A stretch of 64,000 nucleotides of DNA. Origin: Nitrospirota bacterium (GTDB taxonomy: Bacteria; Nitrospirota; Thermodesulfovibrionia; Thermodesulfovibrionales; Dissulfurispiraceae). Within the stretch, counting starts at the first letter, position 1; each line of letters begins with the position of its first letter. A model generated the notes under the pieces. The model was not told where the DNA came from. It saw only the letters and a list, made by a program, of their open reading frames with translations, and did not search any database. Of this stretch, positions 1 through 64,000 are shown piece by piece. The position numbers and the translations under genes were made by a program. The stretch lies in the NCBI GenBank assembly GCA_963710375.1, contig CAVPZX010000002.1, positions 992,001 through 1,056,000 on the forward strand, given 5' to 3'.

Positions 1-857
1 GGATGTTTTATTCTCCGCGCGACTTCAGACCAGACCGAAAGGTCAGGCTCAAGGTCCATCCTAAGAAGTTTTTTATCGAGCAGCTTACCCAGCCCCTCGC
101 TCTGAAAGAGAAGTGGCACCTCATAGACGGTCTCTACATCGACTGCGGCGATTACCGAATCGGGATCGACATTACTGTGCAGGGCGATTTTCCTTTTAAC
201 CTCGGCTGAAAGGGTCCTGTCAGCCCTGCAAATCAGTATATCGGGCTGAATACCGATGGCTCTCGACTCCTTGACGCTGTGCTGTGTCGGTTTGCTTTTT
301 AACTCTCCGGCTGCAGCAATATACGGCACGAGTGTCAAGTGTGCATAGAATACATTCTCCCTGCCGACATCGTACCTGAACTGCCTTATCGCTTCCAGAA
401 AAGGAAGGCTTTCAATATCTCCCACTACACCGCCGATCTCAACTATAACAACGTCATACTCCGGCGTGGCCACGGACTTTATCGCATTCTTGATCTCTTC
501 GGTGATGTGCGGCACCACCTGCACTGTATGGCCCAGGTAATCGCCTCTTCTCTCTTTTGTTATCACGTTGTTATAAATTTTTCCTGTAGTACAGTTGTTG
601 GCAACTGAGGTTCTGGCATGGGTAAACCTTTCATAATGTCCCAAATCAAGGTCTGTCTCGCAACCATCATCAGTAACGTATACCTCTCCGTGCTCAAAGG
701 GGCTGAGTGTTCCGGGATCAATATTGATGTAAGGATCAAGTTTCTGCAAAGTGACCCGGAGCCCCTTAGCTTCAAGGAGCGCACCGATCGATGCGGCAGC
801 AATTCCCTTGCCCAATGCCGAGACAACTCCACCTGTTACGAAGATAAACTTAGACAT
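1..857 (-). CDS. pyrG: CTP synthase, N-terminal part (runs off the left edge; not in the ORF track)
   Basis: Reverse strand from ATG at 857 reads [25 protein letters not shown]...[40 protein letters not shown]; overlaps the kdsB stop. Confidence 0.95.
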
Positions 858-1666
858 TTTTCGACCCTCTCCAGATCCATAACAGTATCAACTCCGATTG
901 TTTCATGCCGGGTTTCGTGTACTTTTATTTTGAACCCGCTCTCCAGCGCCCGCAATTGTTCCAGTTTCTCTATCTCCTCAAGTCTCGTTGGTGCAAGCCG
1001 CGAAAACTTCATAAGCACATCTTTTCTATAAGCATAAATCCCTATATGCTTGTAAAAGTAAGCAGTAGGCAGTAGGGAGTAGGCACGTTCTGGAGAAGAT
1101 TCTTTTTCTTTGCTGCTTACTGCATAGTCCTTACTGCTTAGGTCCCTATGGTATGGGATAGGGGAGCGTGAAAAATAAAGAGCAAACCCCTCATCGTTAA
1201 AAACAACTTTCACCACATTCGGGTCCTCTATTTCTTCCAGCGTTCGAATCCTTTTTGCGAGAGTTCCTATCGCGGCCCGCTCATCTTCCATCAGCCCGAT
1301 CACCGCATCAACCATTTCAGAAATTATCAGCGGCTCATCACCCTGGACATTAACAATGATTTGTTCGTCCTGTTTCCCCTGCGCGCCTATTTCACCGGCT
1401 TCACTCAACTTTGTCACGGCTTCGGCAATTCTGTCAGTGCCTGACCGGTGTTCGGTTGACGTCATGACTGCCTTCCCTCCGAAACCCTCGACAGCAGAAA
1501 AAATGGCCGTGCTGTCAGTGGCGATAAACACATCCTGTACAAGCCGCGCATCTCTGACCCTTTCGTAAACATGCTGGATCATGGGTTTTCCTAAAAGGTG
1601 ACAGAGGGGTTTACCCGGAAAACGGGTGGAGCCATAACGGGCCGGTATAATAACAATAGCAGCCAT
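836..1666 (-). CDS. kdsB: 3-deoxy-manno-octulosonate cytidylyltransferase (CMP-Kdo synthetase)
   Basis: [44 protein letters not shown] motifs; kdsB-pyrG order. Confidence 0.95.
1057..1140. repeat. Inverted heptamer-repeat element (AGTAGGC-type left arm, TACTGCT-type right arm) inside the kdsB coding sequence
   Basis: AGTAAGC AGTAGGC AGTAGGG AGTAGGC ... TGCTGCT TACTGCA TAGTCCT TACTGCT; same unit as 7364-7487. Confidence 0.7.
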
Positions 1667-1787
1667 ACCTTTTTTTATGATAACATAGTTTTACTTAAAG
1701 TATAAGTCTCAAAAACGTGCTTAGTTTACTAAATTACCGAATAAAATTGATAGGTGAGCAATAAGTGCAAAGAGTCGTGCCCGCGCC

Positions 1788-3344
1788 ATGAACACTTTGA
1801 AGAGGCTTTTTGAACGATTTTACGGGCCTGCAATTCTTTCAGGGCTGCTGCTCGTATTTTCTTTTCCAAAGGCCGAGTTGTTTCCTCTCGCCTGGATAGC
1901 GCTCATTCCTCTGTTGATCTCTCTTTACGATAAAGACCACTGGGCAGCTTTTAAGTCGGGGTTCTGTTTCGGGATTGTCTATTTTTACGGCACGCTTTAT
2001 TGGATTTATCATTCTATCCATTACTATGGCGCTGTTCCTTTAGTGCCTAGTATCCTGGTGGTACTAGTTTTGTGCATGTACTTCAGCCTTTATACCGCAT
2101 TCTTTGCATTGCTTTATGCTGCAAATATGAAGAGGACCGACATGCCTGCGCTCATTGTAGCGCCGCTTTTATGGACTACGCTCGAATTCCTCCGTTCCTA
2201 TGTATTGGGCGGTTTCCCTTGGTCCAGTTTGGGATACAGCCAGTATACGTTTCTCCCGGTAATACAGATCGCTGATATTACCGGAGTTTACGGAGTTTCC
2301 TTTCTCATCGTGGCTGTAAATGCCGCATTTGTGGATGTGTTCCTGTACAAACGCAGGTATGTGGAGCGGCCGCTTGCTTCGTTGTTACCTACAATCGGCG
2401 GGTTTGTCGCCCTCGTTCTTTTTATGGTCTTTACGTTGTCTTACGGGGTATATCGTCTGCATCAGGATCGCAGAGGTCCTGTCATAAAGGCTGCTGTGAT
2501 TCAGGGCAATATAGAGCAGGACAAAAAATGGGACCCGTCATATCAGCAGGCGGTCATTAATACTTATAAAGATCTCTCTTTCTCTGCTGCACGTGAAATG
2601 CCGGAGCTTATGGTTTGGCCGGAAACTGCCGCGCCGTTTTTCTTCAGGACAGACAAGGCGAATACAGACTACATGGTCTCTTTTGAGCGGCAATTGAATT
2701 CATATCTCCTTTTTGGGAGTGTCATGGCAATAAACCGGAATGACAGGCCAAAACCCTCCGCAACCCGTTATACGAATAGCGCTGTTCTCCTTGATAAAAA
2801 TGGAAATATTACTTATATTTATGATAAAATGCATTTAGTTCCATTCGGAGAGTTTATGCCGTTGAGGCATCTTTTATCTTTCCTGGACTTGACCGGTGCG
2901 ATCGGTGACTTTGTTCCAGGCGAGAGCTATACAAAGGCAGTGACACCCTTCGGAAGTTTTGGAACGCTTATCTGCTACGAAATTATATTTCCTGGTCTGG
3001 TAAGGAAGTTTTACACAAACGGTGGAGATTTTATCGTAACGATAACAAATGATGCGTGGTTCGGAAAGACTCCCGGGCCCTACCAGCATTTCAGTATGGC
3101 TGTATTCAGGGCGATAGAGAACAGAAAACCGGTGATAAGGTCAGCCAACACCGGGATATCTGGATTCATAGATAGCTGCGGCAGGATTCTAGCTACGACA
3201 GACCTTTTCACCAGGACATACCTGGTGTCTAGCGTTCGGACTGACAGAACCTTGACGTCTTACACAAAATACGGAGATATTTTTTCGTATTTGAATATTA
3301 TCGGCACATTGCTTTTGCTGATAAGAAAACGGAACAGATTTTAA
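1788..3344 (+). CDS. lnt: Apolipoprotein N-acyltransferase
   Basis: Multi-TM N-terminus; QGNI, WPET, YDKMHLVPFGE, ICYEIIF, TNDAWFG, RSANTGISG nitrilase-fold motifs. Confidence 0.95.
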   Translation: MNTLKRLFERFYGPAILSGLLLVFSFPKAELFPLAWIALIPLLISLYDKDHWAAFKSGFCFGIVYFYGTLYWIYHSIHYYGAVPLVPSILVVLVLCMYFSLYTAFFALLYAANMKRTDMPALIVAPLLWTTLEFLRSYVLGGFPWSSLGYSQYTFLPVIQIADITGVYGVSFLIVAVNAAFVDVFLYKRRYVERPLASLLPTIGGFVALVLFMVFTLSYGVYRLHQDRRGPVIKAAVIQGNIEQDKKWDPSYQQAVINTYKDLSFSAAREMPELMVWPETAAPFFFRTDKANTDYMVSFERQLNSYLLFGSVMAINRNDRPKPSATRYTNSAVLLDKNGNITYIYDKMHLVPFGEFMPLRHLLSFLDLTGAIGDFVPGESYTKAVTPFGSFGTLICYEIIFPGLVRKFYTNGGDFIVTITNDAWFGKTPGPYQHFSMAVFRAIENRKPVIRSANTGISGFIDSCGRILATTDLFTRTYLVSSVRTDRTLTSYTKYGDIFSYLNIIGTLLLLIRKRNRF

Positions 3345-3354
3345 AGGAGGCAGT

Positions 3355-4465
3355 ATGTTATTGCAGAGTGAATTAATAGAGGAGCTTGCCGGTTTAAAGG
3401 AGAAGGTGATTTCCCTCAGAGGGTATCTTTGATGTCGATAAACTAAAGGCTAATCTGGTTCAGACTGAAGAGAAACTGTTGTCGGAGGAAGTGTGGTCTT
3501 CCCCTGACAAAATCAAGGAACTTCAAAAAGCGAAATCGGAAATACTCGAAACAATACAGCCGGTCGAGACCTATCTTGATAAAGTCCATTCTCTCGAAGA
3601 GTTGTCAAGCCTTTTGAGTGAGGAGGGTGGTGAAGTATTCCTCGAAGAATTCAAGAAAGAATTGGATTCACTAAAACAAGAGCTTGATGATATGGAGCTT
3701 AAAATTCTTCTTTCCGGAGAGTTGGACAAGAATAATGCGATAATTACGATTCATCCCGGGGCCGGGGGTACAGAAAGCCAGGATTGGGCAGAAATGCTCA
3801 TGAGGATGTATTTACGTTGGGCGGAACGCCATGGATTTAAAATTGTGATAGCGGATCTGCAGCCAGGAGATGAGGCAGGAATTAAAGGGACAACCTTCAC
3901 TGTTGTCGGTCCTTATACCTATGGTTATTTAAAGGGTGAGGCAGGTATTCACCGCCTTGTGAGGATATCTCCTTTTGATGCAAATAAGAGAAGACACACT
4001 TCTTTTTCAGCTGTCCTGGTCTATCCTGAAATAAAAGATGATGTCCCTGTTGAAATCAGGGAAGAAGATTTAAAGATCGATACTTACAGATCATCAGGTG
4101 CTGGAGGACAGCATGTAAACAAGGTTTCTTCAGCAGTGAGGATTACTCATATTCCTTCAGGAGTGATCGTTGCCTGTCAGACAGAGCGATCTCAGCACAG
4201 GAACAAGGAGCTTGCAATGAGAATCCTTAAATCAAGACTCTATGATATTTCGGTAACTGAGAGAGAAAAGAAAATGGACTCTATTAAGGGTGACAAAAAG
4301 GGAATATCGTGGGGAAATCAGATTCGGTCATATGTGTTGCAGCCGTACAGGCTTGTAAAAGATCACAGGACGAGTATTGAAACAGGTAATGTTGATGCTA
4401 TATTGGATGGGGGTATAGATATTTTCATAAAGGGATATTTAAATTTTAATTCCAATGCAGCCTAA
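3355..4465 (+). CDS. prfB: Peptide chain release factor 2 with programmed +1 frameshift at CTT TGA (3427-3432)
   Basis: ATG 3355 after AAGGAGG; 25 codons, then AGAGGG TAT CTT TGA; the +1 frame joins ORF 3479-4465 with SPF and GGQ motifs. Confidence 0.95.
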
Positions 4466-4489
4466 AAGTTACTTATTACTGTTTTTTGT

Positions 4490-4790
4490 ATTATTTAATA
4501 GTAGTAGTAGTAAGCGCTGTTGAATTGTTAAGAATGTATAAAAGAGATGGAGCGGCAGATAGTTTGACCAATGAAAAGTCGAACACTTTATCAAGGGCTG
4601 CAAAAAATTGAGGGAAAAAATATTTTTAAACATTACAATCAACAATTTATTGCCCTTGTTTCAACATATAGGATATAATGGTCAGGCAAAGGTTAAAGGT
4701 TTATTAACAATTGTTAATATCCTGTTAATAAATAGTGTTGATACATTGATTCATAGCAGTAAAAGATTTATGAGTAGCATCAGATAGAGG
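4490..4790. other. Probable replication origin oriC
   Basis: AT-rich intergenic region upstream of dnaA; TAA-TAG-TAG-TAG-TAG-TAA trios (4496-4513), GCGC, tandem TGTTGAATT/TGTTAAGAA boxes; more TTATTAACA-type boxes at 4701-4744. Confidence 0.75.
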
Positions 4791-4813
4791 GCAGGCACAG
4801 GGGAAAGCTGAGA

Positions 4814-6148
4814 GTGAATATAGAAGAAATTTGGAACAATAGCCTTTTAAAGATAGCTGAAAAAGTTGGAGAAAGTCTTTTTGAGTTATGGTTTAAGCCG
4901 ATGAGACTGATCAGTTTGAAAGACAAGGTTATAACGATAGGAATTCCCAACAGGTTTTTCAGAGAATGGATTGAGGATTATTATCCTGCAATTATTAATG
5001 AAACTGTTGAGCCGATTGCTGGGTACCCTGTTTCCGTTAAATATAAAATAATAGATAAAGAGGATGCGGAACTAAAAAAACAGGACACTAAACTCGAGAG
5101 CAGAAAGAATAAGCTCGCAAGCAGGGGAATTTATCTCAGTCCCAAATATACTTTTGATACTTTTGTTGTAGGCCCTTCTAACCAGTTTGTTCATGCCGCC
5201 TCCAGGAGAATCGGTGAGAACCCTGGAATTGCATATAACCCATTATTTATTTACGGCGGTGTCGGCCTCGGCAAAACACATCTGATGAATGCCATAGGCA
5301 ACATGATTGTCGATAAATATCCCGATAAAGTGGTCAGTTATTTACCTGCCGAGCAGTTTACCAATGAGGTCATTTCAGCGCTGCGGCATGAAAAGATGGC
5401 TGAGTTCAAAGATAAATACCGAAATGTCGATGTCATGCTTATCGATGATATTCAGTTTATCGCCAACAAAACAACAACGCAGGAGGAATTCTTCCATACC
5501 TTTAATGCCCTTTATGAAAAACAGCGCCAGATAGTTATGTCGAGTGACAGGGCCCCAATGGAGATATCCGACATAACCGACAGGCTCAGGTCGCGGTTCA
5601 GCATGGGGCTTATAGCGGACATTCAGCCTCCGGAAGTTGAAACAAAGGTAGCGATTATTTATAAAAAAGCCGGGATAGAAAAAATGTCCATACCGGAAGA
5701 CGTGGCTTATTTTATTGCGACAAAAATAAAATCCAACATAAGGGAACTGGAAGGGTGTCTTATCAAGCTTGGAGCACACGCATCGTTAACCGGGCTCCCC
5801 ATTGATACTGCTATGGCCCGGGTAGTTCTTAAAGATCTGATATCCGACGAAGAAAGGCCTATCACTGTTGACCTGATACAAAAGACTGTATGCGATTATT
5901 TCGCCCTAAAGCTTCAGGATATAAAAGCGAGAAAGAGGACAAAGGAAATAGCAAATGCGCGGCAGATAGCAATGTATATCACAAAGCAACAGACCCACCT
6001 CTCGCTCAGTGAGATTGGAAGATATTTCGGCGGGAAAGATCATGCAACCGTAATTTATGCCTGCAAGCAGATAGAAGATAAACGAGGCAAGGACGATAAT
6101 CTCAATAAAAGCATTGAAAATATTATACGCAGGATTACCGGGGTATGA
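4814..6148 (+). CDS. dnaA: Chromosomal replication initiator DnaA
   Basis: YNPLFIYGGVGLGKTHL, IDDIQF, QEEFFHTFN, RLRSRF, GGKDHATVIYA. Confidence 0.98.
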   Translation: MNIEEIWNNSLLKIAEKVGESLFELWFKPMRLISLKDKVITIGIPNRFFREWIEDYYPAIINETVEPIAGYPVSVKYKIIDKEDAELKKQDTKLESRKNKLASRGIYLSPKYTFDTFVVGPSNQFVHAASRRIGENPGIAYNPLFIYGGVGLGKTHLMNAIGNMIVDKYPDKVVSYLPAEQFTNEVISALRHEKMAEFKDKYRNVDVMLIDDIQFIANKTTTQEEFFHTFNALYEKQRQIVMSSDRAPMEISDITDRLRSRFSMGLIADIQPPEVETKVAIIYKKAGIEKMSIPEDVAYFIATKIKSNIRELEGCLIKLGAHASLTGLPIDTAMARVVLKDLISDEERPITVDLIQKTVCDYFALKLQDIKARKRTKEIANARQIAMYITKQQTHLSLSEIGRYFGGKDHATVIYACKQIEDKRGKDDNLNKSIENIIRRITGV

Positions 6149-6251
6149 GTGTTTCCTGGCAGACTGTTTCAGTGGGGCTTCCCCAAAAGCAACGGACTTC
6201 TTGGGGTCTGGATCTCAAATCTTTTAGGGACAGTGAAAATGGAGGGGATTG

Positions 6252-7355
6252 ATGAAGGTCACAGTAGAAAAAAATGAATTGCTGAAAAAACTCTCAGATA
6301 TTCAGAACATTGTTGAGAAAAAAAATACCATGCCAATCTTAAGCCATTTTCTTTTGGTTGCGGAGAAGGGAGGAGCATACATAACAGCCACAGATCTCGA
6401 AACCGCCTTTAAAGAACCTCTTGTGCTTACAGTTGCAACTGAGGGCAAGCTATGCATTCCTGCCAAAAAACTATTTGAGATTGTGCGGGAAGTTGACGGC
6501 GATATAGTGCTTGATTCAAGCGATGCAAAATGGCTTAAAGTAAAGAGCGGAAAAAGCCAGTTCCGTCTTGCCTGTCTCTCTCATGATGAATTCCCGGTAT
6601 GGCCGTCGCTGCCGGATGATGCCGATAAAATGGAAATAGATTCTCTCCTGCTGCTTGAGATGATCGACAAGACCCTTTATTCAGCTGGTGAGTCAGATAC
6701 CCGGTATGTTTTAAACGGACTTCTTTTTAATATAAAGACCGATGGTACTCTCACGGTTGTAGGCACCGATGGCCACAGGCTGGCACTTTCGACAAAGACG
6801 TTGGCCTCAAAACTTAAAGAAGAGAAAAAGATTATTTTTTCGAGAAAGTCCCTGGCTGAACTGAGAAGGTTCCTTGACGACGAGCCAAAACCGGTCAAGA
6901 TAGCAATAGGGAAGAACCACATTTTGTTCGAAATGGAATCTATTCAGTTCCTGACCAGGCTGATAGAGGGCACTTACCCTAATTATGAGCAGGTCATCCC
7001 AACTACCGCTGATAAAATCATTGCAATAGACAGGATAGCATTGATGAAATCGCTGCGACGGGTCTCTATAATGAGCAAAGAGCGGAGCAGCGCTGTAAAA
7101 GTGGATATCGAGCCCAAGTCTATGACCATATCCGCTTCTAATCCCGACTTCGGGGAAGCAAAAGATGAGCTCACAATAGACTATGCTGGAGAACCGATCA
7201 CTTTGGCATTTAACGCACGTTACATCCTTGATGCATTAATCGTGATGAGTACCGATGCTATAATGATTAAACTCAATGAGCCGCTCAGCCCTACGCTTAT
7301 CATGGAAAATGAAAAAGACGATTATAAATATGTAGTAATGCCGATGCGGCTATAA
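6252..7355 (+). CDS. dnaN: DNA polymerase III beta sliding clamp
   Basis: ATDLE, GTDGHRLA, YPNYEQVIP, C-terminal VVMPMRL; follows dnaA. Confidence 0.97.
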   Translation: MKVTVEKNELLKKLSDIQNIVEKKNTMPILSHFLLVAEKGGAYITATDLETAFKEPLVLTVATEGKLCIPAKKLFEIVREVDGDIVLDSSDAKWLKVKSGKSQFRLACLSHDEFPVWPSLPDDADKMEIDSLLLLEMIDKTLYSAGESDTRYVLNGLLFNIKTDGTLTVVGTDGHRLALSTKTLASKLKEEKKIIFSRKSLAELRRFLDDEPKPVKIAIGKNHILFEMESIQFLTRLIEGTYPNYEQVIPTTADKIIAIDRIALMKSLRRVSIMSKERSSAVKVDIEPKSMTISASNPDFGEAKDELTIDYAGEPITLAFNARYILDALIVMSTDAIMIKLNEPLSPTLIMENEKDDYKYVVMPMRL

Positions 7356-7363
7356 GAATTACC

Positions 7364-7487
7364 AAGCAGTAGGAAGTAGGAACTAAGCAGTAAGCACTAT
7401 ACAAAAGAAACTTCTTTTAGTTATATAGTGTTTTTACTGCCTACTGCTTACTGCCTACTGCCTGCTGTTTATTGCCTGCTGCTTACT
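7364..7487. repeat. Intergenic inverted heptamer repeat array forming a long hairpin
   Basis: AAGCAGT AGGAAGT AGGAACT AAGCAGT AAGCACT ... TTACTGC CTACTGC TTACTGC CTACTGC CTGCTGT TTATTGC CTGCTGC. Confidence 0.85.
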
Positions 7488-7506
7488 TTATAAAAGAGGG
7501 AGAATA

Positions 7507-9919
<2,413 letters not shown>

Positions 9920-9931
9920 GTGAAGCATGCT

Positions 9932-10000
9932 TGTCGGTTAACGCATAAAGTGAAAAACTTAACACATATGATGAAAAAAATTAACGCATAAAATGAAAAA
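9932..10000 (+). repeat. gyrB-proximal transposon end: TGT plus three packed TnsB-type sites
   Basis: TTAACGCATAAAGTGAAAAA (9938), TTAACACATATGATGAAAAA (9959), TTAACGCATAAAATGAAAAA (9981). Confidence 0.9.
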
Positions 10001-10298
10001 AGTTAGTTCTGTGTCGGTTAAGTTAAGGGATGTGTCAGATAAAGGATACAAAAATAAGGAAAGAAGCAAACGATTTAAAGAAGGGTTTCTGACTGACGAA
10101 GACATAAAGCGGATAAGGAAGAAACTGGGATTCACCCAAAAGCAGATGGCTGAAAAATTAGGGGTTGGTCTGAAGACTTTCGCTCGTTATGAGAACCTCT
10201 CAGTCCGCCAGGGCAAGGCGATGGATAATTTGTTGAGGATATTCGATAAATATCCAGAAGTTATGGCAGTTTTTGATAAAAAAATTGCATCTTCTTAA
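9993..10298 (+). CDS. XRE/HTH protein resembling the C-terminal domain of MqsA/HigA-type antitoxins; start uncertain
   Basis: LTDEDIKRIRKKLGFTQKQMAEKLGVGLKTFARYEN; the ATG overlaps the transposon end. Confidence 0.6.
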   Translation: MKKVSSVSVKLRDVSDKGYKNKERSKRFKEGFLTDEDIKRIRKKLGFTQKQMAEKLGVGLKTFARYENLSVRQGKAMDNLLRIFDKYPEVMAVFDKKIASS

Positions 10299-10315
10299 TT
10301 ATCGGGCAAATTAAA

Positions 10316-11252
10316 ATGTGTTCTATAGCCGCTGATGAGGCTCAATTTAGATTGCCAGAAGATGGCAATACCTACACGGCTGAAATAATTGATCGATGTC
10401 TGGATCTTATTTTTCATGGTATTTGGTCAGGTATCGATCAAATGCGACTGCGTAGATGGTTTGCAAACTTTTGTACGGACGAGGAAAAGTATTTCGCTGC
10501 TTGTATCCTTGATTCTTTAATTTATCGCTCTGAAGATCAAACTATATCTTTAATATGGCACCTTTTTCAGAGAATTTTACCTGATCTGATTCGCTATGAC
10601 AGTAGTCCCATTGGCGATACTATTGACTGGCAGAACGCTTTAAAGAGGGAAAGTTCTGCTACGGATCCTCTTATAAGACTAGTCACAGTTGTCAGAAGAT
10701 CTGATCCCCCTACGAAAAGCGCATATGTAATAGCTAGGCTTATGAAAAGGCACCTCTTCATAGATGAGCGATGGATTATTAAGCCATGGGAGGTCTCAGA
10801 TAAAATTAAACAGGGTGTGAAAATATTTCTTTTTATTGATGATTTTCTAGGGACTGGTGATCAATTCACTTCTTTTTTTAAGAGTGAGGACTTAGTTAAA
10901 CAATTGCCTCATATTTATGCCGCCTATGTCCCGCTTGTTGCTCATCAAACGGGAGTGAAACATTTGCGAGATACGTTTAGCGGTCTTAGAGTGACTTCAG
11001 TTGAAACTCTTGATGATTCTCACAATATTTTCGGAAACGACAGTAGTTGTTTTAAGGATGGGACTAACACTCCTGATATAGCTAAACAATTTTATTATGA
11101 GTCTGTTGCGAACAAGAAAGATGTTTATTTCGGAGACGGGTTATGGAGATCTCGGCTTGACATATGCGTTTTCTCATGCTGCTCCTGATAATTGTTTGCC
11201 TCTGCTCTGGTGGCCTCATGCTGTTTCGTGGTCTCCACTCTTTGATAGGTGA
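10316..11252 (+). CDS. Phosphoribosyltransferase-like protein (conflict-effector type), frameshifted near 11100-11135
   Basis: PRPP-loop FLFIDDFLGTGDQF; alternate frame gives GYGDLGLTYAFSHAAPDNCLPLLWW...WSPLFDR, stopping 3 nt before the next ATG. Confidence 0.75.
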
Positions 11253-11255
11253 AAT

Positions 11256-13244
11256 ATGAATAGGCTAAAGACGTCTTTGCAAGATGTTTTTTCAATGAAT
11301 CGTGCTGAGGAGATTGGCTACGACGTATGGCGTCATTTTGTAGTTCCGCCCTTTTTTAATTATCTGGACCTATACACTGCCAGAAAGCCACGGGTAATCA
11401 TTGGCGGCAGGGGTTGTGGCAAAACAATGCTTCTGAGGTACCTATCGCATAAGAGCATGTTTTCACCTAATCGTGAGAGTATTCCGGAAAATGCTCTTTC
11501 CCATATTGGACTTTTTTGGCGTGCTGATACCCAATTCTGCAGCGCAATGAGGAAGCGTAATGTGCCTGAGGATGTATGGGAGTCAGCGTTTGGCCACTTA
11601 GCTGCACTTATATTGGGAATTGAGGTGCTTGATAGCCTTGATAGCATCGCACTCAGCAGATCCGGAGCTCTTAATCCTGAAGATGTGGAGAATATTGATT
11701 TCGGGATGCTACAGTCCTTTGATGATAAACTCCCTTCAACTGCTCATGAGCTCCGAAAGACGCTTAATAGTTATCTGTTAGAATTAATAACTTGGGTAAG
11801 TGATGTGAGAAAAGCTAGGGAACCTAATTTTTTGCCGGGCAAGTCATTTGTTTCAACTCTAATCACAATATTACAAGAACAACTGTCGGTACTGTCCAAG
11901 TCAACTTTTTTTGTTTATCTTGATGAATATGAAAATCTTTGTGATTACCAAAAGCGCATTATAAACACTTGGTTGAAACATAGTGAAGTTCCACTCATAT
12001 TCAATCTTGCAATGAAGAGAAATGCTTTTATTACCAACAAAGAAACTGTAGGAGCGGAATTACTCTCTGATATACATGATTATCGAGTTCATGATTTGGA
12101 AGAATATCTTGACAACGATGCTTATCCTATATTTGCTGCTGAAATACTTTTTTTGCACCTATCATTAACGGAGTATGATGACATTCCCATTGATGTAAAT
12201 ATGTTACGCGATCCAGATTTATTGGTGAAAAGAAAAGAAAAGATATATATAGAAAACATACTGGGAGCTGCTCAAAGCCTGTTCCCTGACATCTCTTTGT
12301 CTGAATTGGCAAGACTAGTATTTCAAGACAAAGCACTGTATTCAAAGCTGAATGAGCGCATTCAACAAGCGTTAGCTCATCGGAAATCTGATATTACATC
12401 AAATCGATTTATTAAACCGGATTTTGCAGAGGCGTCAATTGTGAATCAAGCCTTGCTTTACCGAAACAAATTGCAACCCGGAGAAATTATGCAAGAGATG
12501 GATATGTTGGCCGAAGGGAAGGACAATCGCTATACGGGAGATACGGATTGGATTCATAATAATTTTGTTGGTTGTCTCCTTCAATTGTACTCACCTTATT
12601 CAAGAGCGTGTCCTTTTTATGCCGGCTTTAAAACATTCTGCAAACTTTCGAGAGGCAGTATTAGGCATTTTTTGGAACTTTGTCACAATTCCATTTATCG
12701 AGCAATAGATGACGTCGAGGAATTTAAGAAACCAGTTGACTACATTAGGCAGGCGGAAGCGGCAAGCCAAGCTAGTGCCACTTTTTTACGCGAAATTAAG
12801 AGCTTTGGACCTTTGGGCAATCAGTTGCATGCTTTTGTACTTCGATTAGGCTCTCTTTTTGCTTTGGCTCATCGTCGCCCATCGCAAAGTGAATCAGAAC
12901 AGTCTCATTTCTCGATTAAAAATGGCAGAAGTCCATTAACTGCTGAGGACAACAATTTTCTTCTGGAGGCTGTTAAATGGTCAGTATTATTTGAACATTC
13001 TGGTACCAAGAAAAAAGCAGAATACATGCCGCAAACTATCGAATATGTTTTAAATCCTATTTATACACCATATTTCCATATAAGTTATCGCAAGAAAAGA
13101 AAGCTAGAGCTGTCAACTGATGAGGTTATAAGTTTAATTCGAGGCGATCTGAATGAGGTTACAACTCTTTTGAAACAATATGCGACCTCGTGGTTTGTTG
13201 ACCCTAACGAGGCTGCCCCTGTTCCTTTGTCGCTTTTCGAGTAG
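11256..13244 (+). CDS. P-loop ATPase, ORC/CDC6-like or STAND-like, with a helical C-terminus
   Basis: Walker A GGRGCGKT, Walker B FVYLDEYEN, later LSRGSIRHFLELC motif. Confidence 0.75.
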   Translation: MNRLKTSLQDVFSMNRAEEIGYDVWRHFVVPPFFNYLDLYTARKPRVIIGGRGCGKTMLLRYLSHKSMFSPNRESIPENALSHIGLFWRADTQFCSAMRKRNVPEDVWESAFGHLAALILGIEVLDSLDSIALSRSGALNPEDVENIDFGMLQSFDDKLPSTAHELRKTLNSYLLELITWVSDVRKAREPNFLPGKSFVSTLITILQEQLSVLSKSTFFVYLDEYENLCDYQKRIINTWLKHSEVPLIFNLAMKRNAFITNKETVGAELLSDIHDYRVHDLEEYLDNDAYPIFAAEILFLHLSLTEYDDIPIDVNMLRDPDLLVKRKEKIYIENILGAAQSLFPDISLSELARLVFQDKALYSKLNERIQQALAHRKSDITSNRFIKPDFAEASIVNQALLYRNKLQPGEIMQEMDMLAEGKDNRYTGDTDWIHNNFVGCLLQLYSPYSRACPFYAGFKTFCKLSRGSIRHFLELCHNSIYRAIDDVEEFKKPVDYIRQAEAASQASATFLREIKSFGPLGNQLHAFVLRLGSLFALAHRRPSQSESEQSHFSIKNGRSPLTAEDNNFLLEAVKWSVLFEHSGTKKKAEYMPQTIEYVLNPIYTPYFHISYRKKRKLELSTDEVISLIRGDLNEVTTLLKQYATSWFVDPNEAAPVPLSLFE

Positions 13245-13255
13245 GAGGGTTATTC

Positions 13256-14158
13256 TTGAAAATCACAATGCAGGAGTGTGACATGTCTGCGAAGCTTTGT
13301 TTTTTGAAAGATGATATTGCCTTAATGGGGGTATGCCTTGATGATAGAGGCGAGGCTGCAAAGAAATTTTTACATGACAGGGCTGATGATATATATGCAT
13401 TAGAATATAACGTGGACGATTTTACTCTCAGTGTTAATGGATCAGTTATAAATGCCGAGAATATTGACGATTTTCTCCATCCGTTTATAGGAAAATCGAT
13501 AGTGTTGGAAACTACTACACTTGGCTTTGTAGAAATTTTTTTATGTTGCAGGGCCCTTAAGAATTTAGGGATTCCAAAGTTTGATTTGATATATGTGGAA
13601 CCTCACGGTTACAACAGTCCTCGTAGGACTGCTTCACTTCTTAATAAACGAGATTTTGAGCTTTCTGGCGAGGTTCCAGGGTACCGGGCTATTCCGGGCG
13701 CAGCGATTATGTTGACAGATAGGCAGCCGCAATTAGGCGTATTTTTTCTGGGTTACGAAGAAAGGCGGCTTGAACAGGCCCTTGAAGATTATCAAATGAT
13801 TCAAACTTCTCGTTGCTGCTCGGTGTTCGGTGTTCCAGCATTTAAGCCTGGATGGGAAATGGATGCTTTTGCAAATAATATTAGGGTTATTCGAGATAAA
13901 AATGTCAGGGGCGGGATAAAATTTTGTGGTGCTGAGAATCCTGCTGCTGCTGTAAGTCTTCTTACTGATATTTACAAGGGACTCGAACCAAATGAAAAGA
14001 TGTTTATTGCACCTTTAGGAACAAAACCTCACGGCATAGGAGTTGCCTTGTTCGCTTCTGTCCACAAAGATGTAGGCATTCTTTACGATCATCCGAGACG
14101 GCGACATGGACGCAGTAGTGACGTGTCCAGGTGGCATTTGTATACGGTGGAATTTTAG
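13256..14158 (+). CDS. Uncharacterised Rossmann-like, possibly CARF-like protein
   Basis: Alternating beta/alpha pattern; IVLETTTLG, YVEP, FFLGYE, IAPLGTKP motifs; RBS GGAGG. Confidence 0.5.
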   Translation: MKITMQECDMSAKLCFLKDDIALMGVCLDDRGEAAKKFLHDRADDIYALEYNVDDFTLSVNGSVINAENIDDFLHPFIGKSIVLETTTLGFVEIFLCCRALKNLGIPKFDLIYVEPHGYNSPRRTASLLNKRDFELSGEVPGYRAIPGAAIMLTDRQPQLGVFFLGYEERRLEQALEDYQMIQTSRCCSVFGVPAFKPGWEMDAFANNIRVIRDKNVRGGIKFCGAENPAAAVSLLTDIYKGLEPNEKMFIAPLGTKPHGIGVALFASVHKDVGILYDHPRRRHGRSSDVSRWHLYTVEF

Positions 14159-14210
14159 ACATGATTTCTTGTCGGTCCCAATCAACTGCCTTAATCTTTT
14201 ACCTGAATGA

Positions 14211-14843
14211 TCAAGTATGTAGGGGTTTGTTGTGCCTGAGCTGCCCAACACATAAACGGGACCAGCTTTCCATTTTGCTTTTATAGCGGGATAATTTCTC
14301 GTATGAAATAAATCTGCAATCACTTATTGACTCTTCTGTTGATTTAATATTGGTGTCAGTAATAGTCCAAACTTCAACTACGCCGAAGTGTACACGACCG
14401 ACTGCGGTGCTGATGTCATTTATATAGCCTATTATTTGTTGAGTATCAATTAACGTTAAAGGTAAGAATACTTCTTCTTTAATCTCTCGAAGTGCTGACT
14501 TTCTTAATGTTGCCATAAAATCGATTTTCCTTTTACTTTTTACTATATCTTTTAATTCTACATGCCCACCAAGACCGATTGACAACTGTTCATGTAAACG
14601 TTTTTCTTTTCCTTTTATGGAACGTTTATACATTAAAAGCGAATTACTTTTCTTAAGTATTATGTAGGGAATAATCTGCCGGAAACCTGGGTCATACTCG
14701 ATGACTGAGCGTGGTGCAAACCACACGGGGCCTATTTGCAGCATTTCTGAAAGATCGAGCTGAGAAACGGGAATAAAGCCCTGAGTTTTTGTTTTTTCTT
14801 TTAAGATTCTTGTTTCTATACATAATACGCTTTCCCTTTCCAT
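14211..14843 (-). CDS. NUDIX-family hydrolase (YmaB/COG4112-like)
   Basis: EYDPGFRQIIPY, EKRLHEQLSIGLGGHVE, ALREIKEEV, VGRVHFG; ATG overlaps the MTase stop. Confidence 0.75.
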   Translation of the reverse strand: MERESVLCIETRILKEKTKTQGFIPVSQLDLSEMLQIGPVWFAPRSVIEYDPGFRQIIPYIILKKSNSLLMYKRSIKGKEKRLHEQLSIGLGGHVELKDIVKSKRKIDFMATLRKSALREIKEEVFLPLTLIDTQQIIGYINDISTAVGRVHFGVVEVWTITDTNIKSTEESISDCRFISYEKLSRYKSKMESWSRLCVGQLRHNKPLHT

Positions 14844-16087
14844 TAGTCTTTGGAACTCGTGCAAAGAGAGGGTTTTATGGAGGGAGAGGGAATATTTTCA
14901 TTTCCTAATTCATATAAAGGGAAAGAAAATAAATCTCTCTTACTTATTACCTGTGCACATACTCCATGGGCTTGAGCGCTTAACCAGTTCTGACCCTCGT
15001 AAGACGCAAACGAATCAAACGCTATCTTTCTAAATACTTTCCCCACCCGTATTCTAATTATACAATCGGTAAGCCAGCAAGTACCTGACTTAACAAACGT
15101 CACTTTTCCTATGCATCGTTTCCCCACCCGAGCAAGTAAAATATCACCTTTTCTTGCGATGATACCTTTTCCGGAAGCCTTATCTCTGAATTTTACCCCA
15201 TTTTGAAATAATTCTGGAAAATCCGATGTGTGAAAAAAGGGCAGTTTTGTCCCCAATAATTCTTTATGTGTAAAGCTGCCTCTGACTATTTCGGCGCCGA
15301 TGTCAGACAGTGTTAGTAATGTTTTTTGGGGAGTATTTCTTTGCATCAAATTATAGAAAGTGAAATCCATCCGGCGTAGCAAGTTGTCTACTGAAACAAA
15401 TATTGCCTTTTTGCAGATAGCCGCATCATCAGCCAAATATAAGGGGATTCTTGACAAAGGTTCTGCGTCTTTTCTGATTAAGAGAATATGAGTCCTGGCC
15501 TCTGTTTTTGTAAAGATTTTATCTGGCAACTGAATTACTTTAAATACCTGATGGTTTTGAAGTAATGCTTCGCGAAATAAAACATAATTGTGACCAGTCA
15601 ATAAACTATCGGGGAGAATTATCCCCATCTCTCCCCCCTTGCGGAGCATCTGAAGATTTTGTGCAAGAAAGACCAAGTCAGATGTTAATGTAGGCAATTT
15701 AGTACATGTTGATAAACCGGCGCACTTAAAAATGTCGTTTAAATGGATGTTATTTTCTATTTTAAGGTATGGCGGATTACAAATAGCGACATCTACACTC
15801 CCGATACTTAGCTTTAACTCCTGAGGTAATTTATGAGATAGCCCGTTTATATTAAATAATTTTGCAAAAGGGAAATCCTTTTTTAAAATGCTTATTCCTG
15901 ATGAGTCAATCTCTGCAGCATAGTATTTGGCTCTTTGCCAGCGGTCATGAGCTGCACGTAACAGTGAACCTCTGCCCGCCCCTAGCTCTAATATGTGCCT
16001 AGGTTCATTTTGCGGTATGCTATCTACAAGCAATCTTGCTATTTGCCTCTCTGTATAATAACAGGCAAGAGTATTCATAAACTCCAC
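14843..16087 (-). CDS. N6-adenine DNA methyltransferase with a C-terminal TRD-like region
   Basis: Motif I LELGAGRGSLL, motif IV ICNPPY, IILPDSLL, F..TEA.T. Confidence 0.85.
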   Translation of the reverse strand: MEFMNTLACYYTERQIARLLVDSIPQNEPRHILELGAGRGSLLRAAHDRWQRAKYYAAEIDSSGISILKKDFPFAKLFNINGLSHKLPQELKLSIGSVDVAICNPPYLKIENNIHLNDIFKCAGLSTCTKLPTLTSDLVFLAQNLQMLRKGGEMGIILPDSLLTGHNYVLFREALLQNHQVFKVIQLPDKIFTKTEARTHILLIRKDAEPLSRIPLYLADDAAICKKAIFVSVDNLLRRMDFTFYNLMQRNTPQKTLLTLSDIGAEIVRGSFTHKELLGTKLPFFHTSDFPELFQNGVKFRDKASGKGIIARKGDILLARVGKRCIGKVTFVKSGTCWLTDCIIRIRVGKVFRKIAFDSFASYEGQNWLSAQAHGVCAQVISKRDLFSFPLYELGNENIPSPSIKPSLCTSSKD

Positions 16088-16088
16088 A

Positions 16089-16319
16089 TTAGAAGGTCTC
16101 GGTATCTTTAATTAACTTATCCAATGTAAGACCTAAAGCGTCAGCAATCTTTTTCATTCTTAAAATACCCGGATCTTTTGTGGCGCCATTCTCAATTTTC
16201 AAGAGCCACGAATATGTAATTTCAGCCTTTCTTGCCAATCCTTCTTGAGTAAATCCTTTTTTTTCTCTTTGTTTCTTAACGAGATATCCAATAGCTTTAT
16301 CCGGCGTTGCATCTTCCAA
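16089..16319 (-). CDS. XRE-family HTH regulator (controller-like)
   Basis: REKKGFTQEGLARKAEITYSWLLKIENG...P....KIADAL; directly upstream of the MTase. Confidence 0.85.
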   Translation of the reverse strand: MEDATPDKAIGYLVKKQREKKGFTQEGLARKAEITYSWLLKIENGATKDPGILRMKKIADALGLTLDKLIKDTETF

Positions 16320-16332
16320 AACATTTCCTCGT

Positions 16333-16354
16333 TACTATCAAAATAAGGATAGTA
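16333..16354. promoter_or_regulatory. Putative operator palindrome upstream of the XRE gene
   Basis: TACTATC-N8-GATAGTA. Confidence 0.45.
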
Positions 16355-16585
16355 TTAAACAGCTACTCCTTTACTAATTGCTGTATATTGCTACCCTAAA
16401 AAAACTATCCGTATAATACTACCAATTAATTTTTTTTTCAATAGCCTCAGTGAGGTTTGCTATAAATATTCATGAAGGTAGCTTAGGTGGAAAGCACCTC
16501 TTGTCTATAGCTTCCTCAAGGGTACCACTGGTTTGCCTCTTAAGGCACATATAAGATTTTTAACGTTTTGAAGTATACAAATGAA

Positions 16586-16623
16586 AAGCAGGGGGATCAT
16601 CACATTTAATGATCCCCCTGCTT
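16586..16623. terminator. Stem-loop, probable terminator of the sigma-like gene
   Basis: 15-bp perfect stem AAGCAGGGGGATCAT / ATGATCCCCCTGCTT. Confidence 0.65.
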
Positions 16624-16681
16624 ATAATGGAGGCTGGCGGGCCATGATTGCAAAATTTATTTTTAGCCTGACAAGGTCAGA

Positions 16682-17341
16682 TTAATTATAATTTTCCTTA
16701 CAATCCATTTCTTCTGGGACCGATTCAGCGATTAATTCCCAGTGCGGCTTCCGATAAATGGATTGGGGTTTAAATCTCGTGAAGTCTTGATACTCAAGTC
16801 CTTTCCGCCGGACGATGGCATTTATTTGAGACTTTGCTTTTTTGATTTTTCTCTCTGCTGTACTCTTAGAGCAGCTGAATTTTTTTGCTACCTGCTCGTA
16901 CGTCAGTTTTTCGCCATAATACTTCAGGAGCATCTGGCGTGTTTTCTTTTCGTGGCCTGCAAGCAGAGTATCAACAAATGTTTTGACTTGTGCCAACAAT
17001 AGCCTGTTCAGGATATTTTCCGCTCTTAAGGGATATTCATGCTGTCCGGAAAAACCACGGGGAGTAACTTCGTCACTATAGCATTCATCCTGAGGCGCGG
17101 CTAATTCTCCTATATCGTCAACATATACCTCTTTTCCCTTTCTCTTACGGTAATCACTTCTAACCTTATGACGAACTTTTCGGAGATGACATTTAAAAGC
17201 GTCTCCTCGTGTCATAGAAGGATCTGCCCTGTAATAAAAAGTTTCCCTGCCCATCAGATATGTATCCGCAATGATGTCATGATTGTTTCTGCTGTAATAT
17301 CCAAGCCCATAGGCTTTACCGAGCTCGTCATTATTGAGCAT
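16682..17341 (-). CDS. Sigma-70 region-4-like HTH protein (ECF-like)
   Basis: RQMLLKYYGEKLTYEQVAKKFSCSKSTAERKIKKAK. Confidence 0.55.
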   Translation of the reverse strand: MLNNDELGKAYGLGYYSRNNHDIIADTYLMGRETFYYRADPSMTRGDAFKCHLRKVRHKVRSDYRKRKGKEVYVDDIGELAAPQDECYSDEVTPRGFSGQHEYPLRAENILNRLLLAQVKTFVDTLLAGHEKKTRQMLLKYYGEKLTYEQVAKKFSCSKSTAERKIKKAKSQINAIVRRKGLEYQDFTRFKPQSIYRKPHWELIAESVPEEMDCKENYN

Positions 17342-18056
17342 TAATTGCTTTCCTCCACAAGGCCCGCCAGCCTCAGGATTATATCCAAAGATAACATCCA
17401 GATATAAAATGTCCTTTTGGACATTTCAACAAATTGCTTCGGAAGAATCTTGCATGCTGCATTGCAATACCATGACAGGCAAGACAAAGGTATAGCGGAA
17501 AGGTATGTAACCAGACCCGGGGGACTTTCCCATGGATCAGCGTTACCAAAGTTAAAACCAGCAATATCAAAGAACATAAAAACGAATAATTATAGCAGAA
17601 CTATTTTCTAAAAAAGAAGGGAAATTTAGTCGTTTGAAGCCTTTCCGTAACTGATTGGAATATCGAATATAAATCATGCAGTTTAAAAAAGATGGGAAAA
17701 ATTGTACTGCTGGCGTCCCTATATGAATAGGGTAATTTGTTTGTTTCTTCTGTTAATCAGGGAAGCACCCAAGATATTGGAATTTGCTTTTTGGAGCGGA
17801 TTAAAGGTATCATAATGATACCTAAAATATTTCGATGAATGCTGCATTTATTTTTGATAGTTCACTCTTATTTCTTCCAAATTTATTCAATGTGTATTCT
17901 TAGTTAATGACTTGCCGCCCCCTTTGTCTATCTTAAGTGAAATAACAAAGGGGAGAAGGTGCGCAAGCGAGGCTGGCAGTCCCGTTATTTCAAGTTCTAT
18001 TCTCGTTTAATTGATGGGACCGTATTAACAATCTATTTTGCAGGAGGTGCTGAGGA

Positions 18057-18704
18057 GTGTCGGTAAGAAGAATAACAAACGGCGGCAGGAAGGTGATTGG
18101 GAAATTCCCGAGTCTTAAGATGGGGAGGGCCGTATGGTGGGAGTCGCAGCTTGAGCGAGATTATATTTATTATTTGGAGGTGGACCGAGACATTGTTTCG
18201 TACAAAGAGCAGCCTCTGAAGATCCGCTATCTGCTGGATAGGAAAATTCACCACTATACACCGGACTTCCTGGTCTGGCGGACAGACAAACAACAAATAG
18301 TCGAGGTGAAGGATGAGGAAAGCGCCGGCAAGGAAGAGTACAGGCATTTGTTCCATATTGTTGCCCCGCTTTTCATGGAGGAAGGATATGAATTTGTGGT
18401 AGTGACTGAGAAGACAATTCGTCTCAGGCCTCTTCTGGATAATTTAAAACTGCTGCACAAATATTCCAGAACAATAATTTCGCATAAGCACCAGATTGAC
18501 GCGTATGCTTTTTTCTCAAGCGACGAAGACGGTACGCTGGGAAAGTTGGCGTCCTTCCTCAGAGCCAAGGGATCAGGCGCTGAAATAGCCTATGCCCTAA
18601 TTTATTGGGGTGTCATTGCGGTCAACCTTGCAAATCCTATTAATTCACAAAGCCAGGTGAGCCTGGCGGATGCATCGATGTTAACAAAGGAGAAGTGCGC
18701 GTGA
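18057..18704 (+). CDS. tnsA: TnsA endonuclease
   Basis: GKFPSLK...ESQLERDY...EQP...YTPDFLV...VEVK (PD-(D/E)xK). Confidence 0.9.
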   Translation: MSVRRITNGGRKVIGKFPSLKMGRAVWWESQLERDYIYYLEVDRDIVSYKEQPLKIRYLLDRKIHHYTPDFLVWRTDKQQIVEVKDEESAGKEEYRHLFHIVAPLFMEEGYEFVVVTEKTIRLRPLLDNLKLLHKYSRTIISHKHQIDAYAFFSSDEDGTLGKLASFLRAKGSGAEIAYALIYWGVIAVNLANPINSQSQVSLADASMLTKEKCA

Positions 18705-20954
18705 AAAATCACAGATTTGGGAAAGGGCAGAGGATTGCCATGGGAGGGCGTGAGTACATAATAGAAAGACGACTTCCTAACGGCGATCTTCAATTAAAAG
18801 ACATTGTAACCAACACATATATGGCAAAAGCGGCGGGGGAGCTTGTTAATGCTTTATTTAATGGCAATTTGGCCATGGTCGCCGATGAGCAACTCATTCC
18901 GTATGTCAGAAAAAATAGTGCTCGCGTGCTTAATGCGGATTTCACCCAATTGCCCGAGAGCGACAGAGAGAAGGCTAAACGGAAATACGCCTACGTCATG
19001 GAAATAATTAAGCGGGGCCTGGACAGGATCACAAAGCAATCTGTCGAGCCGGTTGTTAGTGAAGTAAGCAAAGAACTTAATGATTGTGCACCCCCCTCGT
19101 GGATTCAAGTCTACCGGTGGCACAGGGATTTCATCATATCGGGGGAAAACATTCGTTCCCTCGCACCTCTGACAAAGGCAAGAGGAAACCATAAGATACG
19201 ACTGTCGGAAGAAGTCACGGCTATAATCGAAACCATAATCAATGAAAAATACCTTGATACGCAAAGGGCCTCTGTTCTATCGACTTATGATACGGTGATA
19301 GCCAGAATAGCTCATGAAAACCAGCTAAGGCCAAAAGACGACCAGATAACAAAACCGAGCCAGATGGTTCTTTATCGAGCTGTTGCCAAACTCGATCCCT
19401 ATGAGGAGATGAAAGCGAGATATGGCAAAGCAGCAGCCGACTTGAAGTTCAACCCCGTCAAGCAAGGCATACGCCCTACCCGGGCGCTGGAGCGGGTGGA
19501 AATTGACCATACGAAGTTGGACCTCTTTGTTATAGACACTGAAAGGAAAATGCCCATTGGGCGGCCGTGGCTCACTACCGCAATTGACGTTTATACAAAG
19601 TGTATAGCCGGCATGTATGTCAGCTTTAATCCGCCTTCTTATCTGTCGGTTATGCAGTGCATGCGCCATGCGATAACACCCAAAGCATACGTTAAGCAGC
19701 GGTACCCGGAGATTCGGCATGAATGGGGTGCCTACGGCAAAATGGAAAGTGTCGTGGTTGATAACGGGAAGGAGTTCCACAGCACACATTTTGAAGACGC
19801 ATGCCTCCAGCTTGGGATTGTCCTTCAGTACGCGCCGATCAAACTTGCTTGGTACAAACCGAGCATCGAGAGATATTTCGGTACATTGAACACCAGATTG
19901 CTTCACCAACAGCCTGGCACGTCTTTCTCGAACATCGTTGATAAGGGAGATTATGACCCCAGGGAAAACGCAATTATCGACTTCAATACCCTCATGTCAG
20001 TGCTGCATAAATGGATTGTGGATGTTTACCATTACGATGAACATAGAGGCATACATGATATCCCGGCGCTTAGATGGGAAAAAGCGATAGAGGAATTCCC
20101 GCCGGCCCTCCCTTCCTGCAGGGAAGAACTTGATGTCATGCTCGGCATGATTGAAAAAAGGGTAATCTCCAAATCCGGGATCGAGCTCCACGGCCTTTTT
20201 TATAACGACGAGAGCCTTGCCCTGTTGCGCCGCAGGAGGAAAGAAGAGGGGAAGGTGACGGTCAAGTTCGATCCTGGCGACCTTTCGATGATCCATGTTT
20301 TCGATGAAGACAGCAATACTTTTATTCCTGTGCCGGCTCAGGCTGTCACATATAGTGAAGGCCTGACCCTCTGGCAACACAATGTAATCAGGAGATATAC
20401 CCGCAATTATATCGATGAGAACTGCGATATAATCTCCCTGGCCCTTGCAAAAGAAGAGATTCAGAGGATGGTCGAGAATGCATGGAACAGCAGCAAAAAA
20501 AACGGGACTCGCCAAAAGGCGGCGCGCTGGCTGAATCTTTCTCAAGAAAATCAGCTTGAGACCTCATTACAGGCGGATGCCTTCGGGGGGTCGGCAAGGT
20601 TACCGCTGACAAAGCCGGTTCGACGGGCTTGTTATGCCGGCAGCGAGCGTGCATCCGCTAAACCGCATATCTGATGTGGGAACAGCCATTTGTTGCGACA
20701 ATTCTGAAGACTCGAGAGAAGCAGAAGAAGGCATCGTGATAACGAAGGAACCGATCAGAAAGAAAATGGGCGCTTTAAAAAAGGGAGCGGGAAGGCCGAA
20801 GAAAGAATTATCTGTTGTTAATGGTGCCGCAAAGAAGGCGGGCGACCAAAGAATTAAAGGCACTTCATCCTTTGCCGCAACCTCGATTAATGTTGAAGAG
20901 CACAGCGATTTGTCAGAATGGGATTACAGTTACGCCATGCCCGGGAGGGCATAA
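18701..20954 (+). CDS. tnsB: TnsB DDE transposase; C-terminal tail apparently frameshifted (20610-20674)
   Basis: EIDHT, VDNGKEF, KPSIERYF catalytic motifs; GTGA overlap with tnsA; ORF 20634-20954 ends DLSEWDYSY just before tnsC. Confidence 0.88.
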
Positions 20955-20957
20955 GTA

Positions 20958-22019
20958 ATGACGCAGGGAAACGCTTTGAAAGTTGAGGATGTTTGCGGGA
21001 TGGGAAAGCCCCTGGAGGTTAAGAAAGATTTTGGTGCTATGACAATGAAAGAGAGGGTCAACCTCATAGAGCATATTTTTATTTCTCACCCCCAGCTTAA
21101 GAATATTGTGAAGAAAATAGATGAATGCCATCAGGACTCCAAGGTATCAATTGAGCCCAAATGCCTTTTCATAACCGGGAGGCCCGGCTGCGGCAAAACG
21201 ACGATCGCAAGGTTTTATGAAAGCCGTTATCCGCGCAGGGCTACGGTTGGAGGTGCGGAGATTCCCGTGCTCTCCTCGACAATTTTCTCACCGGCAACAG
21301 TGAAAGGGATGGCGACGGGCCTGCTTTATAGTTTGGGCGACCCCATTGCGGATAAGGGAACAATAACCAGCCAAACAATCAGGTTATACAAAATGATCAA
21401 AGACTGCAAAACGGAGGTAATTGTTCTCGATGAATTCCAGCATCTTATTGATAAGGATTCGAACAAGGTCCTTCAAGTCGCTGCAGATTGGTTGAAGAAT
21501 CTTCTAAACAACACCGCTGTCCCCATGGTGTTGATCGGCATGCCGTCATCGGTAAAGATACTCGACGCGAACGAGCAACTGAGGCGACGTTTCCTGAACA
21601 GGATGTGCCTCAACCCGTTTGGATGGAATACGCCTCGGGAACAAAGGGATTTCATCACATTGTTGAAGTTCATAGAAAAGGCATTGCCGCTCAAAGAGAT
21701 ATCGGGACTCTATTCTTACGAGACAGCTTTCCGGCTTTATTGCGCATCGCGGGGAGTCATTTCCAACCTCATGAAGATTGTGCGCAAGGCTGCAATATTA
21801 GCGATCAGAAAAGGCCAGGAAAGAATATCTCATGACTTGCTTATCGTGGCTTATGAAGATGAGATGGAGGAGAGTAGTGTTGCAGCAGACAACCCGTTTC
21901 TGCTTGATGTCGATAAGCTAACGGCGCCGCTCCTTGAGCAGAATGACGAGAAAGGACTTGGAAAAAGCGTCCGCGGGAGGACAGGCGTAAAACTCGCTGA
22001 CGTGTTAAGCACAAGGTAG
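20958..22019 (+). CDS. tnsC: TnsC/TniB AAA+ ATPase
   Basis: Walker A GRPGCGKT, Walker B IVLDEFQH, NEQLRRRF. Confidence 0.92.
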   Translation: MTQGNALKVEDVCGMGKPLEVKKDFGAMTMKERVNLIEHIFISHPQLKNIVKKIDECHQDSKVSIEPKCLFITGRPGCGKTTIARFYESRYPRRATVGGAEIPVLSSTIFSPATVKGMATGLLYSLGDPIADKGTITSQTIRLYKMIKDCKTEVIVLDEFQHLIDKDSNKVLQVAADWLKNLLNNTAVPMVLIGMPSSVKILDANEQLRRRFLNRMCLNPFGWNTPREQRDFITLLKFIEKALPLKEISGLYSYETAFRLYCASRGVISNLMKIVRKAAILAIRKGQERISHDLLIVAYEDEMEESSVAADNPFLLDVDKLTAPLLEQNDEKGLGKSVRGRTGVKLADVLSTR

Positions 22020-22033
22020 GGGGAATTTAAGAT

Positions 22034-23941
22034 ATGAGTGGAAAAATTACATTGCTCAGAATACTTAGGCCTCATAACGATGAGAGTTTCCCGGGTTTTC
22101 TTTTAAGGCTTGCGGAGGCGAACGGGTATGAGAGGTTTTCCTGGATATTGCAGATGGCTGGAATAACACACCCGGTAAATTATTTGCCGGATCCGGACCC
22201 ATTAAAGGACAGGATAGATTTAAGCGAGCTTTCTAATATAACTAATGTCAGCGCGGAAGATCTGGGGTCGTTACTTTTCGAGCGACATGATGGGGGCAGA
22301 CACTTCAAGCAGTTCGAGATTTTTGGGCAGGCGGTTCCCCGGTATATGGTGAGGTTTTCGAGGACAAAAGTTTGCCCAGCATGTCTGAAAGAGGCTAACT
22401 ATAGCCGTAAAATATGGGACCTTGCGCCGGTGACTGTGTGCCCCATTCATAAATGTTTTCTTTATGACGTATGCCCGAATTGCTTGAGTCCCATTACATG
22501 GAACCGGGCTCATGTGAGTATCTGTAACTGCACGTACGATTTCCGGGAGGCTCCGCTGTTAAAAGTTAGAGAAGAGAATTTATCATTGGCAAAGTATATT
22601 TATTACCTATGTGGCATGCCGCTGCCCGGTGAGATCGTTCAAAGCGATAATCCTTTATATGCTCTGGATCTGCAGCATCTGCTGCTTGCCGTCTTTTTTA
22701 TAGCGGGGCAACTCCACGGCTTTACGGAGACAACGGGCAAATTCTCCGCGCCCTCTTCCCGAAATATAGTTCTTCTACATTCACTTGCCGAAGCATTCCA
22801 GGTTTTTGAAAATTGGCCCCATAACTTCAACGCGTTCCTTGTAGGCTTGAGGGACCGGTATAACGTTTATGAAGGATCGACAGGGCTTAATGCGGATTTC
22901 GGGTAGTTTTACGAGTATATTTATAAGAATTTCGCCTCTTCAAAATTTCAGTTTATTAGGAGCGCATATGAAAAGTACTTGAGCGAACAATGGGATGGGG
23001 GATATCTATCGGCGAAATGTAAGTTCCTGACCAGGCGAGGCATTAGCCACAAGAAATTTGTCACTAGAATAAAAGCTCAGGAGATACTGCATGTTAAGGA
23101 AAAGGAAATTGATCGACTGCTTAAAACTGGGGAGTTGTTTGGCATTACGAAAAAAATGAAATCCAGAACGATGTATTTGATCGACGTCAATAGCGTCAAA
23201 AGAGTAAGAGAGGCAAATAAAGAACATATGCGCCTCAAAGAAGTAGTGGGTTTCCTGGGAATAGGAGAAAAGACAATAATGGAGTTGGGCCGAGCAAAAA
23301 TATTATGCATATATAACCGGGAGGTAAATAATTCCCTATGCTGGACTTTTAAGCGCACGGATGTCATATCCCTAATGCAAAAATTTGAGGAACTTGCAGA
23401 GGGAAATGAAAGCTGCTCGCTGAAACGAATAACTTTTTCTACCTGTTTGAGAAAGCTTTCCGGCGGCAAAGTGGGATTAATAGAGTTGGTGAAGGCTGTT
23501 CTGGCTGGGGATACCCGCCCCTGCGGGAAAGGCCCGGGAAGAGGATTGCGCAGTTACCTTTTTTATGACAAGGACATTAATGAATTAGTGAGGGCTAATA
23601 GAGAAAAAAATAGGGGTAATCTGTATTCCGTTACGGAAGCGTCGGAAATGCTTGGCCTCAAGGAGGAAGTTGTCTATTTTTTGACAAAGAAGGGAATTAT
23701 TCCGGTCGAGAGGGTAACTAATGGGCAGAAAACGGCGGTTTTTGTGACCAAGGAATCAATTAGTAACTTTGAAGACACATACACAACCTTGTCTTCACTT
23801 GCCAAGGATAATTATACGTCTCCCAAACGCCTTGCACTCGCGCTAATGGATAAAGGGATATCGCCTGTCTCGGGCCCCCTGATTGACAGTGGAAGACAAT
23901 ACATATTTAAGAGAACTGATCTCCAACGGTATGCTGCGTAA
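22034..23941 (+). pseudogene. tniQ: TnsD-like TniQ target selector (~635 codons) with an in-frame TAG at 22904-22906
   Basis: PHNDESFPGFLLRLAEANG, CPACL, CPIH, CPNC, CNC zinc motifs; ORF 22979-23941 is in the same frame, the gap is open, and it carries HTH repeats. Confidence 0.85.
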
Positions 23942-24059
23942 AGGAAGAGGTTAGATGTTTAGAATAGATATGTTGGAAATGCTGCTTATCTAAAAGGAGA
24001 CGGCTTTCAGGGTTGTTAATGACGAAACGATATCTGGATTTTGAAGATGAAACGATCCA

Positions 24060-24611
24060 ATGAAATGGAAAGAGGAGAAAGAAATGGTCAGAAAAGAAAA
24101 GACATACAGGTTTTTAGCCATAGCATATAATGTCGAACCCGAAACAGTTGACTACAAGACAGTCCGGTTGATGAGGATCAAAGCATTTCGATCCGACACA
24201 GCAGAAAAAATCGCAAACAGGCGAATCGCGAAGCTGGAGAAGCGGACAGGCTGCGAGTGGACACTCCACAGGGAACCAGGCAAAGTATCGGACCGCGCAG
24301 AGCGGAGGCTCAGGGCAGTCAGATTTCTAAGCCGGGCAAATGATTGTATCTTGGAGAGTATTAAATCGCGGAAAGATCTCCGAGGCGAGATTGATAACAT
24401 GTCAAAGACAGCGGAATATACGTCTGCAAAATATCCTGAACAGATACTCATGAAAGTCGCGTTGCTGCGTCGGAAGATTGGAGATACGGAATTACTTCGG
24501 GAAGCCAGCGAGCTCGCCTCCTTGGCCTCGTTGGCGTCGGCTGGGAAGCTGCGGCCTCCAGTTAACAAAGGGAAGTTGCTCTCGGATATAATAATTGAGG
24601 ATCGCCAGTGA
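24060..24611 (+). CDS. Hypothetical basic protein
   Basis: 183-aa ORF; only the tail (GKLRPP...LSDIIIEDR) weakly recalls antitoxin C-termini. Confidence 0.4.
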   Translation: MKWKEEKEMVRKEKTYRFLAIAYNVEPETVDYKTVRLMRIKAFRSDTAEKIANRRIAKLEKRTGCEWTLHREPGKVSDRAERRLRAVRFLSRANDCILESIKSRKDLRGEIDNMSKTAEYTSAKYPEQILMKVALLRRKIGDTELLREASELASLASLASAGKLRPPVNKGKLLSDIIIEDRQ

Positions 24612-24672
24612 GTGCTTCCGACATAGCCACGATGATAATGCTGGAATTTTCTAATTATCAGTGGCACTATAA

Positions 24673-25194
24673 ATGAGGGTAGCTCCCGGGAGAAAAAAAG
24701 CTTTACCTGTGGATATGGACGAATCTCAGTTAAATCGCCTCAGAAGTTATGCATGGAACTACTTTGCTTATCATGCAGAGCAGAGAATTAAGACTTTTAA
24801 CTTTTATATTATTCTTGTAGCAGTAATCATCGGCGGCTGCGGAACAGCTCTATCTAATATAAATAAAGAATACTTTAGATTGCTTCTTTCTCTTCTCGGG
24901 TTCCTTCTCACAATTATTTCAGTCGCGTTCGCTTTCCTCGATCGAAGAAATAAGGAATTAGTTCGAAATGGTGAAGCTGCATTAAGGTACCTTGACGAAT
25001 TCGAAGAACTACCAAGCGAAGGATCTGCGCCGCATGTTTTACAATTATTTTCAAGGGATGATCATATCTGTTCGAATAAGCCGAAAGGTCTATCCATCAG
25101 GGCTCATATTTCTTACTCCCACGTATTTAGGAGTATTTTTCTTGTTTTTGGCGTGATAGGCCTGATTATAGGCATAGCGTGTTTGATATATTGA
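24673..25194 (+). CDS. Small 3-TM membrane protein
   Basis: Three hydrophobic segments; YAWNYFAYHAEQR and FLDRRN motifs. Confidence 0.6.
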   Translation: MRVAPGRKKALPVDMDESQLNRLRSYAWNYFAYHAEQRIKTFNFYIILVAVIIGGCGTALSNINKEYFRLLLSLLGFLLTIISVAFAFLDRRNKELVRNGEAALRYLDEFEELPSEGSAPHVLQLFSRDDHICSNKPKGLSIRAHISYSHVFRSIFLVFGVIGLIIGIACLIY

Positions 25195-25343
25195 GACTGG
25201 AGCTCAGGCAAGATTTTAGCGGCATATGGTTTTGACACTTTTGGGTACTAATTAGGTATCGAATGGTGACCCATTAACTGTCCCGCAGGAGAAGCTGTTA
25301 TGATGTCCAAACAGATCGGAAGATAAGAAAGGGTGTATTACTC

Positions 25344-26360
25344 ATGACCCCCAAACCTCTTCGTATAGGCAATGCGGCACATAGGTTTAAGACATATGTA
25401 ACGCCAGATTATGTATCAATTTCAGATGGAGAAATAGCTCATTTTGAGACTTTTCTACGATTCCTTTACGAAAAGTATTTAGAGGGAAGTGTATTGCTTA
25501 CCTACAGAGGAGAAGATTTTAGAAATATTACGCGTAGATTAACCAACATCACAGTCCCCGATATAGAAATTTACAATCGAGCTTTCTATTTTGGCGATAA
25601 AGCAAGGCACTACCAATCGGATGTTTTTAATCCTGATAGCAGGAATTTTCTTACGGGTATAAATGACTCATCTGAGTCAACCATTGCGTATATTTTTAGC
25701 CGCATAAATAATGTTGTTACGTCAGAAAGCAATCTGAGAAGATTGGTATCTCAGAAATTTAGTAAGTTTTTCTCAAAAAATGATAATAAAGAACAATTTG
25801 TTTTGGCTATAAATCGCTGTGATAGCGAGGAAGAGAAGGTTAAGTTACGTGATTACTACCTTTATTTCTTGCATACTGCCGGGTCAAAAGGTATAAGAAA
25901 AGAGGCGTTCTTTGTTTCAACATCCTCAAGTAAGGTTGTTGCACGCGGCTTCGCCCGAAATCGCAAACTAATTTTTCATTATTATATTCCTCAACCGTAT
26001 TATTGTCATGCTGTTGCACCTTGGATTATTGAAGAACATCAACATATAGTAAATAAGCGGAAGCTGCCTATCTATCAACCTTTCGGACTTTTCGCTAACC
26101 AGACAGAAGTAGCAGTTAAAGGGGCTTTGTTTCCTCAATTCTTATATGGTATCGAATTGGTTGAGGGTAATCAATTGATGGTGAATCCTCATATTCTTTC
26201 CTTGAGAAAGAATCAGTTCAAGGAAGCTATAAAAACTGGCGTGACAATTGATCAGAGTGATTTTCATAATAAAATATTTCAAACTGGTTTTATTCGTTGG
26301 GTTCAAGCAGACGAAAACGGCCATTACGAGCAGCATGACCTCTGTCATCACATGATATAG
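25344..26360 (+). CDS. Putative ADP-ribosyltransferase-fold protein (R-S-E type)
   Basis: LTYRGE ... FVSTSSSKVVARGFA ... NQTEVAV in the expected order. Confidence 0.5.
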   Translation: MTPKPLRIGNAAHRFKTYVTPDYVSISDGEIAHFETFLRFLYEKYLEGSVLLTYRGEDFRNITRRLTNITVPDIEIYNRAFYFGDKARHYQSDVFNPDSRNFLTGINDSSESTIAYIFSRINNVVTSESNLRRLVSQKFSKFFSKNDNKEQFVLAINRCDSEEEKVKLRDYYLYFLHTAGSKGIRKEAFFVSTSSSKVVARGFARNRKLIFHYYIPQPYYCHAVAPWIIEEHQHIVNKRKLPIYQPFGLFANQTEVAVKGALFPQFLYGIELVEGNQLMVNPHILSLRKNQFKEAIKTGVTIDQSDFHNKIFQTGFIRWVQADENGHYEQHDLCHHMI

Positions 26361-26520
26361 AATGACTATGGGTGACACACTGGCAGCTTGCGGTGTTACT
26401 ATGCACTATCGAAGAATGGAGACCAACATACCATATGTGGCGGACGCATGAACTTTGGCGACTGTAAGGCCGCAGATGTTGAATGTGTATAAGAGAAGGT
26501 TGAAATAATACATGGCCCAG

Positions 26521-26865
26521 TTATCGCAGCACTGATTCCAAATCCATTTCGTCTTTTATCATCCCTACAGTGTCACCCGGTATCAACAGAACCAGCTTCT
26601 GTAAAGGCTTTGAAGGGGGTATCTCGTCTTTTATCACTTGTCTCGCCAAGGAAGATGCACGGAGTTCTTTGCGTCGCTGCCGCCAGGGTTTTACATAGTC
26701 GAGATAGAGGTTGTCGAAATAGGTGGAATTATTTTGCTGCCATTGCTGCTGGGCCTGTTTCTTCCTTGCCCGCTTGCATTGCTCCCTCTGGCAGACTTTC
26801 TGCCTTTGGCCAACTCGTTTATCAGGTGTGAAATACCGCCCACAGTGCATGCATCGCTTGACCAA
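26521..26865 (-). CDS. Small Cys-rich basic protein, likely a mobile-element remnant
   Basis: CMHCGRYFTPDKR..QKVC....C; RBS GGAGG; appears truncated. Confidence 0.45.
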   Translation of the reverse strand: MVKRCMHCGRYFTPDKRVGQRQKVCQREQCKRARKKQAQQQWQQNNSTYFDNLYLDYVKPWRQRRKELRASSLARQVIKDEIPPSKPLQKLVLLIPGDTVGMIKDEMDLESVLR

Positions 26866-27262
26866 TGATTACCTCCAGTTACTTTGTTTGTGGTAATCAT
26901 TGTATGTAAAGGTGGGTTTCTAAGGTTGGGGTTTCAGTCTACCAAAAAATGCCAACTGTAAATTTCAGGCTGGTTCCATCGGTGGCGCTTTCGGTTCCTC
27001 CGCTATCAGTCCTTTTACTCCGGCCCCCACAGACGGGTAGAGGTCCATGCGCCTTCACATATTGCTTATCAGATAATAAAAGAAATAATTACATATGGAA
27101 GAAAAAATGCCGATGATTCTGTAATAGAAGAATGGCGAGAATATAGTGCCAAATATTTGAAGCTACCTGTGGAATGAAGATGGCAATAAAGAGGCTGGTT
27201 AATGAATTTTACAATTTGGACGATTTCACAGAGAACTATGCGGTCTCTCCTGGTTATGCAAC

Positions 27263-29899
27263 TTAGAGTAAACTCTTAGCGCACCGGAAACCAGCATTCC
27301 CGCAAAGGTAGCCAGGGAGGTACGAGTTGATGCTGGCGCATCGGCAGTAAGCGGATCCATCGGCCCAAGAACCGCCATGAAGCGCTTGCCTGTCCTCGGT
27401 CCACTCCCACATGTTACCGGCCATGTCGTAGCAGCTGTAAGGACTTACGCCGTTAGAATACTTATTGACGGGTGTTGTTTTTCCAAGACCCGACTCTGTA
27501 GTGTTGCACCTCTTCCGATCGAATTGATTGCCCCAGGGATAGACCCGTCCGTCAATGCCTCTAGCAGCCTTTTCCCACTCCTCCTTGGTTGGTAGACGCT
27601 TGTCAGCCCATTCAGCATAGGCACGGGCACCATGCCAGAAGACAAAAATCACTGGGTGCTTCTCAAAGCCTGACTTGACCACAAACCGCTTTTTATTAAA
27701 ACGAATGTGACAATGTTCCCCCGCGTAGATCCCTTTCAGGTCTATCCATTGTTCTTTTTCTACAGCGGTGCAACCCATGGCATTCAAAAAATCGGTGAAT
27801 TCAGCATTCGTCACAGGGTATTTATCTATGAAAAAACTCTCCTTGATGTTGGAAATTCGAATATTATCATCCGCGCCTATTATGAACTGGCCTGATGGAA
27901 CGAAGACCATATCGGACGGTTCCTCAATCCCAACCGTTGGTTCAATATATTCATAAACAGAGGGCGTTATCATGTAGGACACAAAGAGGGCGATCTCATT
28001 AGTGATATTTTTTTTCCGTGCCATATTCTTTGGTATTTCCTTTGCTATCTTGCATGCGACAAAATATTCTATAAATGATCGATGAGCGAAGGCATAGTAC
28101 CCCTCCGCATCATTGCGTTGGAGAAAGGTAGAATTTCGTATCTGATAGTCCAGATTATCGAGCGACAGCCTCAATGTATCCTTAACAGGCGCATCGAAAA
28201 ACCTATTAATGGCCTCCAGCAGGGTATTAAAATGTAGCTTATACTTTTCTCTTGTGAACATATAAAAGGCAAGCTCCTCCATAAAGAGCATGATGCCTTT
28301 GGGCAGCTTTGCTTCTGACCGCTTCTGTTCACGTTGTTCCCATGCCTCTGTAATTACTTGGTATAGCCTTCCTGAGGTTATCGTTCCTTTTGCGTTTCTG
28401 ATTGCCTCGATATCTTTGACGATCATCTCGATCAGTATGGGACGGCTTGCGAGATCCTTCATATCGAAGACTTTTGTTAAGGTATTTCTCCAAAACTGCT
28501 CTGCCTCTTTTTCTCCGAGGCAAAGACTCAAATAGGTTTTTATTTGGGAATCGGCGAATGGGCATATATAGACCCTTTCAAAACGGGGTCTTTGGAACCC
28601 GCTCGGCCCTGCTTGAGCGCCCTGTACGAGAGCAAGGTGATCTTTTTCTTCATAAACACTTCTAAAAAATTGCGTCCTGCTCGTCAGGATCACTTTGTGA
28701 TATGGCGCGGCAATCATGGACAGGTTCTCGATTTCCCTGAGAACCGTTTTCTTGTCGAACGTTACCGATAATTCATCAAAACCGTCTAGGATGAGGATTA
28801 TCTCACCCTCTTTCCCCTTGGTTCTGGCATCAATCTCGGCTTGGGCAGCCTCCTGCCAGCCTCTTGTCCGGACTTGGCTGAGGCTCGCGATAACAGGGAT
28901 GTATTTCGGTCCTTCAAGATCAGAGGCGAGTTTGTAGCAGAATGACGTTTTGCCGATGCCATAGTCGCCGAGCACTGCCAGGAGCTTCCGATTCGGGTCC
29001 TTCAGCCATTCATGGGTATACGTGTGCAGCAACTTCGTACTCTTTTGCTTGATGTCTTCAGCATGGCAGAACGGTTCAATGTAATGCTTTGGCACATATT
29101 CGCAATACTTTCTTTGCTCACTTGGCGGCGGAGGCGCCTCTAAGGGAGGATCCAAGACAATTATTGTTCTCGGGAAGCCGCATGCTGATAGCCATTTATT
29201 AACGGGTTTAAGAATCCGGTTTGTTTTCTTCTCCTCTTCTTCTAAGCGTTCACCTATTATCGAATTACCCTTCCAGTGCCATATGACTATCCCTTGGTTA
29301 ATCTCAACTGACGTGATATGCTCCCTGATCCCGCCCTGATCCATCCGGATATAAGCCTGATCCATCTCATCGGCAAGCCGTAATAATGCAGTTATGCGAA
29401 TAAGGTTGATGGGTTCCTGACAAAGCTGTTCGTCAGCGAAATTCTCGGGGAGGTCGGCAATAGGGCAAATGTCCTCAGTGGAATGTCCAAAACAGACATT
29501 AGCGACGGCTTCAGCAATTGGCGGTATCATCTTCGTGCGATGATGCGGACGAAATGGCCCGAAGAAGTATTTATCTGGATCATTTAAAATATATTTCCTA
29601 GATCGCAGGGAATGATCTTTGGGGTCAATGCGGTCGCTTTCGTCGCGATAGCCGATATCGTGCAGATAGACGGCATAGAGCAGGATGAAAATCTCAACTG
29701 GATTGAGACCTCGTTTGAAAGCCTCGGGGATAAGCTGATCGAGTTTGACTTCCAACCTTTTGGAATGATCGATCCCATTCTTGTCGATGCCGTCAAGCCA
29801 TTCAGAAGCATTTTTTTTCACCTTTTCGATATGTTCGTGAAGGTTGACTCCCCCATCGCAAGTTGTTTTCCCCAACAGCAGTTCATGCAATGCGCCCAT
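27263..29899 (-). CDS. HD-phosphohydrolase + NACHT/STAND NTPase + FGE-sulfatase (SUMF1-like) fusion
   Basis: H..S, LHDIG, LADEMD; Walker A GDYGIGKT, Walker B ILDGFDE; PVTN, RLPTKEEWEKAARG, YPWGN, DMAGNMWEW, GFRC; RBS AAGGGAG before ATG 29899. Confidence 0.85.
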   Translation of the reverse strand: MGALHELLLGKTTCDGGVNLHEHIEKVKKNASEWLDGIDKNGIDHSKRLEVKLDQLIPEAFKRGLNPVEIFILLYAVYLHDIGYRDESDRIDPKDHSLRSRKYILNDPDKYFFGPFRPHHRTKMIPPIAEAVANVCFGHSTEDICPIADLPENFADEQLCQEPINLIRITALLRLADEMDQAYIRMDQGGIREHITSVEINQGIVIWHWKGNSIIGERLEEEEKKTNRILKPVNKWLSACGFPRTIIVLDPPLEAPPPPSEQRKYCEYVPKHYIEPFCHAEDIKQKSTKLLHTYTHEWLKDPNRKLLAVLGDYGIGKTSFCYKLASDLEGPKYIPVIASLSQVRTRGWQEAAQAEIDARTKGKEGEIILILDGFDELSVTFDKKTVLREIENLSMIAAPYHKVILTSRTQFFRSVYEEKDHLALVQGAQAGPSGFQRPRFERVYICPFADSQIKTYLSLCLGEKEAEQFWRNTLTKVFDMKDLASRPILIEMIVKDIEAIRNAKGTITSGRLYQVITEAWEQREQKRSEAKLPKGIMLFMEELAFYMFTREKYKLHFNTLLEAINRFFDAPVKDTLRLSLDNLDYQIRNSTFLQRNDAEGYYAFAHRSFIEYFVACKIAKEIPKNMARKKNITNEIALFVSYMITPSVYEYIEPTVGIEEPSDMVFVPSGQFIIGADDNIRISNIKESFFIDKYPVTNAEFTDFLNAMGCTAVEKEQWIDLKGIYAGEHCHIRFNKKRFVVKSGFEKHPVIFVFWHGARAYAEWADKRLPTKEEWEKAARGIDGRVYPWGNQFDRKRCNTTESGLGKTTPVNKYSNGVSPYSCYDMAGNMWEWTEDRQALHGGSWADGSAYCRCASINSYLPGYLCGNAGFRCAKSLL

Positions 29900-30196
29900 A
29901 GAAGCTCCCTTAAAGGTGAATGTGAAAGCCAAATCAATATCTTTCAAGTATTGTACATAAAACATCAGATGAATTGGAAAAGAACGAGAGGTGTTGCAAT
30001 AGAGACGATACCATATGGAAATTAATTTAATATTGAAAAAGTTGAACGATGAATGGTAATTGCGGCTATAGCTGATAGCTAGCATGTGATCGACCGGGCC
30101 TCGAATAGGATCCAATATATTTTAGAGCAAATACTCGAAATTAAAATAGAATTTGCATTTTAGCCTGGGTCAACAATTGAACGGTGATGTGTGGAA

Positions 30197-30330
30197 TTTT
30201 TCATTTTTTGCGCAAAATCTTCCGGAATTTTTCACTTTATGTGCAAAATATTTTCATTTTATAAGATAATAGGTTTTGTAACTTATTGAAATTACATCGG
30301 GGCAACTTTCACTTTTTGAGAAAACCTATA
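30197..30330 (-). repeat. Internal Tn7-like distal-type end (three sites, IHF-like gap, terminal site; ends CCTATA rather than CCTACA)
   Basis: Same layout as 33649-33780: TTTCATTTTTTGCGCAAA, TTTCACTTTATGTGCAAA, TTTCATTTTATAAGATAA, TAACTTATTGAAA, TTTCACTTTTTGAGAAAACCTATA. Confidence 0.8.
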
Positions 30331-30340
30331 GCATGCTTGT

Positions 30341-30410
30341 TGTGGGTTGACGCATAAACTGCAATTCCTGACTCATAAGTTGCAGTAAATTGACGCATAA
30401 GCTGCAATAA
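30341..30410 (+). repeat. Internal Tn7-like proximal-type end of a related element
   Basis: TGTGGG then TTGACGCATAAACTGCAA, CTGACTCATAAGTTGCAG, TTGACGCATAAGCTGCAA with the same 21/22-bp spacing as 9932-10000. Confidence 0.8.
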
Positions 30411-31104
30411 GCTTTTGTTGAACGTGTGCAGAAAAAAGTAGATGTTGTGACTGAACACCAGATAATGGTACTAGCACACTAACTAGGGTGGCAGGATAAA
30501 AGCCAGAAGCTGTAAAAAAAGAGAGGCTCCACGTCTTCCCTCGTACCTTGCACTATTCGTTTGTTTGGTACACCCTAATCCGCTTTGTTCAAATTGTTGC
30601 AGCAGTGAAGATTTTCGAGAGAAGTCCACAGACCGGGCCAGAATAAGCAACGGGGATACTCATTAGTGAAAAATTAAACAGGTTTATCCCCCGTTTGCAT
30701 GAATTTGTTGTACGCCATCTTGCCATAATGCTGTCAAGTTCAAATAGTAGAAGGTAGTGTCTCAGTTTGATTTTTTGTATAATATAGTTCAGGAGGTGAT
30801 GTCTTTGAAAGCAATTTTGATGTAACGCCTGAAGCTCCTTAATAACGCAAAAGTATTTATGTATTTATGATACGAAGGGGAGCGCCACCGACAGGGCTGT
30901 TGGGATTGCCAACTTAGATGCTCACTCATCTAAAATGTTTGAGGGTGGTTATTGCAATGGTATGTCATTTTATCAGACGGGAACGGGTGCGTAGAGTGAG
31001 TAAGCGCCCGGCTTCTACTTTTTTTCTTGACAGGGAACGTTCGTTCACCTATAATTATTAAAAAGAACTTTACATTTTGATTATAGTAGATTAATGTTAA
31101 ACAA

Positions 31105-31770
31105 ATGATACTAACAGACAAGCTCATAAAAGATGTATGTAGTAAAGGGGATATCAAGATTGTGCCATTTGAGGATTGTCAAATTGAACCCGCCTCATAT
31201 GATTTGCGAGTAGGGAAACACGGTGCTACGACAAGTACAAAAAAAATTGTTGACATAGAAAAGCAAGGATACATGCTGATTGAACCGGGGGATTTTGCTA
31301 TTGTCGGTGTTTTGGAAGAGATTACTCTTGGATCAAAATATGCGGGACGTATAGGCTTGCGCTCAAAATTTGCCCGAAAGGGATTAATAGCAACAGCAGG
31401 GTCGCAAGTTGATCCGGGCTATCACGGTCGTCTTAAAATTGGACTTACCAACTTGACACCTAAAGCAATATCTTTGCCGTTTAAGGATGATTTTATAACA
31501 TTAGAGATTCATGAACTTACAGAACCGGCGTTAAAACCATATGATGGTCCCTATCAAGATCAATTAGATTTAAGTCCAGCGGATATAGAAGCAGTTACCG
31601 AAGGGAGCGGAATGGCACTTTCAGAAATGATGGTGACATTAAGCTCTCTGAGTCAAAACGTGGGAAGGTTAAGCACGGATTTTGAAGTATTCCAAAAAAC
31701 GCTTAAAATAGTTGGCGGAATCCTAAGTTTACTTATTGCCATAGCAACCATTATTGTTGCTTTAAAATAA
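31105..31770 (+). CDS. dCTP deaminase (dUTPase-fold) homolog with a C-terminal hydrophobic helix
   Basis: MILTD, EPASYDLRVG, RSKFARKGL, VDPGYHG; tail IVGGILSLLIAIATIIVALK. Confidence 0.8.
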   Translation: MILTDKLIKDVCSKGDIKIVPFEDCQIEPASYDLRVGKHGATTSTKKIVDIEKQGYMLIEPGDFAIVGVLEEITLGSKYAGRIGLRSKFARKGLIATAGSQVDPGYHGRLKIGLTNLTPKAISLPFKDDFITLEIHELTEPALKPYDGPYQDQLDLSPADIEAVTEGSGMALSEMMVTLSSLSQNVGRLSTDFEVFQKTLKIVGGILSLLIAIATIIVALK

Positions 31771-31901
31771 ACTTGTCTTAAAACAACAATAGAATTTCCT
31801 CAAAGTCCCAAGCATGATGGACCTGCCCCCAAAAAACTGTGCCAGCGATAATTTGAGTTTTCTGGCAAAATTAACTACCCAAAGAAAGGGAGGATTTTGC
31901 C

Positions 31902-32168
31902 ATGAAGAAGTCGAAGTATACGGAAGAACAGATTGCTTTTGCGTTGAAGCAAGCAGAGACTGGTACACCGATAGCCGAAGTGATCCGGAAACTTGGGATC
32001 AGTGAGCAGACCTTTTACAACTGGAAAAAGAAGTATGGCGGACTGGGCCCCAGTGAGCTAAGGAGGCTGAAGCAACTGGAAGAGGAGAACCGGACGCTCA
32101 AGCAGATGATTGCAGACCTGAGCTTAGATAAGCACATGCTGCAGGAGGTACTCAGAAAAAAATTCTAA
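31902..32168 (+). CDS. IS3 transposase OrfA
   Basis: MKKSKYTEEQIAFALKQAE, TFYNWKKKYGG, LEEENRTLK. Confidence 0.92.
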   Translation: MKKSKYTEEQIAFALKQAETGTPIAEVIRKLGISEQTFYNWKKKYGGLGPSELRRLKQLEEENRTLKQMIADLSLDKHMLQEVLRKKF

Positions 32169-32997
32169 GGCCTGACCGAAAGCGTAAACTGGTGAAATAT
32201 CTCCAGGAAAGTTTCAGGGTCAGTGAGCGGAGGGCATGCAAGGCATTAGCTTTTGGCCGTACCACTCACCGATACCGGAGCAAACTAAAGGGCAGGCCGA
32301 ACTCATCATGAGGATCAAAGAGCTTGCTGCTGTTAGAGTGCGTTATGGATACCGTAGAATCCACGTGCTTTTAAGACGAGAGGGGTGGAAAGTAAACCAT
32401 AAGCGGGTGCATCGTCTATATCTGCTGGAGGGGCTGAATCTCAGGACGAAGAGGCCTAAGCGGAAGCGCCCTGCAATGGTAAGAATTCTCCGAGAGCCAG
32501 CAGTAACAGTGAATACGTGTTGGAGCATGGACTTCGTTTCTGATAGCCTATTCAATGGCCGGCGGTTCAGATCATTAACTGTAGTCGATAATTTTAGTCG
32601 GGAGTGCTTAGCGATCGAGGTGGATCAGGGCATCAAAGGGGAGCAGGTAGTAGCGGTGATGAATCGCTTGAAATACATCAGGGGAGTACCCAAGAGCATA
32701 CGGGTTGACAACGGCCCGGAGTTCGTCTCGAAAGCATTAGATCAGTGGGCGTATGAAAACGGGGTTACGCTGGATTTCTCGCGGCCTGGAAAGCCCGTGG
32801 ATAATGCCTTTGTCGAGTCCTTCAATGGAAGCTTCCGGGACGAGTGTCTGAATGTGAACTGGTTTCTCTCGATAGAAGATGCTAAGATGAAGATCGAGAC
32901 ATGGCGGAAGGAGTATAACGAGTTCCGTCCCCATAGTTCTCTGGACGATATGACGCCCAGTGATTTTGCCAAAGCGGAGGCCGCAGCGGCGGCTTAA
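32157..32997 (+). CDS. IS3 transposase OrfB (integrase core), with an extra frameshift near 32285
   Basis: YGYRRI, WSMDF, VDNGPEF, PGKPVDNAFVESFNG; the N-terminal SERRAC segment lies in another frame. Confidence 0.85.
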
Positions 32998-33053
32998 AAA
33001 GGCCGGAAAACTCAACATTACGGTGGACCACTTTTCGGGGTACAGTCAAACTT

Positions 33054-33356
33054 ATGAGCATTCAAACAACTGGTTGGTCCAACAAGGGGGGGACCTCTGA
33101 CAGAGCGTGCGCCTGTGGAACGTGGAAGCAACACTGGATAAATTTTTCTAAGAAAACATGGCCCGCAAGTTGCTCAGTTGAAAAATGTTCCAATACGCCT
33201 ACCATAGGTGGTCACGTCATTAATCCGAGTGTGGACGGAGAGCGGATTGTTCCTATGTGCGACTCATGTAATAAGCTCAGCGGTACTTTCACATTGAAGG
33301 GTGGCGTTACTCTTCCAAGCGCTAACCAATCACAAACCTGCGCGAAAAAGGTATAA
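33054..33356 (+). CDS. Small Cys-rich HNH/His-Me-finger-like protein
   Basis: CAC, CSVEKC, GGHV, IVPMCDSCN. Confidence 0.5.
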   Translation: MSIQTTGWSNKGGTSDRACACGTWKQHWINFSKKTWPASCSVEKCSNTPTIGGHVINPSVDGERIVPMCDSCNKLSGTFTLKGGVTLPSANQSQTCAKKV

Positions 33357-33424
33357 CACGTCGCTTCCAAGGGATGCTGCTGCGTGCCTTTATCGCGCAG
33401 CATCCCTTAACTGCAAGGTTACCC
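33351..33424 (+). other. attC-like (integron cassette) palindrome
   Basis: TAAC overlapping the stop, inner IR AAGGGATGCTGC / GCAGCATCCCTT, closing GTTA. Confidence 0.5.
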
Positions 33425-33558
33425 CATATGTTTCCGTTAATCTGCATTAGCTTCAATTAATAAGATCAAACGATAAATCGGTGTACAAGACAAAGGAGTG
33501 GAGTATGAGTCTTGTTAACAGCTTCGGTCTCTTCCATTGCTACCCCTGCTAACCTCTC

Positions 33559-33616
33559 GCCGGAATGAGTGGCAGGAATAAATTGGAATAGGTGGCAGGA
33601 TTCCTCGGAATCTCCA
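33559..33616. mobile_element. IS21-family terminal repeat remnant
   Basis: GGAATGAGTGGCAGGA / GGAATAGGTGGCAGGA tandem repeats ending GGAATCTCCA; no istA/istB seen. Confidence 0.6.
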
Positions 33617-33648
33617 GAAATCAGTGAATATTTTTGTCCATTGGGGAG

Positions 33649-33780
33649 TTTCATTTTATACGTTAATTTTTCAGGATATTTTCACTTTATGCGTTAAAGC
33701 TATTTCATCTTATACGTTAAATTCCTCCATAACTGATTGAAATTTGGTCGCCTTAATTTCATTTTATGTGTTAACCTACA
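33649..33780 (-). repeat. Distal transposon end: three sites, IHF-like site, terminal site, ACA
   Basis: Sites at 33649, 33679 (exact inverse of 9938-9956), 33703, 33757; TAACTGATTGAAA 33730-33742; followed by CATGCT. Confidence 0.9.
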
Positions 33781-33792
33781 CATGCTGTTATT

Positions 33793-34788
33793 ATGGCGAA
33801 CACTAGGCCTGAGCATTTTACGAAGGAAGAACTGGATTATTCGCACTCGGTGCTGAACCAGATTGCCGGAAATACTGATCAAGCCGATCCGTTCTGTTGC
33901 CGGACTGAGTGGCAGTTCTCGTTTCACGAAGTTTTCAGCCCTCAGAGGAGTTTGTATTTCCTCAGTACGCATAATAGTATAATTGCGTTTGCAGGTTATG
34001 AATACCCTGATATCGGGTATATCTTGGAACCGATCGAGTCGAACTGGCTGTTTGGCTGTCCCTTGCTCGGGCCGGATGCTGCTGCATTGCTGAAAACATT
34101 ACTGCAGGAAAAACCCTTTGATTATGCCAAACCGTTTATCCTGCTGAGCGGTCTTATTCCCGGCTCCTCAGTGTTAATGAAGGTCCTGACGATTTTTAAA
34201 AAATACTATGAAATTATTCGGCTGGAGCCCTCTGTTTCCCGATGCGCTTCACTCTCCGGAAATGTTGATGGCTACTTGTCCAGGCGCTCCGCCAATTTCC
34301 GCCGGAACATCAGGCGGGCAGCCTTGCAGTTGGCAGACAGAGATGTGATATTTGAGCGTTGCCTTCCTATATCTATAGAGCAGGCAGACGAAACTTATGA
34401 GCGGATGCTTACTGTTGAAAAGCTGAGCTGGAAAGGCATAGAACAGTGCGGGATAACTATCCAGCCCTCCCGCGACTTTTACCGACTGATACTCCGGCGG
34501 CTTAGTCTATCTGGAATGGGCAGAGTCATTTTCGCTAAAAATGGCGATCAGGACATCGGGTATATGTTCGGAGGGATAGCCATGGGACATTACCGGGGGT
34601 TGCAGTTCAGTTATGGCGAGGACTGGAGCAGCTATTCTATCGGCAACTTGTTGCAAATGGAAACTGTCCGATGGCTGTGTGAAGAGGAGATAACCCGATA
34701 TGACCTGGGACAAACCATGGATTACAAGATCCGCTGGGCAGAACTGGAATTGCAAACCGAGAACTTACTGTTGCGCCCTCTGAAGTGA
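33793..34788 (+). CDS. GNAT-family (CelD/BcsL-like) acetyltransferase-domain protein
   Basis: YL...SANFRRNIRR, YSIGNLLQ, RYDLG..MDYK.RW. Confidence 0.7.
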   Translation: MANTRPEHFTKEELDYSHSVLNQIAGNTDQADPFCCRTEWQFSFHEVFSPQRSLYFLSTHNSIIAFAGYEYPDIGYILEPIESNWLFGCPLLGPDAAALLKTLLQEKPFDYAKPFILLSGLIPGSSVLMKVLTIFKKYYEIIRLEPSVSRCASLSGNVDGYLSRRSANFRRNIRRAALQLADRDVIFERCLPISIEQADETYERMLTVEKLSWKGIEQCGITIQPSRDFYRLILRRLSLSGMGRVIFAKNGDQDIGYMFGGIAMGHYRGLQFSYGEDWSSYSIGNLLQMETVRWLCEEEITRYDLGQTMDYKIRWAELELQTENLLLRPLK

Positions 34789-34909
34789 AGCGAGGGAGTT
34801 AAAATCAGAGCGCAGCCACAACCTTGACAGCAAAGCCCTTTTTCGATACAGTTTGATTAGAAACAGGTGGAAAGCTTTTTTTTAAACTATTTTTTTTAGG
34901 AGGTGCGCG

Positions 34910-35170
34910 ATGACTTACACACAAGACGATTTGGTCGACAAGATACTGGATATGTACCCGGAAATAAAAAAGCACGGCCTCTTTTTAGACCTGACTTTCA
35001 GCGATGAAAAAAATGCCTGGATCATAAAATTGACTAGAGATAGCAAAAAGTTGACGACCTATTTGGAGAAGCAAGATGCCGACGAATGCATGAATAACAT
35101 CAAATGCGTCTATTTGGGTGTGCAGGTGGAGCAGTTCATCAGTAATTTTGAGGAGAGGATTCTTGAATGA
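34910..35170 (+). CDS. Small hypothetical protein
   Basis: Strong RBS AGGAGG; 86 aa. Confidence 0.65.
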   Translation: MTYTQDDLVDKILDMYPEIKKHGLFLDLTFSDEKNAWIIKLTRDSKKLTTYLEKQDADECMNNIKCVYLGVQVEQFISNFEERILE

Positions 35171-35246
35171 TAAACATAGAGGCACTGAGGCGCTGGAAAA
35201 CAATGATAAGACTTCTTGACGGGACTAATTGTGCGCAAACCGACAA

Positions 35247-35687
35247 TTATTGGCTGTCGCCTTCTTCATTCTGCCGCTGATGTGCTTTAGCTCTTCTGGC
35301 AGAGAGCACTCTGTCTAATGCCAACTGTACCCTTTTGCTCAGGGTATCCACGCTAATCGGCTTCATTATAAAGTCGTTAACACCCATCTCGACGGCATTC
35401 ATGATAATCTCCTTCTCGTTGGAGGCAGTTAACATCAGGAACTGGGTGTCTTTGAGATTCTCCTGCTCTTTTATCCAGGCAAACAGTTCGGTTCCTTTCA
35501 TTCCCGGCATGTTCCAGTCGCATATCACGATATCACAAGGGTTTATCGCCAGTTTGTCCTTGGCCACATCACCAGCGCTTGCCTCGTCTATGACGATTCC
35601 TGTTGGAAACGATGCTTTGATGCTGGCCTTTACAAAGGTCCTCATTGGGGATTGGTCATCGACTATCAGAATTTTAATGTTTTCCAT
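35247..35687 (-). CDS. Single-domain response regulator (CheY-like)
   Basis: ILIVDD, CDWNMPGMKG, MLTA, FIMKP. Confidence 0.9.
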   Translation of the reverse strand: MENIKILIVDDQSPMRTFVKASIKASFPTGIVIDEASAGDVAKDKLAINPCDIVICDWNMPGMKGTELFAWIKEQENLKDTQFLMLTASNEKEIIMNAVEMGVNDFIMKPISVDTLSKRVQLALDRVLSARRAKAHQRQNEEGDSQ

Positions 35688-35803
35688 TAACCCTCCCCTA
35701 TCGCCTTGCGTGTTTGCCGGTTATCTAAAAGTATATTATATCAACTTCGCGTTTAGTTCAATAGGAAACAGTGCTAAGTTCTCATTAATCTAAAGTTTTT
35801 TGT

Positions 35804-36433
35804 TCATCTTGTCTCGTTCCGTTTCTGCCCGCCTTCTCCTATCAAAAACCGCTCAAGGGCTTCGTACGGCTGCGCTCCGACAAGTTTTGCGTTGTTTACC
35901 ACGAAGGTCGGGACTGCGGTTATGCCGAGTGCATGGGACCGCTTCCAGTCAGCATCAACTGCCTGTTTAAAGCTACGGGCATCCAGCACTGCCTGCGCCT
36001 GATCTTCAAGAAGCCCAATTGATCCGGCCAGCCTGATTAGTTCATTCGGCTTGCCGATGTTTATCCCTTCTACAAAATACGCGCGAAACATCGCCTCGTG
36101 AAATTGCTCTCCGTTGCCCCGCGATTCGGCCCATTTGGACAACTCCTGGGCAAGGCGGCTGTTACAGGTCTTTTTGCGCTCGCCCAAAGGCAGGCCCAGC
36201 TCCAGCGCAACCTTTCGCAGCCTCTGCATCATCTGCCCGATGTCCAGATTGCGGCCCGCAAAGAGTTCTTCAAGAGTGAGGCCGTCTTCAGGGATGCCGG
36301 GGTGAAGAGGAAACGCGACCCATTGTACAACTATGTCATACTGTTTTCTTAATTGGTCAATACGCACGGTACTGAAATAGCACCATGGTCAGATATAATC
36401 GGAAAATACTTCAAAGAGTAATGGAGCGACCAT
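35804..36433 (-). CDS. DsbA/FrnE-family oxidoreductase, probable selenoprotein (U-P-W-C)
   Basis: ATG 36433 after GGAGG: MVAPLLFEVFSDYI-TGA-PWCYFSTV continues in frame into ORF 35804-36367 (GITAVPTF, GAQPY). Confidence 0.85.
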
Positions 36434-36653
36434 TCGAACCTCCAAAATTATGTCTTTAAGCACTCGTGCCGGACTGAAGGATATAAACGCTCCGACATTG
36501 ATTTTAATTATAGTTGAAAACATCTGAAAAATGATGATTATTAAAAGAATGTGTCAAGAAGTTGTTCCGGGGGCTATTTTATGTTTATAATGACCTAGCC
36601 GAGACACTCTGATATTGTGCAGAAATTCGCGCTAGACTTAGACCGGAGTTCAG

Positions 36654-36968
36654 ATGACAGTTCAGTATAAAGCAGACTTCGATAAGCTTGACTGGGAGTC
36701 ACCAGTTGAAGGGGTGAGACACAAGTATATCGACCAGAATAATTTACGTCTCCGGCTGGTTGAATACTTAAAAGAGATGACACCGCATTGGTGTGAAAAG
36801 GGACACTACGGGTATCTCATTGAAGGCCAAATGGAAATTGAATATGAAAATTCCAAAATAATTTATAACCCAGGTGATGGTATTTTCATTCCGGACGGCC
36901 CTGATCATAAGCATCGAGGCAGAGTCCTCTCTGGGAAAGTGTTAGCTTTCTTTATTGAAAAAGTCTAA
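36654..36968 (+). CDS. Cupin-domain protein
   Basis: PHWCEKGHYGYLIEG...PGDGIFIP....HKH. Confidence 0.75.
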   Translation: MTVQYKADFDKLDWESPVEGVRHKYIDQNNLRLRLVEYLKEMTPHWCEKGHYGYLIEGQMEIEYENSKIIYNPGDGIFIPDGPDHKHRGRVLSGKVLAFFIEKV

Positions 36969-37007
36969 CCGGATAATCTGAAGAGGAGGAAATGAATATT
37001 GTGAGGT

Positions 37008-37430
37008 GTGTGTAAAATGCAGAAATCAAATGTATTAGATGTCTTGATAGATCTCAGGTTTGCCGACTTCGATGCCTTCAGGCATGTGAACAATGCGGTT
37101 TATTTTACATTTATGGAAACAGCCCGGTATAAGCTCATCCGGGAGGATTTGCTTGAATTGTCCGCACGGGGGATACTTATGGTGGTGGGAACTGCCTCCT
37201 GTGAATATCGCTTGCCGATCTCGATGGACAACAACACCCAGGTTACGGTTTCGGTTTGGATTTCACGCCTCGGTAATTCGAGTTTCGATCTGGGATACCT
37301 GATACATGACGGCGCAGGAAAATCATTTGCGACCGCTAAAACAACGATGATCTGTTTTGATACTGTCAATAAAGTTCCTGTTGCTGTACCGGAACGTATC
37401 AGAGAACTTTATTCCGCAGCTGGCGATTAA
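37008..37430 (+). CDS. Acyl-CoA thioesterase (4HBT/YbgC hotdog fold)
   Basis: RFADFDAFRHVNNAVYFTFMETAR, LGNSSF. Confidence 0.88.
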   Translation: MCKMQKSNVLDVLIDLRFADFDAFRHVNNAVYFTFMETARYKLIREDLLELSARGILMVVGTASCEYRLPISMDNNTQVTVSVWISRLGNSSFDLGYLIHDGAGKSFATAKTTMICFDTVNKVPVAVPERIRELYSAAGD

Positions 37431-37585
37431 TCCTGTATTTTCAATCTCAAATGAAGATTTAACTCATGCTTCATCCCTATGTAACATTAGTTTGTTATTC
37501 TCAGTACAGCAAGTGAAAAGTTCTCTCAGCGCAGACATCCAATGAGTCGCTAAATCCAATTGCTTTTCGTGTCGGTGCAGCTAAT

Positions 37586-38005
37586 ATGCGGGTATTCAAG
37601 AAGGTCGTTGACATAATAATCAAATTAATGATTCCGCTTGTCATTCTCGCTCTCATGATAGGGGTTGCCAGGATATTCCTTGATTTAAGAGAGGTTTTCA
37701 AGAGCCCAACCATCGCAGGCGGTTTTGACATCATGGTGGCTAATATCCTCTCGATGTTCATTATTGTTGAGCTTCTCAAAGGGATCATCGAATATTTTGA
37801 GATACACAGGGTGAAGATTACCTTTATCACCGATGCAACATTAGTTTTTATACTCAGGGAAGTCATGATCGGCATATATCAACATCGTATGCGATGGACT
37901 GAGATCCTTTCAATCTCAGCTCTGTTGCTCGTCATCGGCGCTATAAGGACCATGGCTATAGTCTATTCGCCGGACAAGAATAAGGAGGTGGCTGTCCATG
38001 AATAA
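37586..38005 (+). CDS. PsiE-like membrane protein
   Basis: 4 TM; FIIVEL, FILREV motifs. Confidence 0.7.
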   Translation: MRVFKKVVDIIIKLMIPLVILALMIGVARIFLDLREVFKSPTIAGGFDIMVANILSMFIIVELLKGIIEYFEIHRVKITFITDATLVFILREVMIGIYQHRMRWTEILSISALLLVIGAIRTMAIVYSPDKNKEVAVHE

Positions 38006-38168
38006 GGATCAAATCGGGAGAATTGAAACTATTATAATAACCATTACGTTGATGGTCGGAATGTTATTAATGATGCTCCACTGGAGGTGAACGCGCATAT
38101 GTTTACAGTTGGGTATTCACCGGCTTCAAAGGGGTACAATAAGACTATCATACGACAGCGGGAGTTCC

Positions 38169-38531
38169 ATGCTTTACAAGATAATTGCAGATATAGTCGT
38201 CTCCGTACATTTATTATGGATACTTTTTTTGATGTTTGGAGCCATTTGGGGAAGGAGAAATCCGACGATAAGGATCATTCATATTTTAGGGTTGGCGTTT
38301 ACTATCATTATTCAGGTGTTTGATTGGTATTGTCCTTTAACTGACATGGAGGTATGGCTTAGATCAAAACAAGACAAGGCTTTGTCCTATACCGGCTCAT
38401 TTATTGTTCATTATATAGAGAAAATCGTCTATCTTGAGATCTCCCGCGAGCTGATTTTCGCATTAAGCATTGTCCTGTGCGGGATAAATGCATGGCTCTA
38501 TCTCGGCAAGAGGCAAAAAAGATCAGGTTAA
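38169..38531 (+). CDS. DUF2784-like membrane protein
   Basis: MLYKIIADIVV.VH, CPLT..E.WLR, FIVHY. Confidence 0.7.
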   Translation: MLYKIIADIVVSVHLLWILFLMFGAIWGRRNPTIRIIHILGLAFTIIIQVFDWYCPLTDMEVWLRSKQDKALSYTGSFIVHYIEKIVYLEISRELIFALSIVLCGINAWLYLGKRQKRSG

Positions 38532-39299
38532 TCGCGGTCAAGAATAAAATTGAACTCGGTGGTCGTCCACTCTTTTGAACTGGAGTTTAATGATTTCTCG
38601 ATAAATCTGACTTCATCTTTATTGCTGATAAATATTAGTGTTGAAGATACGGTTCCGTAAATTGGTGTTGCAACGAAGACTGACGATAATACGCGTTCTA
38701 ATTCCAGTCCGACTCCTGTGTCCGGGAGTCTCTTCGTCAGGGGGTTTTGAAGTATCTAAAAGTATTTCGAATAAGTCGGAATCCGATATGTTTTTATGCA
38801 TTATAGCTTTTGTGAATGATTGTTTGCTTTTTTCTACTTTAGGCCAGGGAGCATCGAGGAGATGATTGCTCAATCCGTATATTCCAGGCGATAGCATAGC
38901 TGATTCCCGGGTGTGATTTGAAAAATAGTATAATTCGGATTGATCAGAGAATAGCAGATTAAAACCGTTATAAAGATGACCATTTTTTATTAATTTAGCT
39001 GCATAGTCCTTAGGGTCAGCTGTTCCAGCCAGGAAATCGATTACGAGTTTCCCTCTCGACGGGGCATCCTTTTTATATTCAGCACTAGACCGGTAGTTTG
39101 TTATAGCAGAAAACTTCCCGGTTTTGGTTATGCCCAGCCATGTTCCGCCGGCATGAAGATCTTTTCCTGCGAGGAGCGCGGGGTGGTCCTCCCAGAATGA
39201 CGCCTTAGCTGTTGGACGGCTATAAAATTCATCCCGGTTGGCCGCGATTATCATTTTGTAATTTGGATGAGTTTTGTAAGAAATGTTAAGTATGCACAT
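38528..39299 (-). CDS. NRDE/TANGO2-family protein, frameshifted near 38728
   Basis: MC start, ANRDEFY.RPT, GGTWLG, SRG.LV; alternate frame gives LPDTGVGLELER.LSS.F....YGT. Confidence 0.85.
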
Positions 39300-39412
39300 T
39301 TTTAGGCCTCTGCCGACTTCATGTATTTCTACCAGTAATCAGCGAATTTAATCAATAAAAAAATTGACAAGTGTCTCTCCTAGTGCTATTTTTCTCTCAT
39401 AGAGGAGGAGGC

Positions 39413-40327
39413 ATGGAACTAAAGGGCGGTATGGGCGTCGAGGCGCCACTCGACTGCATCGTCATAGGGGCTGGTCCCGGGGGCTTACAAGCCTGCATCC
39501 ACCTCGGCCGCTACAACTTCCGGGTACTGCTCTTCCACCATCCAGGGGGGCGGACCCACCACGCGAAGCACATCGAGAACTACCTGGGCCACCGCGCTGT
39601 CTCGGGCCCGGACCTCCTGAAAACAGGCCTTGCCCAGGCTGAGAGCTTCGGCGTTGCTGTGGAGCGCGCCAAGGTGGAGCGCGTCGTGGCCAGGGATGGT
39701 CACTTCGAGGTGTATGCCGCGGGCAAGACCTACCACTCCCGCTTTGTCATCGCTGCCTCAGGGGCCAGGGAGAGCACCGCACCTTTCAAGAATCTAGCGC
39801 GCTTCTTCGGCACCTCCTACTTCACCTGTATGATCTGCGACGGCTACCGCACTACCGGCAGGAAGCTGCTTGTCATTGACCGCACCTTGAAGGGCGCGCG
39901 CCTCAGCGTCCGCATGAAGCATATGTTCACCAGCGATGTTACCTTTCTCGCCCAGGGCTTTTCATTAATGCCGGAGTATGTGGCACTGCTAGCTGAGGAG
40001 GGGATCGGCCTGGTTGAGGGACGGCCGGAGGAGCTTCTCGGCGAGGAGACACTAGAGGGGGTGCGGCTCGCTGACGGGCGTGTTATCCCCTGCGAGGTCA
40101 TAATGGGGTGGGGGGGGATATCACTGAATGACGAGTATCTCGAGGGTCTCCCTCTGGAGCGCGATGCAGAAGGGTTCAAGATCGTGACGAGGGGATCGGG
40201 CGAGTCGAGCATCCCAGGCCTCTTCGTTCTCGGCGCTCTTCGCCAGGGCCACTCCCAGGCTATCATCTCCGCAGGCCAGGGGGCCGAGGCTGCGATAGAG
40301 ATCAGTGGGAGGATCGTCGAGCCCTAA
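39413..40327 (+). CDS. Thioredoxin-reductase-like FAD-dependent oxidoreductase
   Basis: IGAGPGG, IENYLG, CMICDG, SIPGLF. Confidence 0.8.
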   Translation: MELKGGMGVEAPLDCIVIGAGPGGLQACIHLGRYNFRVLLFHHPGGRTHHAKHIENYLGHRAVSGPDLLKTGLAQAESFGVAVERAKVERVVARDGHFEVYAAGKTYHSRFVIAASGARESTAPFKNLARFFGTSYFTCMICDGYRTTGRKLLVIDRTLKGARLSVRMKHMFTSDVTFLAQGFSLMPEYVALLAEEGIGLVEGRPEELLGEETLEGVRLADGRVIPCEVIMGWGGISLNDEYLEGLPLERDAEGFKIVTRGSGESSIPGLFVLGALRQGHSQAIISAGQGAEAAIEISGRIVEP

Positions 40328-40347
40328 CTGTTAAAAAGGAGGGAACA

Positions 40348-41139
40348 ATGGATCTGAAACTGACAGGTAAACTTGCTCTGGTTTCCGGCAGCACCGCAGG
40401 GATTGGCTACGCGATTGCAGAATCGCTGGCCCGTGAAGGTGCTCATGTTATAGTCAACGGTCGTTCAAAGGATTCTGTTGAGGCTGCATTGGCTCGCATG
40501 CGAGAGGAATTTAACTGTACACTCTTTGGTTTCAGCGGCGATCTGGGCTCTGCAGAAGCGGCTGAAGAGGTCGCGCGAGAACATCCAAACGTCGAAATAC
40601 TTATTAATAATTTGGGCATTTATGAGCCACGGGCCTTCGAGGATATCTCGGATGATGACTGGCGACGTCTCTTTGAGGTTAATGTTTTGAGCGGAGTGCG
40701 CTTGACTCGACTCTTCTTGCCTGGAATGAAGCGCCGCAACTGGGGACGCATCATTTTTGTTTCGAGTGAAAGTGGTGTTCAGATCCCTGCTGAAATGATC
40801 CATTACGGAGTGACTAAAACAGCACTCCTCGGAGTTGCCCGCGGATTGGCCGAGGCAGTGGCAGGCACGGGTATCACTGTTAACAGCGTTCTCCCCGGCC
40901 CCACCAAGTCCCGCGGGGTGAGTGATTTTATCGAGGCCCTTGCTAAGACAGAAGGAAAGTCTATCGACGAGATCGAGCAGGAATTCTTCAAACAAGTTCG
41001 GCCTACTTCGCTCATTAAGCGATTTGCTACATCTCAGGAAGTCGCCTCCATGGTGACCTATATATGCAGCCCGCTATCATCAGCGACTACAGGCGCACCA
41101 TTACGGGTCGATGGAGGAGTAATAAAAAGTGCTTTTTAG
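40348..41139 (+). CDS. Short-chain dehydrogenase/reductase
   Basis: SGSTAGIG, NNLG, YGVTK, VDGG. Confidence 0.9.
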   Translation: MDLKLTGKLALVSGSTAGIGYAIAESLAREGAHVIVNGRSKDSVEAALARMREEFNCTLFGFSGDLGSAEAAEEVAREHPNVEILINNLGIYEPRAFEDISDDDWRRLFEVNVLSGVRLTRLFLPGMKRRNWGRIIFVSSESGVQIPAEMIHYGVTKTALLGVARGLAEAVAGTGITVNSVLPGPTKSRGVSDFIEALAKTEGKSIDEIEQEFFKQVRPTSLIKRFATSQEVASMVTYICSPLSSATTGAPLRVDGGVIKSAF

Positions 41140-41142
41140 ACC

Positions 41143-41168
41143 CACCCCCCCTTAGTTTAGGGGGGGTG
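41143..41168. terminator. GC stem-loop between convergent genes
   Basis: CACCCCCCCT...AGGGGGGGTG. Confidence 0.55.
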
Positions 41169-41195
41169 TTCAAACGGGTGCGGGTTGCTCTGCTT

Positions 41196-43034
41196 CTAGC
41201 CTCCGAAAAGGGTCTTTAGACTCATCAGGAGTGAGATATTTCCATCAACCCTGAATTTGCCGGACATAAAGGCCATCTGTCCATCCAGTTGTCCCTTGGA
41301 TATTGCCAGCCAGATGTCTGCTGGGGATTTTACAACCACACTAGGATTCTCATGGGGGCCTTCATGGAAGACGCACTTACCGTTAGAGATGACGAGATGG
41401 GCTACAAATTCTTCAGGCCCGGTTATCTCGAATTGGTAGACTGCGCTAAGGTCTCCGGCAGCACCGGCTTTGAATCCCATTGGCATCATTTTTAAAAGTT
41501 CGAGGCAGCTTCCCGCTGCCTGTGGACCAGCTGGTTTTTTATCCGTTTCACTCATAGTGTTGTCTCCTCCTTTTTTGTTTTCTTCCTTAATAAGGTCCTT
41601 GAGCCACTGCTTTCTGGTCTCCTTGTCGTACAAAAACGGGGAAAACTCTTGCTTTGCATATGCCTCGAAACTATCGAGGAGACCGCTCTCCTGCCAGTGC
41701 TTATAGTCGTCAACCATGAAGCCTTTCTCCCGTGTAACCAGGTCCCTCATAAAGAGATAGAAGCGGAGATCGTCCCCTGTTACCGGAACTCGCCTTTTCT
41801 CTTTAACAGCCTTCGCGAAAACCCCGGCGAGGTCTGCGGCACTGGCTTCAACGGTTTCTTTCCCCAGAAATCCTCCTGGCCCGGTAGCAATGGCGGTAAA
41901 GTTGCCGACAGAAAACGCGCCGAAAGGCCTGAGTACTTGTTCGAGATAGCGCGCAGTATCAGTGTCGTGAAGGCCTCCCGAGACGGTTACGGCAAGACCC
42001 GGTTTCCATGTTGACCTCGGCTTGTGGCCGAAACTCAATGAGCGGTCTATGAAGGTCTTCATCTGAGCGGTCACGGACATGAAATAAACCGGAGAGGCCA
42101 GGATAATACCGTCGGCGGCCAGGAGTTTGTCAGTGATGCCGGCATGGTCGTCATGACGCCAGCATTTTTTATTTTCGAGACAGAAACCGCAGCCCACGCA
42201 GTATTCTATCCTGTGGTTGGAAAGGAATATCTCCTCCATTTCCACCCCTTCCCTTGACAAGCCGTCTGCGATCATGCGAAGCATTATGCTTGTGTTGCCT
42301 ATGGCATTATGCGGCGAACCGTTTACTGCGACTACTTTGTACTTTGCTTCCATTTTTTCCTCCTTTTTGTCTTGAACAGCTGAATTTTTGCGGTTATCTG
42401 AGATCTGCCCAACCCTTTCTTCAGGCGTGACAGGTATAATCCCCAACTTTTTCTGATAATAAGCTGGATACTTGGCGTTTAAAGGTAAACCAACCCCCAG
42501 CATAATGAGCATCGGCAGGACCACCTGAAAAAGCATGGCGGTGAACATGCCGGGAGGCAGCGATGCAAGGTCCGGGATGACGGTAATGAATGCCGATACA
42601 GCAAATAGCAGTGACCATGCAAGGCTCATGTTCCGGTTGATGGTCCTGTAAATGTCTGTGTCCCTGAACGCCTCTGGAGTGATCTTGTTTGCGAAGTATT
42701 CTGTGAAGTAGCGCTTCTGGAACAGTGCCGGGAATGCTGTTACGCAGAAAAGCACCGTGTACAGCAAGCATGTCGGCAAATCAGAGGCAGCTGGTGAAAG
42801 GCTTCGTGCTGACAACAGGAAGATACCGGTCTGAAGCCCGGTATAAATGAGAAGTCCCTTGTCTATAGCGGATAATCCCGACACCCTTTTTTTCAGTGCC
42901 ATGACCGCTGACATGAGCAGGAGCGCTGCCAGACTTGCCGGTCTTATTACTTGCGGAATCCCGGCCCAAATATTTAGCGAGGTGAGCAGCATACTTATGA
43001 TTACGAAGGGCAATGCTGTCAGCAAGCGTTTCAT
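41196..43034 (-). CDS. Fusion: multi-TM domain + iron-sulfur flavoprotein/flavodoxin-like + SCP2 domain
   Basis: NGSP..GNT, CVGCGFC....C...DD, ASPVY, MKTFIDR; C-terminal AFMSGKFRVDGN. Confidence 0.8.
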   Translation of the reverse strand: MKRLLTALPFVIISMLLTSLNIWAGIPQVIRPASLAALLLMSAVMALKKRVSGLSAIDKGLLIYTGLQTGIFLLSARSLSPAASDLPTCLLYTVLFCVTAFPALFQKRYFTEYFANKITPEAFRDTDIYRTINRNMSLAWSLLFAVSAFITVIPDLASLPPGMFTAMLFQVVLPMLIMLGVGLPLNAKYPAYYQKKLGIIPVTPEERVGQISDNRKNSAVQDKKEEKMEAKYKVVAVNGSPHNAIGNTSIMLRMIADGLSREGVEMEEIFLSNHRIEYCVGCGFCLENKKCWRHDDHAGITDKLLAADGIILASPVYFMSVTAQMKTFIDRSLSFGHKPRSTWKPGLAVTVSGGLHDTDTARYLEQVLRPFGAFSVGNFTAIATGPGGFLGKETVEASAADLAGVFAKAVKEKRRVPVTGDDLRFYLFMRDLVTREKGFMVDDYKHWQESGLLDSFEAYAKQEFSPFLYDKETRKQWLKDLIKEENKKGGDNTMSETDKKPAGPQAAGSCLELLKMMPMGFKAGAAGDLSAVYQFEITGPEEFVAHLVISNGKCVFHEGPHENPSVVVKSPADIWLAISKGQLDGQMAFMSGKFRVDGNISLLMSLKTLFGG

Positions 43035-43771
43035 GATATGAGCGCCTCCTTGTCTTTTAAGTGGCTCGCCGAGGCCACCCGTTTGCGAAAGGTGCGCTCG
43101 AACACGTAGTTCCTTATTGTCCTTGCAGCCTGCACAAGGCCTTTTGTAGTTTCAGCGTCCTCATCCTCAGGCATGTCAGCAGTGATCCGCATGCGCAGGC
43201 GCATCTCGCCATCAACGAGCAGTTTGGCGAGCTGTGAGTAAAAAATGATGTCGGCAAGTTCCAGCCCTTTCCCGAATCCCGCTGCATAAAACCTTCCCAC
43301 TTCGACGTCGGATTGATTGAACAAACCTTTTTCGATGGGCAGGAGGAGACCGTTGTCCAGGAGTTCCCTGACCTGTTTACGGTTGAGGCCTGTGGAAGAA
43401 CAGAAGGTCTTTTCATCCATCGAGGGCGCGTCGTCACCGGCAAAGATGACCCTGCTCAGGTCAACCAGGTGGGCGATCTCCTTTCCCTGGTCCTTTGAAT
43501 CAAGGAGCATCTTGATCTTACTCAGGGGGAAAGAATATTTGGCCTGCATGTCCTTGACGAATTTTATTCTCTCTATGCACGAGGGGTCATAATAGGCCAT
43601 ATTCGGGCCGGTCTTTTCCGGCTCGGGAAGCAGACCTTGGGCCAGGTAGTGCAGTATTGCGGACTTGGGCAGGCCTGTGGCTGCCATAAGGTCTTTCATC
43701 CTGAGCAACCTCTTCTGCGTCACTTCCTTTTTTGTAATGGTGTTCTCCTCAATGTTTTTGACTACAGACAT
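43031..43771 (-). CDS. MerR-family transcriptional regulator
   Basis: MKDL..ATGL.KSAILHY...GLLP, IERIKF. Confidence 0.85.
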   Translation of the reverse strand: MSVVKNIEENTITKKEVTQKRLLRMKDLMAATGLPKSAILHYLAQGLLPEPEKTGPNMAYYDPSCIERIKFVKDMQAKYSFPLSKIKMLLDSKDQGKEIAHLVDLSRVIFAGDDAPSMDEKTFCSSTGLNRKQVRELLDNGLLLPIEKGLFNQSDVEVGRFYAAGFGKGLELADIIFYSQLAKLLVDGEMRLRMRITADMPEDEDAETTKGLVQAARTIRNYVFERTFRKRVASASHLKDKEALIS

Positions 43772-43820
43772 TCGTGCCTCCTTTCTTTTGTGCTTTGTTG
43801 ATATTGCCTCCCTGGATTGA

Positions 43821-43849
43821 AGGATAACATATCAAGCGAAAAGTGTCAA
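43821..43849 (-). promoter_or_regulatory. Sigma70-type promoter for the merR-like gene
   Basis: TTGACA-N17-TATCCT on the minus strand. Confidence 0.55.
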
Positions 43850-44000
43850 GTAATACTTTACTATTTTGCGTTCTTGCAAAAAAGCCTGGCTTCTTTCGCA
43901 TAGCTGCAAAATAAATTAGCGCCTAACTCATTGAAAAAAAGATGTATTTATAACTGGTATGGTAAGTGCTTAAATAAGTACAGTAAAGGAGGACAGGACA

Positions 44001-44336
44001 ATGAAGGCAAGAAAAGAGATGATAAGGATGGGGACGAAAATCGGTGCGGTGCTTGGGGGAGTAGTATTTTTGGCCGTTGGTCTGATACCGGGCTTTTACT
44101 TTGGCAGCTATGGCGCGCTGATAGCATTGAAACATCTTATGGGCGGGCCTGTAGAGCCTACGGTGCTTGTGCGGATGATCATAGCAGTCGGCATAATGCT
44201 GGGGATAGCATGCATGGCAACTGTGAGCATAGTTATCGGGTCTGTCCTGGGCACGGCGCTCGGTTATTTGGTGGAGGCCCTCTCAGCGCCTGCTGAAGTA
44301 AAAGAAGGAATAAAAGAAGAGGCCAAGGCGCACTAA
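44001..44336 (+). CDS. Small Gly-rich membrane protein
   Basis: RBS AGGAGG; hydrophobic segments. Confidence 0.65.
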
Positions 44337-46279
44337 TTTATCAGCTTCTCTTGACACTCCACCCTGATGCTGTCGAGCAGGGTTCCCATGCTGTCCAGTA
44401 GTTGGTTCATCTGACTGTATATTTTTTCGGCGCCTTCCCTGTTGCCCGAGTTGCAGGCATTAACTACATCTTTAGCCAGCGAATGTATTTTCTCATGAGG
44501 CGTTTCTATTGTCTTAAAGCTCGGAAGGCTGCCGCACAAACCTTTCCCTTCGCCGTAATACCATTTGCCGAAACTGCACGAGTAATGGTCTTTCATATCA
44601 GAAAGGTTAAGAGTCGAAGTACCTTTTATTAAGCCGGACAGTTTCGTCATAAATATCTTGTGGCCGCTTTTTGCCAAATCGAGTATCATCAGTTCGCTGC
44701 CCTTTGTCTTAAACCCCGAGGTGGAGTTCCGCAACTCCTCGGCTATCTTTACCAGCCCGTTGATTTCAGTCATCACCTCGGCAGACATATTCTCCATGTT
44801 TTTCGAGATATTCGAGGTCTTCTCTATATTGTTCGCGACTTCCTCTGATGCTGCCGACTGTTCATCCACTGCAGTCGCTATCTGGGTTATCTGGTCGCGC
44901 ACTGTCTGGACAGATTCGACAATTTGGTTCAGCGAATCTCCCACCTGCCTTATATATTCCGTGGCGCTGGTCACTTCACTGGATGCCTCCTTCATCGAGG
45001 TTGAGGTCTGCTCTGATTCGGCCTGCACAGCATTGATCTTCTCTGTGATCTCTGCTGTAGCTTTTATGGTCCTCTCTGCAAGTTTCCTCACCTCATCAGC
45101 CACTACTGCAAAGCCCCTACCCTGCTCTCCGGCCCTCGCTGCCTCGATTGCCGCATTCAGGGCGAGCAGGTTTGTCTGATCTGCAATGTCCTTAATCACA
45201 GTAACAATGCCCCCAATCTCGGACGCCCTATTATTGAGCTTCTCGACCATGCTCGCAAGCTCCACTGTAGAGGTGTACACCTTGTTCACGGTAGTAACTG
45301 CGCCGTCCGCCACTGTCTTGCCGCTCGCCGCGGTCTGCATCGCATCTTCGGATGATTTGGACGCTTCGGCTGCATTTCTGGCTATGTCGGTAATGGTCTG
45401 ACTCATCTCTTCTGTTGCTGTTGCTATCTGATGGGCCTGTCCGGACTGTTTCCTCGCTCCTTCCGTAGTGTCCTCGGCCTTTGTCCCGATGATATTGACT
45501 GATGAGACCACGTTGCTGGTGGTCCTCACTATGTTGTCAATCATATGATTGAAAGAATCGATCATTTTATTCATGCTCTGTGCAAGTACGCCTATTTCGT
45601 CTTTATTGTCATATGTAATCTTTGTTGTTAAATCCCCGTCAGATAACTGTCTGACTTTTTCCGTCAAATGTAATAAGGGCTTCAGCATATAGTTGACTAT
45701 CAGGAGGACCATGACTGTTACAGTCAGTATACCGATTAATCCTAATCCTATATAAAGGTTCCTCATTGACTTGATATGTGCAAAGGCGTTTGTTAATGGC
45801 AATGTTATGCTTATAGCTCCCAGGACTGTGCCCTCTTTCACATTATGGCAGGACAGACAGTTCTTCCCCATGGAATTCGCTCGAGCTACATAAGGATATA
45901 CGCCATGAAGAGATTCTCCTTCGAGCATAACTTTCTCCTCACCTTTTCCTAAGACTTCTTTCTCAACTTCATTCTTGGGATAATCGTCAGGACTGCCTTT
46001 GCCAAAGTCTTTATCAACGGCGTCACCCCTTATTACTCTTATATCTGCAATACTCCTCATCTGATCAAGAAACGGAGTTTTAAATTCCTTGATGTTTCCA
46101 TTTACCATTGCGGTTGTCATAGCGTTCAAAACAGTATCTCTATCACCGTGCAATGTGCCGGTCGTGGCCTCATCGATGACCATCTCTTTGGATTTGATTA
46201 TTGTCACAAAAGTGGTGATTATTAACCCTATAATTATCATCCCAATGATCGGTACCGCTACCTTGTTCTTTATCGACAT
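44333..46279 (-). CDS. Methyl-accepting chemotaxis protein with periplasmic CxxCH, HAMP and C-terminal CZB domain
   Basis: [53 protein letters not shown]...PHEKIH. Confidence 0.93.
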
Positions 46280-46350
46280 GTCTTTTACCCCCCTATCCCT
46301 ATGTAAAGCAAGATTGGAATTGTCCTGTTATTTATTTGTTCTAATGATAT

Positions 46351-46366
46351 AGCAAAGACTGTGCCA
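46351..46366 (-). promoter_or_regulatory. Sigma54 (-24/-12) promoter
   Basis: TGGCAC-AGTCT-TTGCT upstream of the MCP. Confidence 0.7.
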
Positions 46367-46494
46367 TGCGAGATAATGAATTATCTTTTTGATTTGTTAG
46401 GATTTTTGAAGAATGTTATACAGCATGGAAAAGGATTAATTCCAATGTCGAGGGAAAAATTACATGATTTTAATTAATCACCGAGGACATCTGT

Positions 46495-49042
46495 TCACCG
46501 CTGCCATAGGATCAGGGCAGATTCGAGGGGGACCGCAACGCAGGGGAAGTATGGTCTTACTCGTGCAGTATAGTCCGTGGCCGGCCGAGCCTGCCGGAAC
46601 CTGCGCATTGTAAACATATCCGTGCTCTGCGCCAACGAGTTGCTGTCCGATTATCATCGACAGCGCTACCGGGTCGCCGCCATCCACGCCAACTGCATAA
46701 AGTTCTACTTTTACAGCATCAGGGGGTAAGCCATCGAGATAGACCGGAACTGTAAATACGTGCTGCTCTTCAGTAGTATCCACTTTAACTTCTCCGAAGC
46801 GCAGGTTCGCCCATTTTTTTGCCAGGATCTGCTTCCAATTGACCAGCTGAACACCAGTTATACATTTCCCTGCTGCACGCCCGTTATATGTTTCTGCAGC
46901 GGGAATGTAGTATTGCTCGGTGTATTCTATGACAGCCCGCGTTGCGGAAAAGCGCGGTGTCAGGCGCGCCATGCTCTCCCTTATGCGCGCTACCCAGGAT
47001 GTCGGGATGCCGTTTGCATCGCGCTCATAAAACTCCGGGATTACCTGTTGTTCAAGAAGAGCATAGAGCTGTTCAGCTTCTGCCGCATCCCAGGCAGGGT
47101 CATTGTCGTGTTCCTTGCCGTCGCCCAGCGCCCAGCCCACTTCTGGCGCATATGCCTCAGCCCACCATCCATCAAGTTCAGAGATATTGATTCCTCCGTT
47201 GACGAGCACCTTCATGCCGCTCGTTCCGCATGCTTCCCAGGGTCTCCGTGGAGTATTGATCCAGGCATCCACTCCTTGCACCATCTGCTCGGTCAAAGAC
47301 ATGTCATAATCGATGAGGAAAACCGCATGTTTACGCACTTCAGGCTGGCTGACGAAGCGTATCCATTGCTGAATCATGGCCTTGCCCGGCTCATCTTCAG
47401 GATGTGCTTTCCCGGCAATGACAAGCTGTACAGGACGCTTGGGGTCTGACAATATGCGAAGGAGCCTCTCCTGATCGTGCAGGAGAAGATTCGGCCGTTT
47501 GTACGTTGCAAAGCGCCGGGCAAATCCAAGGGTTAATGTGTTGACATCAAATATATGTTTTGCATTTTCGATTTCTTCAGGCGCTGTATCTGAAAAAGCC
47601 AGATGCCGGGAGTGCCGTTGGCGGACGTATTTGAGGAAAGACTCGCGACCGGATGCGCGCAACTGCCAGATATCGGAATCGGGGATAGCACGAATCCTCT
47701 CTTCTATGCTTTCCACTGTCCCTGTCCAGATATCTTTTCCACAAGCCCCGGCAACGAGTGCTTCGGCCTCTTTTGAATTCCAGGTCGGCATATGGACCCC
47801 ATTGGTAACGTGTCCTACCGGCACTTCGCTTTCCGGCCAGTTTGGGAAAAGGGGCTGAAAGATGCGCCGGCTCACCTGGCCATGGAGACGGCTGACACCA
47901 TTGACAGACCCGCTTCCACGCATGGCGAGATAAGCCATATTGAAGTGTTCGCCGGCGTCATTTGGGTTTTGTCGCCCAAGGGCAAGCAGCTCCTGTAGTG
48001 AGATATTGAGTCTGTTCATCGCATATTTGCCCAGATATTGTTCCATGAGGAAAGGAGCAAAGCGGTCAAAGCCTGCAGAAACAGCTGTATGGGAGGTGAA
48101 GTGGTTGCCTGCACGGGTAACCTCTAAGGCAACATCAAAAGGCTGGCCTGTCTCCTCCATAAAGGACCTGGCACGTTCTAATACAGCAAAGGCTGCATGC
48201 CCTTCATTGAGGTGGCAAACATCGGGTTTGATTTCTAGCATTCTGAGCAGCCGCCATCCGCTGATGCCGAGCGTTATCTCCTGCATCAGACGCAACTCGC
48301 TCCCGCCACCATAAAGTTCGCTGGTAATGCCTCTGAATGCCGGTATGTTCGCCGGGTCATTGCTGTCCAGCAGGTAGAGCTTTACTCTACCGACCTGAAC
48401 CTGCCAAGCACGAAGCCAGACTGAATATGCCGGCAGCACAATCTCAAGCCGCAGCCATTCACCGTCAGGTTTGCGCACAGGCGTAATCGGCAGTTGACCG
48501 GGATCATTGTATGGGAAAATAGCCTGTTGCACGCCATTCTTGTCTATCACCTGCCGGAAGTAGCCTTGCTGATATAGCAACCCTACGCCGACTACAGGTA
48601 CCCCGAGATCGCCTGCAGCCTTCAGCTGGTCACCGGCAACGTTGCCGAGGCCGCCCGAATAAATCGGAAGTGCTTCGCTCAGCATAAATTCCATACTAAA
48701 ATAAGCTACGCAGCTCAATGGAGACTCTGAATGATTTTGCTGAAACCAGGAAGGCGCCTTAACTGATTCTCTCTTGGCTTGCACCAGGTCATCGACTTTC
48801 TTGCGGAAGGCAGCATCAGCAAATGCCTGCTGGAATTGGTCCCGCGAGATAGTCTGGAGAACAACCCAGGGGTTGTGCGTCAGCTCCCACAGCACCGGGT
48901 CGAACTGCTGCCAAACCTCGTCGGCCTGAGGGTTCCACGACCAGCGCATGTCCAGGGCAAGCTCTGCAAGGGAATCAACTCCCTCAATATCGGAGGATAA
49001 AAAAGAAAATAACGGGTTGCTGACTCTTTTTGGTTCGCTCAT
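46495..49042 (-). CDS. glgP: Alpha-glucan (glycogen/starch) phosphorylase; frameshift in the last ~40 codons
   Basis: YFSMEF, YSGGLG, HLNEGH, RRFATYKR, EACGTSGMK; alternate frame ends RPATDYTARV.P...ILWQR. Confidence 0.92.
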
Positions 49043-49155
49043 TTTTTATCTCCCAAAGTGGTCAGTTCAATTATATCGCATGAAGATGCAGGTGTCTATT
49101 TTTGCGTACCGGGATACTAACAAATAGATAGCGAGCGTAGGTATGTAGAGGACTC

Positions 49156-49410
49156 TTATGTATTCTGGTTTTGCTGTTGCAGTTTCTTCATCAACCGTTC
49201 ATACTTCTGTGCGCCGATGCATTGCTTCGCAGCTGGACACCACTCAATGCATGAGGGGATCATATCCCGGGTTATTGTTTTTCCACACCCTTTGCAGACC
49301 ATGTCAGGCTCATCTGTCCAGATTTCGTTTTTATGGGTGCAGAAGGCACAAATCAAGTCTTCCGGGTAAGGACTCCTTATTTCCTTGCTTCCTGGGCAGC
49401 TCTCTTTCAT
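49156..49410 (-). CDS. Small Cys-rich (zinc-ribbon-like) protein
   Basis: CPG, CAFC, CKGCG, CIEWCP.A.QC. Confidence 0.65.
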   Translation of the reverse strand: MKESCPGSKEIRSPYPEDLICAFCTHKNEIWTDEPDMVCKGCGKTITRDMIPSCIEWCPAAKQCIGAQKYERLMKKLQQQNQNT

Positions 49411-49463
49411 AATTTAAATATACCAAAAAGAAAGCTCCCCGTCATTGACATAAGTCAAAAAAA

Positions 49464-49598
49464 CGTGAAAAGTGAATAGTGAATGGTGAATCGGCAAAAA
49501 AGCCAGAACAACTTGGTCGTCATTACCCCCGGAACCGGGAATCCAGTCTGTTAAGATGTTGCCGTTCACATTTCACATTTCACGATTCACATTTCACG
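49464..49598. repeat. Inverted heptamer repeat array (GTGAAT / ATTCAC type)
   Basis: CGTGAAA AGTGAAT AGTGAAT GGTGAAT CGG ... CCG TTCACA TTTCACA TTTCACG ATTCACA TTTCACG. Confidence 0.8.
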
Positions 49599-50181
49599 GT
49601 TTTACGCCCCATTGTTTGAACAGGGCATGCCCTATGCCGAAACTGTCCAGAATCTTGCCTGTGATGAAGTCGGTCATGGCATCAAGATTTTTGGGGTGGT
49701 GATAAAAGGCAGGAACGGGCGGAGCGATTGTGACACCAAGCCTTGCAAGTTTCAGCATGTTTTCGAGGTGGATCGCACTGAAGGGCATTTCCCTCGGTGC
49801 AAGGAGCAGATGACGTCCTTCTTTAAGGGTAACATCAGCCGCCCTCTCGATGAGATTGTTTGCGTACCCGTTTGCGATACCAGACAGTGTCTTCATAGAA
49901 CAGGGCACGACCAGCATGCCGTCTGTTTTGAAAGAGCCGCTTGCGATGGGCGCCTCCATATTTTTATCTTCGTAGAAATTCAGGGTATCGGCGCCGAACT
50001 GTTTTCTGAGTTTAAGTTCGGTATCACCTGTCCAGTCGAGGCCGGTCTCATCAGCAATAATGGGGAAAGTATTTGAGGAGATGATGAGGTGCACTGTGGC
50101 TGTTTTCAAGAGTTCTTCCAATACCCTGACGCCGAAGGGAGCGCCGCTCGCGCCGGTTATGGCAAGTATAATGTTCTTCAT
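49594..50181 (-). CDS. ubiX: Flavin prenyltransferase
   Basis: ITGASGA, IASGS, PCSMKTL, ERAADV.LKE, PREMP, HLENM, PAFY. Confidence 0.93.
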   Translation of the reverse strand: MKNIILAITGASGAPFGVRVLEELLKTATVHLIISSNTFPIIADETGLDWTGDTELKLRKQFGADTLNFYEDKNMEAPIASGSFKTDGMLVVPCSMKTLSGIANGYANNLIERAADVTLKEGRHLLLAPREMPFSAIHLENMLKLARLGVTIAPPVPAFYHHPKNLDAMTDFITGKILDSFGIGHALFKQWGVKP

Positions 50182-50349
50182 GCGTTTATTATACGCATAC
50201 CGGGCATTTTAAATAAATGGATCTAATTGCCTGACCCACTATCGAGGTTCGGCTTTCTCTTTACCTTTTTCAATTTATGTGACATAATAAAAAAAATAAA
50301 ATATAGCCCATCCAATACACCTACTTTAAAATTACTGGAGCATGACGGC

Positions 50350-51018
50350 GTGGAACCTGAATATATAATAAGACAGATAATTGTATCTGCTGTCCCGATT
50401 CTTATCGCAATTATATTGCATGAGGTGTCACATGGTTTCATTGCGAACAAATTGGGCGACCCTACGGCAAAGATGTTGGGCAGGTTGACGCTGAATCCTG
50501 TGGCCCACATCGACTTATTCGGCACTATACTTATGCCGCTGCTCCTGCTGGTCACCACTCATGGGCAGTTTGTTTTTGGCTACGCGAAACCTGTCCCCAT
50601 TAATCCAAATAATTTCAGGAACCCAAAACGCGACATGGCTATTTCAGCGGCAGGCGGTCCTTTGATGAATATCGTTATTGCGCTTATCAGCGTCATGGCA
50701 TTGAAATATCTTGTCTTACCTTTGGCATACGGTGCATCTGAACAAGCGATGGTAAAAATCATTAAACCAATGGGTATGATGCTTAACGCAAGCGTACAAA
50801 TAAATATTGTTCTTGCTGCATTTAATTTATTGCCTGTCCCTCCACTGGACGGCGGCAGGGTGCTGATGGGATTTCTGCCCGACAGCCAGGCATATGCATT
50901 AAGCAAGATCGAGCCTTATGGGATGATCATTGTCCTGGTGCTTTTGATGACGGGTATGGCGAGTGTTGTAGTTACGCCTTTGATAAAACTGCTCCTGAGC
51001 CTGGTCGGGATGGTATAG
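50350..51018 (+). CDS. Site-2 protease family (M50) metalloprotease; start uncertain
   Basis: HEVSH, GDPT, AGGP, FNLLPVPPLDGG. Confidence 0.9.
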   Translation: MEPEYIIRQIIVSAVPILIAIILHEVSHGFIANKLGDPTAKMLGRLTLNPVAHIDLFGTILMPLLLLVTTHGQFVFGYAKPVPINPNNFRNPKRDMAISAAGGPLMNIVIALISVMALKYLVLPLAYGASEQAMVKIIKPMGMMLNASVQINIVLAAFNLLPVPPLDGGRVLMGFLPDSQAYALSKIEPYGMIIVLVLLMTGMASVVVTPLIKLLLSLVGMV

Positions 51019-51037
51019 AGAAGGCAATGGAACTTTT

Positions 51038-52036
51038 ATGAATAAAGAGCGAGTTTTGAGCGGCATGCAGGCGAGCGGAAAGTTGCACCTCGGCAACCTT
51101 GTCGGCGCCCTTAAGAACTGGGTAAGCCTTCAGGACGAGTACGACTGTTTCTATTTTGTTGCTGACTGGCACGCTCTCACTACAGGCTATGCTGACCCGT
51201 CAGCAATAAAAAAGAGCTCGGCTGATCTGCTGGTAAATTTTATTGCCGCAGGGCTTGATCCCGATAAATCCACTATATTTATACAGTCGATGGTCCCCCA
51301 GCATGCTGAACTACATTTGCTTTTATCCATGATCACCCCTCTGGGCTGGCTCGAAAGAGTGCCGACTTATAAGGAGAAACAGGAACAATTGAGGGAGAAG
51401 GACCTTTCAACATACGGTTTTCTGGGCTACCCGGTGCTGCAGACAGCCGACATAATCATTTACAGGGCGAAACATGTGCCTGTCGGTATTGACCAAATTC
51501 CGCATCTCGAAATTTCCAGAGAAATTACCAGGAGATTTAATTATTTATATTCTTCAGAAATATTTCCTGAACCTGAAGGGCTGTTGACGGAGTTCCCCAA
51601 GGTAGTGGGGCTTGACGGCAGAAAGATGTCGAAGAGTTATGACAATGCCATTTATTTAAGCGACCCGCCGGATGTGGTGGACCAAAAAATAAGAACTATG
51701 ATAACCGACCCTGCAAGAAAGAGAAGGACTGATAAAGGCGACCCCGAGCTTTCTCCGGTATTCCAGCTGCATAAGATTTTCTCTTCAAAGGAGGAACTCG
51801 AATTTGTCGCGCACGGATGCAGGACTGCAGAGATAGGATGCATAGAGTGCAAGAAAATACTAATAAAGAATATTTTTGTCTATCTTGAGCCTATCTGGAA
51901 AAAGCGCAATGAACTTATAAACAACCCTGACACGCTTTTCGATATTGCCAAAAAGGGTTCTGAAAAAGCCCGGCTGGCAGCGGAAGAGACAATGAAGGCA
52001 GTCAGGGAGCTATTGGGAGTGGCTTACGCTCGATGA
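51038..52036 (+). CDS. trpS: Tryptophanyl-tRNA synthetase
   Basis: HLGN, YPVLQTADI, VPVG.DQ, KMSKS. Confidence 0.96.
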   Translation: MNKERVLSGMQASGKLHLGNLVGALKNWVSLQDEYDCFYFVADWHALTTGYADPSAIKKSSADLLVNFIAAGLDPDKSTIFIQSMVPQHAELHLLLSMITPLGWLERVPTYKEKQEQLREKDLSTYGFLGYPVLQTADIIIYRAKHVPVGIDQIPHLEISREITRRFNYLYSSEIFPEPEGLLTEFPKVVGLDGRKMSKSYDNAIYLSDPPDVVDQKIRTMITDPARKRRTDKGDPELSPVFQLHKIFSSKEELEFVAHGCRTAEIGCIECKKILIKNIFVYLEPIWKKRNELINNPDTLFDIAKKGSEKARLAAEETMKAVRELLGVAYAR

Positions 52037-52045
52037 GGGGGGTTG

Positions 52046-52777
52046 ATGTTGACTGAAGAAGAATTGAAACGTTATAACCGTCAAATGATCATGGACCATT
52101 GGGGAGAGGAAACTCAGCAGAAGCTTAAGAACTCAACGGTTTTTATTGCCGGCGCAGGCGGCCTCGGCTCTCCGGTTTCGATTTACCTTACAGCTGCAGG
52201 CATTGGTAATATCAGGATATGCGATTTTGATTCTCCTGACTGGTCAAACCTGAACAGACAGATTTTGCATAACCATGGAAGGATCGGCACTAATAAGGCA
52301 CTTTCAGCCAAACAGACGCTGAACGAGCTGAATCCGCACGTTAATATTATTGCCCTTACCGATAAAATTGTTGCTGAAAATGTTGATGATCTCGTCGGAG
52401 ATGCTGCATTGATAGTCGATTGCATGGACAACTTTCCGACACGGTATTTACTGAATGAATCTGCAATCAGAAAGAGGATACCGCTTGTATATGGAAGTAT
52501 CTGGGGCATGGAAGGGCGGCTCAGCTTTCTCAGTCCTCCTGAAACTCCATGCTTTAGGTGCCTGTTTCCGGTGGCCCCGCCGTCAGAAGTATTTCCTGTT
52601 GTAGGGGCGACTCCGGGGATTATCGGGTCCTTTCAGGCGCTTGAGACAATAAAATACCTGACCGGTATCGGCGAAAACCTGAAAGGGAGGATTCTCGTCT
52701 GGGAGGGCAAAAAAATGGAGTTTAAGCGTTATAAAACATATAGGGACCCCGAATGCCCTGCATGCAGCAAGTTGTAA
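52046..52777 (+). CDS. HesA/MoeB/ThiF-family adenylyltransferase
   Basis: RYNRQ, GAGGLG, SNLNRQ, DCMDN, CFRC, CPAC. Confidence 0.9.
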   Translation: MLTEEELKRYNRQMIMDHWGEETQQKLKNSTVFIAGAGGLGSPVSIYLTAAGIGNIRICDFDSPDWSNLNRQILHNHGRIGTNKALSAKQTLNELNPHVNIIALTDKIVAENVDDLVGDAALIVDCMDNFPTRYLLNESAIRKRIPLVYGSIWGMEGRLSFLSPPETPCFRCLFPVAPPSEVFPVVGATPGIIGSFQALETIKYLTGIGENLKGRILVWEGKKMEFKRYKTYRDPECPACSKL

Positions 52778-52818
52778 AGTCCGTGGTTTATATCTGATAA
52801 TAGCAAGGAGAAAAGGGT

Positions 52819-54606
52819 ATGAATGGTTTGACAAAGAACGAAAAGCTCAACATATGGATCAAGGAAGTGGAGGATCTCTGCCAACCTGACGCTACGTATG
52901 TGTGCGACGGATCAAAAGATGAATATAATAAGATGATCGACATGTTGCTCAAGAGCGGTATTGCTATTCCGCTTAAGAAGCGTGCCGGCAGCTTTCTTTT
53001 CAGGACCGATCCCAGCGATGTTGCCCGCATTGAAGACCGTACTTATATGAGCACCTCTTCCAGGGAAGAAGCAGGGCCTACTAACAACTGGATCGATCCA
53101 GTGGAATTGAAAAAGACCATGCGAGACCTCTACAGAGGATGCATGAAGGGCCGCACTATGTATGTAATCCCTTTCTCGATGGGACCTATTGGGTCTCCTA
53201 TTTCAAAAATCGGCATTGAACTTACAGACAGTCCCTATGTGGTCATAAATATGCACATCATGACCCGGGTCAGTTCGAGGGTTTTGGATAGGCTCGGCGC
53301 TGACGGGGAATTCATCCCCTGTCTCCACTCAGTCGGCGCTCCTCTTGCTAAAGGCCAGAAAGATACAAAATGGCCTTGCGCCCCGATTGAGAAAAAATAT
53401 ATCAGCCATTTCCCTGAAGAGAACCTGATATGGTCATATGGTTCCGGTTACGGCGGCAACGCCCTGCTCGGGAAGAAGTGCCTTGCTCTCCGTATCGCCT
53501 CTTCCCTGTCAAGACGCGAAGGCTGGCTGGCGGAGCACATGCTGATTCTCAGGCTGACCAATCCTGATGGAAAAAAGTTCCATATTGCGGCTGCATTTCC
53601 TTCTGCCTGCGGTAAAACTAATTTAGCCATGATGCGGCCCTCAATTGCGGGCTGGAAATGCGAGTGCATTGGTGACGATATTGCCTGGATGAAGATAGGG
53701 CCTGATGGTCGTCTTTATGCCATTAACCCTGAAAACGGCTTTTTTGGGGTGGCTCCCGGCACATCCTACAGGACAAATCCGGTGGCGATAGATACATTAA
53801 GGGAAAATATTATTTTCACTAACTGTGCACTGACCGATGACGGTGATGTATGGTGGGAGGGCATGGATGGCGAGGAGCCCGCGCATGCAATAGATTGGAA
53901 AGGCAACGATTGGACTCCGCGAAACACCCATGATGCTGCACATGCCAATGCACGCTTTACAGCCCCTGCTGCACAGTGCCCGACAATTTGCAAAGACTGG
54001 GAGAAACCTGAAGGCGTGCCTATCGATATATTTATTTTCGGAGGCCGTCGCGGTAGTGTCGTCCCGCTGGTTTATGAAGCTTATGACTGGGACCACGGGG
54101 TTTTCCTCGGTGCCACGGCAGCCTCAGAAACGACTGCAGCCAATATCGGAGCTATTGGTAATGTCAGGCGTGACCCTTTTGCAATGAAGCCGTTCTGCGG
54201 CTACAATATGGGCGACTATTTCGGGCACTGGCTTGCTATGGGCGACAGGCTTGGCAACAAGGCACCGAGAGTTTTTTATGTCAACTGGTTCAGGAAGAGC
54301 CAGAGCGGTAAATTTTTATGGCCCGGGTTCAGTGATAACAGCCGTGTGCTCAAATGGATGTGCGAGCGTGTCGAAGGCAAAGTAGGGGCCAGAAAAAGTC
54401 CGATAGGTTTATTGCCGAATGAAGGAGATATCGATCTGAACGGTCTTTCTTTGTCGACTGAAGACATGAAAGAGCTTATGGGCATCGATGCAGAAGAGTG
54501 GAAAGCGGAGATTCCGGATATAGAAAACCATTTTTCGGCATTTGGTAACAGGTTACCGGAAAGATTGAAAAAACAGTTTCAGGAATTCATTCGACGGCTC
54601 GGATGA
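52819..54606 (+). CDS. pckG: Phosphoenolpyruvate carboxykinase (GTP)
   Basis: [39 protein letters not shown]. Confidence 0.95.
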
Positions 54607-56318
54607 ATTTTTCCAAAAAAACGCTCCTTAATGTGTTGGGAGTCGTTTACGCGCACGTGAAAACTTCTGACGGCGGAGACCTTTATTTAACCCGATTTGC
54701 CGAACATTACCAGGAGCATTTGGATACTTGCAACTGGTATGAATCAGACTGGTTCAATAAGTATAGGGTACGGCTTGAAGGCACTGGTTCTGTCTACAGG
54801 TTGCCTACCAAAGCGGTTAACGGTTTAAGCCTTGATCTTGTTGTAAAGAATTGCCGGGTCGGCGAGGATGTGCCTTTCGATACGCATACATTACAGGAAT
54901 TTTGCGACGCCGAATTCAACAGTCCGTGGGAAGAGTTTTCCCTTGTTGCAGAAATGAGGGAGAGCCTGTACGGTCCGAGAAACCTCAAAATACATACCCA
55001 GCGTCCCTTGGCAATCTATGTTCCGCCGGAAAGGATGCAGTTATGGCAGAGCGGCAGGTCCATAGCGAAAATTAATCGCATCCACGCCAAACATCCGGGT
55101 ATAGATGTGGATATCCTCAAACAGTACAAGCTTATTTACGAATGGATAGAAGGCCACAATTTAAAGGAGGTCTTCATGCATATCGATATCAACGACGAGG
55201 AAAAATTCAATCATCTTACCAAAATCAATTGTCATGCTATGTCGGATCTCAACAAGAAAGGGTATTTAGTGGCCGATATGAAACCCGAGCATATAATCAT
55301 TGCCGAAGACGACACGAAGCGCATTGAAGAAATCGGACAGACGCAGACAACCTATCCTGAAAAAGACCAGTTAACTTATATGTATCGAATTATTTATGAA
55401 GCCAAATATTCAGTCATTGACTATGAACTTCTGCTTCGCACTTCTGAACGCGAAGAGGAAGTAATGAATTTCAAGAGGCATTCCTATCTGGATGATCAAC
55501 GCGACCGGTTTATCCCCACCCCTCTGCCTGCCCATTTGTCGAACACAGAAATATTCGGCGTACCATATGTTTATGGACATGCTGAAAGTACGGGCGGACA
55601 TCTGTGGGTAGTGGGAAATAATGCCGGTCTATTCGATTATTTTCTCCCTGAAAGGTGGAGAAAAACACCCACTATAAGGCTTTCAGAGCCCAGGGAGGTC
55701 TTTTATACCATAACAAAGGACAACATTCACCTCGTATGGGCAACATCGCGAGTCGGCGAATTTCCGAGCGAGAGCGAGGAAGAATACTCTTACAGGATAC
55801 GCGAATTCGGTATAAACAGTCCCTTCGAGGAATTTGCGATTGCCCATAAATTGCCGCAGCTCGGGATTCCTTGTGTCTACGTCAGGGCCATCTATATGAC
55901 CGGCAGCGAGAAAGTCGAAGCATCGGCTGACTTGAGTAGGTATGCATCTCACAGGAATATTTTAGACCCCGAAGGCAATCCTATCCTGCAGGAAAATCAT
56001 AATTATATTACTATTCGCGGTTATTATAACGGTCCGGACAATTGGGTTGCAAAGCAGACCGGACCGCTTCAGGTGCCGGTAGACCTTGCCAAAGCTCTTT
56101 ACAGAGGTCTTATTGATAAGACGCAGTGCCGGGTGATGACAGGCAAGGTAAAAGAGAATCTCAGGAAAGCCGGCTATGACGGGTCATTGTTGAAACCGAA
56201 TGACCTGCTCCTTGCCATAAACAGCAGCGGTGAAATAGTCCGGGACACCTCGGGCGAGCCCTTGGTGCTAATCTGCAATTTCGAGTTCATATGGAAGCTA
56301 TCTGTCAATAACGGTTAA
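54603..56318 (+). CDS. Hypothetical protein with an internal duplication of an atypical kinase-like unit
   Basis: RVGE...NSPWEEF / RVGE...NSPFEEF; DMKPEH and IDYELL; ATGA overlap with pckG. Confidence 0.55.
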
Positions 56319-56647
56319 ACGGGAGATGATAGCTTCAGCCCTATTACCCCGATCGTGATAAAGAGGATAAAGGTAATCCTCGGCAGGGTCGAGGGCTCAC
56401 CCAAGAGTGCCATGCCGAGGATGTTGCTTCCTATTGTGGCAATGCCTACCCAGACTGCATAGCTGGTCCCCATAGGAAGGGATTTCATTGCCTGCGAAAG
56501 GAAAAAGGCCGCGCCCAACCCGCAGATTGCATAAGAAATCATCGGCAGGAACCGGGTAAAGCCATTGGTTGATTTAAGGCTAAATATCCACCCGATCTCG
56601 AAAATGCCTGCTATAAGGATATATATCCAGTTTATTGTCAATCTCAT
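56315..56647 (-). CDS. SMR/DMT-family small transporter (SugE/Gdx-like)
   Basis: W..L..AG.FEI.W, GF, LPMGTSYAVWVGI, GLKL. Confidence 0.85.
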   Translation of the reverse strand: MRLTINWIYILIAGIFEIGWIFSLKSTNGFTRFLPMISYAICGLGAAFFLSQAMKSLPMGTSYAVWVGIATIGSNILGMALLGEPSTLPRITFILFITIGVIGLKLSSPV

Positions 56648-57552
56648 GCAGCAATGAATATGTCTGCGCCGGTGCGTACGCGGCGGAGCTTTTTGAGCGC
56701 ATCTCTTTCGCTGTCATATACCCGTTTGATGCCGTCCCCAAGGGATTTCTCGATATCACGGATATTCCGGACAAGCTGGTGCATGCCGAATATTTCTACT
56801 GACGCAGCCTGGTCAGTCCCCCACATAGCCCGGTCAAGGGTGACGTGCCGCTCAATGAAACATGCCCCGAGGGCAACTGCAGCCCATGTGGGTGCCAGCC
56901 CGGTTTCGTGGCCGGAGTAGCCTACTGGTGCAAGGGGATATTTTTCCATGAGCACCGGTATCATCTTCAGGTTCAGTTCACGCACATTGCAGGGATAGGC
57001 CGATGTTGAATGCGCGACCATAAAATTGTCGTTGCCTGCCACTCTGACAGCCCCTTCTATCTCTTCTATGGTTGACATCCCGGTCGAAAGAATAAGTGTT
57101 TTACCCGTAGATTTTATCTTTCTGAGGAGATCGTGATCAGTCAAAGAAGCGGAAGGCACTTTATATATTGAGGGACTGAACTGCTCCATAAAGTCAACGG
57201 ATTCCTCGTCCCAGCACGAGGCGAACCAGCCTATCCCCCGCTCCTTGCAGTAGCGGTCTATTTCGCTGTAATCCTCGATACCGAATTCGATCTTTCTACG
57301 GTATTCAATGTAAGTCATTCTGCCCCAGGGGGTATCTCGCTCAATATACCACTGGTCTTTCGGTACACAGAGTTCGGGGGTCCGCTTTTGAAACTTTACT
57401 GCATCGCATCCGGAAAAAACCGCCCCGTCAATGATCTTTTTGGCGAGCGCCAGCGATCCGTTGTGGTTAATCCCCACTTCGGCAATGATATAGACCGGTT
57501 CGCCTTCTCCGATACTCCGTTCATTGAGATGCACCTTCCTGATTGGTTTCAT
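56644..57552 (-). CDS. NeuB-family nonulosonate(-9-phosphate) synthase, short form
   Basis: IAEVGINHNG, VKFQKR, STGM, HSTSAYP, GYSGHE, ERHVTLDR..GTD. Confidence 0.9.
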   Translation of the reverse strand: MKPIRKVHLNERSIGEGEPVYIIAEVGINHNGSLALAKKIIDGAVFSGCDAVKFQKRTPELCVPKDQWYIERDTPWGRMTYIEYRRKIEFGIEDYSEIDRYCKERGIGWFASCWDEESVDFMEQFSPSIYKVPSASLTDHDLLRKIKSTGKTLILSTGMSTIEEIEGAVRVAGNDNFMVAHSTSAYPCNVRELNLKMIPVLMEKYPLAPVGYSGHETGLAPTWAAVALGACFIERHVTLDRAMWGTDQAASVEIFGMHQLVRNIRDIEKSLGDGIKRVYDSERDALKKLRRVRTGADIFIAA

Positions 57553-58115
57553 TGAGAGTCCCTCCTTTTTTTTGTGTTTAATGCGGCTGTTTTTTTCCCG
57601 TTGAGTTGCGCTGCAATGATGAATTCCGCAAACTCTCTGAATGCGCCTTGCCCGCCGCGCGTGGTGCAGATAAAATCGGCGAATTTTTTTATTGATGGAA
57701 ATGAGTCGCCGGGGCAGGCGGAGAGTCCAACTGTTTTAATGATTTCGAGGTCGTTCATGTCGTCGCCGATATAAGCGATCTGCTCTCGGTCAAGGGAAGT
57801 CCTTACAATAATTTCTTCGAGTACCTGTACCTTCTCTTTTATCCCGAGATGCAACTCTGCTATTTGAAGCTTATCGGCCCGTTTTTTGACGGAAGCCGAC
57901 CCCTCTCCAGTGATAATTCCGGTTTCAACATTCACTATTTGCCGAAGTCGCTCCACTCCCAATCCGTCACGAATGGAAAACCGCTTCAGCACTTCCCCTG
58001 CATCAGAATAGTACACTCCTGTGTCGGTGAGCACCCCATCGACATCAGTGAGGAGCAATCGTATCTTTCGCGCCTTTCTCTTGACTGTTGCAGCTATTGC
58101 CTTTCCGTTGTTCAT
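57549..58115 (-). CDS. KdsC-family HAD phosphatase
   Basis: TDVDGVLTD, RDG.G, IGDDMND, GGQGAFRE. Confidence 0.9.
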   Translation of the reverse strand: MNNGKAIAATVKRKARKIRLLLTDVDGVLTDTGVYYSDAGEVLKRFSIRDGLGVERLRQIVNVETGIITGEGSASVKKRADKLQIAELHLGIKEKVQVLEEIIVRTSLDREQIAYIGDDMNDLEIIKTVGLSACPGDSFPSIKKFADFICTTRGGQGAFREFAEFIIAAQLNGKKTAALNTKKRRDSQ

Positions 58116-58915
58116 ACAGCCGTCCATCCGCCGTCGACGATCAGGTTTGCGCCGGTCATGTAACTGGAAGCGTCGCTTGCAAGGAATACAACAGCTCCAC
58201 GGTAGTCGGAGGGCTGCGCCATTCTGCCAAGGGGTGTTTTGGCAGAATAGTTTTTAACGAAAAAATCATCCTGCGCGTTTTCTACTCCTCCGGGCGAGAG
58301 CGTGTTGACTCTGACGCCGCAGTGGCCCCAGTAGGCAGCAAGGTATCTTGTGAAAGAAATCACCGCTCCCTTGCTGACAGGGTAGGCGGGAGATTTGTAA
58401 AAGGCCTGCTTTCCAGCGGGTGTTTTATAGATTGACTGGTCCGGGCCGACAACTCCGTAAGTGGATGCTACGTTGATGATGCTGCCTTTCCCCAGTTTGG
58501 CCATGGCAGAGCCGATAATCTGAGAGCAGAGGAATACGCCGGTAACATTAACGTCCATCATTTTTTTCCATTGGCTGAGGGGAAAATGTTCAAATTGCGA
58601 CATTTCCGATGCAAGGAGCGGGTCCTCGAATTTTTCATTTACGGCTGCATTGTTCAAAAGTATGTTGACGCGGCCAAAGCGGTCTAGAGTCTTTTTAAGC
58701 AGCGAGCCAACAGATGCGGCATCCGACACGTCGGCCCCTGCCCCGAGCGCATCGGGTGTAAGGGTGAGGGCGAACTCGCGGCACTTGTCTTCGTCCAGGT
58801 CACTTACCACAACGTTTGCCCCGGCGTCTGCAAGTGCCCGGCAGTGTTCTTTTCCGATCAGACCGAGCGATCCTGTGACGATGGCAACTTTATCTTTCAG
58901 CGAAAACAGGTTCAC
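58112..58915 (-). CDS. Short-chain dehydrogenase/reductase
   Basis: TGSLGLIG, NNAA, YPVSK, VDGG. Confidence 0.88.
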   Translation of the reverse strand: MNLFSLKDKVAIVTGSLGLIGKEHCRALADAGANVVVSDLDEDKCREFALTLTPDALGAGADVSDAASVGSLLKKTLDRFGRVNILLNNAAVNEKFEDPLLASEMSQFEHFPLSQWKKMMDVNVTGVFLCSQIIGSAMAKLGKGSIINVASTYGVVGPDQSIYKTPAGKQAFYKSPAYPVSKGAVISFTRYLAAYWGHCGVRVNTLSPGGVENAQDDFFVKNYSAKTPLGRMAQPSDYRGAVVFLASDASSYMTGANLIVDGGWTAV

Positions 58916-60255
58916 TGCCGAGTCCCCTGTTTTGGTTTGGTGTTGAAATTGCTTGTTCTCCTGAATACGGGCTGCACTGGCTCGCCCCGCAGGAGTTCCC
59001 GTATGTTCCCCTCGCTTACTGCTGACCGGAGGAGCGTAAGCACCTCGATATACGCATCGGAAAGATACTGAATGTCGGCGTCGCTATGAGAGAAGCATAA
59101 GTTGTGAAAGCCTGACCAGAGCACACCGAGCCGGAATAATTCTTGCTGGACGAAAGATTTCATGATAAGCGGATCGCCTGCTTTAGAATCGAAGGTGACG
59201 AGGGTCCGGCAGGGCAGGCCGATGCATTTTGTGTAATCGATGCCGAGGCGTGAGGCAGCGGCATTGTATGCATTTTTTATTTTCTCTCCCTGCATAGCCA
59301 GATAACCCGGGACATTGAACTCTTTCAGTTCGGCAATTGTAGCGCACGCAGCTGCAAGGGATAAAGCCTCACCGCCGAATGTTGTGAAAAAGAAGACATT
59401 CTTTTCGAGCAGTTCCATAATCGCTTTTTTCCCTGCGAGCACAGAAAGGGGCATCCCGTTGGCAACAGCTTTGGAATAGCAGGCGAGGTCAGCGGTGACT
59501 CCGAAATATTCCTGCGCTCCGCCAAGAGCGAGCCTGAAGCCAGTCCACATTTCGTCAAAGATCAGCACAATCCCGTGGCGGTCGCAGAGTTCTCGTATTC
59601 TGCCCAGAAAATTGTTGCGGGGCTCTTCAAACACGACAGGTTCGAGGATAACACAGGCCGTATTATCATCAATAGAAGTCTCAATGGATTCAAAGTCATT
59701 ATAATTAAAGGTAAAGGAAAGGTCTTTTACTGGCTGGGGGACGCCACTGTCCTTGTCCGTCACCCCTATATACCAGTCATGCCATCCATGGTATCCGCAG
59801 CAGAGCACCTTGTCCCGTTTTGTGTAAGCCCGCGCGAGGCGGACAGCTGCTGATGTCACATCTGCGCCGGTCTTGCTAAAGCGTACTGCTTCGGCTGTGG
59901 GGACTACGGACCTTATGAGTTCGGCAGTCTCAACCTCAAGCGGATGCATCATAGAGAAGGTTATGCCGTCCTGCAGCTGGTTCCGGATTGCGTCATCAAC
60001 CCTTGGATAACAGTAACCCAGGGACAGGGGGCCTACGCCCATGGTTAAATCAATGAATTCGTTGCCGTCGATGTCCCATACGTGGGAGCCCTTACCCCTT
60101 TTGAGATATTTTGGTGCAACGCCCTTTACGTATTGAGCAGGACCTTTTGCAAGCGTCTGCGTCACGTTGGGTATAAGGCCCAGGGCGCGGGCATAGAGTT
60201 TATCCGATTCGCTGATGTCAGGATAGTTGCGTACTAATTCATCGGCTTGTAGCAT
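58912..60255 (-). CDS. Class III PLP aminotransferase (GSA-aminomutase-like)
   Basis: WDIDGN, GYHGWHD, IFDEMWTGFR, SKAVANG. Confidence 0.88.
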   Translation of the reverse strand: MLQADELVRNYPDISESDKLYARALGLIPNVTQTLAKGPAQYVKGVAPKYLKRGKGSHVWDIDGNEFIDLTMGVGPLSLGYCYPRVDDAIRNQLQDGITFSMMHPLEVETAELIRSVVPTAEAVRFSKTGADVTSAAVRLARAYTKRDKVLCCGYHGWHDWYIGVTDKDSGVPQPVKDLSFTFNYNDFESIETSIDDNTACVILEPVVFEEPRNNFLGRIRELCDRHGIVLIFDEMWTGFRLALGGAQEYFGVTADLACYSKAVANGMPLSVLAGKKAIMELLEKNVFFFTTFGGEALSLAAACATIAELKEFNVPGYLAMQGEKIKNAYNAAASRLGIDYTKCIGLPCRTLVTFDSKAGDPLIMKSFVQQELFRLGVLWSGFHNLCFSHSDADIQYLSDAYIEVLTLLRSAVSEGNIRELLRGEPVQPVFRRTSNFNTKPKQGTRQ

Positions 60256-61168
60256 ATTTCTGCCCTCCATGATAGATTTTTAATATTTTCTCCGCGATCT
60301 TTTCGCCGGTAAAGCCCTCATATTCGAGTACCATGGGCAGAAGTGCCGGCTTGAACCATCTGTTATCGAGAGCGATGGGCAGCACACTACAATTGATGCC
60401 CCTTCTTATGAGTGTTTCGCACACAATCGAATAGAGCCCGCCGGTCATAAAGTGGTCTTCAAGGGTCACCAGAAGGGATGTCTCGCGTGCAGCTGCGATA
60501 ATGGCTTCTTCATCAGCTGGTTTAACAGTGCGCATATTTAGCAGCCGAACATTCTTACCTTCTGCTTGGAGTCGCGCCCTGGCCTTGACAGCCTCGGCGA
60601 AAAGCATTCCATAAACGAGGAGTGTAATATCGTCGCCGTCAAAGACAACTTCTGCCTTGCCTATTTTAAAATCCTGCGAATGTTCAATGACTGCCTTTGA
60701 ATGGTTCAAGCGTATATAAAAGGGTCCGGAATGCTCCAGAACTTGCCTGAGTCCAAGGGTTAGATCCTGTTCGTCAGAAGGGCAGAATATGTTCATGGAC
60801 GGGATGATGCGCATGAGTGCAATATCCTCAAGTGCCTGGTGTGTGGGCCCGTTGGCTTCGGAAAGAAAACCCGGGACCCCGCCGCAGAGCTTGACAGGCA
60901 GATTACCTATGCCGACATCTGTCCTGATGAACTCGAATGCCCTCATGGTCAGGAACGTGCTGAGCGCATGGACAACAGGAATGCGCCCACGGAGGGCAAG
61001 CCCGGCAGCCATTCCCACCAGCGACTGTTCGGCTATGCCGGTATCGACGAACCGGCTGCCGAGGGCGTCGGTAATGCCCCGGATAGAGGCCAGGTTCTCG
61101 GCTGTCATCACTATAATCCGTTCATCTGCCAAGGCAATATCCCTGAGCAATTCCTGGTAGGTGGTCAT
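60239..61168 (-). CDS. Transketolase C-terminal subunit
   Basis: GIAEQ, GPTHQALED, TVKP.D, EDH...GG. Confidence 0.88.
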   Translation of the reverse strand: MTTYQELLRDIALADERIIVMTAENLASIRGITDALGSRFVDTGIAEQSLVGMAAGLALRGRIPVVHALSTFLTMRAFEFIRTDVGIGNLPVKLCGGVPGFLSEANGPTHQALEDIALMRIIPSMNIFCPSDEQDLTLGLRQVLEHSGPFYIRLNHSKAVIEHSQDFKIGKAEVVFDGDDITLLVYGMLFAEAVKARARLQAEGKNVRLLNMRTVKPADEEAIIAAARETSLLVTLEDHFMTGGLYSIVCETLIRRGINCSVLPIALDNRWFKPALLPMVLEYEGFTGEKIAEKILKIYHGGQKYATSR

Positions 61169-62004
61169 AGCGCAGCACCCGCTGTATGTCCTGCCGCGGT
61201 ATCGTAGAGCTCTTTCACGAGGAGTTCCACCTCGTGATCGGAAAAATTGCAAAACCAGCGGTCAGCGCGGGACTCTATGCTTGGGATCCCTTTGCCCCTT
61301 ACGGTTTCGGCAATGACTACGTTGGGACAGTGGTGTTCGAACGGGACGCGGGAAAACAGTTCGTCCAACTGTTCAAAATCATGCCCGCTTATTGTTTCAG
61401 GAGCGAGTCCGAAGGCCCTGAATTTTGCTTCTAGTGGTTCCAGAGGGAGAAGTTCCTCGGTCTTTTTATTTGCCTGCAACCTGTTCCTGTCTATAATAAT
61501 TATAAGATTGTCGAGCTTAAAGGCGCTTGCCAGCATACAGGCCTCCCAGTTGGATCCCTCGTTGAGCTCGCCATCGCCCAGTATTACCGCCACCCTGTTG
61601 CCCTGTCCTCTTATTTTACAGTCAAGGGCGACGCCGGCTGCGACAGGAAGCAGGTGACCGAGCGAGCCTGCATGGAACTCTACTCCTGGGATGTTTTTAT
61701 TGGGGTGCCAATAAATATCGTCGCTGGTGGAGAGGTGCAGCGAGAGCCGTTCTTTCGGGATAATGCCCATCTCTGCAAGTGTGCTGTAAAGCGCAGGGAC
61801 GGCATGCCCCTTCGACAGGAAACAATAGTCACGGCAAGGGTCGCCAGGGACACAGGAAAGAAATTGCTTGTACAGATAGACCATCAAGTCAGTGCACGAC
61901 AGGGCAGAGCCGGTAAAAGCGCCGCCTGAGCAAGACATCCTGACGCATTGCTCCCGCACCTTTAGGGCCATCTGTTTCAACTGAGAAAGTTGCTCTTTAT
62001 TCAT
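61165..62004 (-). CDS. Transketolase N-terminal (TPP-binding) subunit
   Basis: SKGH, GSLGH, GDGELNEG..WEA, T.RGKG. Confidence 0.88.
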   Translation of the reverse strand: MNKEQLSQLKQMALKVREQCVRMSCSGGAFTGSALSCTDLMVYLYKQFLSCVPGDPCRDYCFLSKGHAVPALYSTLAEMGIIPKERLSLHLSTSDDIYWHPNKNIPGVEFHAGSLGHLLPVAAGVALDCKIRGQGNRVAVILGDGELNEGSNWEACMLASAFKLDNLIIIIDRNRLQANKKTEELLPLEPLEAKFRAFGLAPETISGHDFEQLDELFSRVPFEHHCPNVVIAETVRGKGIPSIESRADRWFCNFSDHEVELLVKELYDTAAGHTAGAAL

Positions 62005-62819
62005 TCCGCACCCACCAGTTTTGTCTGTGCCGGCGTGATGGTCCGTAATTCTTCAATGTGGTGCCGGTACCAGTTCACGCCTGCATATTTTCCATTGATC
62101 TTACAGATGAGCGGGTTTTTATCAAGAAAACTTAGAATAGCCCCTATACCGAAATACGGATCGTTCCCTGAAAGGGCATCGTATATTGCCTGAATCACCT
62201 TATAATCCTCCTCGTAGTCCAGCACCCAGCGATGGGACATTGAATAGTCGAGACCAGTATTCCAAGACACATTTCCGATTCTGAACTGCCCGCGGTTTTC
62301 CCAGAAATAAGGAGTCGTGTGTTCTCTTTCAAAGTCTTTACCGGCGTTTCCCCACGCTGTTGTCAGGGCCTCCATGGTAAAGACCTCGACGTCGTTTCCA
62401 TCAGGATAGGTTGCGGGATGCAGGTTACTCACGTAATCGAATTGCCCCATGTGCTCCACAAAAAAACCGAGTACCCGGTCGATAATCCCGACATCGATGA
62501 TCGGGCAGTCGGAGGGGATTTTAACGACAACATCAGCGCCGTACCTTGAGGCTGCCTGATAGTGCCGGTCGAGCAGGTCATGGGTATGTCCCCTGAAACA
62601 GGGGATGGACTCTTTCAGACATAGCTGCTCGATGATGTTATCTTCTTCATCACAGGTAGTAGCTATAACGACTTCTCCGGCAAGCGACGCCTGTTTGACG
62701 CGTTCTACCATTCGTACAAAAAGCGGCTTGCCACCCAGCGGAAGCAGGGCTTTTGCAGGGAGTCTTGTCGATCCCGTCCTTGTCTGGATTATGGTAAGTA
62801 TGTTCTGTTCTGTTTTTAT
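62001..62819 (-). CDS. SpsF-like cytidylyltransferase; apparent ATA start
   Basis: Frame upstream of ORF 62001-62711 reads IIQTRTGSTRLPAK; RG...DLLDR, SDCP, EHTTPY, LDYEED. Confidence 0.85.
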   Translation of the reverse strand: MKTEQNILTIIQTRTGSTRLPAKALLPLGGKPLFVRMVERVKQASLAGEVVIATTCDEEDNIIEQLCLKESIPCFRGHTHDLLDRHYQAASRYGADVVVKIPSDCPIIDVGIIDRVLGFFVEHMGQFDYVSNLHPATYPDGNDVEVFTMEALTTAWGNAGKDFEREHTTPYFWENRGQFRIGNVSWNTGLDYSMSHRWVLDYEEDYKVIQAIYDALSGNDPYFGIGAILSFLDKNPLICKINGKYAGVNWYRHHIEELRTITPAQTKLVGAE

Positions 62820-62829
62820 ATGCTTCTCC

Positions 62830-63780
62830 TTATTGCAAATAGCTTCTGCATACCTTCGCTATATTTTTGGCTGAGTTCCCGTCATTCTGTATGGGGTTCA
62901 ATCGTTTGAGCATATCACCGTCAAAATAAGAATGTACCTCTTTGTCCAGCGCGATGCCTGTAAAGGCAAGTGAAGAATACTGGGTGATCAGGGTGTGACA
63001 GTTGGCGACCATATGATGGGCATTGCCTTCATGGAAAATAAGGGCATGAGGCGCGAACCTTTTTATCTCTGTTGAGGAGCGCCGGAAATTCTCATTGGGA
63101 TGAAGTTTGAAGATAATTTGCCTGTCTCTAGCTATAGAGAGGGCCTTTCTGAGAAACGCCTTTCTGTTATCGAACTTGAAGGTTTCCCGCGAATCCGAAG
63201 TTGCGACGAGCACATAATTTCTATGAGGGAAATCATTGTCCAGGTATTGCCGGGCATTATCAAAATTCGGGATGCCGGTTACAGCAATTTTTTCGGGGCT
63301 GACACCCTTTCGGACGAACAGGTCACGGTAACCTTCCGAAGCGACACAGAATTTATGGTAGTTATGGGAAAGCCCTGTTGTGGACGTGCTGGCAAGATAG
63401 CGGGGCAGACCCAATCTCCTGACGAGATGATAGATAATGTTTTCAGGGTCGGTCATTCCTTCCTGTACGAGGATTATTTTCTTTTTCCTGACGTTTTTCT
63501 GTACTATGAGATCACTGCAGGTGAGGACAAGATCGTAGTGGTTTGTCCTCCCTTCATAGTCTATGGGGCAGCGGTGCTCCTGAAAATAGTGTTCGGTTGT
63601 CTGCCTGAAAGCGCCGCCCAAAATCGTGAAATTGAGCAAACCGCTGCGCGTGAGAGTTTTAATTAGCCCGTCACCATAGTAGGGGGTGAAATAACAATCG
63701 AAATCAGTCAGCTGGCGCGCTATCTGGTGCATCTGAGTTGTCTGATTGAGCGAGCCGCAAATGAACAGGATTTTTTTCAT
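62830..63780 (-). CDS. GT-B-fold-like (glycosyltransferase/epimerase-like) protein
   Basis: VTGIPNFD, FKLHPNE, ITQYSS; first gene of the sugar operon. Confidence 0.55.
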   Translation of the reverse strand: MKKILFICGSLNQTTQMHQIARQLTDFDCYFTPYYGDGLIKTLTRSGLLNFTILGGAFRQTTEHYFQEHRCPIDYEGRTNHYDLVLTCSDLIVQKNVRKKKIILVQEGMTDPENIIYHLVRRLGLPRYLASTSTTGLSHNYHKFCVASEGYRDLFVRKGVSPEKIAVTGIPNFDNARQYLDNDFPHRNYVLVATSDSRETFKFDNRKAFLRKALSIARDRQIIFKLHPNENFRRSSTEIKRFAPHALIFHEGNAHHMVANCHTLITQYSSLAFTGIALDKEVHSYFDGDMLKRLNPIQNDGNSAKNIAKVCRSYLQ

Positions 63781-63810
63781 TAGATTAATACACATGTTAA
63801 CAGCACGCAT

Positions 63811-63848
63811 GTTACAGGAATATTAAGCCAGGGTTAAGGTTTCGTTAA
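63811..63848 (-). promoter_or_regulatory. Four direct repeats at exact 11-bp period (PhoB/OmpR-type boxes)
   Basis: GTTAC 63811, ATTAA 63822, GTTAA 63833, GTTAA 63844. Confidence 0.55.
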
Positions 63849-64000
63849 TCAACCTGACCATTGCCTTATTGATCGCGAACTTGCGAACCATTCGTCTTTC
63901 GGGTAATATACAAATTAAAAAATAACTGACTTTTTTGTCTTATCTGCGTACGGCGCCGGAGTAAGGAGATTTAGCGAACGTTCGCTTTGAAAAATGAAAT

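Follow-up and report, generated by a model that had tools for sequence, protein, structure and literature searches.

A stack of CRISPR-less Tn7-like insertions lies just past the gyrB stop codon in the window, the 64,000-nucleotide stretch of Nitrospirota DNA analysed here, and the same site is reused in related genomes. The long TniQ encoded in the stack is the likely selector of this site; its predicted winged-helix repeats would bind the last codons of gyrB, which are conserved. We place the probability of this reading at roughly 0.78. The target gene, the ends and the copies of the attachment sequence are:

7507..9919, + strand: gyrB, the target gene, intact
9920..9931, + strand: spacer of 12 bp between the gyrB stop and the TGT, with the attachment sequence GCATGCT at its end
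9932..9998, + strand: gene-proximal end (right end by Tn7 convention), with TGT and three packed TnsB sites (9938, 9959, 9981)
30199..30330, - strand: internal far end, with a TAT terminus and four TnsB sites
30331..30340, + strand: internal copy of the attachment sequence behind gyrB, GCATGCTTGT
30341..30407, + strand: second gene-proximal-type end, of a non-autonomous unit, with TGT and packed sites
33649..33780, - strand: outer far end, with a TGT terminus and four TnsB sites (33649, 33680, 33703, 33757)
33781..33786, + strand: CATGCT, third copy of the attachment sequence

The target gene is identified as gyrB because gyrB models outscore parE models and the genome encodes a single topoisomerase II A subunit; a parE target was rejected on the same scores. 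The frameshift near position 8498 is an assembly error. The extra base is absent from three of four sequencing runs, the fourth having no piece that covers the position, and a broken gyrB was therefore rejected. The TAG stop occupies 9917-9919 and the terminal TGT of the element begins at 9932, in agreement with the earlier note, which had placed the element 12 bp past a spared gyrB.

The termini are of the TGT...ACA type and carry TnsB-site arrays, packed at one end and spaced at the other. The motifs of the near end are 21-22 bp apart, and the packed end of Tn7-like elements is the end nearest the attachment site (PMC11406308). This end adjoins gyrB and the tns genes point away from it, as had been described before. 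The earlier note also took 9917..33790 as one element; instead, two further ends at 30330 and 30341 face each other around the attachment copy inside this span, and the region is a stack of insertions rather than a single element. TAT replaces TGT at the internal far end, as it does in several relatives, and the outer far end is most similar to the end at 9932 (21/24 nt). The outer flanks share 6 bp (CATGCT) and those of the first unit share 7 bp, neither being 5 bp. New arrivals would land a few bases apart, which would account for the three offset attachment copies and for the lack of a single clean 5-bp duplication. Three solo end-like motifs were detected elsewhere in the same genome.

The comparison with relatives supports the proposal that gyrB is a recurring attachment site, a matching end at this spot being present in about one in six related genomes. 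An end scan (score ≥8 bits, matrix trained on other ends) of 88 gyrB 3' flanks from 87 relatives identified ends no more than 30 bp from the stop in 15 flanks; the genomes are kindred, so that these counts are not independent. Thirteen of the 15 ends are located at +7 to +14 from the stop, and none lies between 31 and 200 bp. In the control scan of 1869 stops of the window genome, three gave hits, including the window element itself. A locus-blind pattern search returned seven matches in 6 of 401 genomes, against three with the reversed pattern, and the four matches with repeat structure are all at gyrB. Genome G328 contains an element with the same first gene and a full tnsABC-tniQ set, whose TniQ shares 31% identity with that of the window. 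Its near end is at gyrB +13 and its far end is on another contig, with GTGTG flanking both as a clean 5-bp duplication. Such a duplication was found in four of the five single homologs with both ends located (G328, G402, G403 and G875; not G404). The G999/G1109 lineage has a putative duplication of 4 bp. In a distant lineage of another phylum, with TnsB about 30% identical, six proteobacterial genomes have ends at +5 to +13 of gyrB; no ends were seen by eye at the parE flanks of five genomes in this comparison.

Most gyrB ends in relatives are orphans without tns genes downstream, because full-length family members are few (3 of 301 genomes) and the G405 assembly lacks a gyrB end. The selector is tied to gyrB in only two elements of this order, those of the window and G328. 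The orphan ends and the kinship of the genomes would fit a single ancient insertion behind gyrB that was inherited and decayed, the many ends being its descendants rather than products of repeated homing. However, the offsets vary, the end sequences are of different flavours, G328 has its own duplication, and the distant lineage uses gyrB in another phylum. Several ends each are present in the window and in G433 and G429, and these stacked ends already largely refute a single insertion, which can hardly be the explanation. An empty copy of the exact site, which the earlier note had suggested looking for, was not found in relatives; of five genomes from the same genus, four have the gene that borders the stack on the right at a locus away from gyrB, and the fifth yielded no copy of it. 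The sequencing runs examined contained no joint spanning the element, a result that carries no weight either way.

A host feature, such as the replication origin region, the end of transcription or bound gyrase, could also create a hot spot here, with no reading of the gyrB sequence. The dnaA-dnaN genes lie upstream of and adjacent to gyrB in the window genome, the location beside oriC given in the earlier note being putative, and insertions vary in position over about 7 bp. Occupied (16) and other (73) gyrB ends could not be told apart by any codon-level signature (the lowest p among 66 positions being 0.024), and synonymous positions gave no sign of a binding site. Yet the ends in this order have one fixed orientation and keep to the stop codon even where the downstream sequences are unrelated, and the Bosea elements at gyrB have no dnaA or dnaN match in the 20-22 kb examined (their far ends were not found in 60 kb upstream). 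Sister clades likewise keep constant offsets of their own from the stops of other genes (dcd, +7 twice; a sigma-54 regulator gene, +19 and +22). A host feature is thus a very improbable cause, and homing directed by the gyrB sequence is preferred. The genes carried by the stack are:

9993..10298, + strand: XRE/MqsA-like HTH gene, the first gene inside the near end
10316..14158, + strand: cargo encoding PRTase-CE, an ORC-CDC6-like ATPase and a CARF-like protein
14211..17341, - strand: cargo comprising a 217-aa ORF of no assigned function, a type II DNA methyltransferase and a sigma70-region-4 HTH gene
18057..18704, + strand: tnsA (PF08722)
18695..20954, + strand: tnsB (rve and Mu C-terminal domain, Mu-transpos_C)
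20958..22019, + strand: tnsC (TniB match; Walker A and Walker B motifs)
22034..23941, + strand: tniQ/tnsD-like selector of 635 codons (PF06527 TniQ core, then HTH_17; five predicted winged-helix repeats)
24060..30115, strand mixed or unstated: cargo comprising an 8xMP membrane protein, an HD-CE/NTPase/FGE-sulfatase protein and further ORFs without assigned function
31105..31770, + strand: dCTP deaminase-family cargo gene
31823..33045, + strand: insertion sequence with terminal inverted repeats

Profile matches identify a TnsA nuclease, a DDE TnsB, an AAA+ TnsC and a TniQ-domain protein, the gene set of a Tn7-like element, all encoded on the + strand away from gyrB. An assembly error at 20619, where the base is absent in 4/4 runs, splits tnsB into two ORFs; tnsB is a single frame in G405, and a broken tnsB was rejected. 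TnsE was not found among the scanned ORFs, nor was any tyrosine-recombinase-like or TnsF-like ORF among 25 proteins scanned with Pfam. The description of the region as CRISPR-less holds: Cas proteins have no Pfam match among 25 ORFs and no PADLOC match among 18 ORFs save TniQ and CARF models, no 20-mer is repeated on one strand within 9932-33780, and Cas1 is missing from the genome. RNA-guided homing and CAST membership were rejected on these grounds.

C-terminal HTH arrays such as that of the window TniQ are known in TnsD-like proteins (PMC10293859). The earlier note was right about this architecture, a single long TniQ selector with C-terminal HTH repeats. An in-frame TAG is located at 22904-22906; the same stop is present in contigs from two studies and is real, not a sequencing artefact. 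The gene is undivided in P0001, a 70%-identical homolog. The predicted model of P0001 comprises a TniQ core, a linker at 324-340 and five helix/strand repeats, and it gives TniQ matches together with weak MerR-type hits. Read-through of the amber codon by pyrrolysine was rejected, as no PylS scores above the cut-off in the genome. A functional split into TniQ and HTH parts is unlikely, since the stop interrupts the predicted helical core, and a product restarting at 22979 would lack 25 residues. With an amber stop ahead of its DNA-binding repeats, the selector is likely dead in this population. The tnsABC genes are intact; unless TniQ comes from elsewhere in trans, the stack is probably parked.

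We infer from Tn7 and TnsD that the winged-helix repeats of TniQ read the 3' end of gyrB. TniQ would bind inside the 3' coding sequence and load TnsC there, and TnsAB would insert the element just beyond the stop, its packed end adjoining the gene. The essential gyrB would survive, leaving the site free for the next element, and later elements would land within a few bases of earlier ones. Alternatively, gyrB may be the site while the specificity comes wholly or partly from another DNA-binding protein of the element, the product of the XRE-HTH or the sigma70-region-4 HTH gene, as with TnsF in Tn6022. Both genes have homologs in the G328 element, the former a 75%-identical copy in the same place and the latter a distant one (23% identity) upstream of tnsA, and the two gyrB-linked TniQs are just 31% identical and are not grouped with support in trees. 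However, neither HTH gene lies within the tns operon, the dcd-linked G402 element also has, as read by eye, a small HTH-like ORF immediately within its near end, the scanned proteins include no recombinase-like ORF, and five predicted winged helices are already present on TniQ. We regard a second protein as quite unlikely and retain TniQ as the probable selector.

Tabulating the genes beside the ends of homologs, a check proposed earlier, gives gyrB in the window, G328 and the proteobacteria, and dcd or the sigma-54 regulator gene in Blastocatellia, whose TniQ homologs are 31-35% identical. The target thus belongs to sub-clades and not to the whole TniQ family, because these homologs use other genes. 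The objection that homologs might sit at unrelated loci therefore applies in part, at the family level. Of 16 Blastocatellia regions, 10 yielded no near end, and 13 further regions yielded no ends; the Paenibacillus and Paraburkholderia homologs are on contigs other than that of gyrB. Targeting of tRNA genes was rejected: 67 scanned regions contain two, neither adjoining a mapped end. In trees built with FastTree or quick LG+G4, TnsB of the window, G405 and G328 groups with L021 (support 99), and TnsC of the same three elements also groups together (support 97). The TniQs of the window and G328 show no supported grouping, and a single clade for them is not rejected (p-AU 0.46); one clade for all gyrB-linked TniQs was rejected (9 rows vs 14, p-AU 3e-84). 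Users of gyrB branch deeply in each half of the tree, and users of other genes occupy nested clades. It is conceivable, if doubtful, that gyrB is the ancestral site of a cross-phylum tandem winged-helix TniQ family, the array having been re-tuned repeatedly to dcd, the sigma-54 regulator and a SpoVR-like gene. Such an array would be a natural modular DNA reader, offering portable insertion of DNA behind a near-universal gene.

Tn7 uses TnsABC and TnsD to insert at attTn7, downstream of glmS. Here, insertions recur behind a conserved gene with fixed spacing and orientation, a feature of TnsD-type homing. The stack shares with prototypic Tn7 the TnsA, TnsB and TnsC proteins, a single long selector of the TniQ family, a position directly behind an essential gene with the packed end beside it and tns genes directed away, and tandem use of the site. 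It differs in its target gyrB, the absence of TnsE among the scanned ORFs, an offset that wobbles by several bases, and a selector C-terminus formed by an HTH_17-type repeat array, weakly like the solved TnsD (8v32, profile E 1e-7). Tn6022 inserts in comM, disrupting the target gene, and requires TnsF. The window stack is likewise CRISPR-less and site-specific, with putative protein-guided reading; unlike Tn6022, it spares its target gene, is intergenic and has no TnsF-like gene found. Membership in the Tn6022 family was rejected, given the intergenic insertion and the lack of a recombinase-like ORF.

The parE-targeting Tn7-like elements (Tn7017; the Acinetobacter parE branch) insert downstream of a topoisomerase II B-subunit gene and are predicted to be protein-guided (10.1101/2020.07.02.184150; PMC11014353). 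The window stack also lies behind a type II topoisomerase B-subunit gene, but this gene is gyrB, and the genome encodes a single A subunit of topoisomerase II. The Acinetobacter parE elements carry two TniQs of about 486 and 170 aa (PMC11014353), whereas the window has one of 635 aa. In the nrdB/nrdD-targeting elements of the Tn7 family, TniQ is fused to an HTH_17 domain or followed by HTH_17 (10.1101/2025.07.27.667033). These elements resemble the stack in using a housekeeping-gene attachment site and a TniQ with HTH_17, and differ in target gene; the split seen here results from a nonsense codon, and the homologous gene of P0001 is unbroken.

A description of gyrB as a Tn7 attachment site was not found in the literature searched, consistent with the earlier note, which did not list it as a standard site. 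A near-universal essential gene is thereby added to the Tn7 safe sites. The close sub-clades with different target genes provide natural pairs for studying how a TnsD-like protein changes target, and an intact member could become useful for neutral integration of DNA in Nitrospirota and Alphaproteobacteria. The surprise is moderate, because protein-guided homing behind a conserved gene is an established concept and new sites (nrdB, nrdD) appear regularly.

The PRTase-CE, ORC-CDC6-like and CARF-like cargo likely forms a defence module, and the break at 11102 within it is an assembly error. The gyrB site also gathers defence-type cargo. The insertion sequence at 31823..33045 is presumably of the IS3 type, judging from its HTH_Tnp_1 and rve layout.

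The gyrB gene in the window runs to 9919, and a TGT end followed by three packed TnsB sites begins at 9932. The last base of the outermost far end lies at 33780, and this end matches the first end at 21 of 24 nt. Two further ends were found inside: an internal far end with a TAT terminus that stops at 30330, and an internal near-type end that begins at 30341. They are separated by GCATGCTTGT, a decamer made up of the 7 bases just ahead of the first end followed by TGT. CATGCT is seen again directly after 33780. Because of these two internal ends and the repeated copies of the attachment sequence, the region is a stack of two units:

9932-30330, tns-bearing unit
18057-23941, + strand, tnsA, tnsB, tnsC and tniQ, oriented away from gyrB
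30341-33780, non-autonomous unit

The earlier note had described one element at 9917..33790. Its Tn7-like nature, its start just past the gyrB stop, the packed end beside gyrB and the tnsABC genes pointing away were all borne out, but the single element was not, given the extra ends at 30330 and 30341. No single 5-bp duplication fits the window ends. Serial insertions at slightly different offsets, followed by reshuffling, would account for this; a transposase leaving a 6-7 bp duplication is an alternative. TAT instead of TGT is common at the far-end finish (30330 in the window; relatives G328, G433 (two), G429, G386 and G202), and in G404 both ends are TAT. The G328 far end is TAT though its duplication is intact, so TAT may be characteristic of the family and not a sign of decay. 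Right of the stack, a GNAT gene (33793-34788) has lost its own upstream region, and its similarity to relative G410 begins at the ATG.

A total of 88 gyrB 3' flanks were retrieved from 87 relatives, and 6 more genomes were searched without a match. The flanks were scanned with an end matrix (threshold 8 bits) whose training set was 7 ends, taken from the window and from two Blastocatellia elements. A match at or above this threshold lies no more than 30 bp past the stop in 15 of the 88 flanks, or 14 of 86 without G247 and G328, which were included owing to a prior match; these genomes are kin and the counts carry no formal test. Thirteen of the 15 matches lie 7 to 14 bp past the stop (+7 to +14), and none of the 88 flanks has a match of at least 8 bits at 31-200 bp. 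As a control, 3 of 1869 stops in the window's own genome pass, one being the window element itself. A locus-blind pattern (TGT, then three spaced sites) matched 7 times, across 6 of 401 genomes, versus 3 times for the reversed pattern. Four of the 7 have repeat structure, all at gyrB (two in the window, one each in G328 and G247); gyrB is not adjacent to the other three.

G328 is a second full case at gyrB. Its near end lies at +13, preceded by GTGTG, and its far end, on a different contig, has GTGTG right after it; the two contigs are joined by this shared duplication, not by assembly. The first gene inside the near end is the same HTH gene as in the window, and tnsABC-tniQ are oriented likewise. 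The proposal that gyrB is an attachment site thus holds, with ends at +7 to +14 in relatives and a full element in G328, and we regard gyrB as a real, recurring Tn7-like attachment site with a probability of about 0.93.

Most gyrB ends are orphans with no tns genes found alongside. A close TnsC occurs in 1 of 67 other family genomes, and a full-length long TniQ in 3 of 301 order genomes. Mini-elements of 240-350 bp with both ends lie behind gyrB in G433 (L152) and G429 (L158), and the relic in G409 (L055) consists of a pair of ends fused into 24 bp. In G408 (C60 55859-56957, L057), a second copy of the last 37 gyrB codons lies about 800 bp downstream of the gene, and it is this copy, rather than the live gene, that the Tn7-like end follows at 12 bp; a different element apparently inserted itself into the 3' end of gyrB. 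Elsewhere in the window's genome (G000), end-like motifs stand alone, each with a single TnsB site (C2:2816, C3:2249, C2:168365); two of them are alike and near small toxin-antitoxin-like genes and IS remnants, both labelled by eye.

The attachment site is apparently unpublished. The strings gyr and gyrase occur 0 times in the searched text of PMC10293859 with 3 supplements, PMC11406308, PMC11014353, PMC9881144, 10.1101/2025.07.27.667033, 10.1101/2020.07.02.184150, and PMC8649781 with the covered part of one supplement. Phrases for a gyrB attachment site with Tn7 gave no literature match; subscription papers, the Tn7017 paper and bioRxiv supplements could name gyrB.

TniQ homologs with 30-35% identity were found in 15 of 301 Blastocatellia-class genomes and two more. 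The earlier note had proposed recording the gene beside the homologs' ends. This gene is gyrB in G328, Bosea, G999, G1109 and G1078, but not in any of 16 Blastocatellia-type regions examined, where near ends lie behind dcd (G402 and G875, both +7), a sigma-54 response regulator (G403 and G404, +19 and +22) and, once, a gene that we take from a motif to be SpoVR-like (G763, +30); that of G793 lies behind no gene end. These three genes are candidate further attachment genes of the TniQ family. Tandem ends 5 bp apart in G602 (C58 38885-44155) mark another stacked site of the family.

gyrB is again the site of a more distant lineage, whose TnsB is about 30% identical. Ends lie at +12, +13 and +12 in three Bosea genomes with two long TniQs, and in two complete regions the tns genes point toward gyrB. 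The tns genes point away in G999 (+5) and G1109 (+10), and lie on another contig in G1078 (+11). The homolog occurs in 6 of 121 Bosea-family genomes searched, 3 of which have no end at gyrB by eye. Both proteobacterial gyrB elements with both ends found have a 4-bp, not 5-bp, duplication: CCTC in G999 (C67 ~192320-211385; L256, L257) and AAAC in G1109 (C1 ~3180858-3194390; L285), whose near end opens with TGA. A literature search for 4-bp duplications in Tn7-like elements returned no match.

In the TnsB and TnsC trees, the window groups with G405 and G328; in the TniQ tree, it groups with G405 and the homologs P0002 and P0003. The G328 TniQ has no resolved placement, and an AU test did not reject a joint clade with the window (p-AU 0.46, from 18 of 53 rows). 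A single clade of all gyrB-linked TniQs was rejected by a topology test (23 rows), which suggests either two or more gains of the gyrB target or an ancestral gyrB target followed by switches; the TniQ tree, being unrooted, cannot decide between the two.

In the predicted model of P0001, an intact homolog 70% identical to the window TniQ, a flexible linker joins the TniQ core to five helix/strand repeats (mean pLDDT 78, 8 sequences). A fold search with it returned TniQ/TnsD structures and weak MerR-type matches. If TniQ acts as TnsD does, its repeats would recognise the conserved final codons of gyrB, and TniQ on the gyrB end would bring TnsC and TnsAB into position beyond the stop. No codon-level signature distinguishes 16 occupied from 73 other gyrB ends. 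Given the site, TniQ is quite probably the reader of gyrB.

The stack's cargo is mostly defence-like. A three-gene unit at 10316-14158 (PRTase-CE, ORC-CDC6-like ATPase, CARF-like gene) is likely a defence system. Gene breaks at 8498, 11102 and 20619 are assembly errors, because short-read contigs lack the extra base: in 3 of 4 runs at 8498, the fourth having no listed piece across, and in 4 of 4 at each of the others. The gyrB gene, which the assembly breaks at 8498, is therefore intact. In G405, tnsB and the tnsB tail ORF share one frame. The TAG at 22904 in tniQ is present in a contig of run X1, possibly the source, and in one of X3, which belongs to a different study and shows no differences among those listed. 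With the TAG real and no PylS match over the cut-off in the window's genome, the selector is probably inactive in this population. An in-frame tniQ stop also occurs in G763 and in the second copy of G602, and two long TniQs stand in tandem in G875, G602, G760 and locus L022.

What the first reader, a model, noticed from the sequence alone, without database searches (positions are those of the whole stretch)
10316..14158. PRTase + ORC/CDC6-like ATPase + CARF-like triad: candidate nucleotide-based defence system
Seen: three tightly spaced co-directional genes (3- and 11-nt gaps), visibly AT-rich, forming the first cargo of the transposon. Motifs: PRPP-binding loop; intact Walker A/B; a Rossmann-like protein with a G-T-K motif recalling CARF ligand loops. 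Established: Tn7-like cargo is enriched in defence genes, and PRTase domains have been predicted as conflict effectors. Inference: the ATPase senses infection, the PRTase makes or destroys a nucleotide, and the third protein binds or gates it. I know of no experimental characterisation.
Basis: partly seen in the sequence, partly recalled or inferred. Interest (0 to 1): 0.8.

Follow-up and report, generated by a model that had tools for sequence, protein, structure and literature searches.

The report
Methylase-linked, nuclease-free phage defence cassette

Summary
Confirmed, and larger than reported. The genes are PRTase-CE (PF24390), ORC-CDC6-like ATPase (PF24389) and a tandem-CARF protein (PADLOC CARF6; CARF fold by structure search). 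The PRTase frameshift is an assembly error: contigs of 4 of 4 runs lack base 11102. In 28 more distant PF24389 loci from 802 genome searches, 27 have the CARF, 22 a methylase (four classes), while the effector swaps (PRTase, HD, TIR, kinase). So the core is methylase + CARF + ATPase, with no conserved nuclease or cyclase. Best mechanism (0.4): methylated nucleotides freed by phage-driven host DNA breakdown bind the CARF, the ATPase oligomerises, the PRTase drains PRPP. Defence or conflict role about 0.9; nothing was tested at the bench. The domains are catalogued, I found no experimental study, and this scan found the same cassette earlier on other DNA.

The parts
9932..9999 (+). Tn7-like left end, three 18-19 nt repeats, 12 nt after the gyrB stop
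   Evidence: inverted copies at 30199-30324 and 33649-33780; similar ends after gyrB in relatives L005, L006, L008
9993..10298 (+). MqsA-like HTH gene, first cargo gene; possible local regulator, not conserved with the cassette
   Evidence: PF15731 E 2.5e-12; TIGR03830 above cut-off; one weak hit in the related loci
10316..11252 (+). PRTase-CE, predicted effector; intact in the organism, broken in this assembly by one spurious base at 11102
   Evidence: PF24390 E 1.5e-51 over the whole model for P0244; PADLOC retron PRTase_III-A E 9e-11
11256..13244 (+). ORC/Cdc6-clade AAA+ ATPase, 662 aa, Walker A and B intact; predicted switch or scaffold
   Evidence: PF24389 E 8e-108; model pLDDT 90; Cdc6/Orc1 Z 11-12, BrxC Z 10.6
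13256..14158 (+). Single-chain tandem CARF protein with no effector domain; predicted nucleotide sensor
   Evidence: PADLOC CARF6 E 9e-78; no Pfam hit; C-terminal half matches Can2, Csm6, Card1 at Z about 12, both halves match 6sce at Z 10.9 over 217 residues; R31, Y119, K257 invariant in 35 of 35 diverse homologues
14211..14864 (-). NUDIX-like accessory gene, overlapping the methylase stop
   Evidence: PF00293 weak, E 0.011; PDB 3e57 Tm1382 E 1.7e-22; homologues beside the cassette in L020, L022, L027, one ATPase clade with the window
14843..16087 (-). N6-adenine-type DNA methyltransferase (NPPY) with a C-terminal putative target-recognition region; fourth core gene
   Evidence: PF02384 E 4.8e-17; PADLOC MTase_II E 4e-73; adjacent in 61 of 61 loci with room; NPP[YF] in 61 of 62
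16089..16319 (-). 76-aa HTH-like ORF ending 1 nt before the methylase start; possible controller, not conserved
   Evidence: XRE-type reading is by eye; one homologue among the loci searched
18057..23941 (+). tnsA, tnsB, tnsC, tniQ module of the carrier element
   Evidence: PF08722, PF09299, PF05621, PF06527; the tnsB break at 20619 is an assembly error

Best explanation
This is a mobile four-gene cassette (DNA methylase, tandem-CARF protein, ORC/Cdc6-like ATPase, PRTase) that likely defends against phages as a tripwire: the methylase would mark the host chromosome, phage-driven DNA breakdown would free methylated nucleotides or short fragments, the CARF protein is predicted to bind them, the ATPase would then oligomerise, and the PRTase would drain PRPP and abort infection. 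Shown: the gene set, its conservation and mobility, intact motifs, folds by prediction, swappable effectors, and the lack of a conserved nuclease or cyclase. Inferred: defence role (about 0.9), methylase activity on DNA (0.9), PRTase as PRPP-consuming effector (0.7), CARF as the sensor (0.7), a methylated ligand (0.45). The dUTPase/NUDIX accessory would clean or further drain the nucleotide pool; its role is the weakest step.
For: Co-occurrence in 87 loci chosen by the ATPase alone: PRTase 81 of 82, CARF 66 of 67, methylase 61 of 61 with room; both misses are a truncated PRTase and an ATPase-CARF fusion. In 28 distant PF24389 loci: CARF 27, methylase 22 across C5 (7), N6/N4 (9), Dam-type (3) and window-type (3), effector slot PRTase 6, kinase 8, HD 4, TIR 3, ParA 2, calcineurin-like 1, unknown 4. 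Methylases are exchanged more freely than the rest (distance correlation ATPase-CARF 0.92, ATPase-methylase 0.50), so the sensor seems indifferent to methylase protein and target site, which fits a base-level mark. No recurring nuclease or cyclase among neighbours; no SMODS or Cas10 found in the own genome, 98.8% complete. Precedents: PUA-Cal-HAD senses m6-dAMP from host DNA breakdown, and its PUA family is also linked to solitary N6 methylases (10.64898/2026.01.15.699771); Retron-Eco11 PRTase lowers PRPP by about 50% (PMC12746101).
Against: No ligand, complex or phenotype was tested. Known CARF domains bind cyclic oligoadenylates (established knowledge); binding of a methylated deoxynucleotide by a CARF has no precedent that I found. 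The CARF tree clusters by methylase class (5 changes, least possible 3) but at least as well by effector (4, least possible 4), so it does not single out the methyl mark (quick tree). 6 of 28 distant loci have no confirmed methylase (2 weak or unconfirmed, 4 none, of which at least 2 have a broken ATPase). dUTPases and thymidylate synthases point to uracil, which the model does not explain. The ORC/Cdc6 fold binds DNA, which suits the rival.
Confidence: 0.4

Rival explanations
1. BREX-like self/non-self reading: the methylase marks self sites, the ATPase (with the methylase as reader) recognises unmethylated incoming DNA, and the effector is then switched on; the CARF is a second gate.
For: ATPase fold matches DNA-binding Cdc6/Orc1 and BrxC. 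BREX pairs a methylase with an ORC/Cdc6-clade ATPase (10.1101/2025.10.09.681413 passages). The methylase keeps a putative target-recognition region.
Against: No reader varies with the methylase: near-identical ATPase/CARF pairs sit beside methylases of about 27% mean identity, and four methylase classes fill the slot, which is hard to fit into one protein complex. No PglZ, BrxA, BrxB or BrxL recurs.
Confidence: 0.2
2. Guard system: the methylase is bait, and CARF plus ATPase detect its inhibition by phage DNA mimics or loss of SAM, then fire the effector.
For: An active-looking methylase with no nuclease; any methylase class would serve as bait for DNA mimics or SAM depletion (inference).
Against: A protein guard needs a contact that survives swaps among methylase classes; no contact was tested.
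Confidence: 0.13
3. Addiction or exclusion module of the mobile element: methylation protects carriers, and its loss, or entry of a rival element, releases the PRTase.
For: On p628-KPC the four genes follow repA directly; 133 of 153 plasmid records with the ATPase are conjugative; here it is transposon cargo.
Against: Most plasmid records are one near-identical Klebsiella lineage (34.5% identity rows). Neighbours elsewhere include other defence genes (HsdR, GmrSD, AbiH, AbiV), and the effector set is typical of abortive defence.
Confidence: 0.12
4. Uracil-centred sensing: the CARF detects dUTP/dUMP-type products of phage metabolism; dUTPase, NUDIX and thymidylate synthase keep the resting level low.
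For: Trimeric dUTPase 10, dimeric dUTPase 7, NUDIX 3, PRA-PH 1 of 87 loci; ThyA or ThyX in 3 of 87 and 3 of 28.
Against: About three quarters of loci lack the accessory; it does not explain the near-universal methylase; accessory labels are clade-clustered, so the independent events are few.
Confidence: 0.08
5. Ordinary metabolic or salvage operon.
For: PRTase, dUTPase and thymidylate synthase are metabolic folds.
Against: Patchy and mobile: 0 of 20 relatives carry the DNA, 15 of 401 and 26 of 401 genomes have PF24389 over cut-off; the PRTase swaps with TIR, kinase and HD effectors.
Confidence: 0.02

Closest known systems
Catalogued but untested PF24389 (ORC-CDC6-like) / CARF6 / '-CE' effector cassettes
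   Same: All three domain families hit strongly; sibling cassettes with HD-CE, TIR, kinase were seen here.
   Different: I could not read the papers that defined these families (Makarova 2020, PMC7498327; Nicastro 2023, recalled), so whether they describe the four-gene unit and the dUTPase accessory is unknown. No experimental work found.
PUA-Cal-HAD (10.64898/2026.01.15.699771)
   Same: Proposed logic: methylated nucleotide from host DNA breakdown, ligand-binding sensor, nucleotide-targeting effector; family members linked to solitary N6 methylases and MazG-like enzymes (section 5).
   Different: Sensor here is a tandem CARF, not PUA; an AAA+ ATPase is interposed; the effector is a PRTase; the methylase is built in.
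Type III-A retrons (Retron-Eco11; PMC12746101)
   Same: Homologous PRTase effector family (PADLOC PRTase_III-A E 9e-11).
   Different: No reverse transcriptase recurs among neighbours; sensing module is entirely different.
BREX type 1
   Same: N6-adenine methylase plus ORC/Cdc6-clade ATPase (BrxC Z 10.6), no classical restriction enzyme.
   Different: No PglZ, BrxA, BrxB, BrxL; ATPase half the size; methylase 414 aa and far below the PglX cut-off; CARF and PRTase present.
HINPO (10.64898/2026.10.19.760177, section 22)
   Same: ParA fused or adjacent to an ORC-CDC6-like NTPase; L118 and L119 have such a fusion.
   Different: The section names no CARF or methylase; the window has no ParA or HEPN in the unit.
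ShosTA, Ophion, DS-32
   Same: Validated anti-phage systems that contain a PRTase.
   Different: Partners differ (ShosA, recalled as DprA-like; rSAM + PHP; NADAR). DS-32A model scores 16 bits against a cut-off of 250.

Membership tests
PRTase-CE (PF24390) | Profile match over the curated cut-off, PRPP-binding DD loop | tested here: met
   176 bits vs cut-off 27, model 1-253; DD in 76 of 76 homologues, strict motif in 60 of 76
PRTase-CE (PF24390) | PRPP-consuming activity | not testable with these tools
   inferred from Retron-Eco11
ORC-CDC6-like (PF24389) | Profile match, Walker A/B, Cdc6/Orc1 fold | tested here: met
   362 bits; Walker A 74 of 75, Walker B 71 of 75; Z 11-13
CARF superfamily, group CARF6 | CARF Rossmann fold, duplicated in one chain | tested here: met
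   PADLOC 260 bits; Z about 12 to Can2/Csm6/Card1, 217 residues over both halves to 6sce
CARF superfamily, group CARF6 | Binds cyclic oligoadenylate from a Cas10 or CD-NTase | tested here: inconclusive
   No cyclase in the cassette; none found in the own genome with three models; binding itself untestable
Type II restriction-modification | Active-site-intact DNA methylase | tested here: met
   NPP[YF] 61 of 62
Type II restriction-modification | Cognate restriction endonuclease | tested here: not met
   No recurring nuclease family beside the cassette in 87 loci; the three core partners have no nuclease domain
BREX | PglZ phosphatase/nuclease plus BrxC | tested here: not met
   No recurring PglZ-sized family or Pfam hit among neighbours; only fold-level likeness to BrxC
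Type III retron | Reverse transcriptase and ncRNA next to the PRTase | tested here: not met
   No RT family recurs; ncRNA not searched
PUA-Cal-HAD | [quoted passage not shown] | tested here: not met
   None in the window unit; likeness is in proposed logic only
Anti-phage defence system (functional) | Protection against phage | not testable with these tools
   context only

The most novel reading that the evidence does not exclude
A widespread class of nuclease-free 'methylation tripwire' immunity: any DNA methylase turns the host chromosome into a stored alarm, a single-chain double CARF reads the methylated deoxynucleotides released by phage attack (a CARF ligand that needs no cyclase), and an ORC/Cdc6-like ATPase relays this to interchangeable death effectors.
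Probability: 0.35. Interest if true: 0.88.

Novelty: new variant of a known kind. Interest (0 to 1): 0.6.

Why it matters
CARF proteins outside CRISPR and CBASS have no known ligand, and solitary methylases are common and mostly unexplained. This cassette ties the two together in four genes, which makes both questions testable in one E. coli experiment. It is broadly spread, modular in its effector, and relatives occur in about 150 plasmid records, mostly one Klebsiella lineage, where it could affect phage susceptibility.

Tried and rejected
True pseudogene: rejected. Triad as the whole unit: rejected. A fifth core gene: none; after the four core families the largest neighbour family has 10 of 87 loci. 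Conserved HTH regulator: not found (one search used a truncated XRE query, repeated). dUTPase as a host gene at an integration site: unlikely, since genes beyond it differ between loci. Promoter and terminator scan: at chance level, 28 vs 21.4 and 7 vs 6.6. PDB sequence search of the PRTase: no hit at E 1. Protein atlas: only unnamed clusters. No RNA holder listed. The single genome-contig scan used one protein and gave only 3 loci. Viral contigs gave 3 loci, one distant (L096), which I left out of the counts. CARF tree as a test of ligand class: inconclusive. The family-defining papers were not held. Paper searches found no study of this unit. Sequence and place look-ups in earlier scan findings were blank.
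Full report
Observation. The window runs dnaA, dnaN, gyrB, then an insertion. Three co-directional ORFs lie at 10316-11188, 11256-13244 and 13256-14158. The first ends early as assembled; its conserved tail continues in another frame to a stop at 11250-11252, 3 nt before the ATPase start. Laying Logan contigs of four runs from two studies showed one base left out at 11102 in 4 of 4 runs, and likewise at the gyrB break (8498; 3 of 4, the fourth with no gap row there) and the tnsB break (20619; 4 of 4). One run may be the source sample, and the other three agree. The intact protein is on record as P0244. So the gene is whole. The stretch is 40.3% GC against 47.4% (9 of 826 genome windows as low).

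Mobility. A Tn7-like end begins at 9932, with inverted copies at 30199-30324 and 33649-33780 and tnsABC-tniQ at 18057-23941. None of 20 relatives matched the DNA beyond gyrB and the element end. The first cargo gene is an MqsA-like HTH, not the PRTase.

Identity of the proteins. Gene 1 is PRTase-CE, related to type III-A retron effectors. Gene 2 is PF24389; its model (pLDDT 90) aligns with archaeal Cdc6/Orc1, ORC subunits and BrxC at Z 10-13 (Foldseek E-values were weak). Gene 3 has no Pfam hit but matches PADLOC CARF6 at E 9e-78. Its model (pLDDT 89) matches Can2, Csm6 and Card1 in the C-terminal half (Z about 12, rmsd 2.6-3.1, about 117 residues), and 6sce (Can1, name recalled) and SAVED domains across both halves. 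In 35 diverse homologues R31, Y119 and K257 never vary, one basic residue from each half. That would suit a phosphate-binding pocket between the halves; this is inference. It has no effector domain.

The missed fourth gene. I gathered 87 loci by the ATPase alone: the best 80 of 156 metagenome hits, 3 genome loci, 2 of 3 viral loci (distant L096 dropped) and 2 plasmid regions. Among those with room, PRTase lay upstream in 81 of 82, CARF downstream in 66 of 67, and an N6-type methylase was present in 61 of 61: 46 directly after CARF on the same strand, 10 convergent as in the window, 3 upstream of the PRTase, 2 about 2.9 kb away. The two misses are a contig-cut PRTase and an ATPase-CARF fusion. 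Some loci are near-copies: of 53 with four complete genes, 47 are distinct at 90% ATPase identity. The methylase keeps NPP[YF] in 61 of 62. No nuclease or cyclase family recurs (one search covered 150 proteins drawn from a list of 204 remaining neighbours, leaving out mostly the shortest).

Accessory slot. 21 of 87 loci carry a nucleotide pyrophosphatase-type gene, mostly within 150 nt of the PRTase start: trimeric dUTPase 10, dimeric dUTPase 7, NUDIX 3, PRA-PH 1 (17 of the 62 loci with 700 nt or more upstream). ThyA or ThyX adjoin 3 of 87. The window's NUDIX gene belongs here: all four NUDIX loci fall in one six-row ATPase clade (support 98). The labels are clade-clustered, so these are a handful of independent events, not 21.

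What is core. From two samples of 401 genomes (15 and 26 over the PF24389 cut-off) I fetched the 28 places with E under 1e-18, leaving out the window's genome and L001's. CARF follows the ATPase in 27 (22 by the first profile, 5 more by a broader one). A methylase is adjacent in 22: C5 7, PF01555 9, Dam-type 3, window-type 3; two more are weak or unconfirmed, four have none. The effector varies: PRTase 6, fused kinase 8, HD-CE 4, fused TIR 3, fused ParA 2, calcineurin-like 1, unknown 4. Earlier scan notes had pointed me to these variants; the counts are mine. Fusion of other effectors to the ATPase N-terminus suggests the PRTase, encoded in the same position, is physically coupled to it (inference).

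Plasmids. 153 PLSDB records match the ATPase (130 Klebsiella, 133 conjugative) and 154 the CARF. I checked gene order in 3; on p628-KPC the four genes follow repA. Most are one lineage.

Mechanism. A methylase that looks active but has no nuclease, and that can be replaced by any methylase class while CARF and ATPase stay coupled (distance correlations 0.92 vs about 0.5, which kinship inflates), points to the methyl mark itself as what matters. A CARF needs a small nucleotide ligand, and no cyclase was found in the cassette or, with three models, in the genome. PUA-Cal-HAD shows that m6-dAMP from host DNA breakdown can be an immune trigger, and its authors note PUA domains linked to N6 methylases without restriction enzymes. 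Retron-Eco11 shows a homologous PRTase lowering PRPP. I therefore commit to the tripwire model at 0.4. Against it: no CARF is known to me to bind such a ligand; the CARF tree follows effector as well as methylase class, although three cases lean to methylase class (L118/L119, L122/L124, L110; weak support); and the uracil-related accessories are unexplained. BREX-like self-marking (0.2), a methylase guard (0.13), addiction (0.12) and uracil sensing (0.08) remain open.

What is known. The three domain families are catalogued. Ten searches found no study of this unit. What I saw: 10.1101/2025.09.30.679545 passages and section 8; PMC13712802 passages; PMC12669027 one reference; PMC12746101 abstract and section 30; PMC4012209 one passage, no PRTase or ORC (60); 10.1101/2025.10.09.681413 passages, no CARF or PRTase; 10.64898/2026.10.19.760177 passages and section 22; 10.64898/2026.01.15.699771 passages and section 5; 10.1101/2025.01.08.631726 passages; ShosTA papers as search listings only. 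Makarova 2020, Nicastro 2023 and Burroughs 2015 were not held and are recalled only; they, or preprint supplements that I did not see, may already draw this neighbourhood. This scan reported the same four-gene cassette with dUTPase on other DNA (e1-2482548); I had reached the four-gene reading and the dUTPase link before seeing it, and it is not independent support.

Verdict. A real, intact, mobile four-gene cassette with an optional nucleotide-cleaning gene; very likely a defence or conflict system; not a member of R-M, BREX, retrons or PUA-Cal-HAD by their defining features; predicted parts known, system untested. New variant of a known kind, interest 0.6.

Noticed in passing
window 9920-9999, 30199-30407, 33649-33786; L005, L006, L008: Tn7-like elements insert just after the gyrB stop. 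Two appear to sit in tandem here, with the 6-mer CATGCT at all three junctions (a 5-bp duplication is usual for Tn7, recalled). Relatives show similar ends after gyrB, and L005 has a short palindromic remnant. A gyrB attachment site may be undescribed.
   Followed up: partly
window 27263-30115 (-): 950-aa HD-CE + NACHT-like NTPase + FGE-sulfatase protein, weakly like DS-8; a second likely defence gene in the same element.
   Followed up: partly
window 31105-31770 (+): dCTP deaminase-like gene (TIGR02274 above cut-off) between the inner and outer element ends; possibly the nucleotide-depleting defence type.
   Followed up: partly
window 24673-25194 (+): 8xMP octameric membrane protein family gene in the cargo.
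   Followed up: no
window 8498, 11102, 20619; 12737, 18624: Three single-base insertion errors in the assembly break gyrB, the PRTase and tnsB; two substitutions also differ from short-read contigs. Other frameshifts in this genome should be doubted.
   Followed up: yes
window 22034-22906 and 22979-23941: TniQ and a following multi-HTH ORF are separate, and no indel was seen in the contigs, so the split may be real.
   Followed up: partly
L118:3468-6332, L119:4367-7180: ParA-like domain fused to the ORC-CDC6-like ATPase, followed by CARF and a window-type methylase; resembles HINPO, whose description names neither CARF nor methylase.
   Followed up: partly
L045:2321-4408: In-frame fusion of the ATPase's first 450 residues to the CARF; deletion or natural fusion not resolved.
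   Followed up: partly
L128, L130: PRTase-CE + ATPase + CARF loci with no methylase seen; L128 has HAD and PfkB-type neighbours instead.
   Followed up: no
L086, L087: The cassette is again Tn7-like cargo, next to homologues of the window's tnsABC.
   Followed up: no
window 16682-17341 (-): Sigma70 region 4-type HTH gene between the cassette and tnsA.
   Followed up: no
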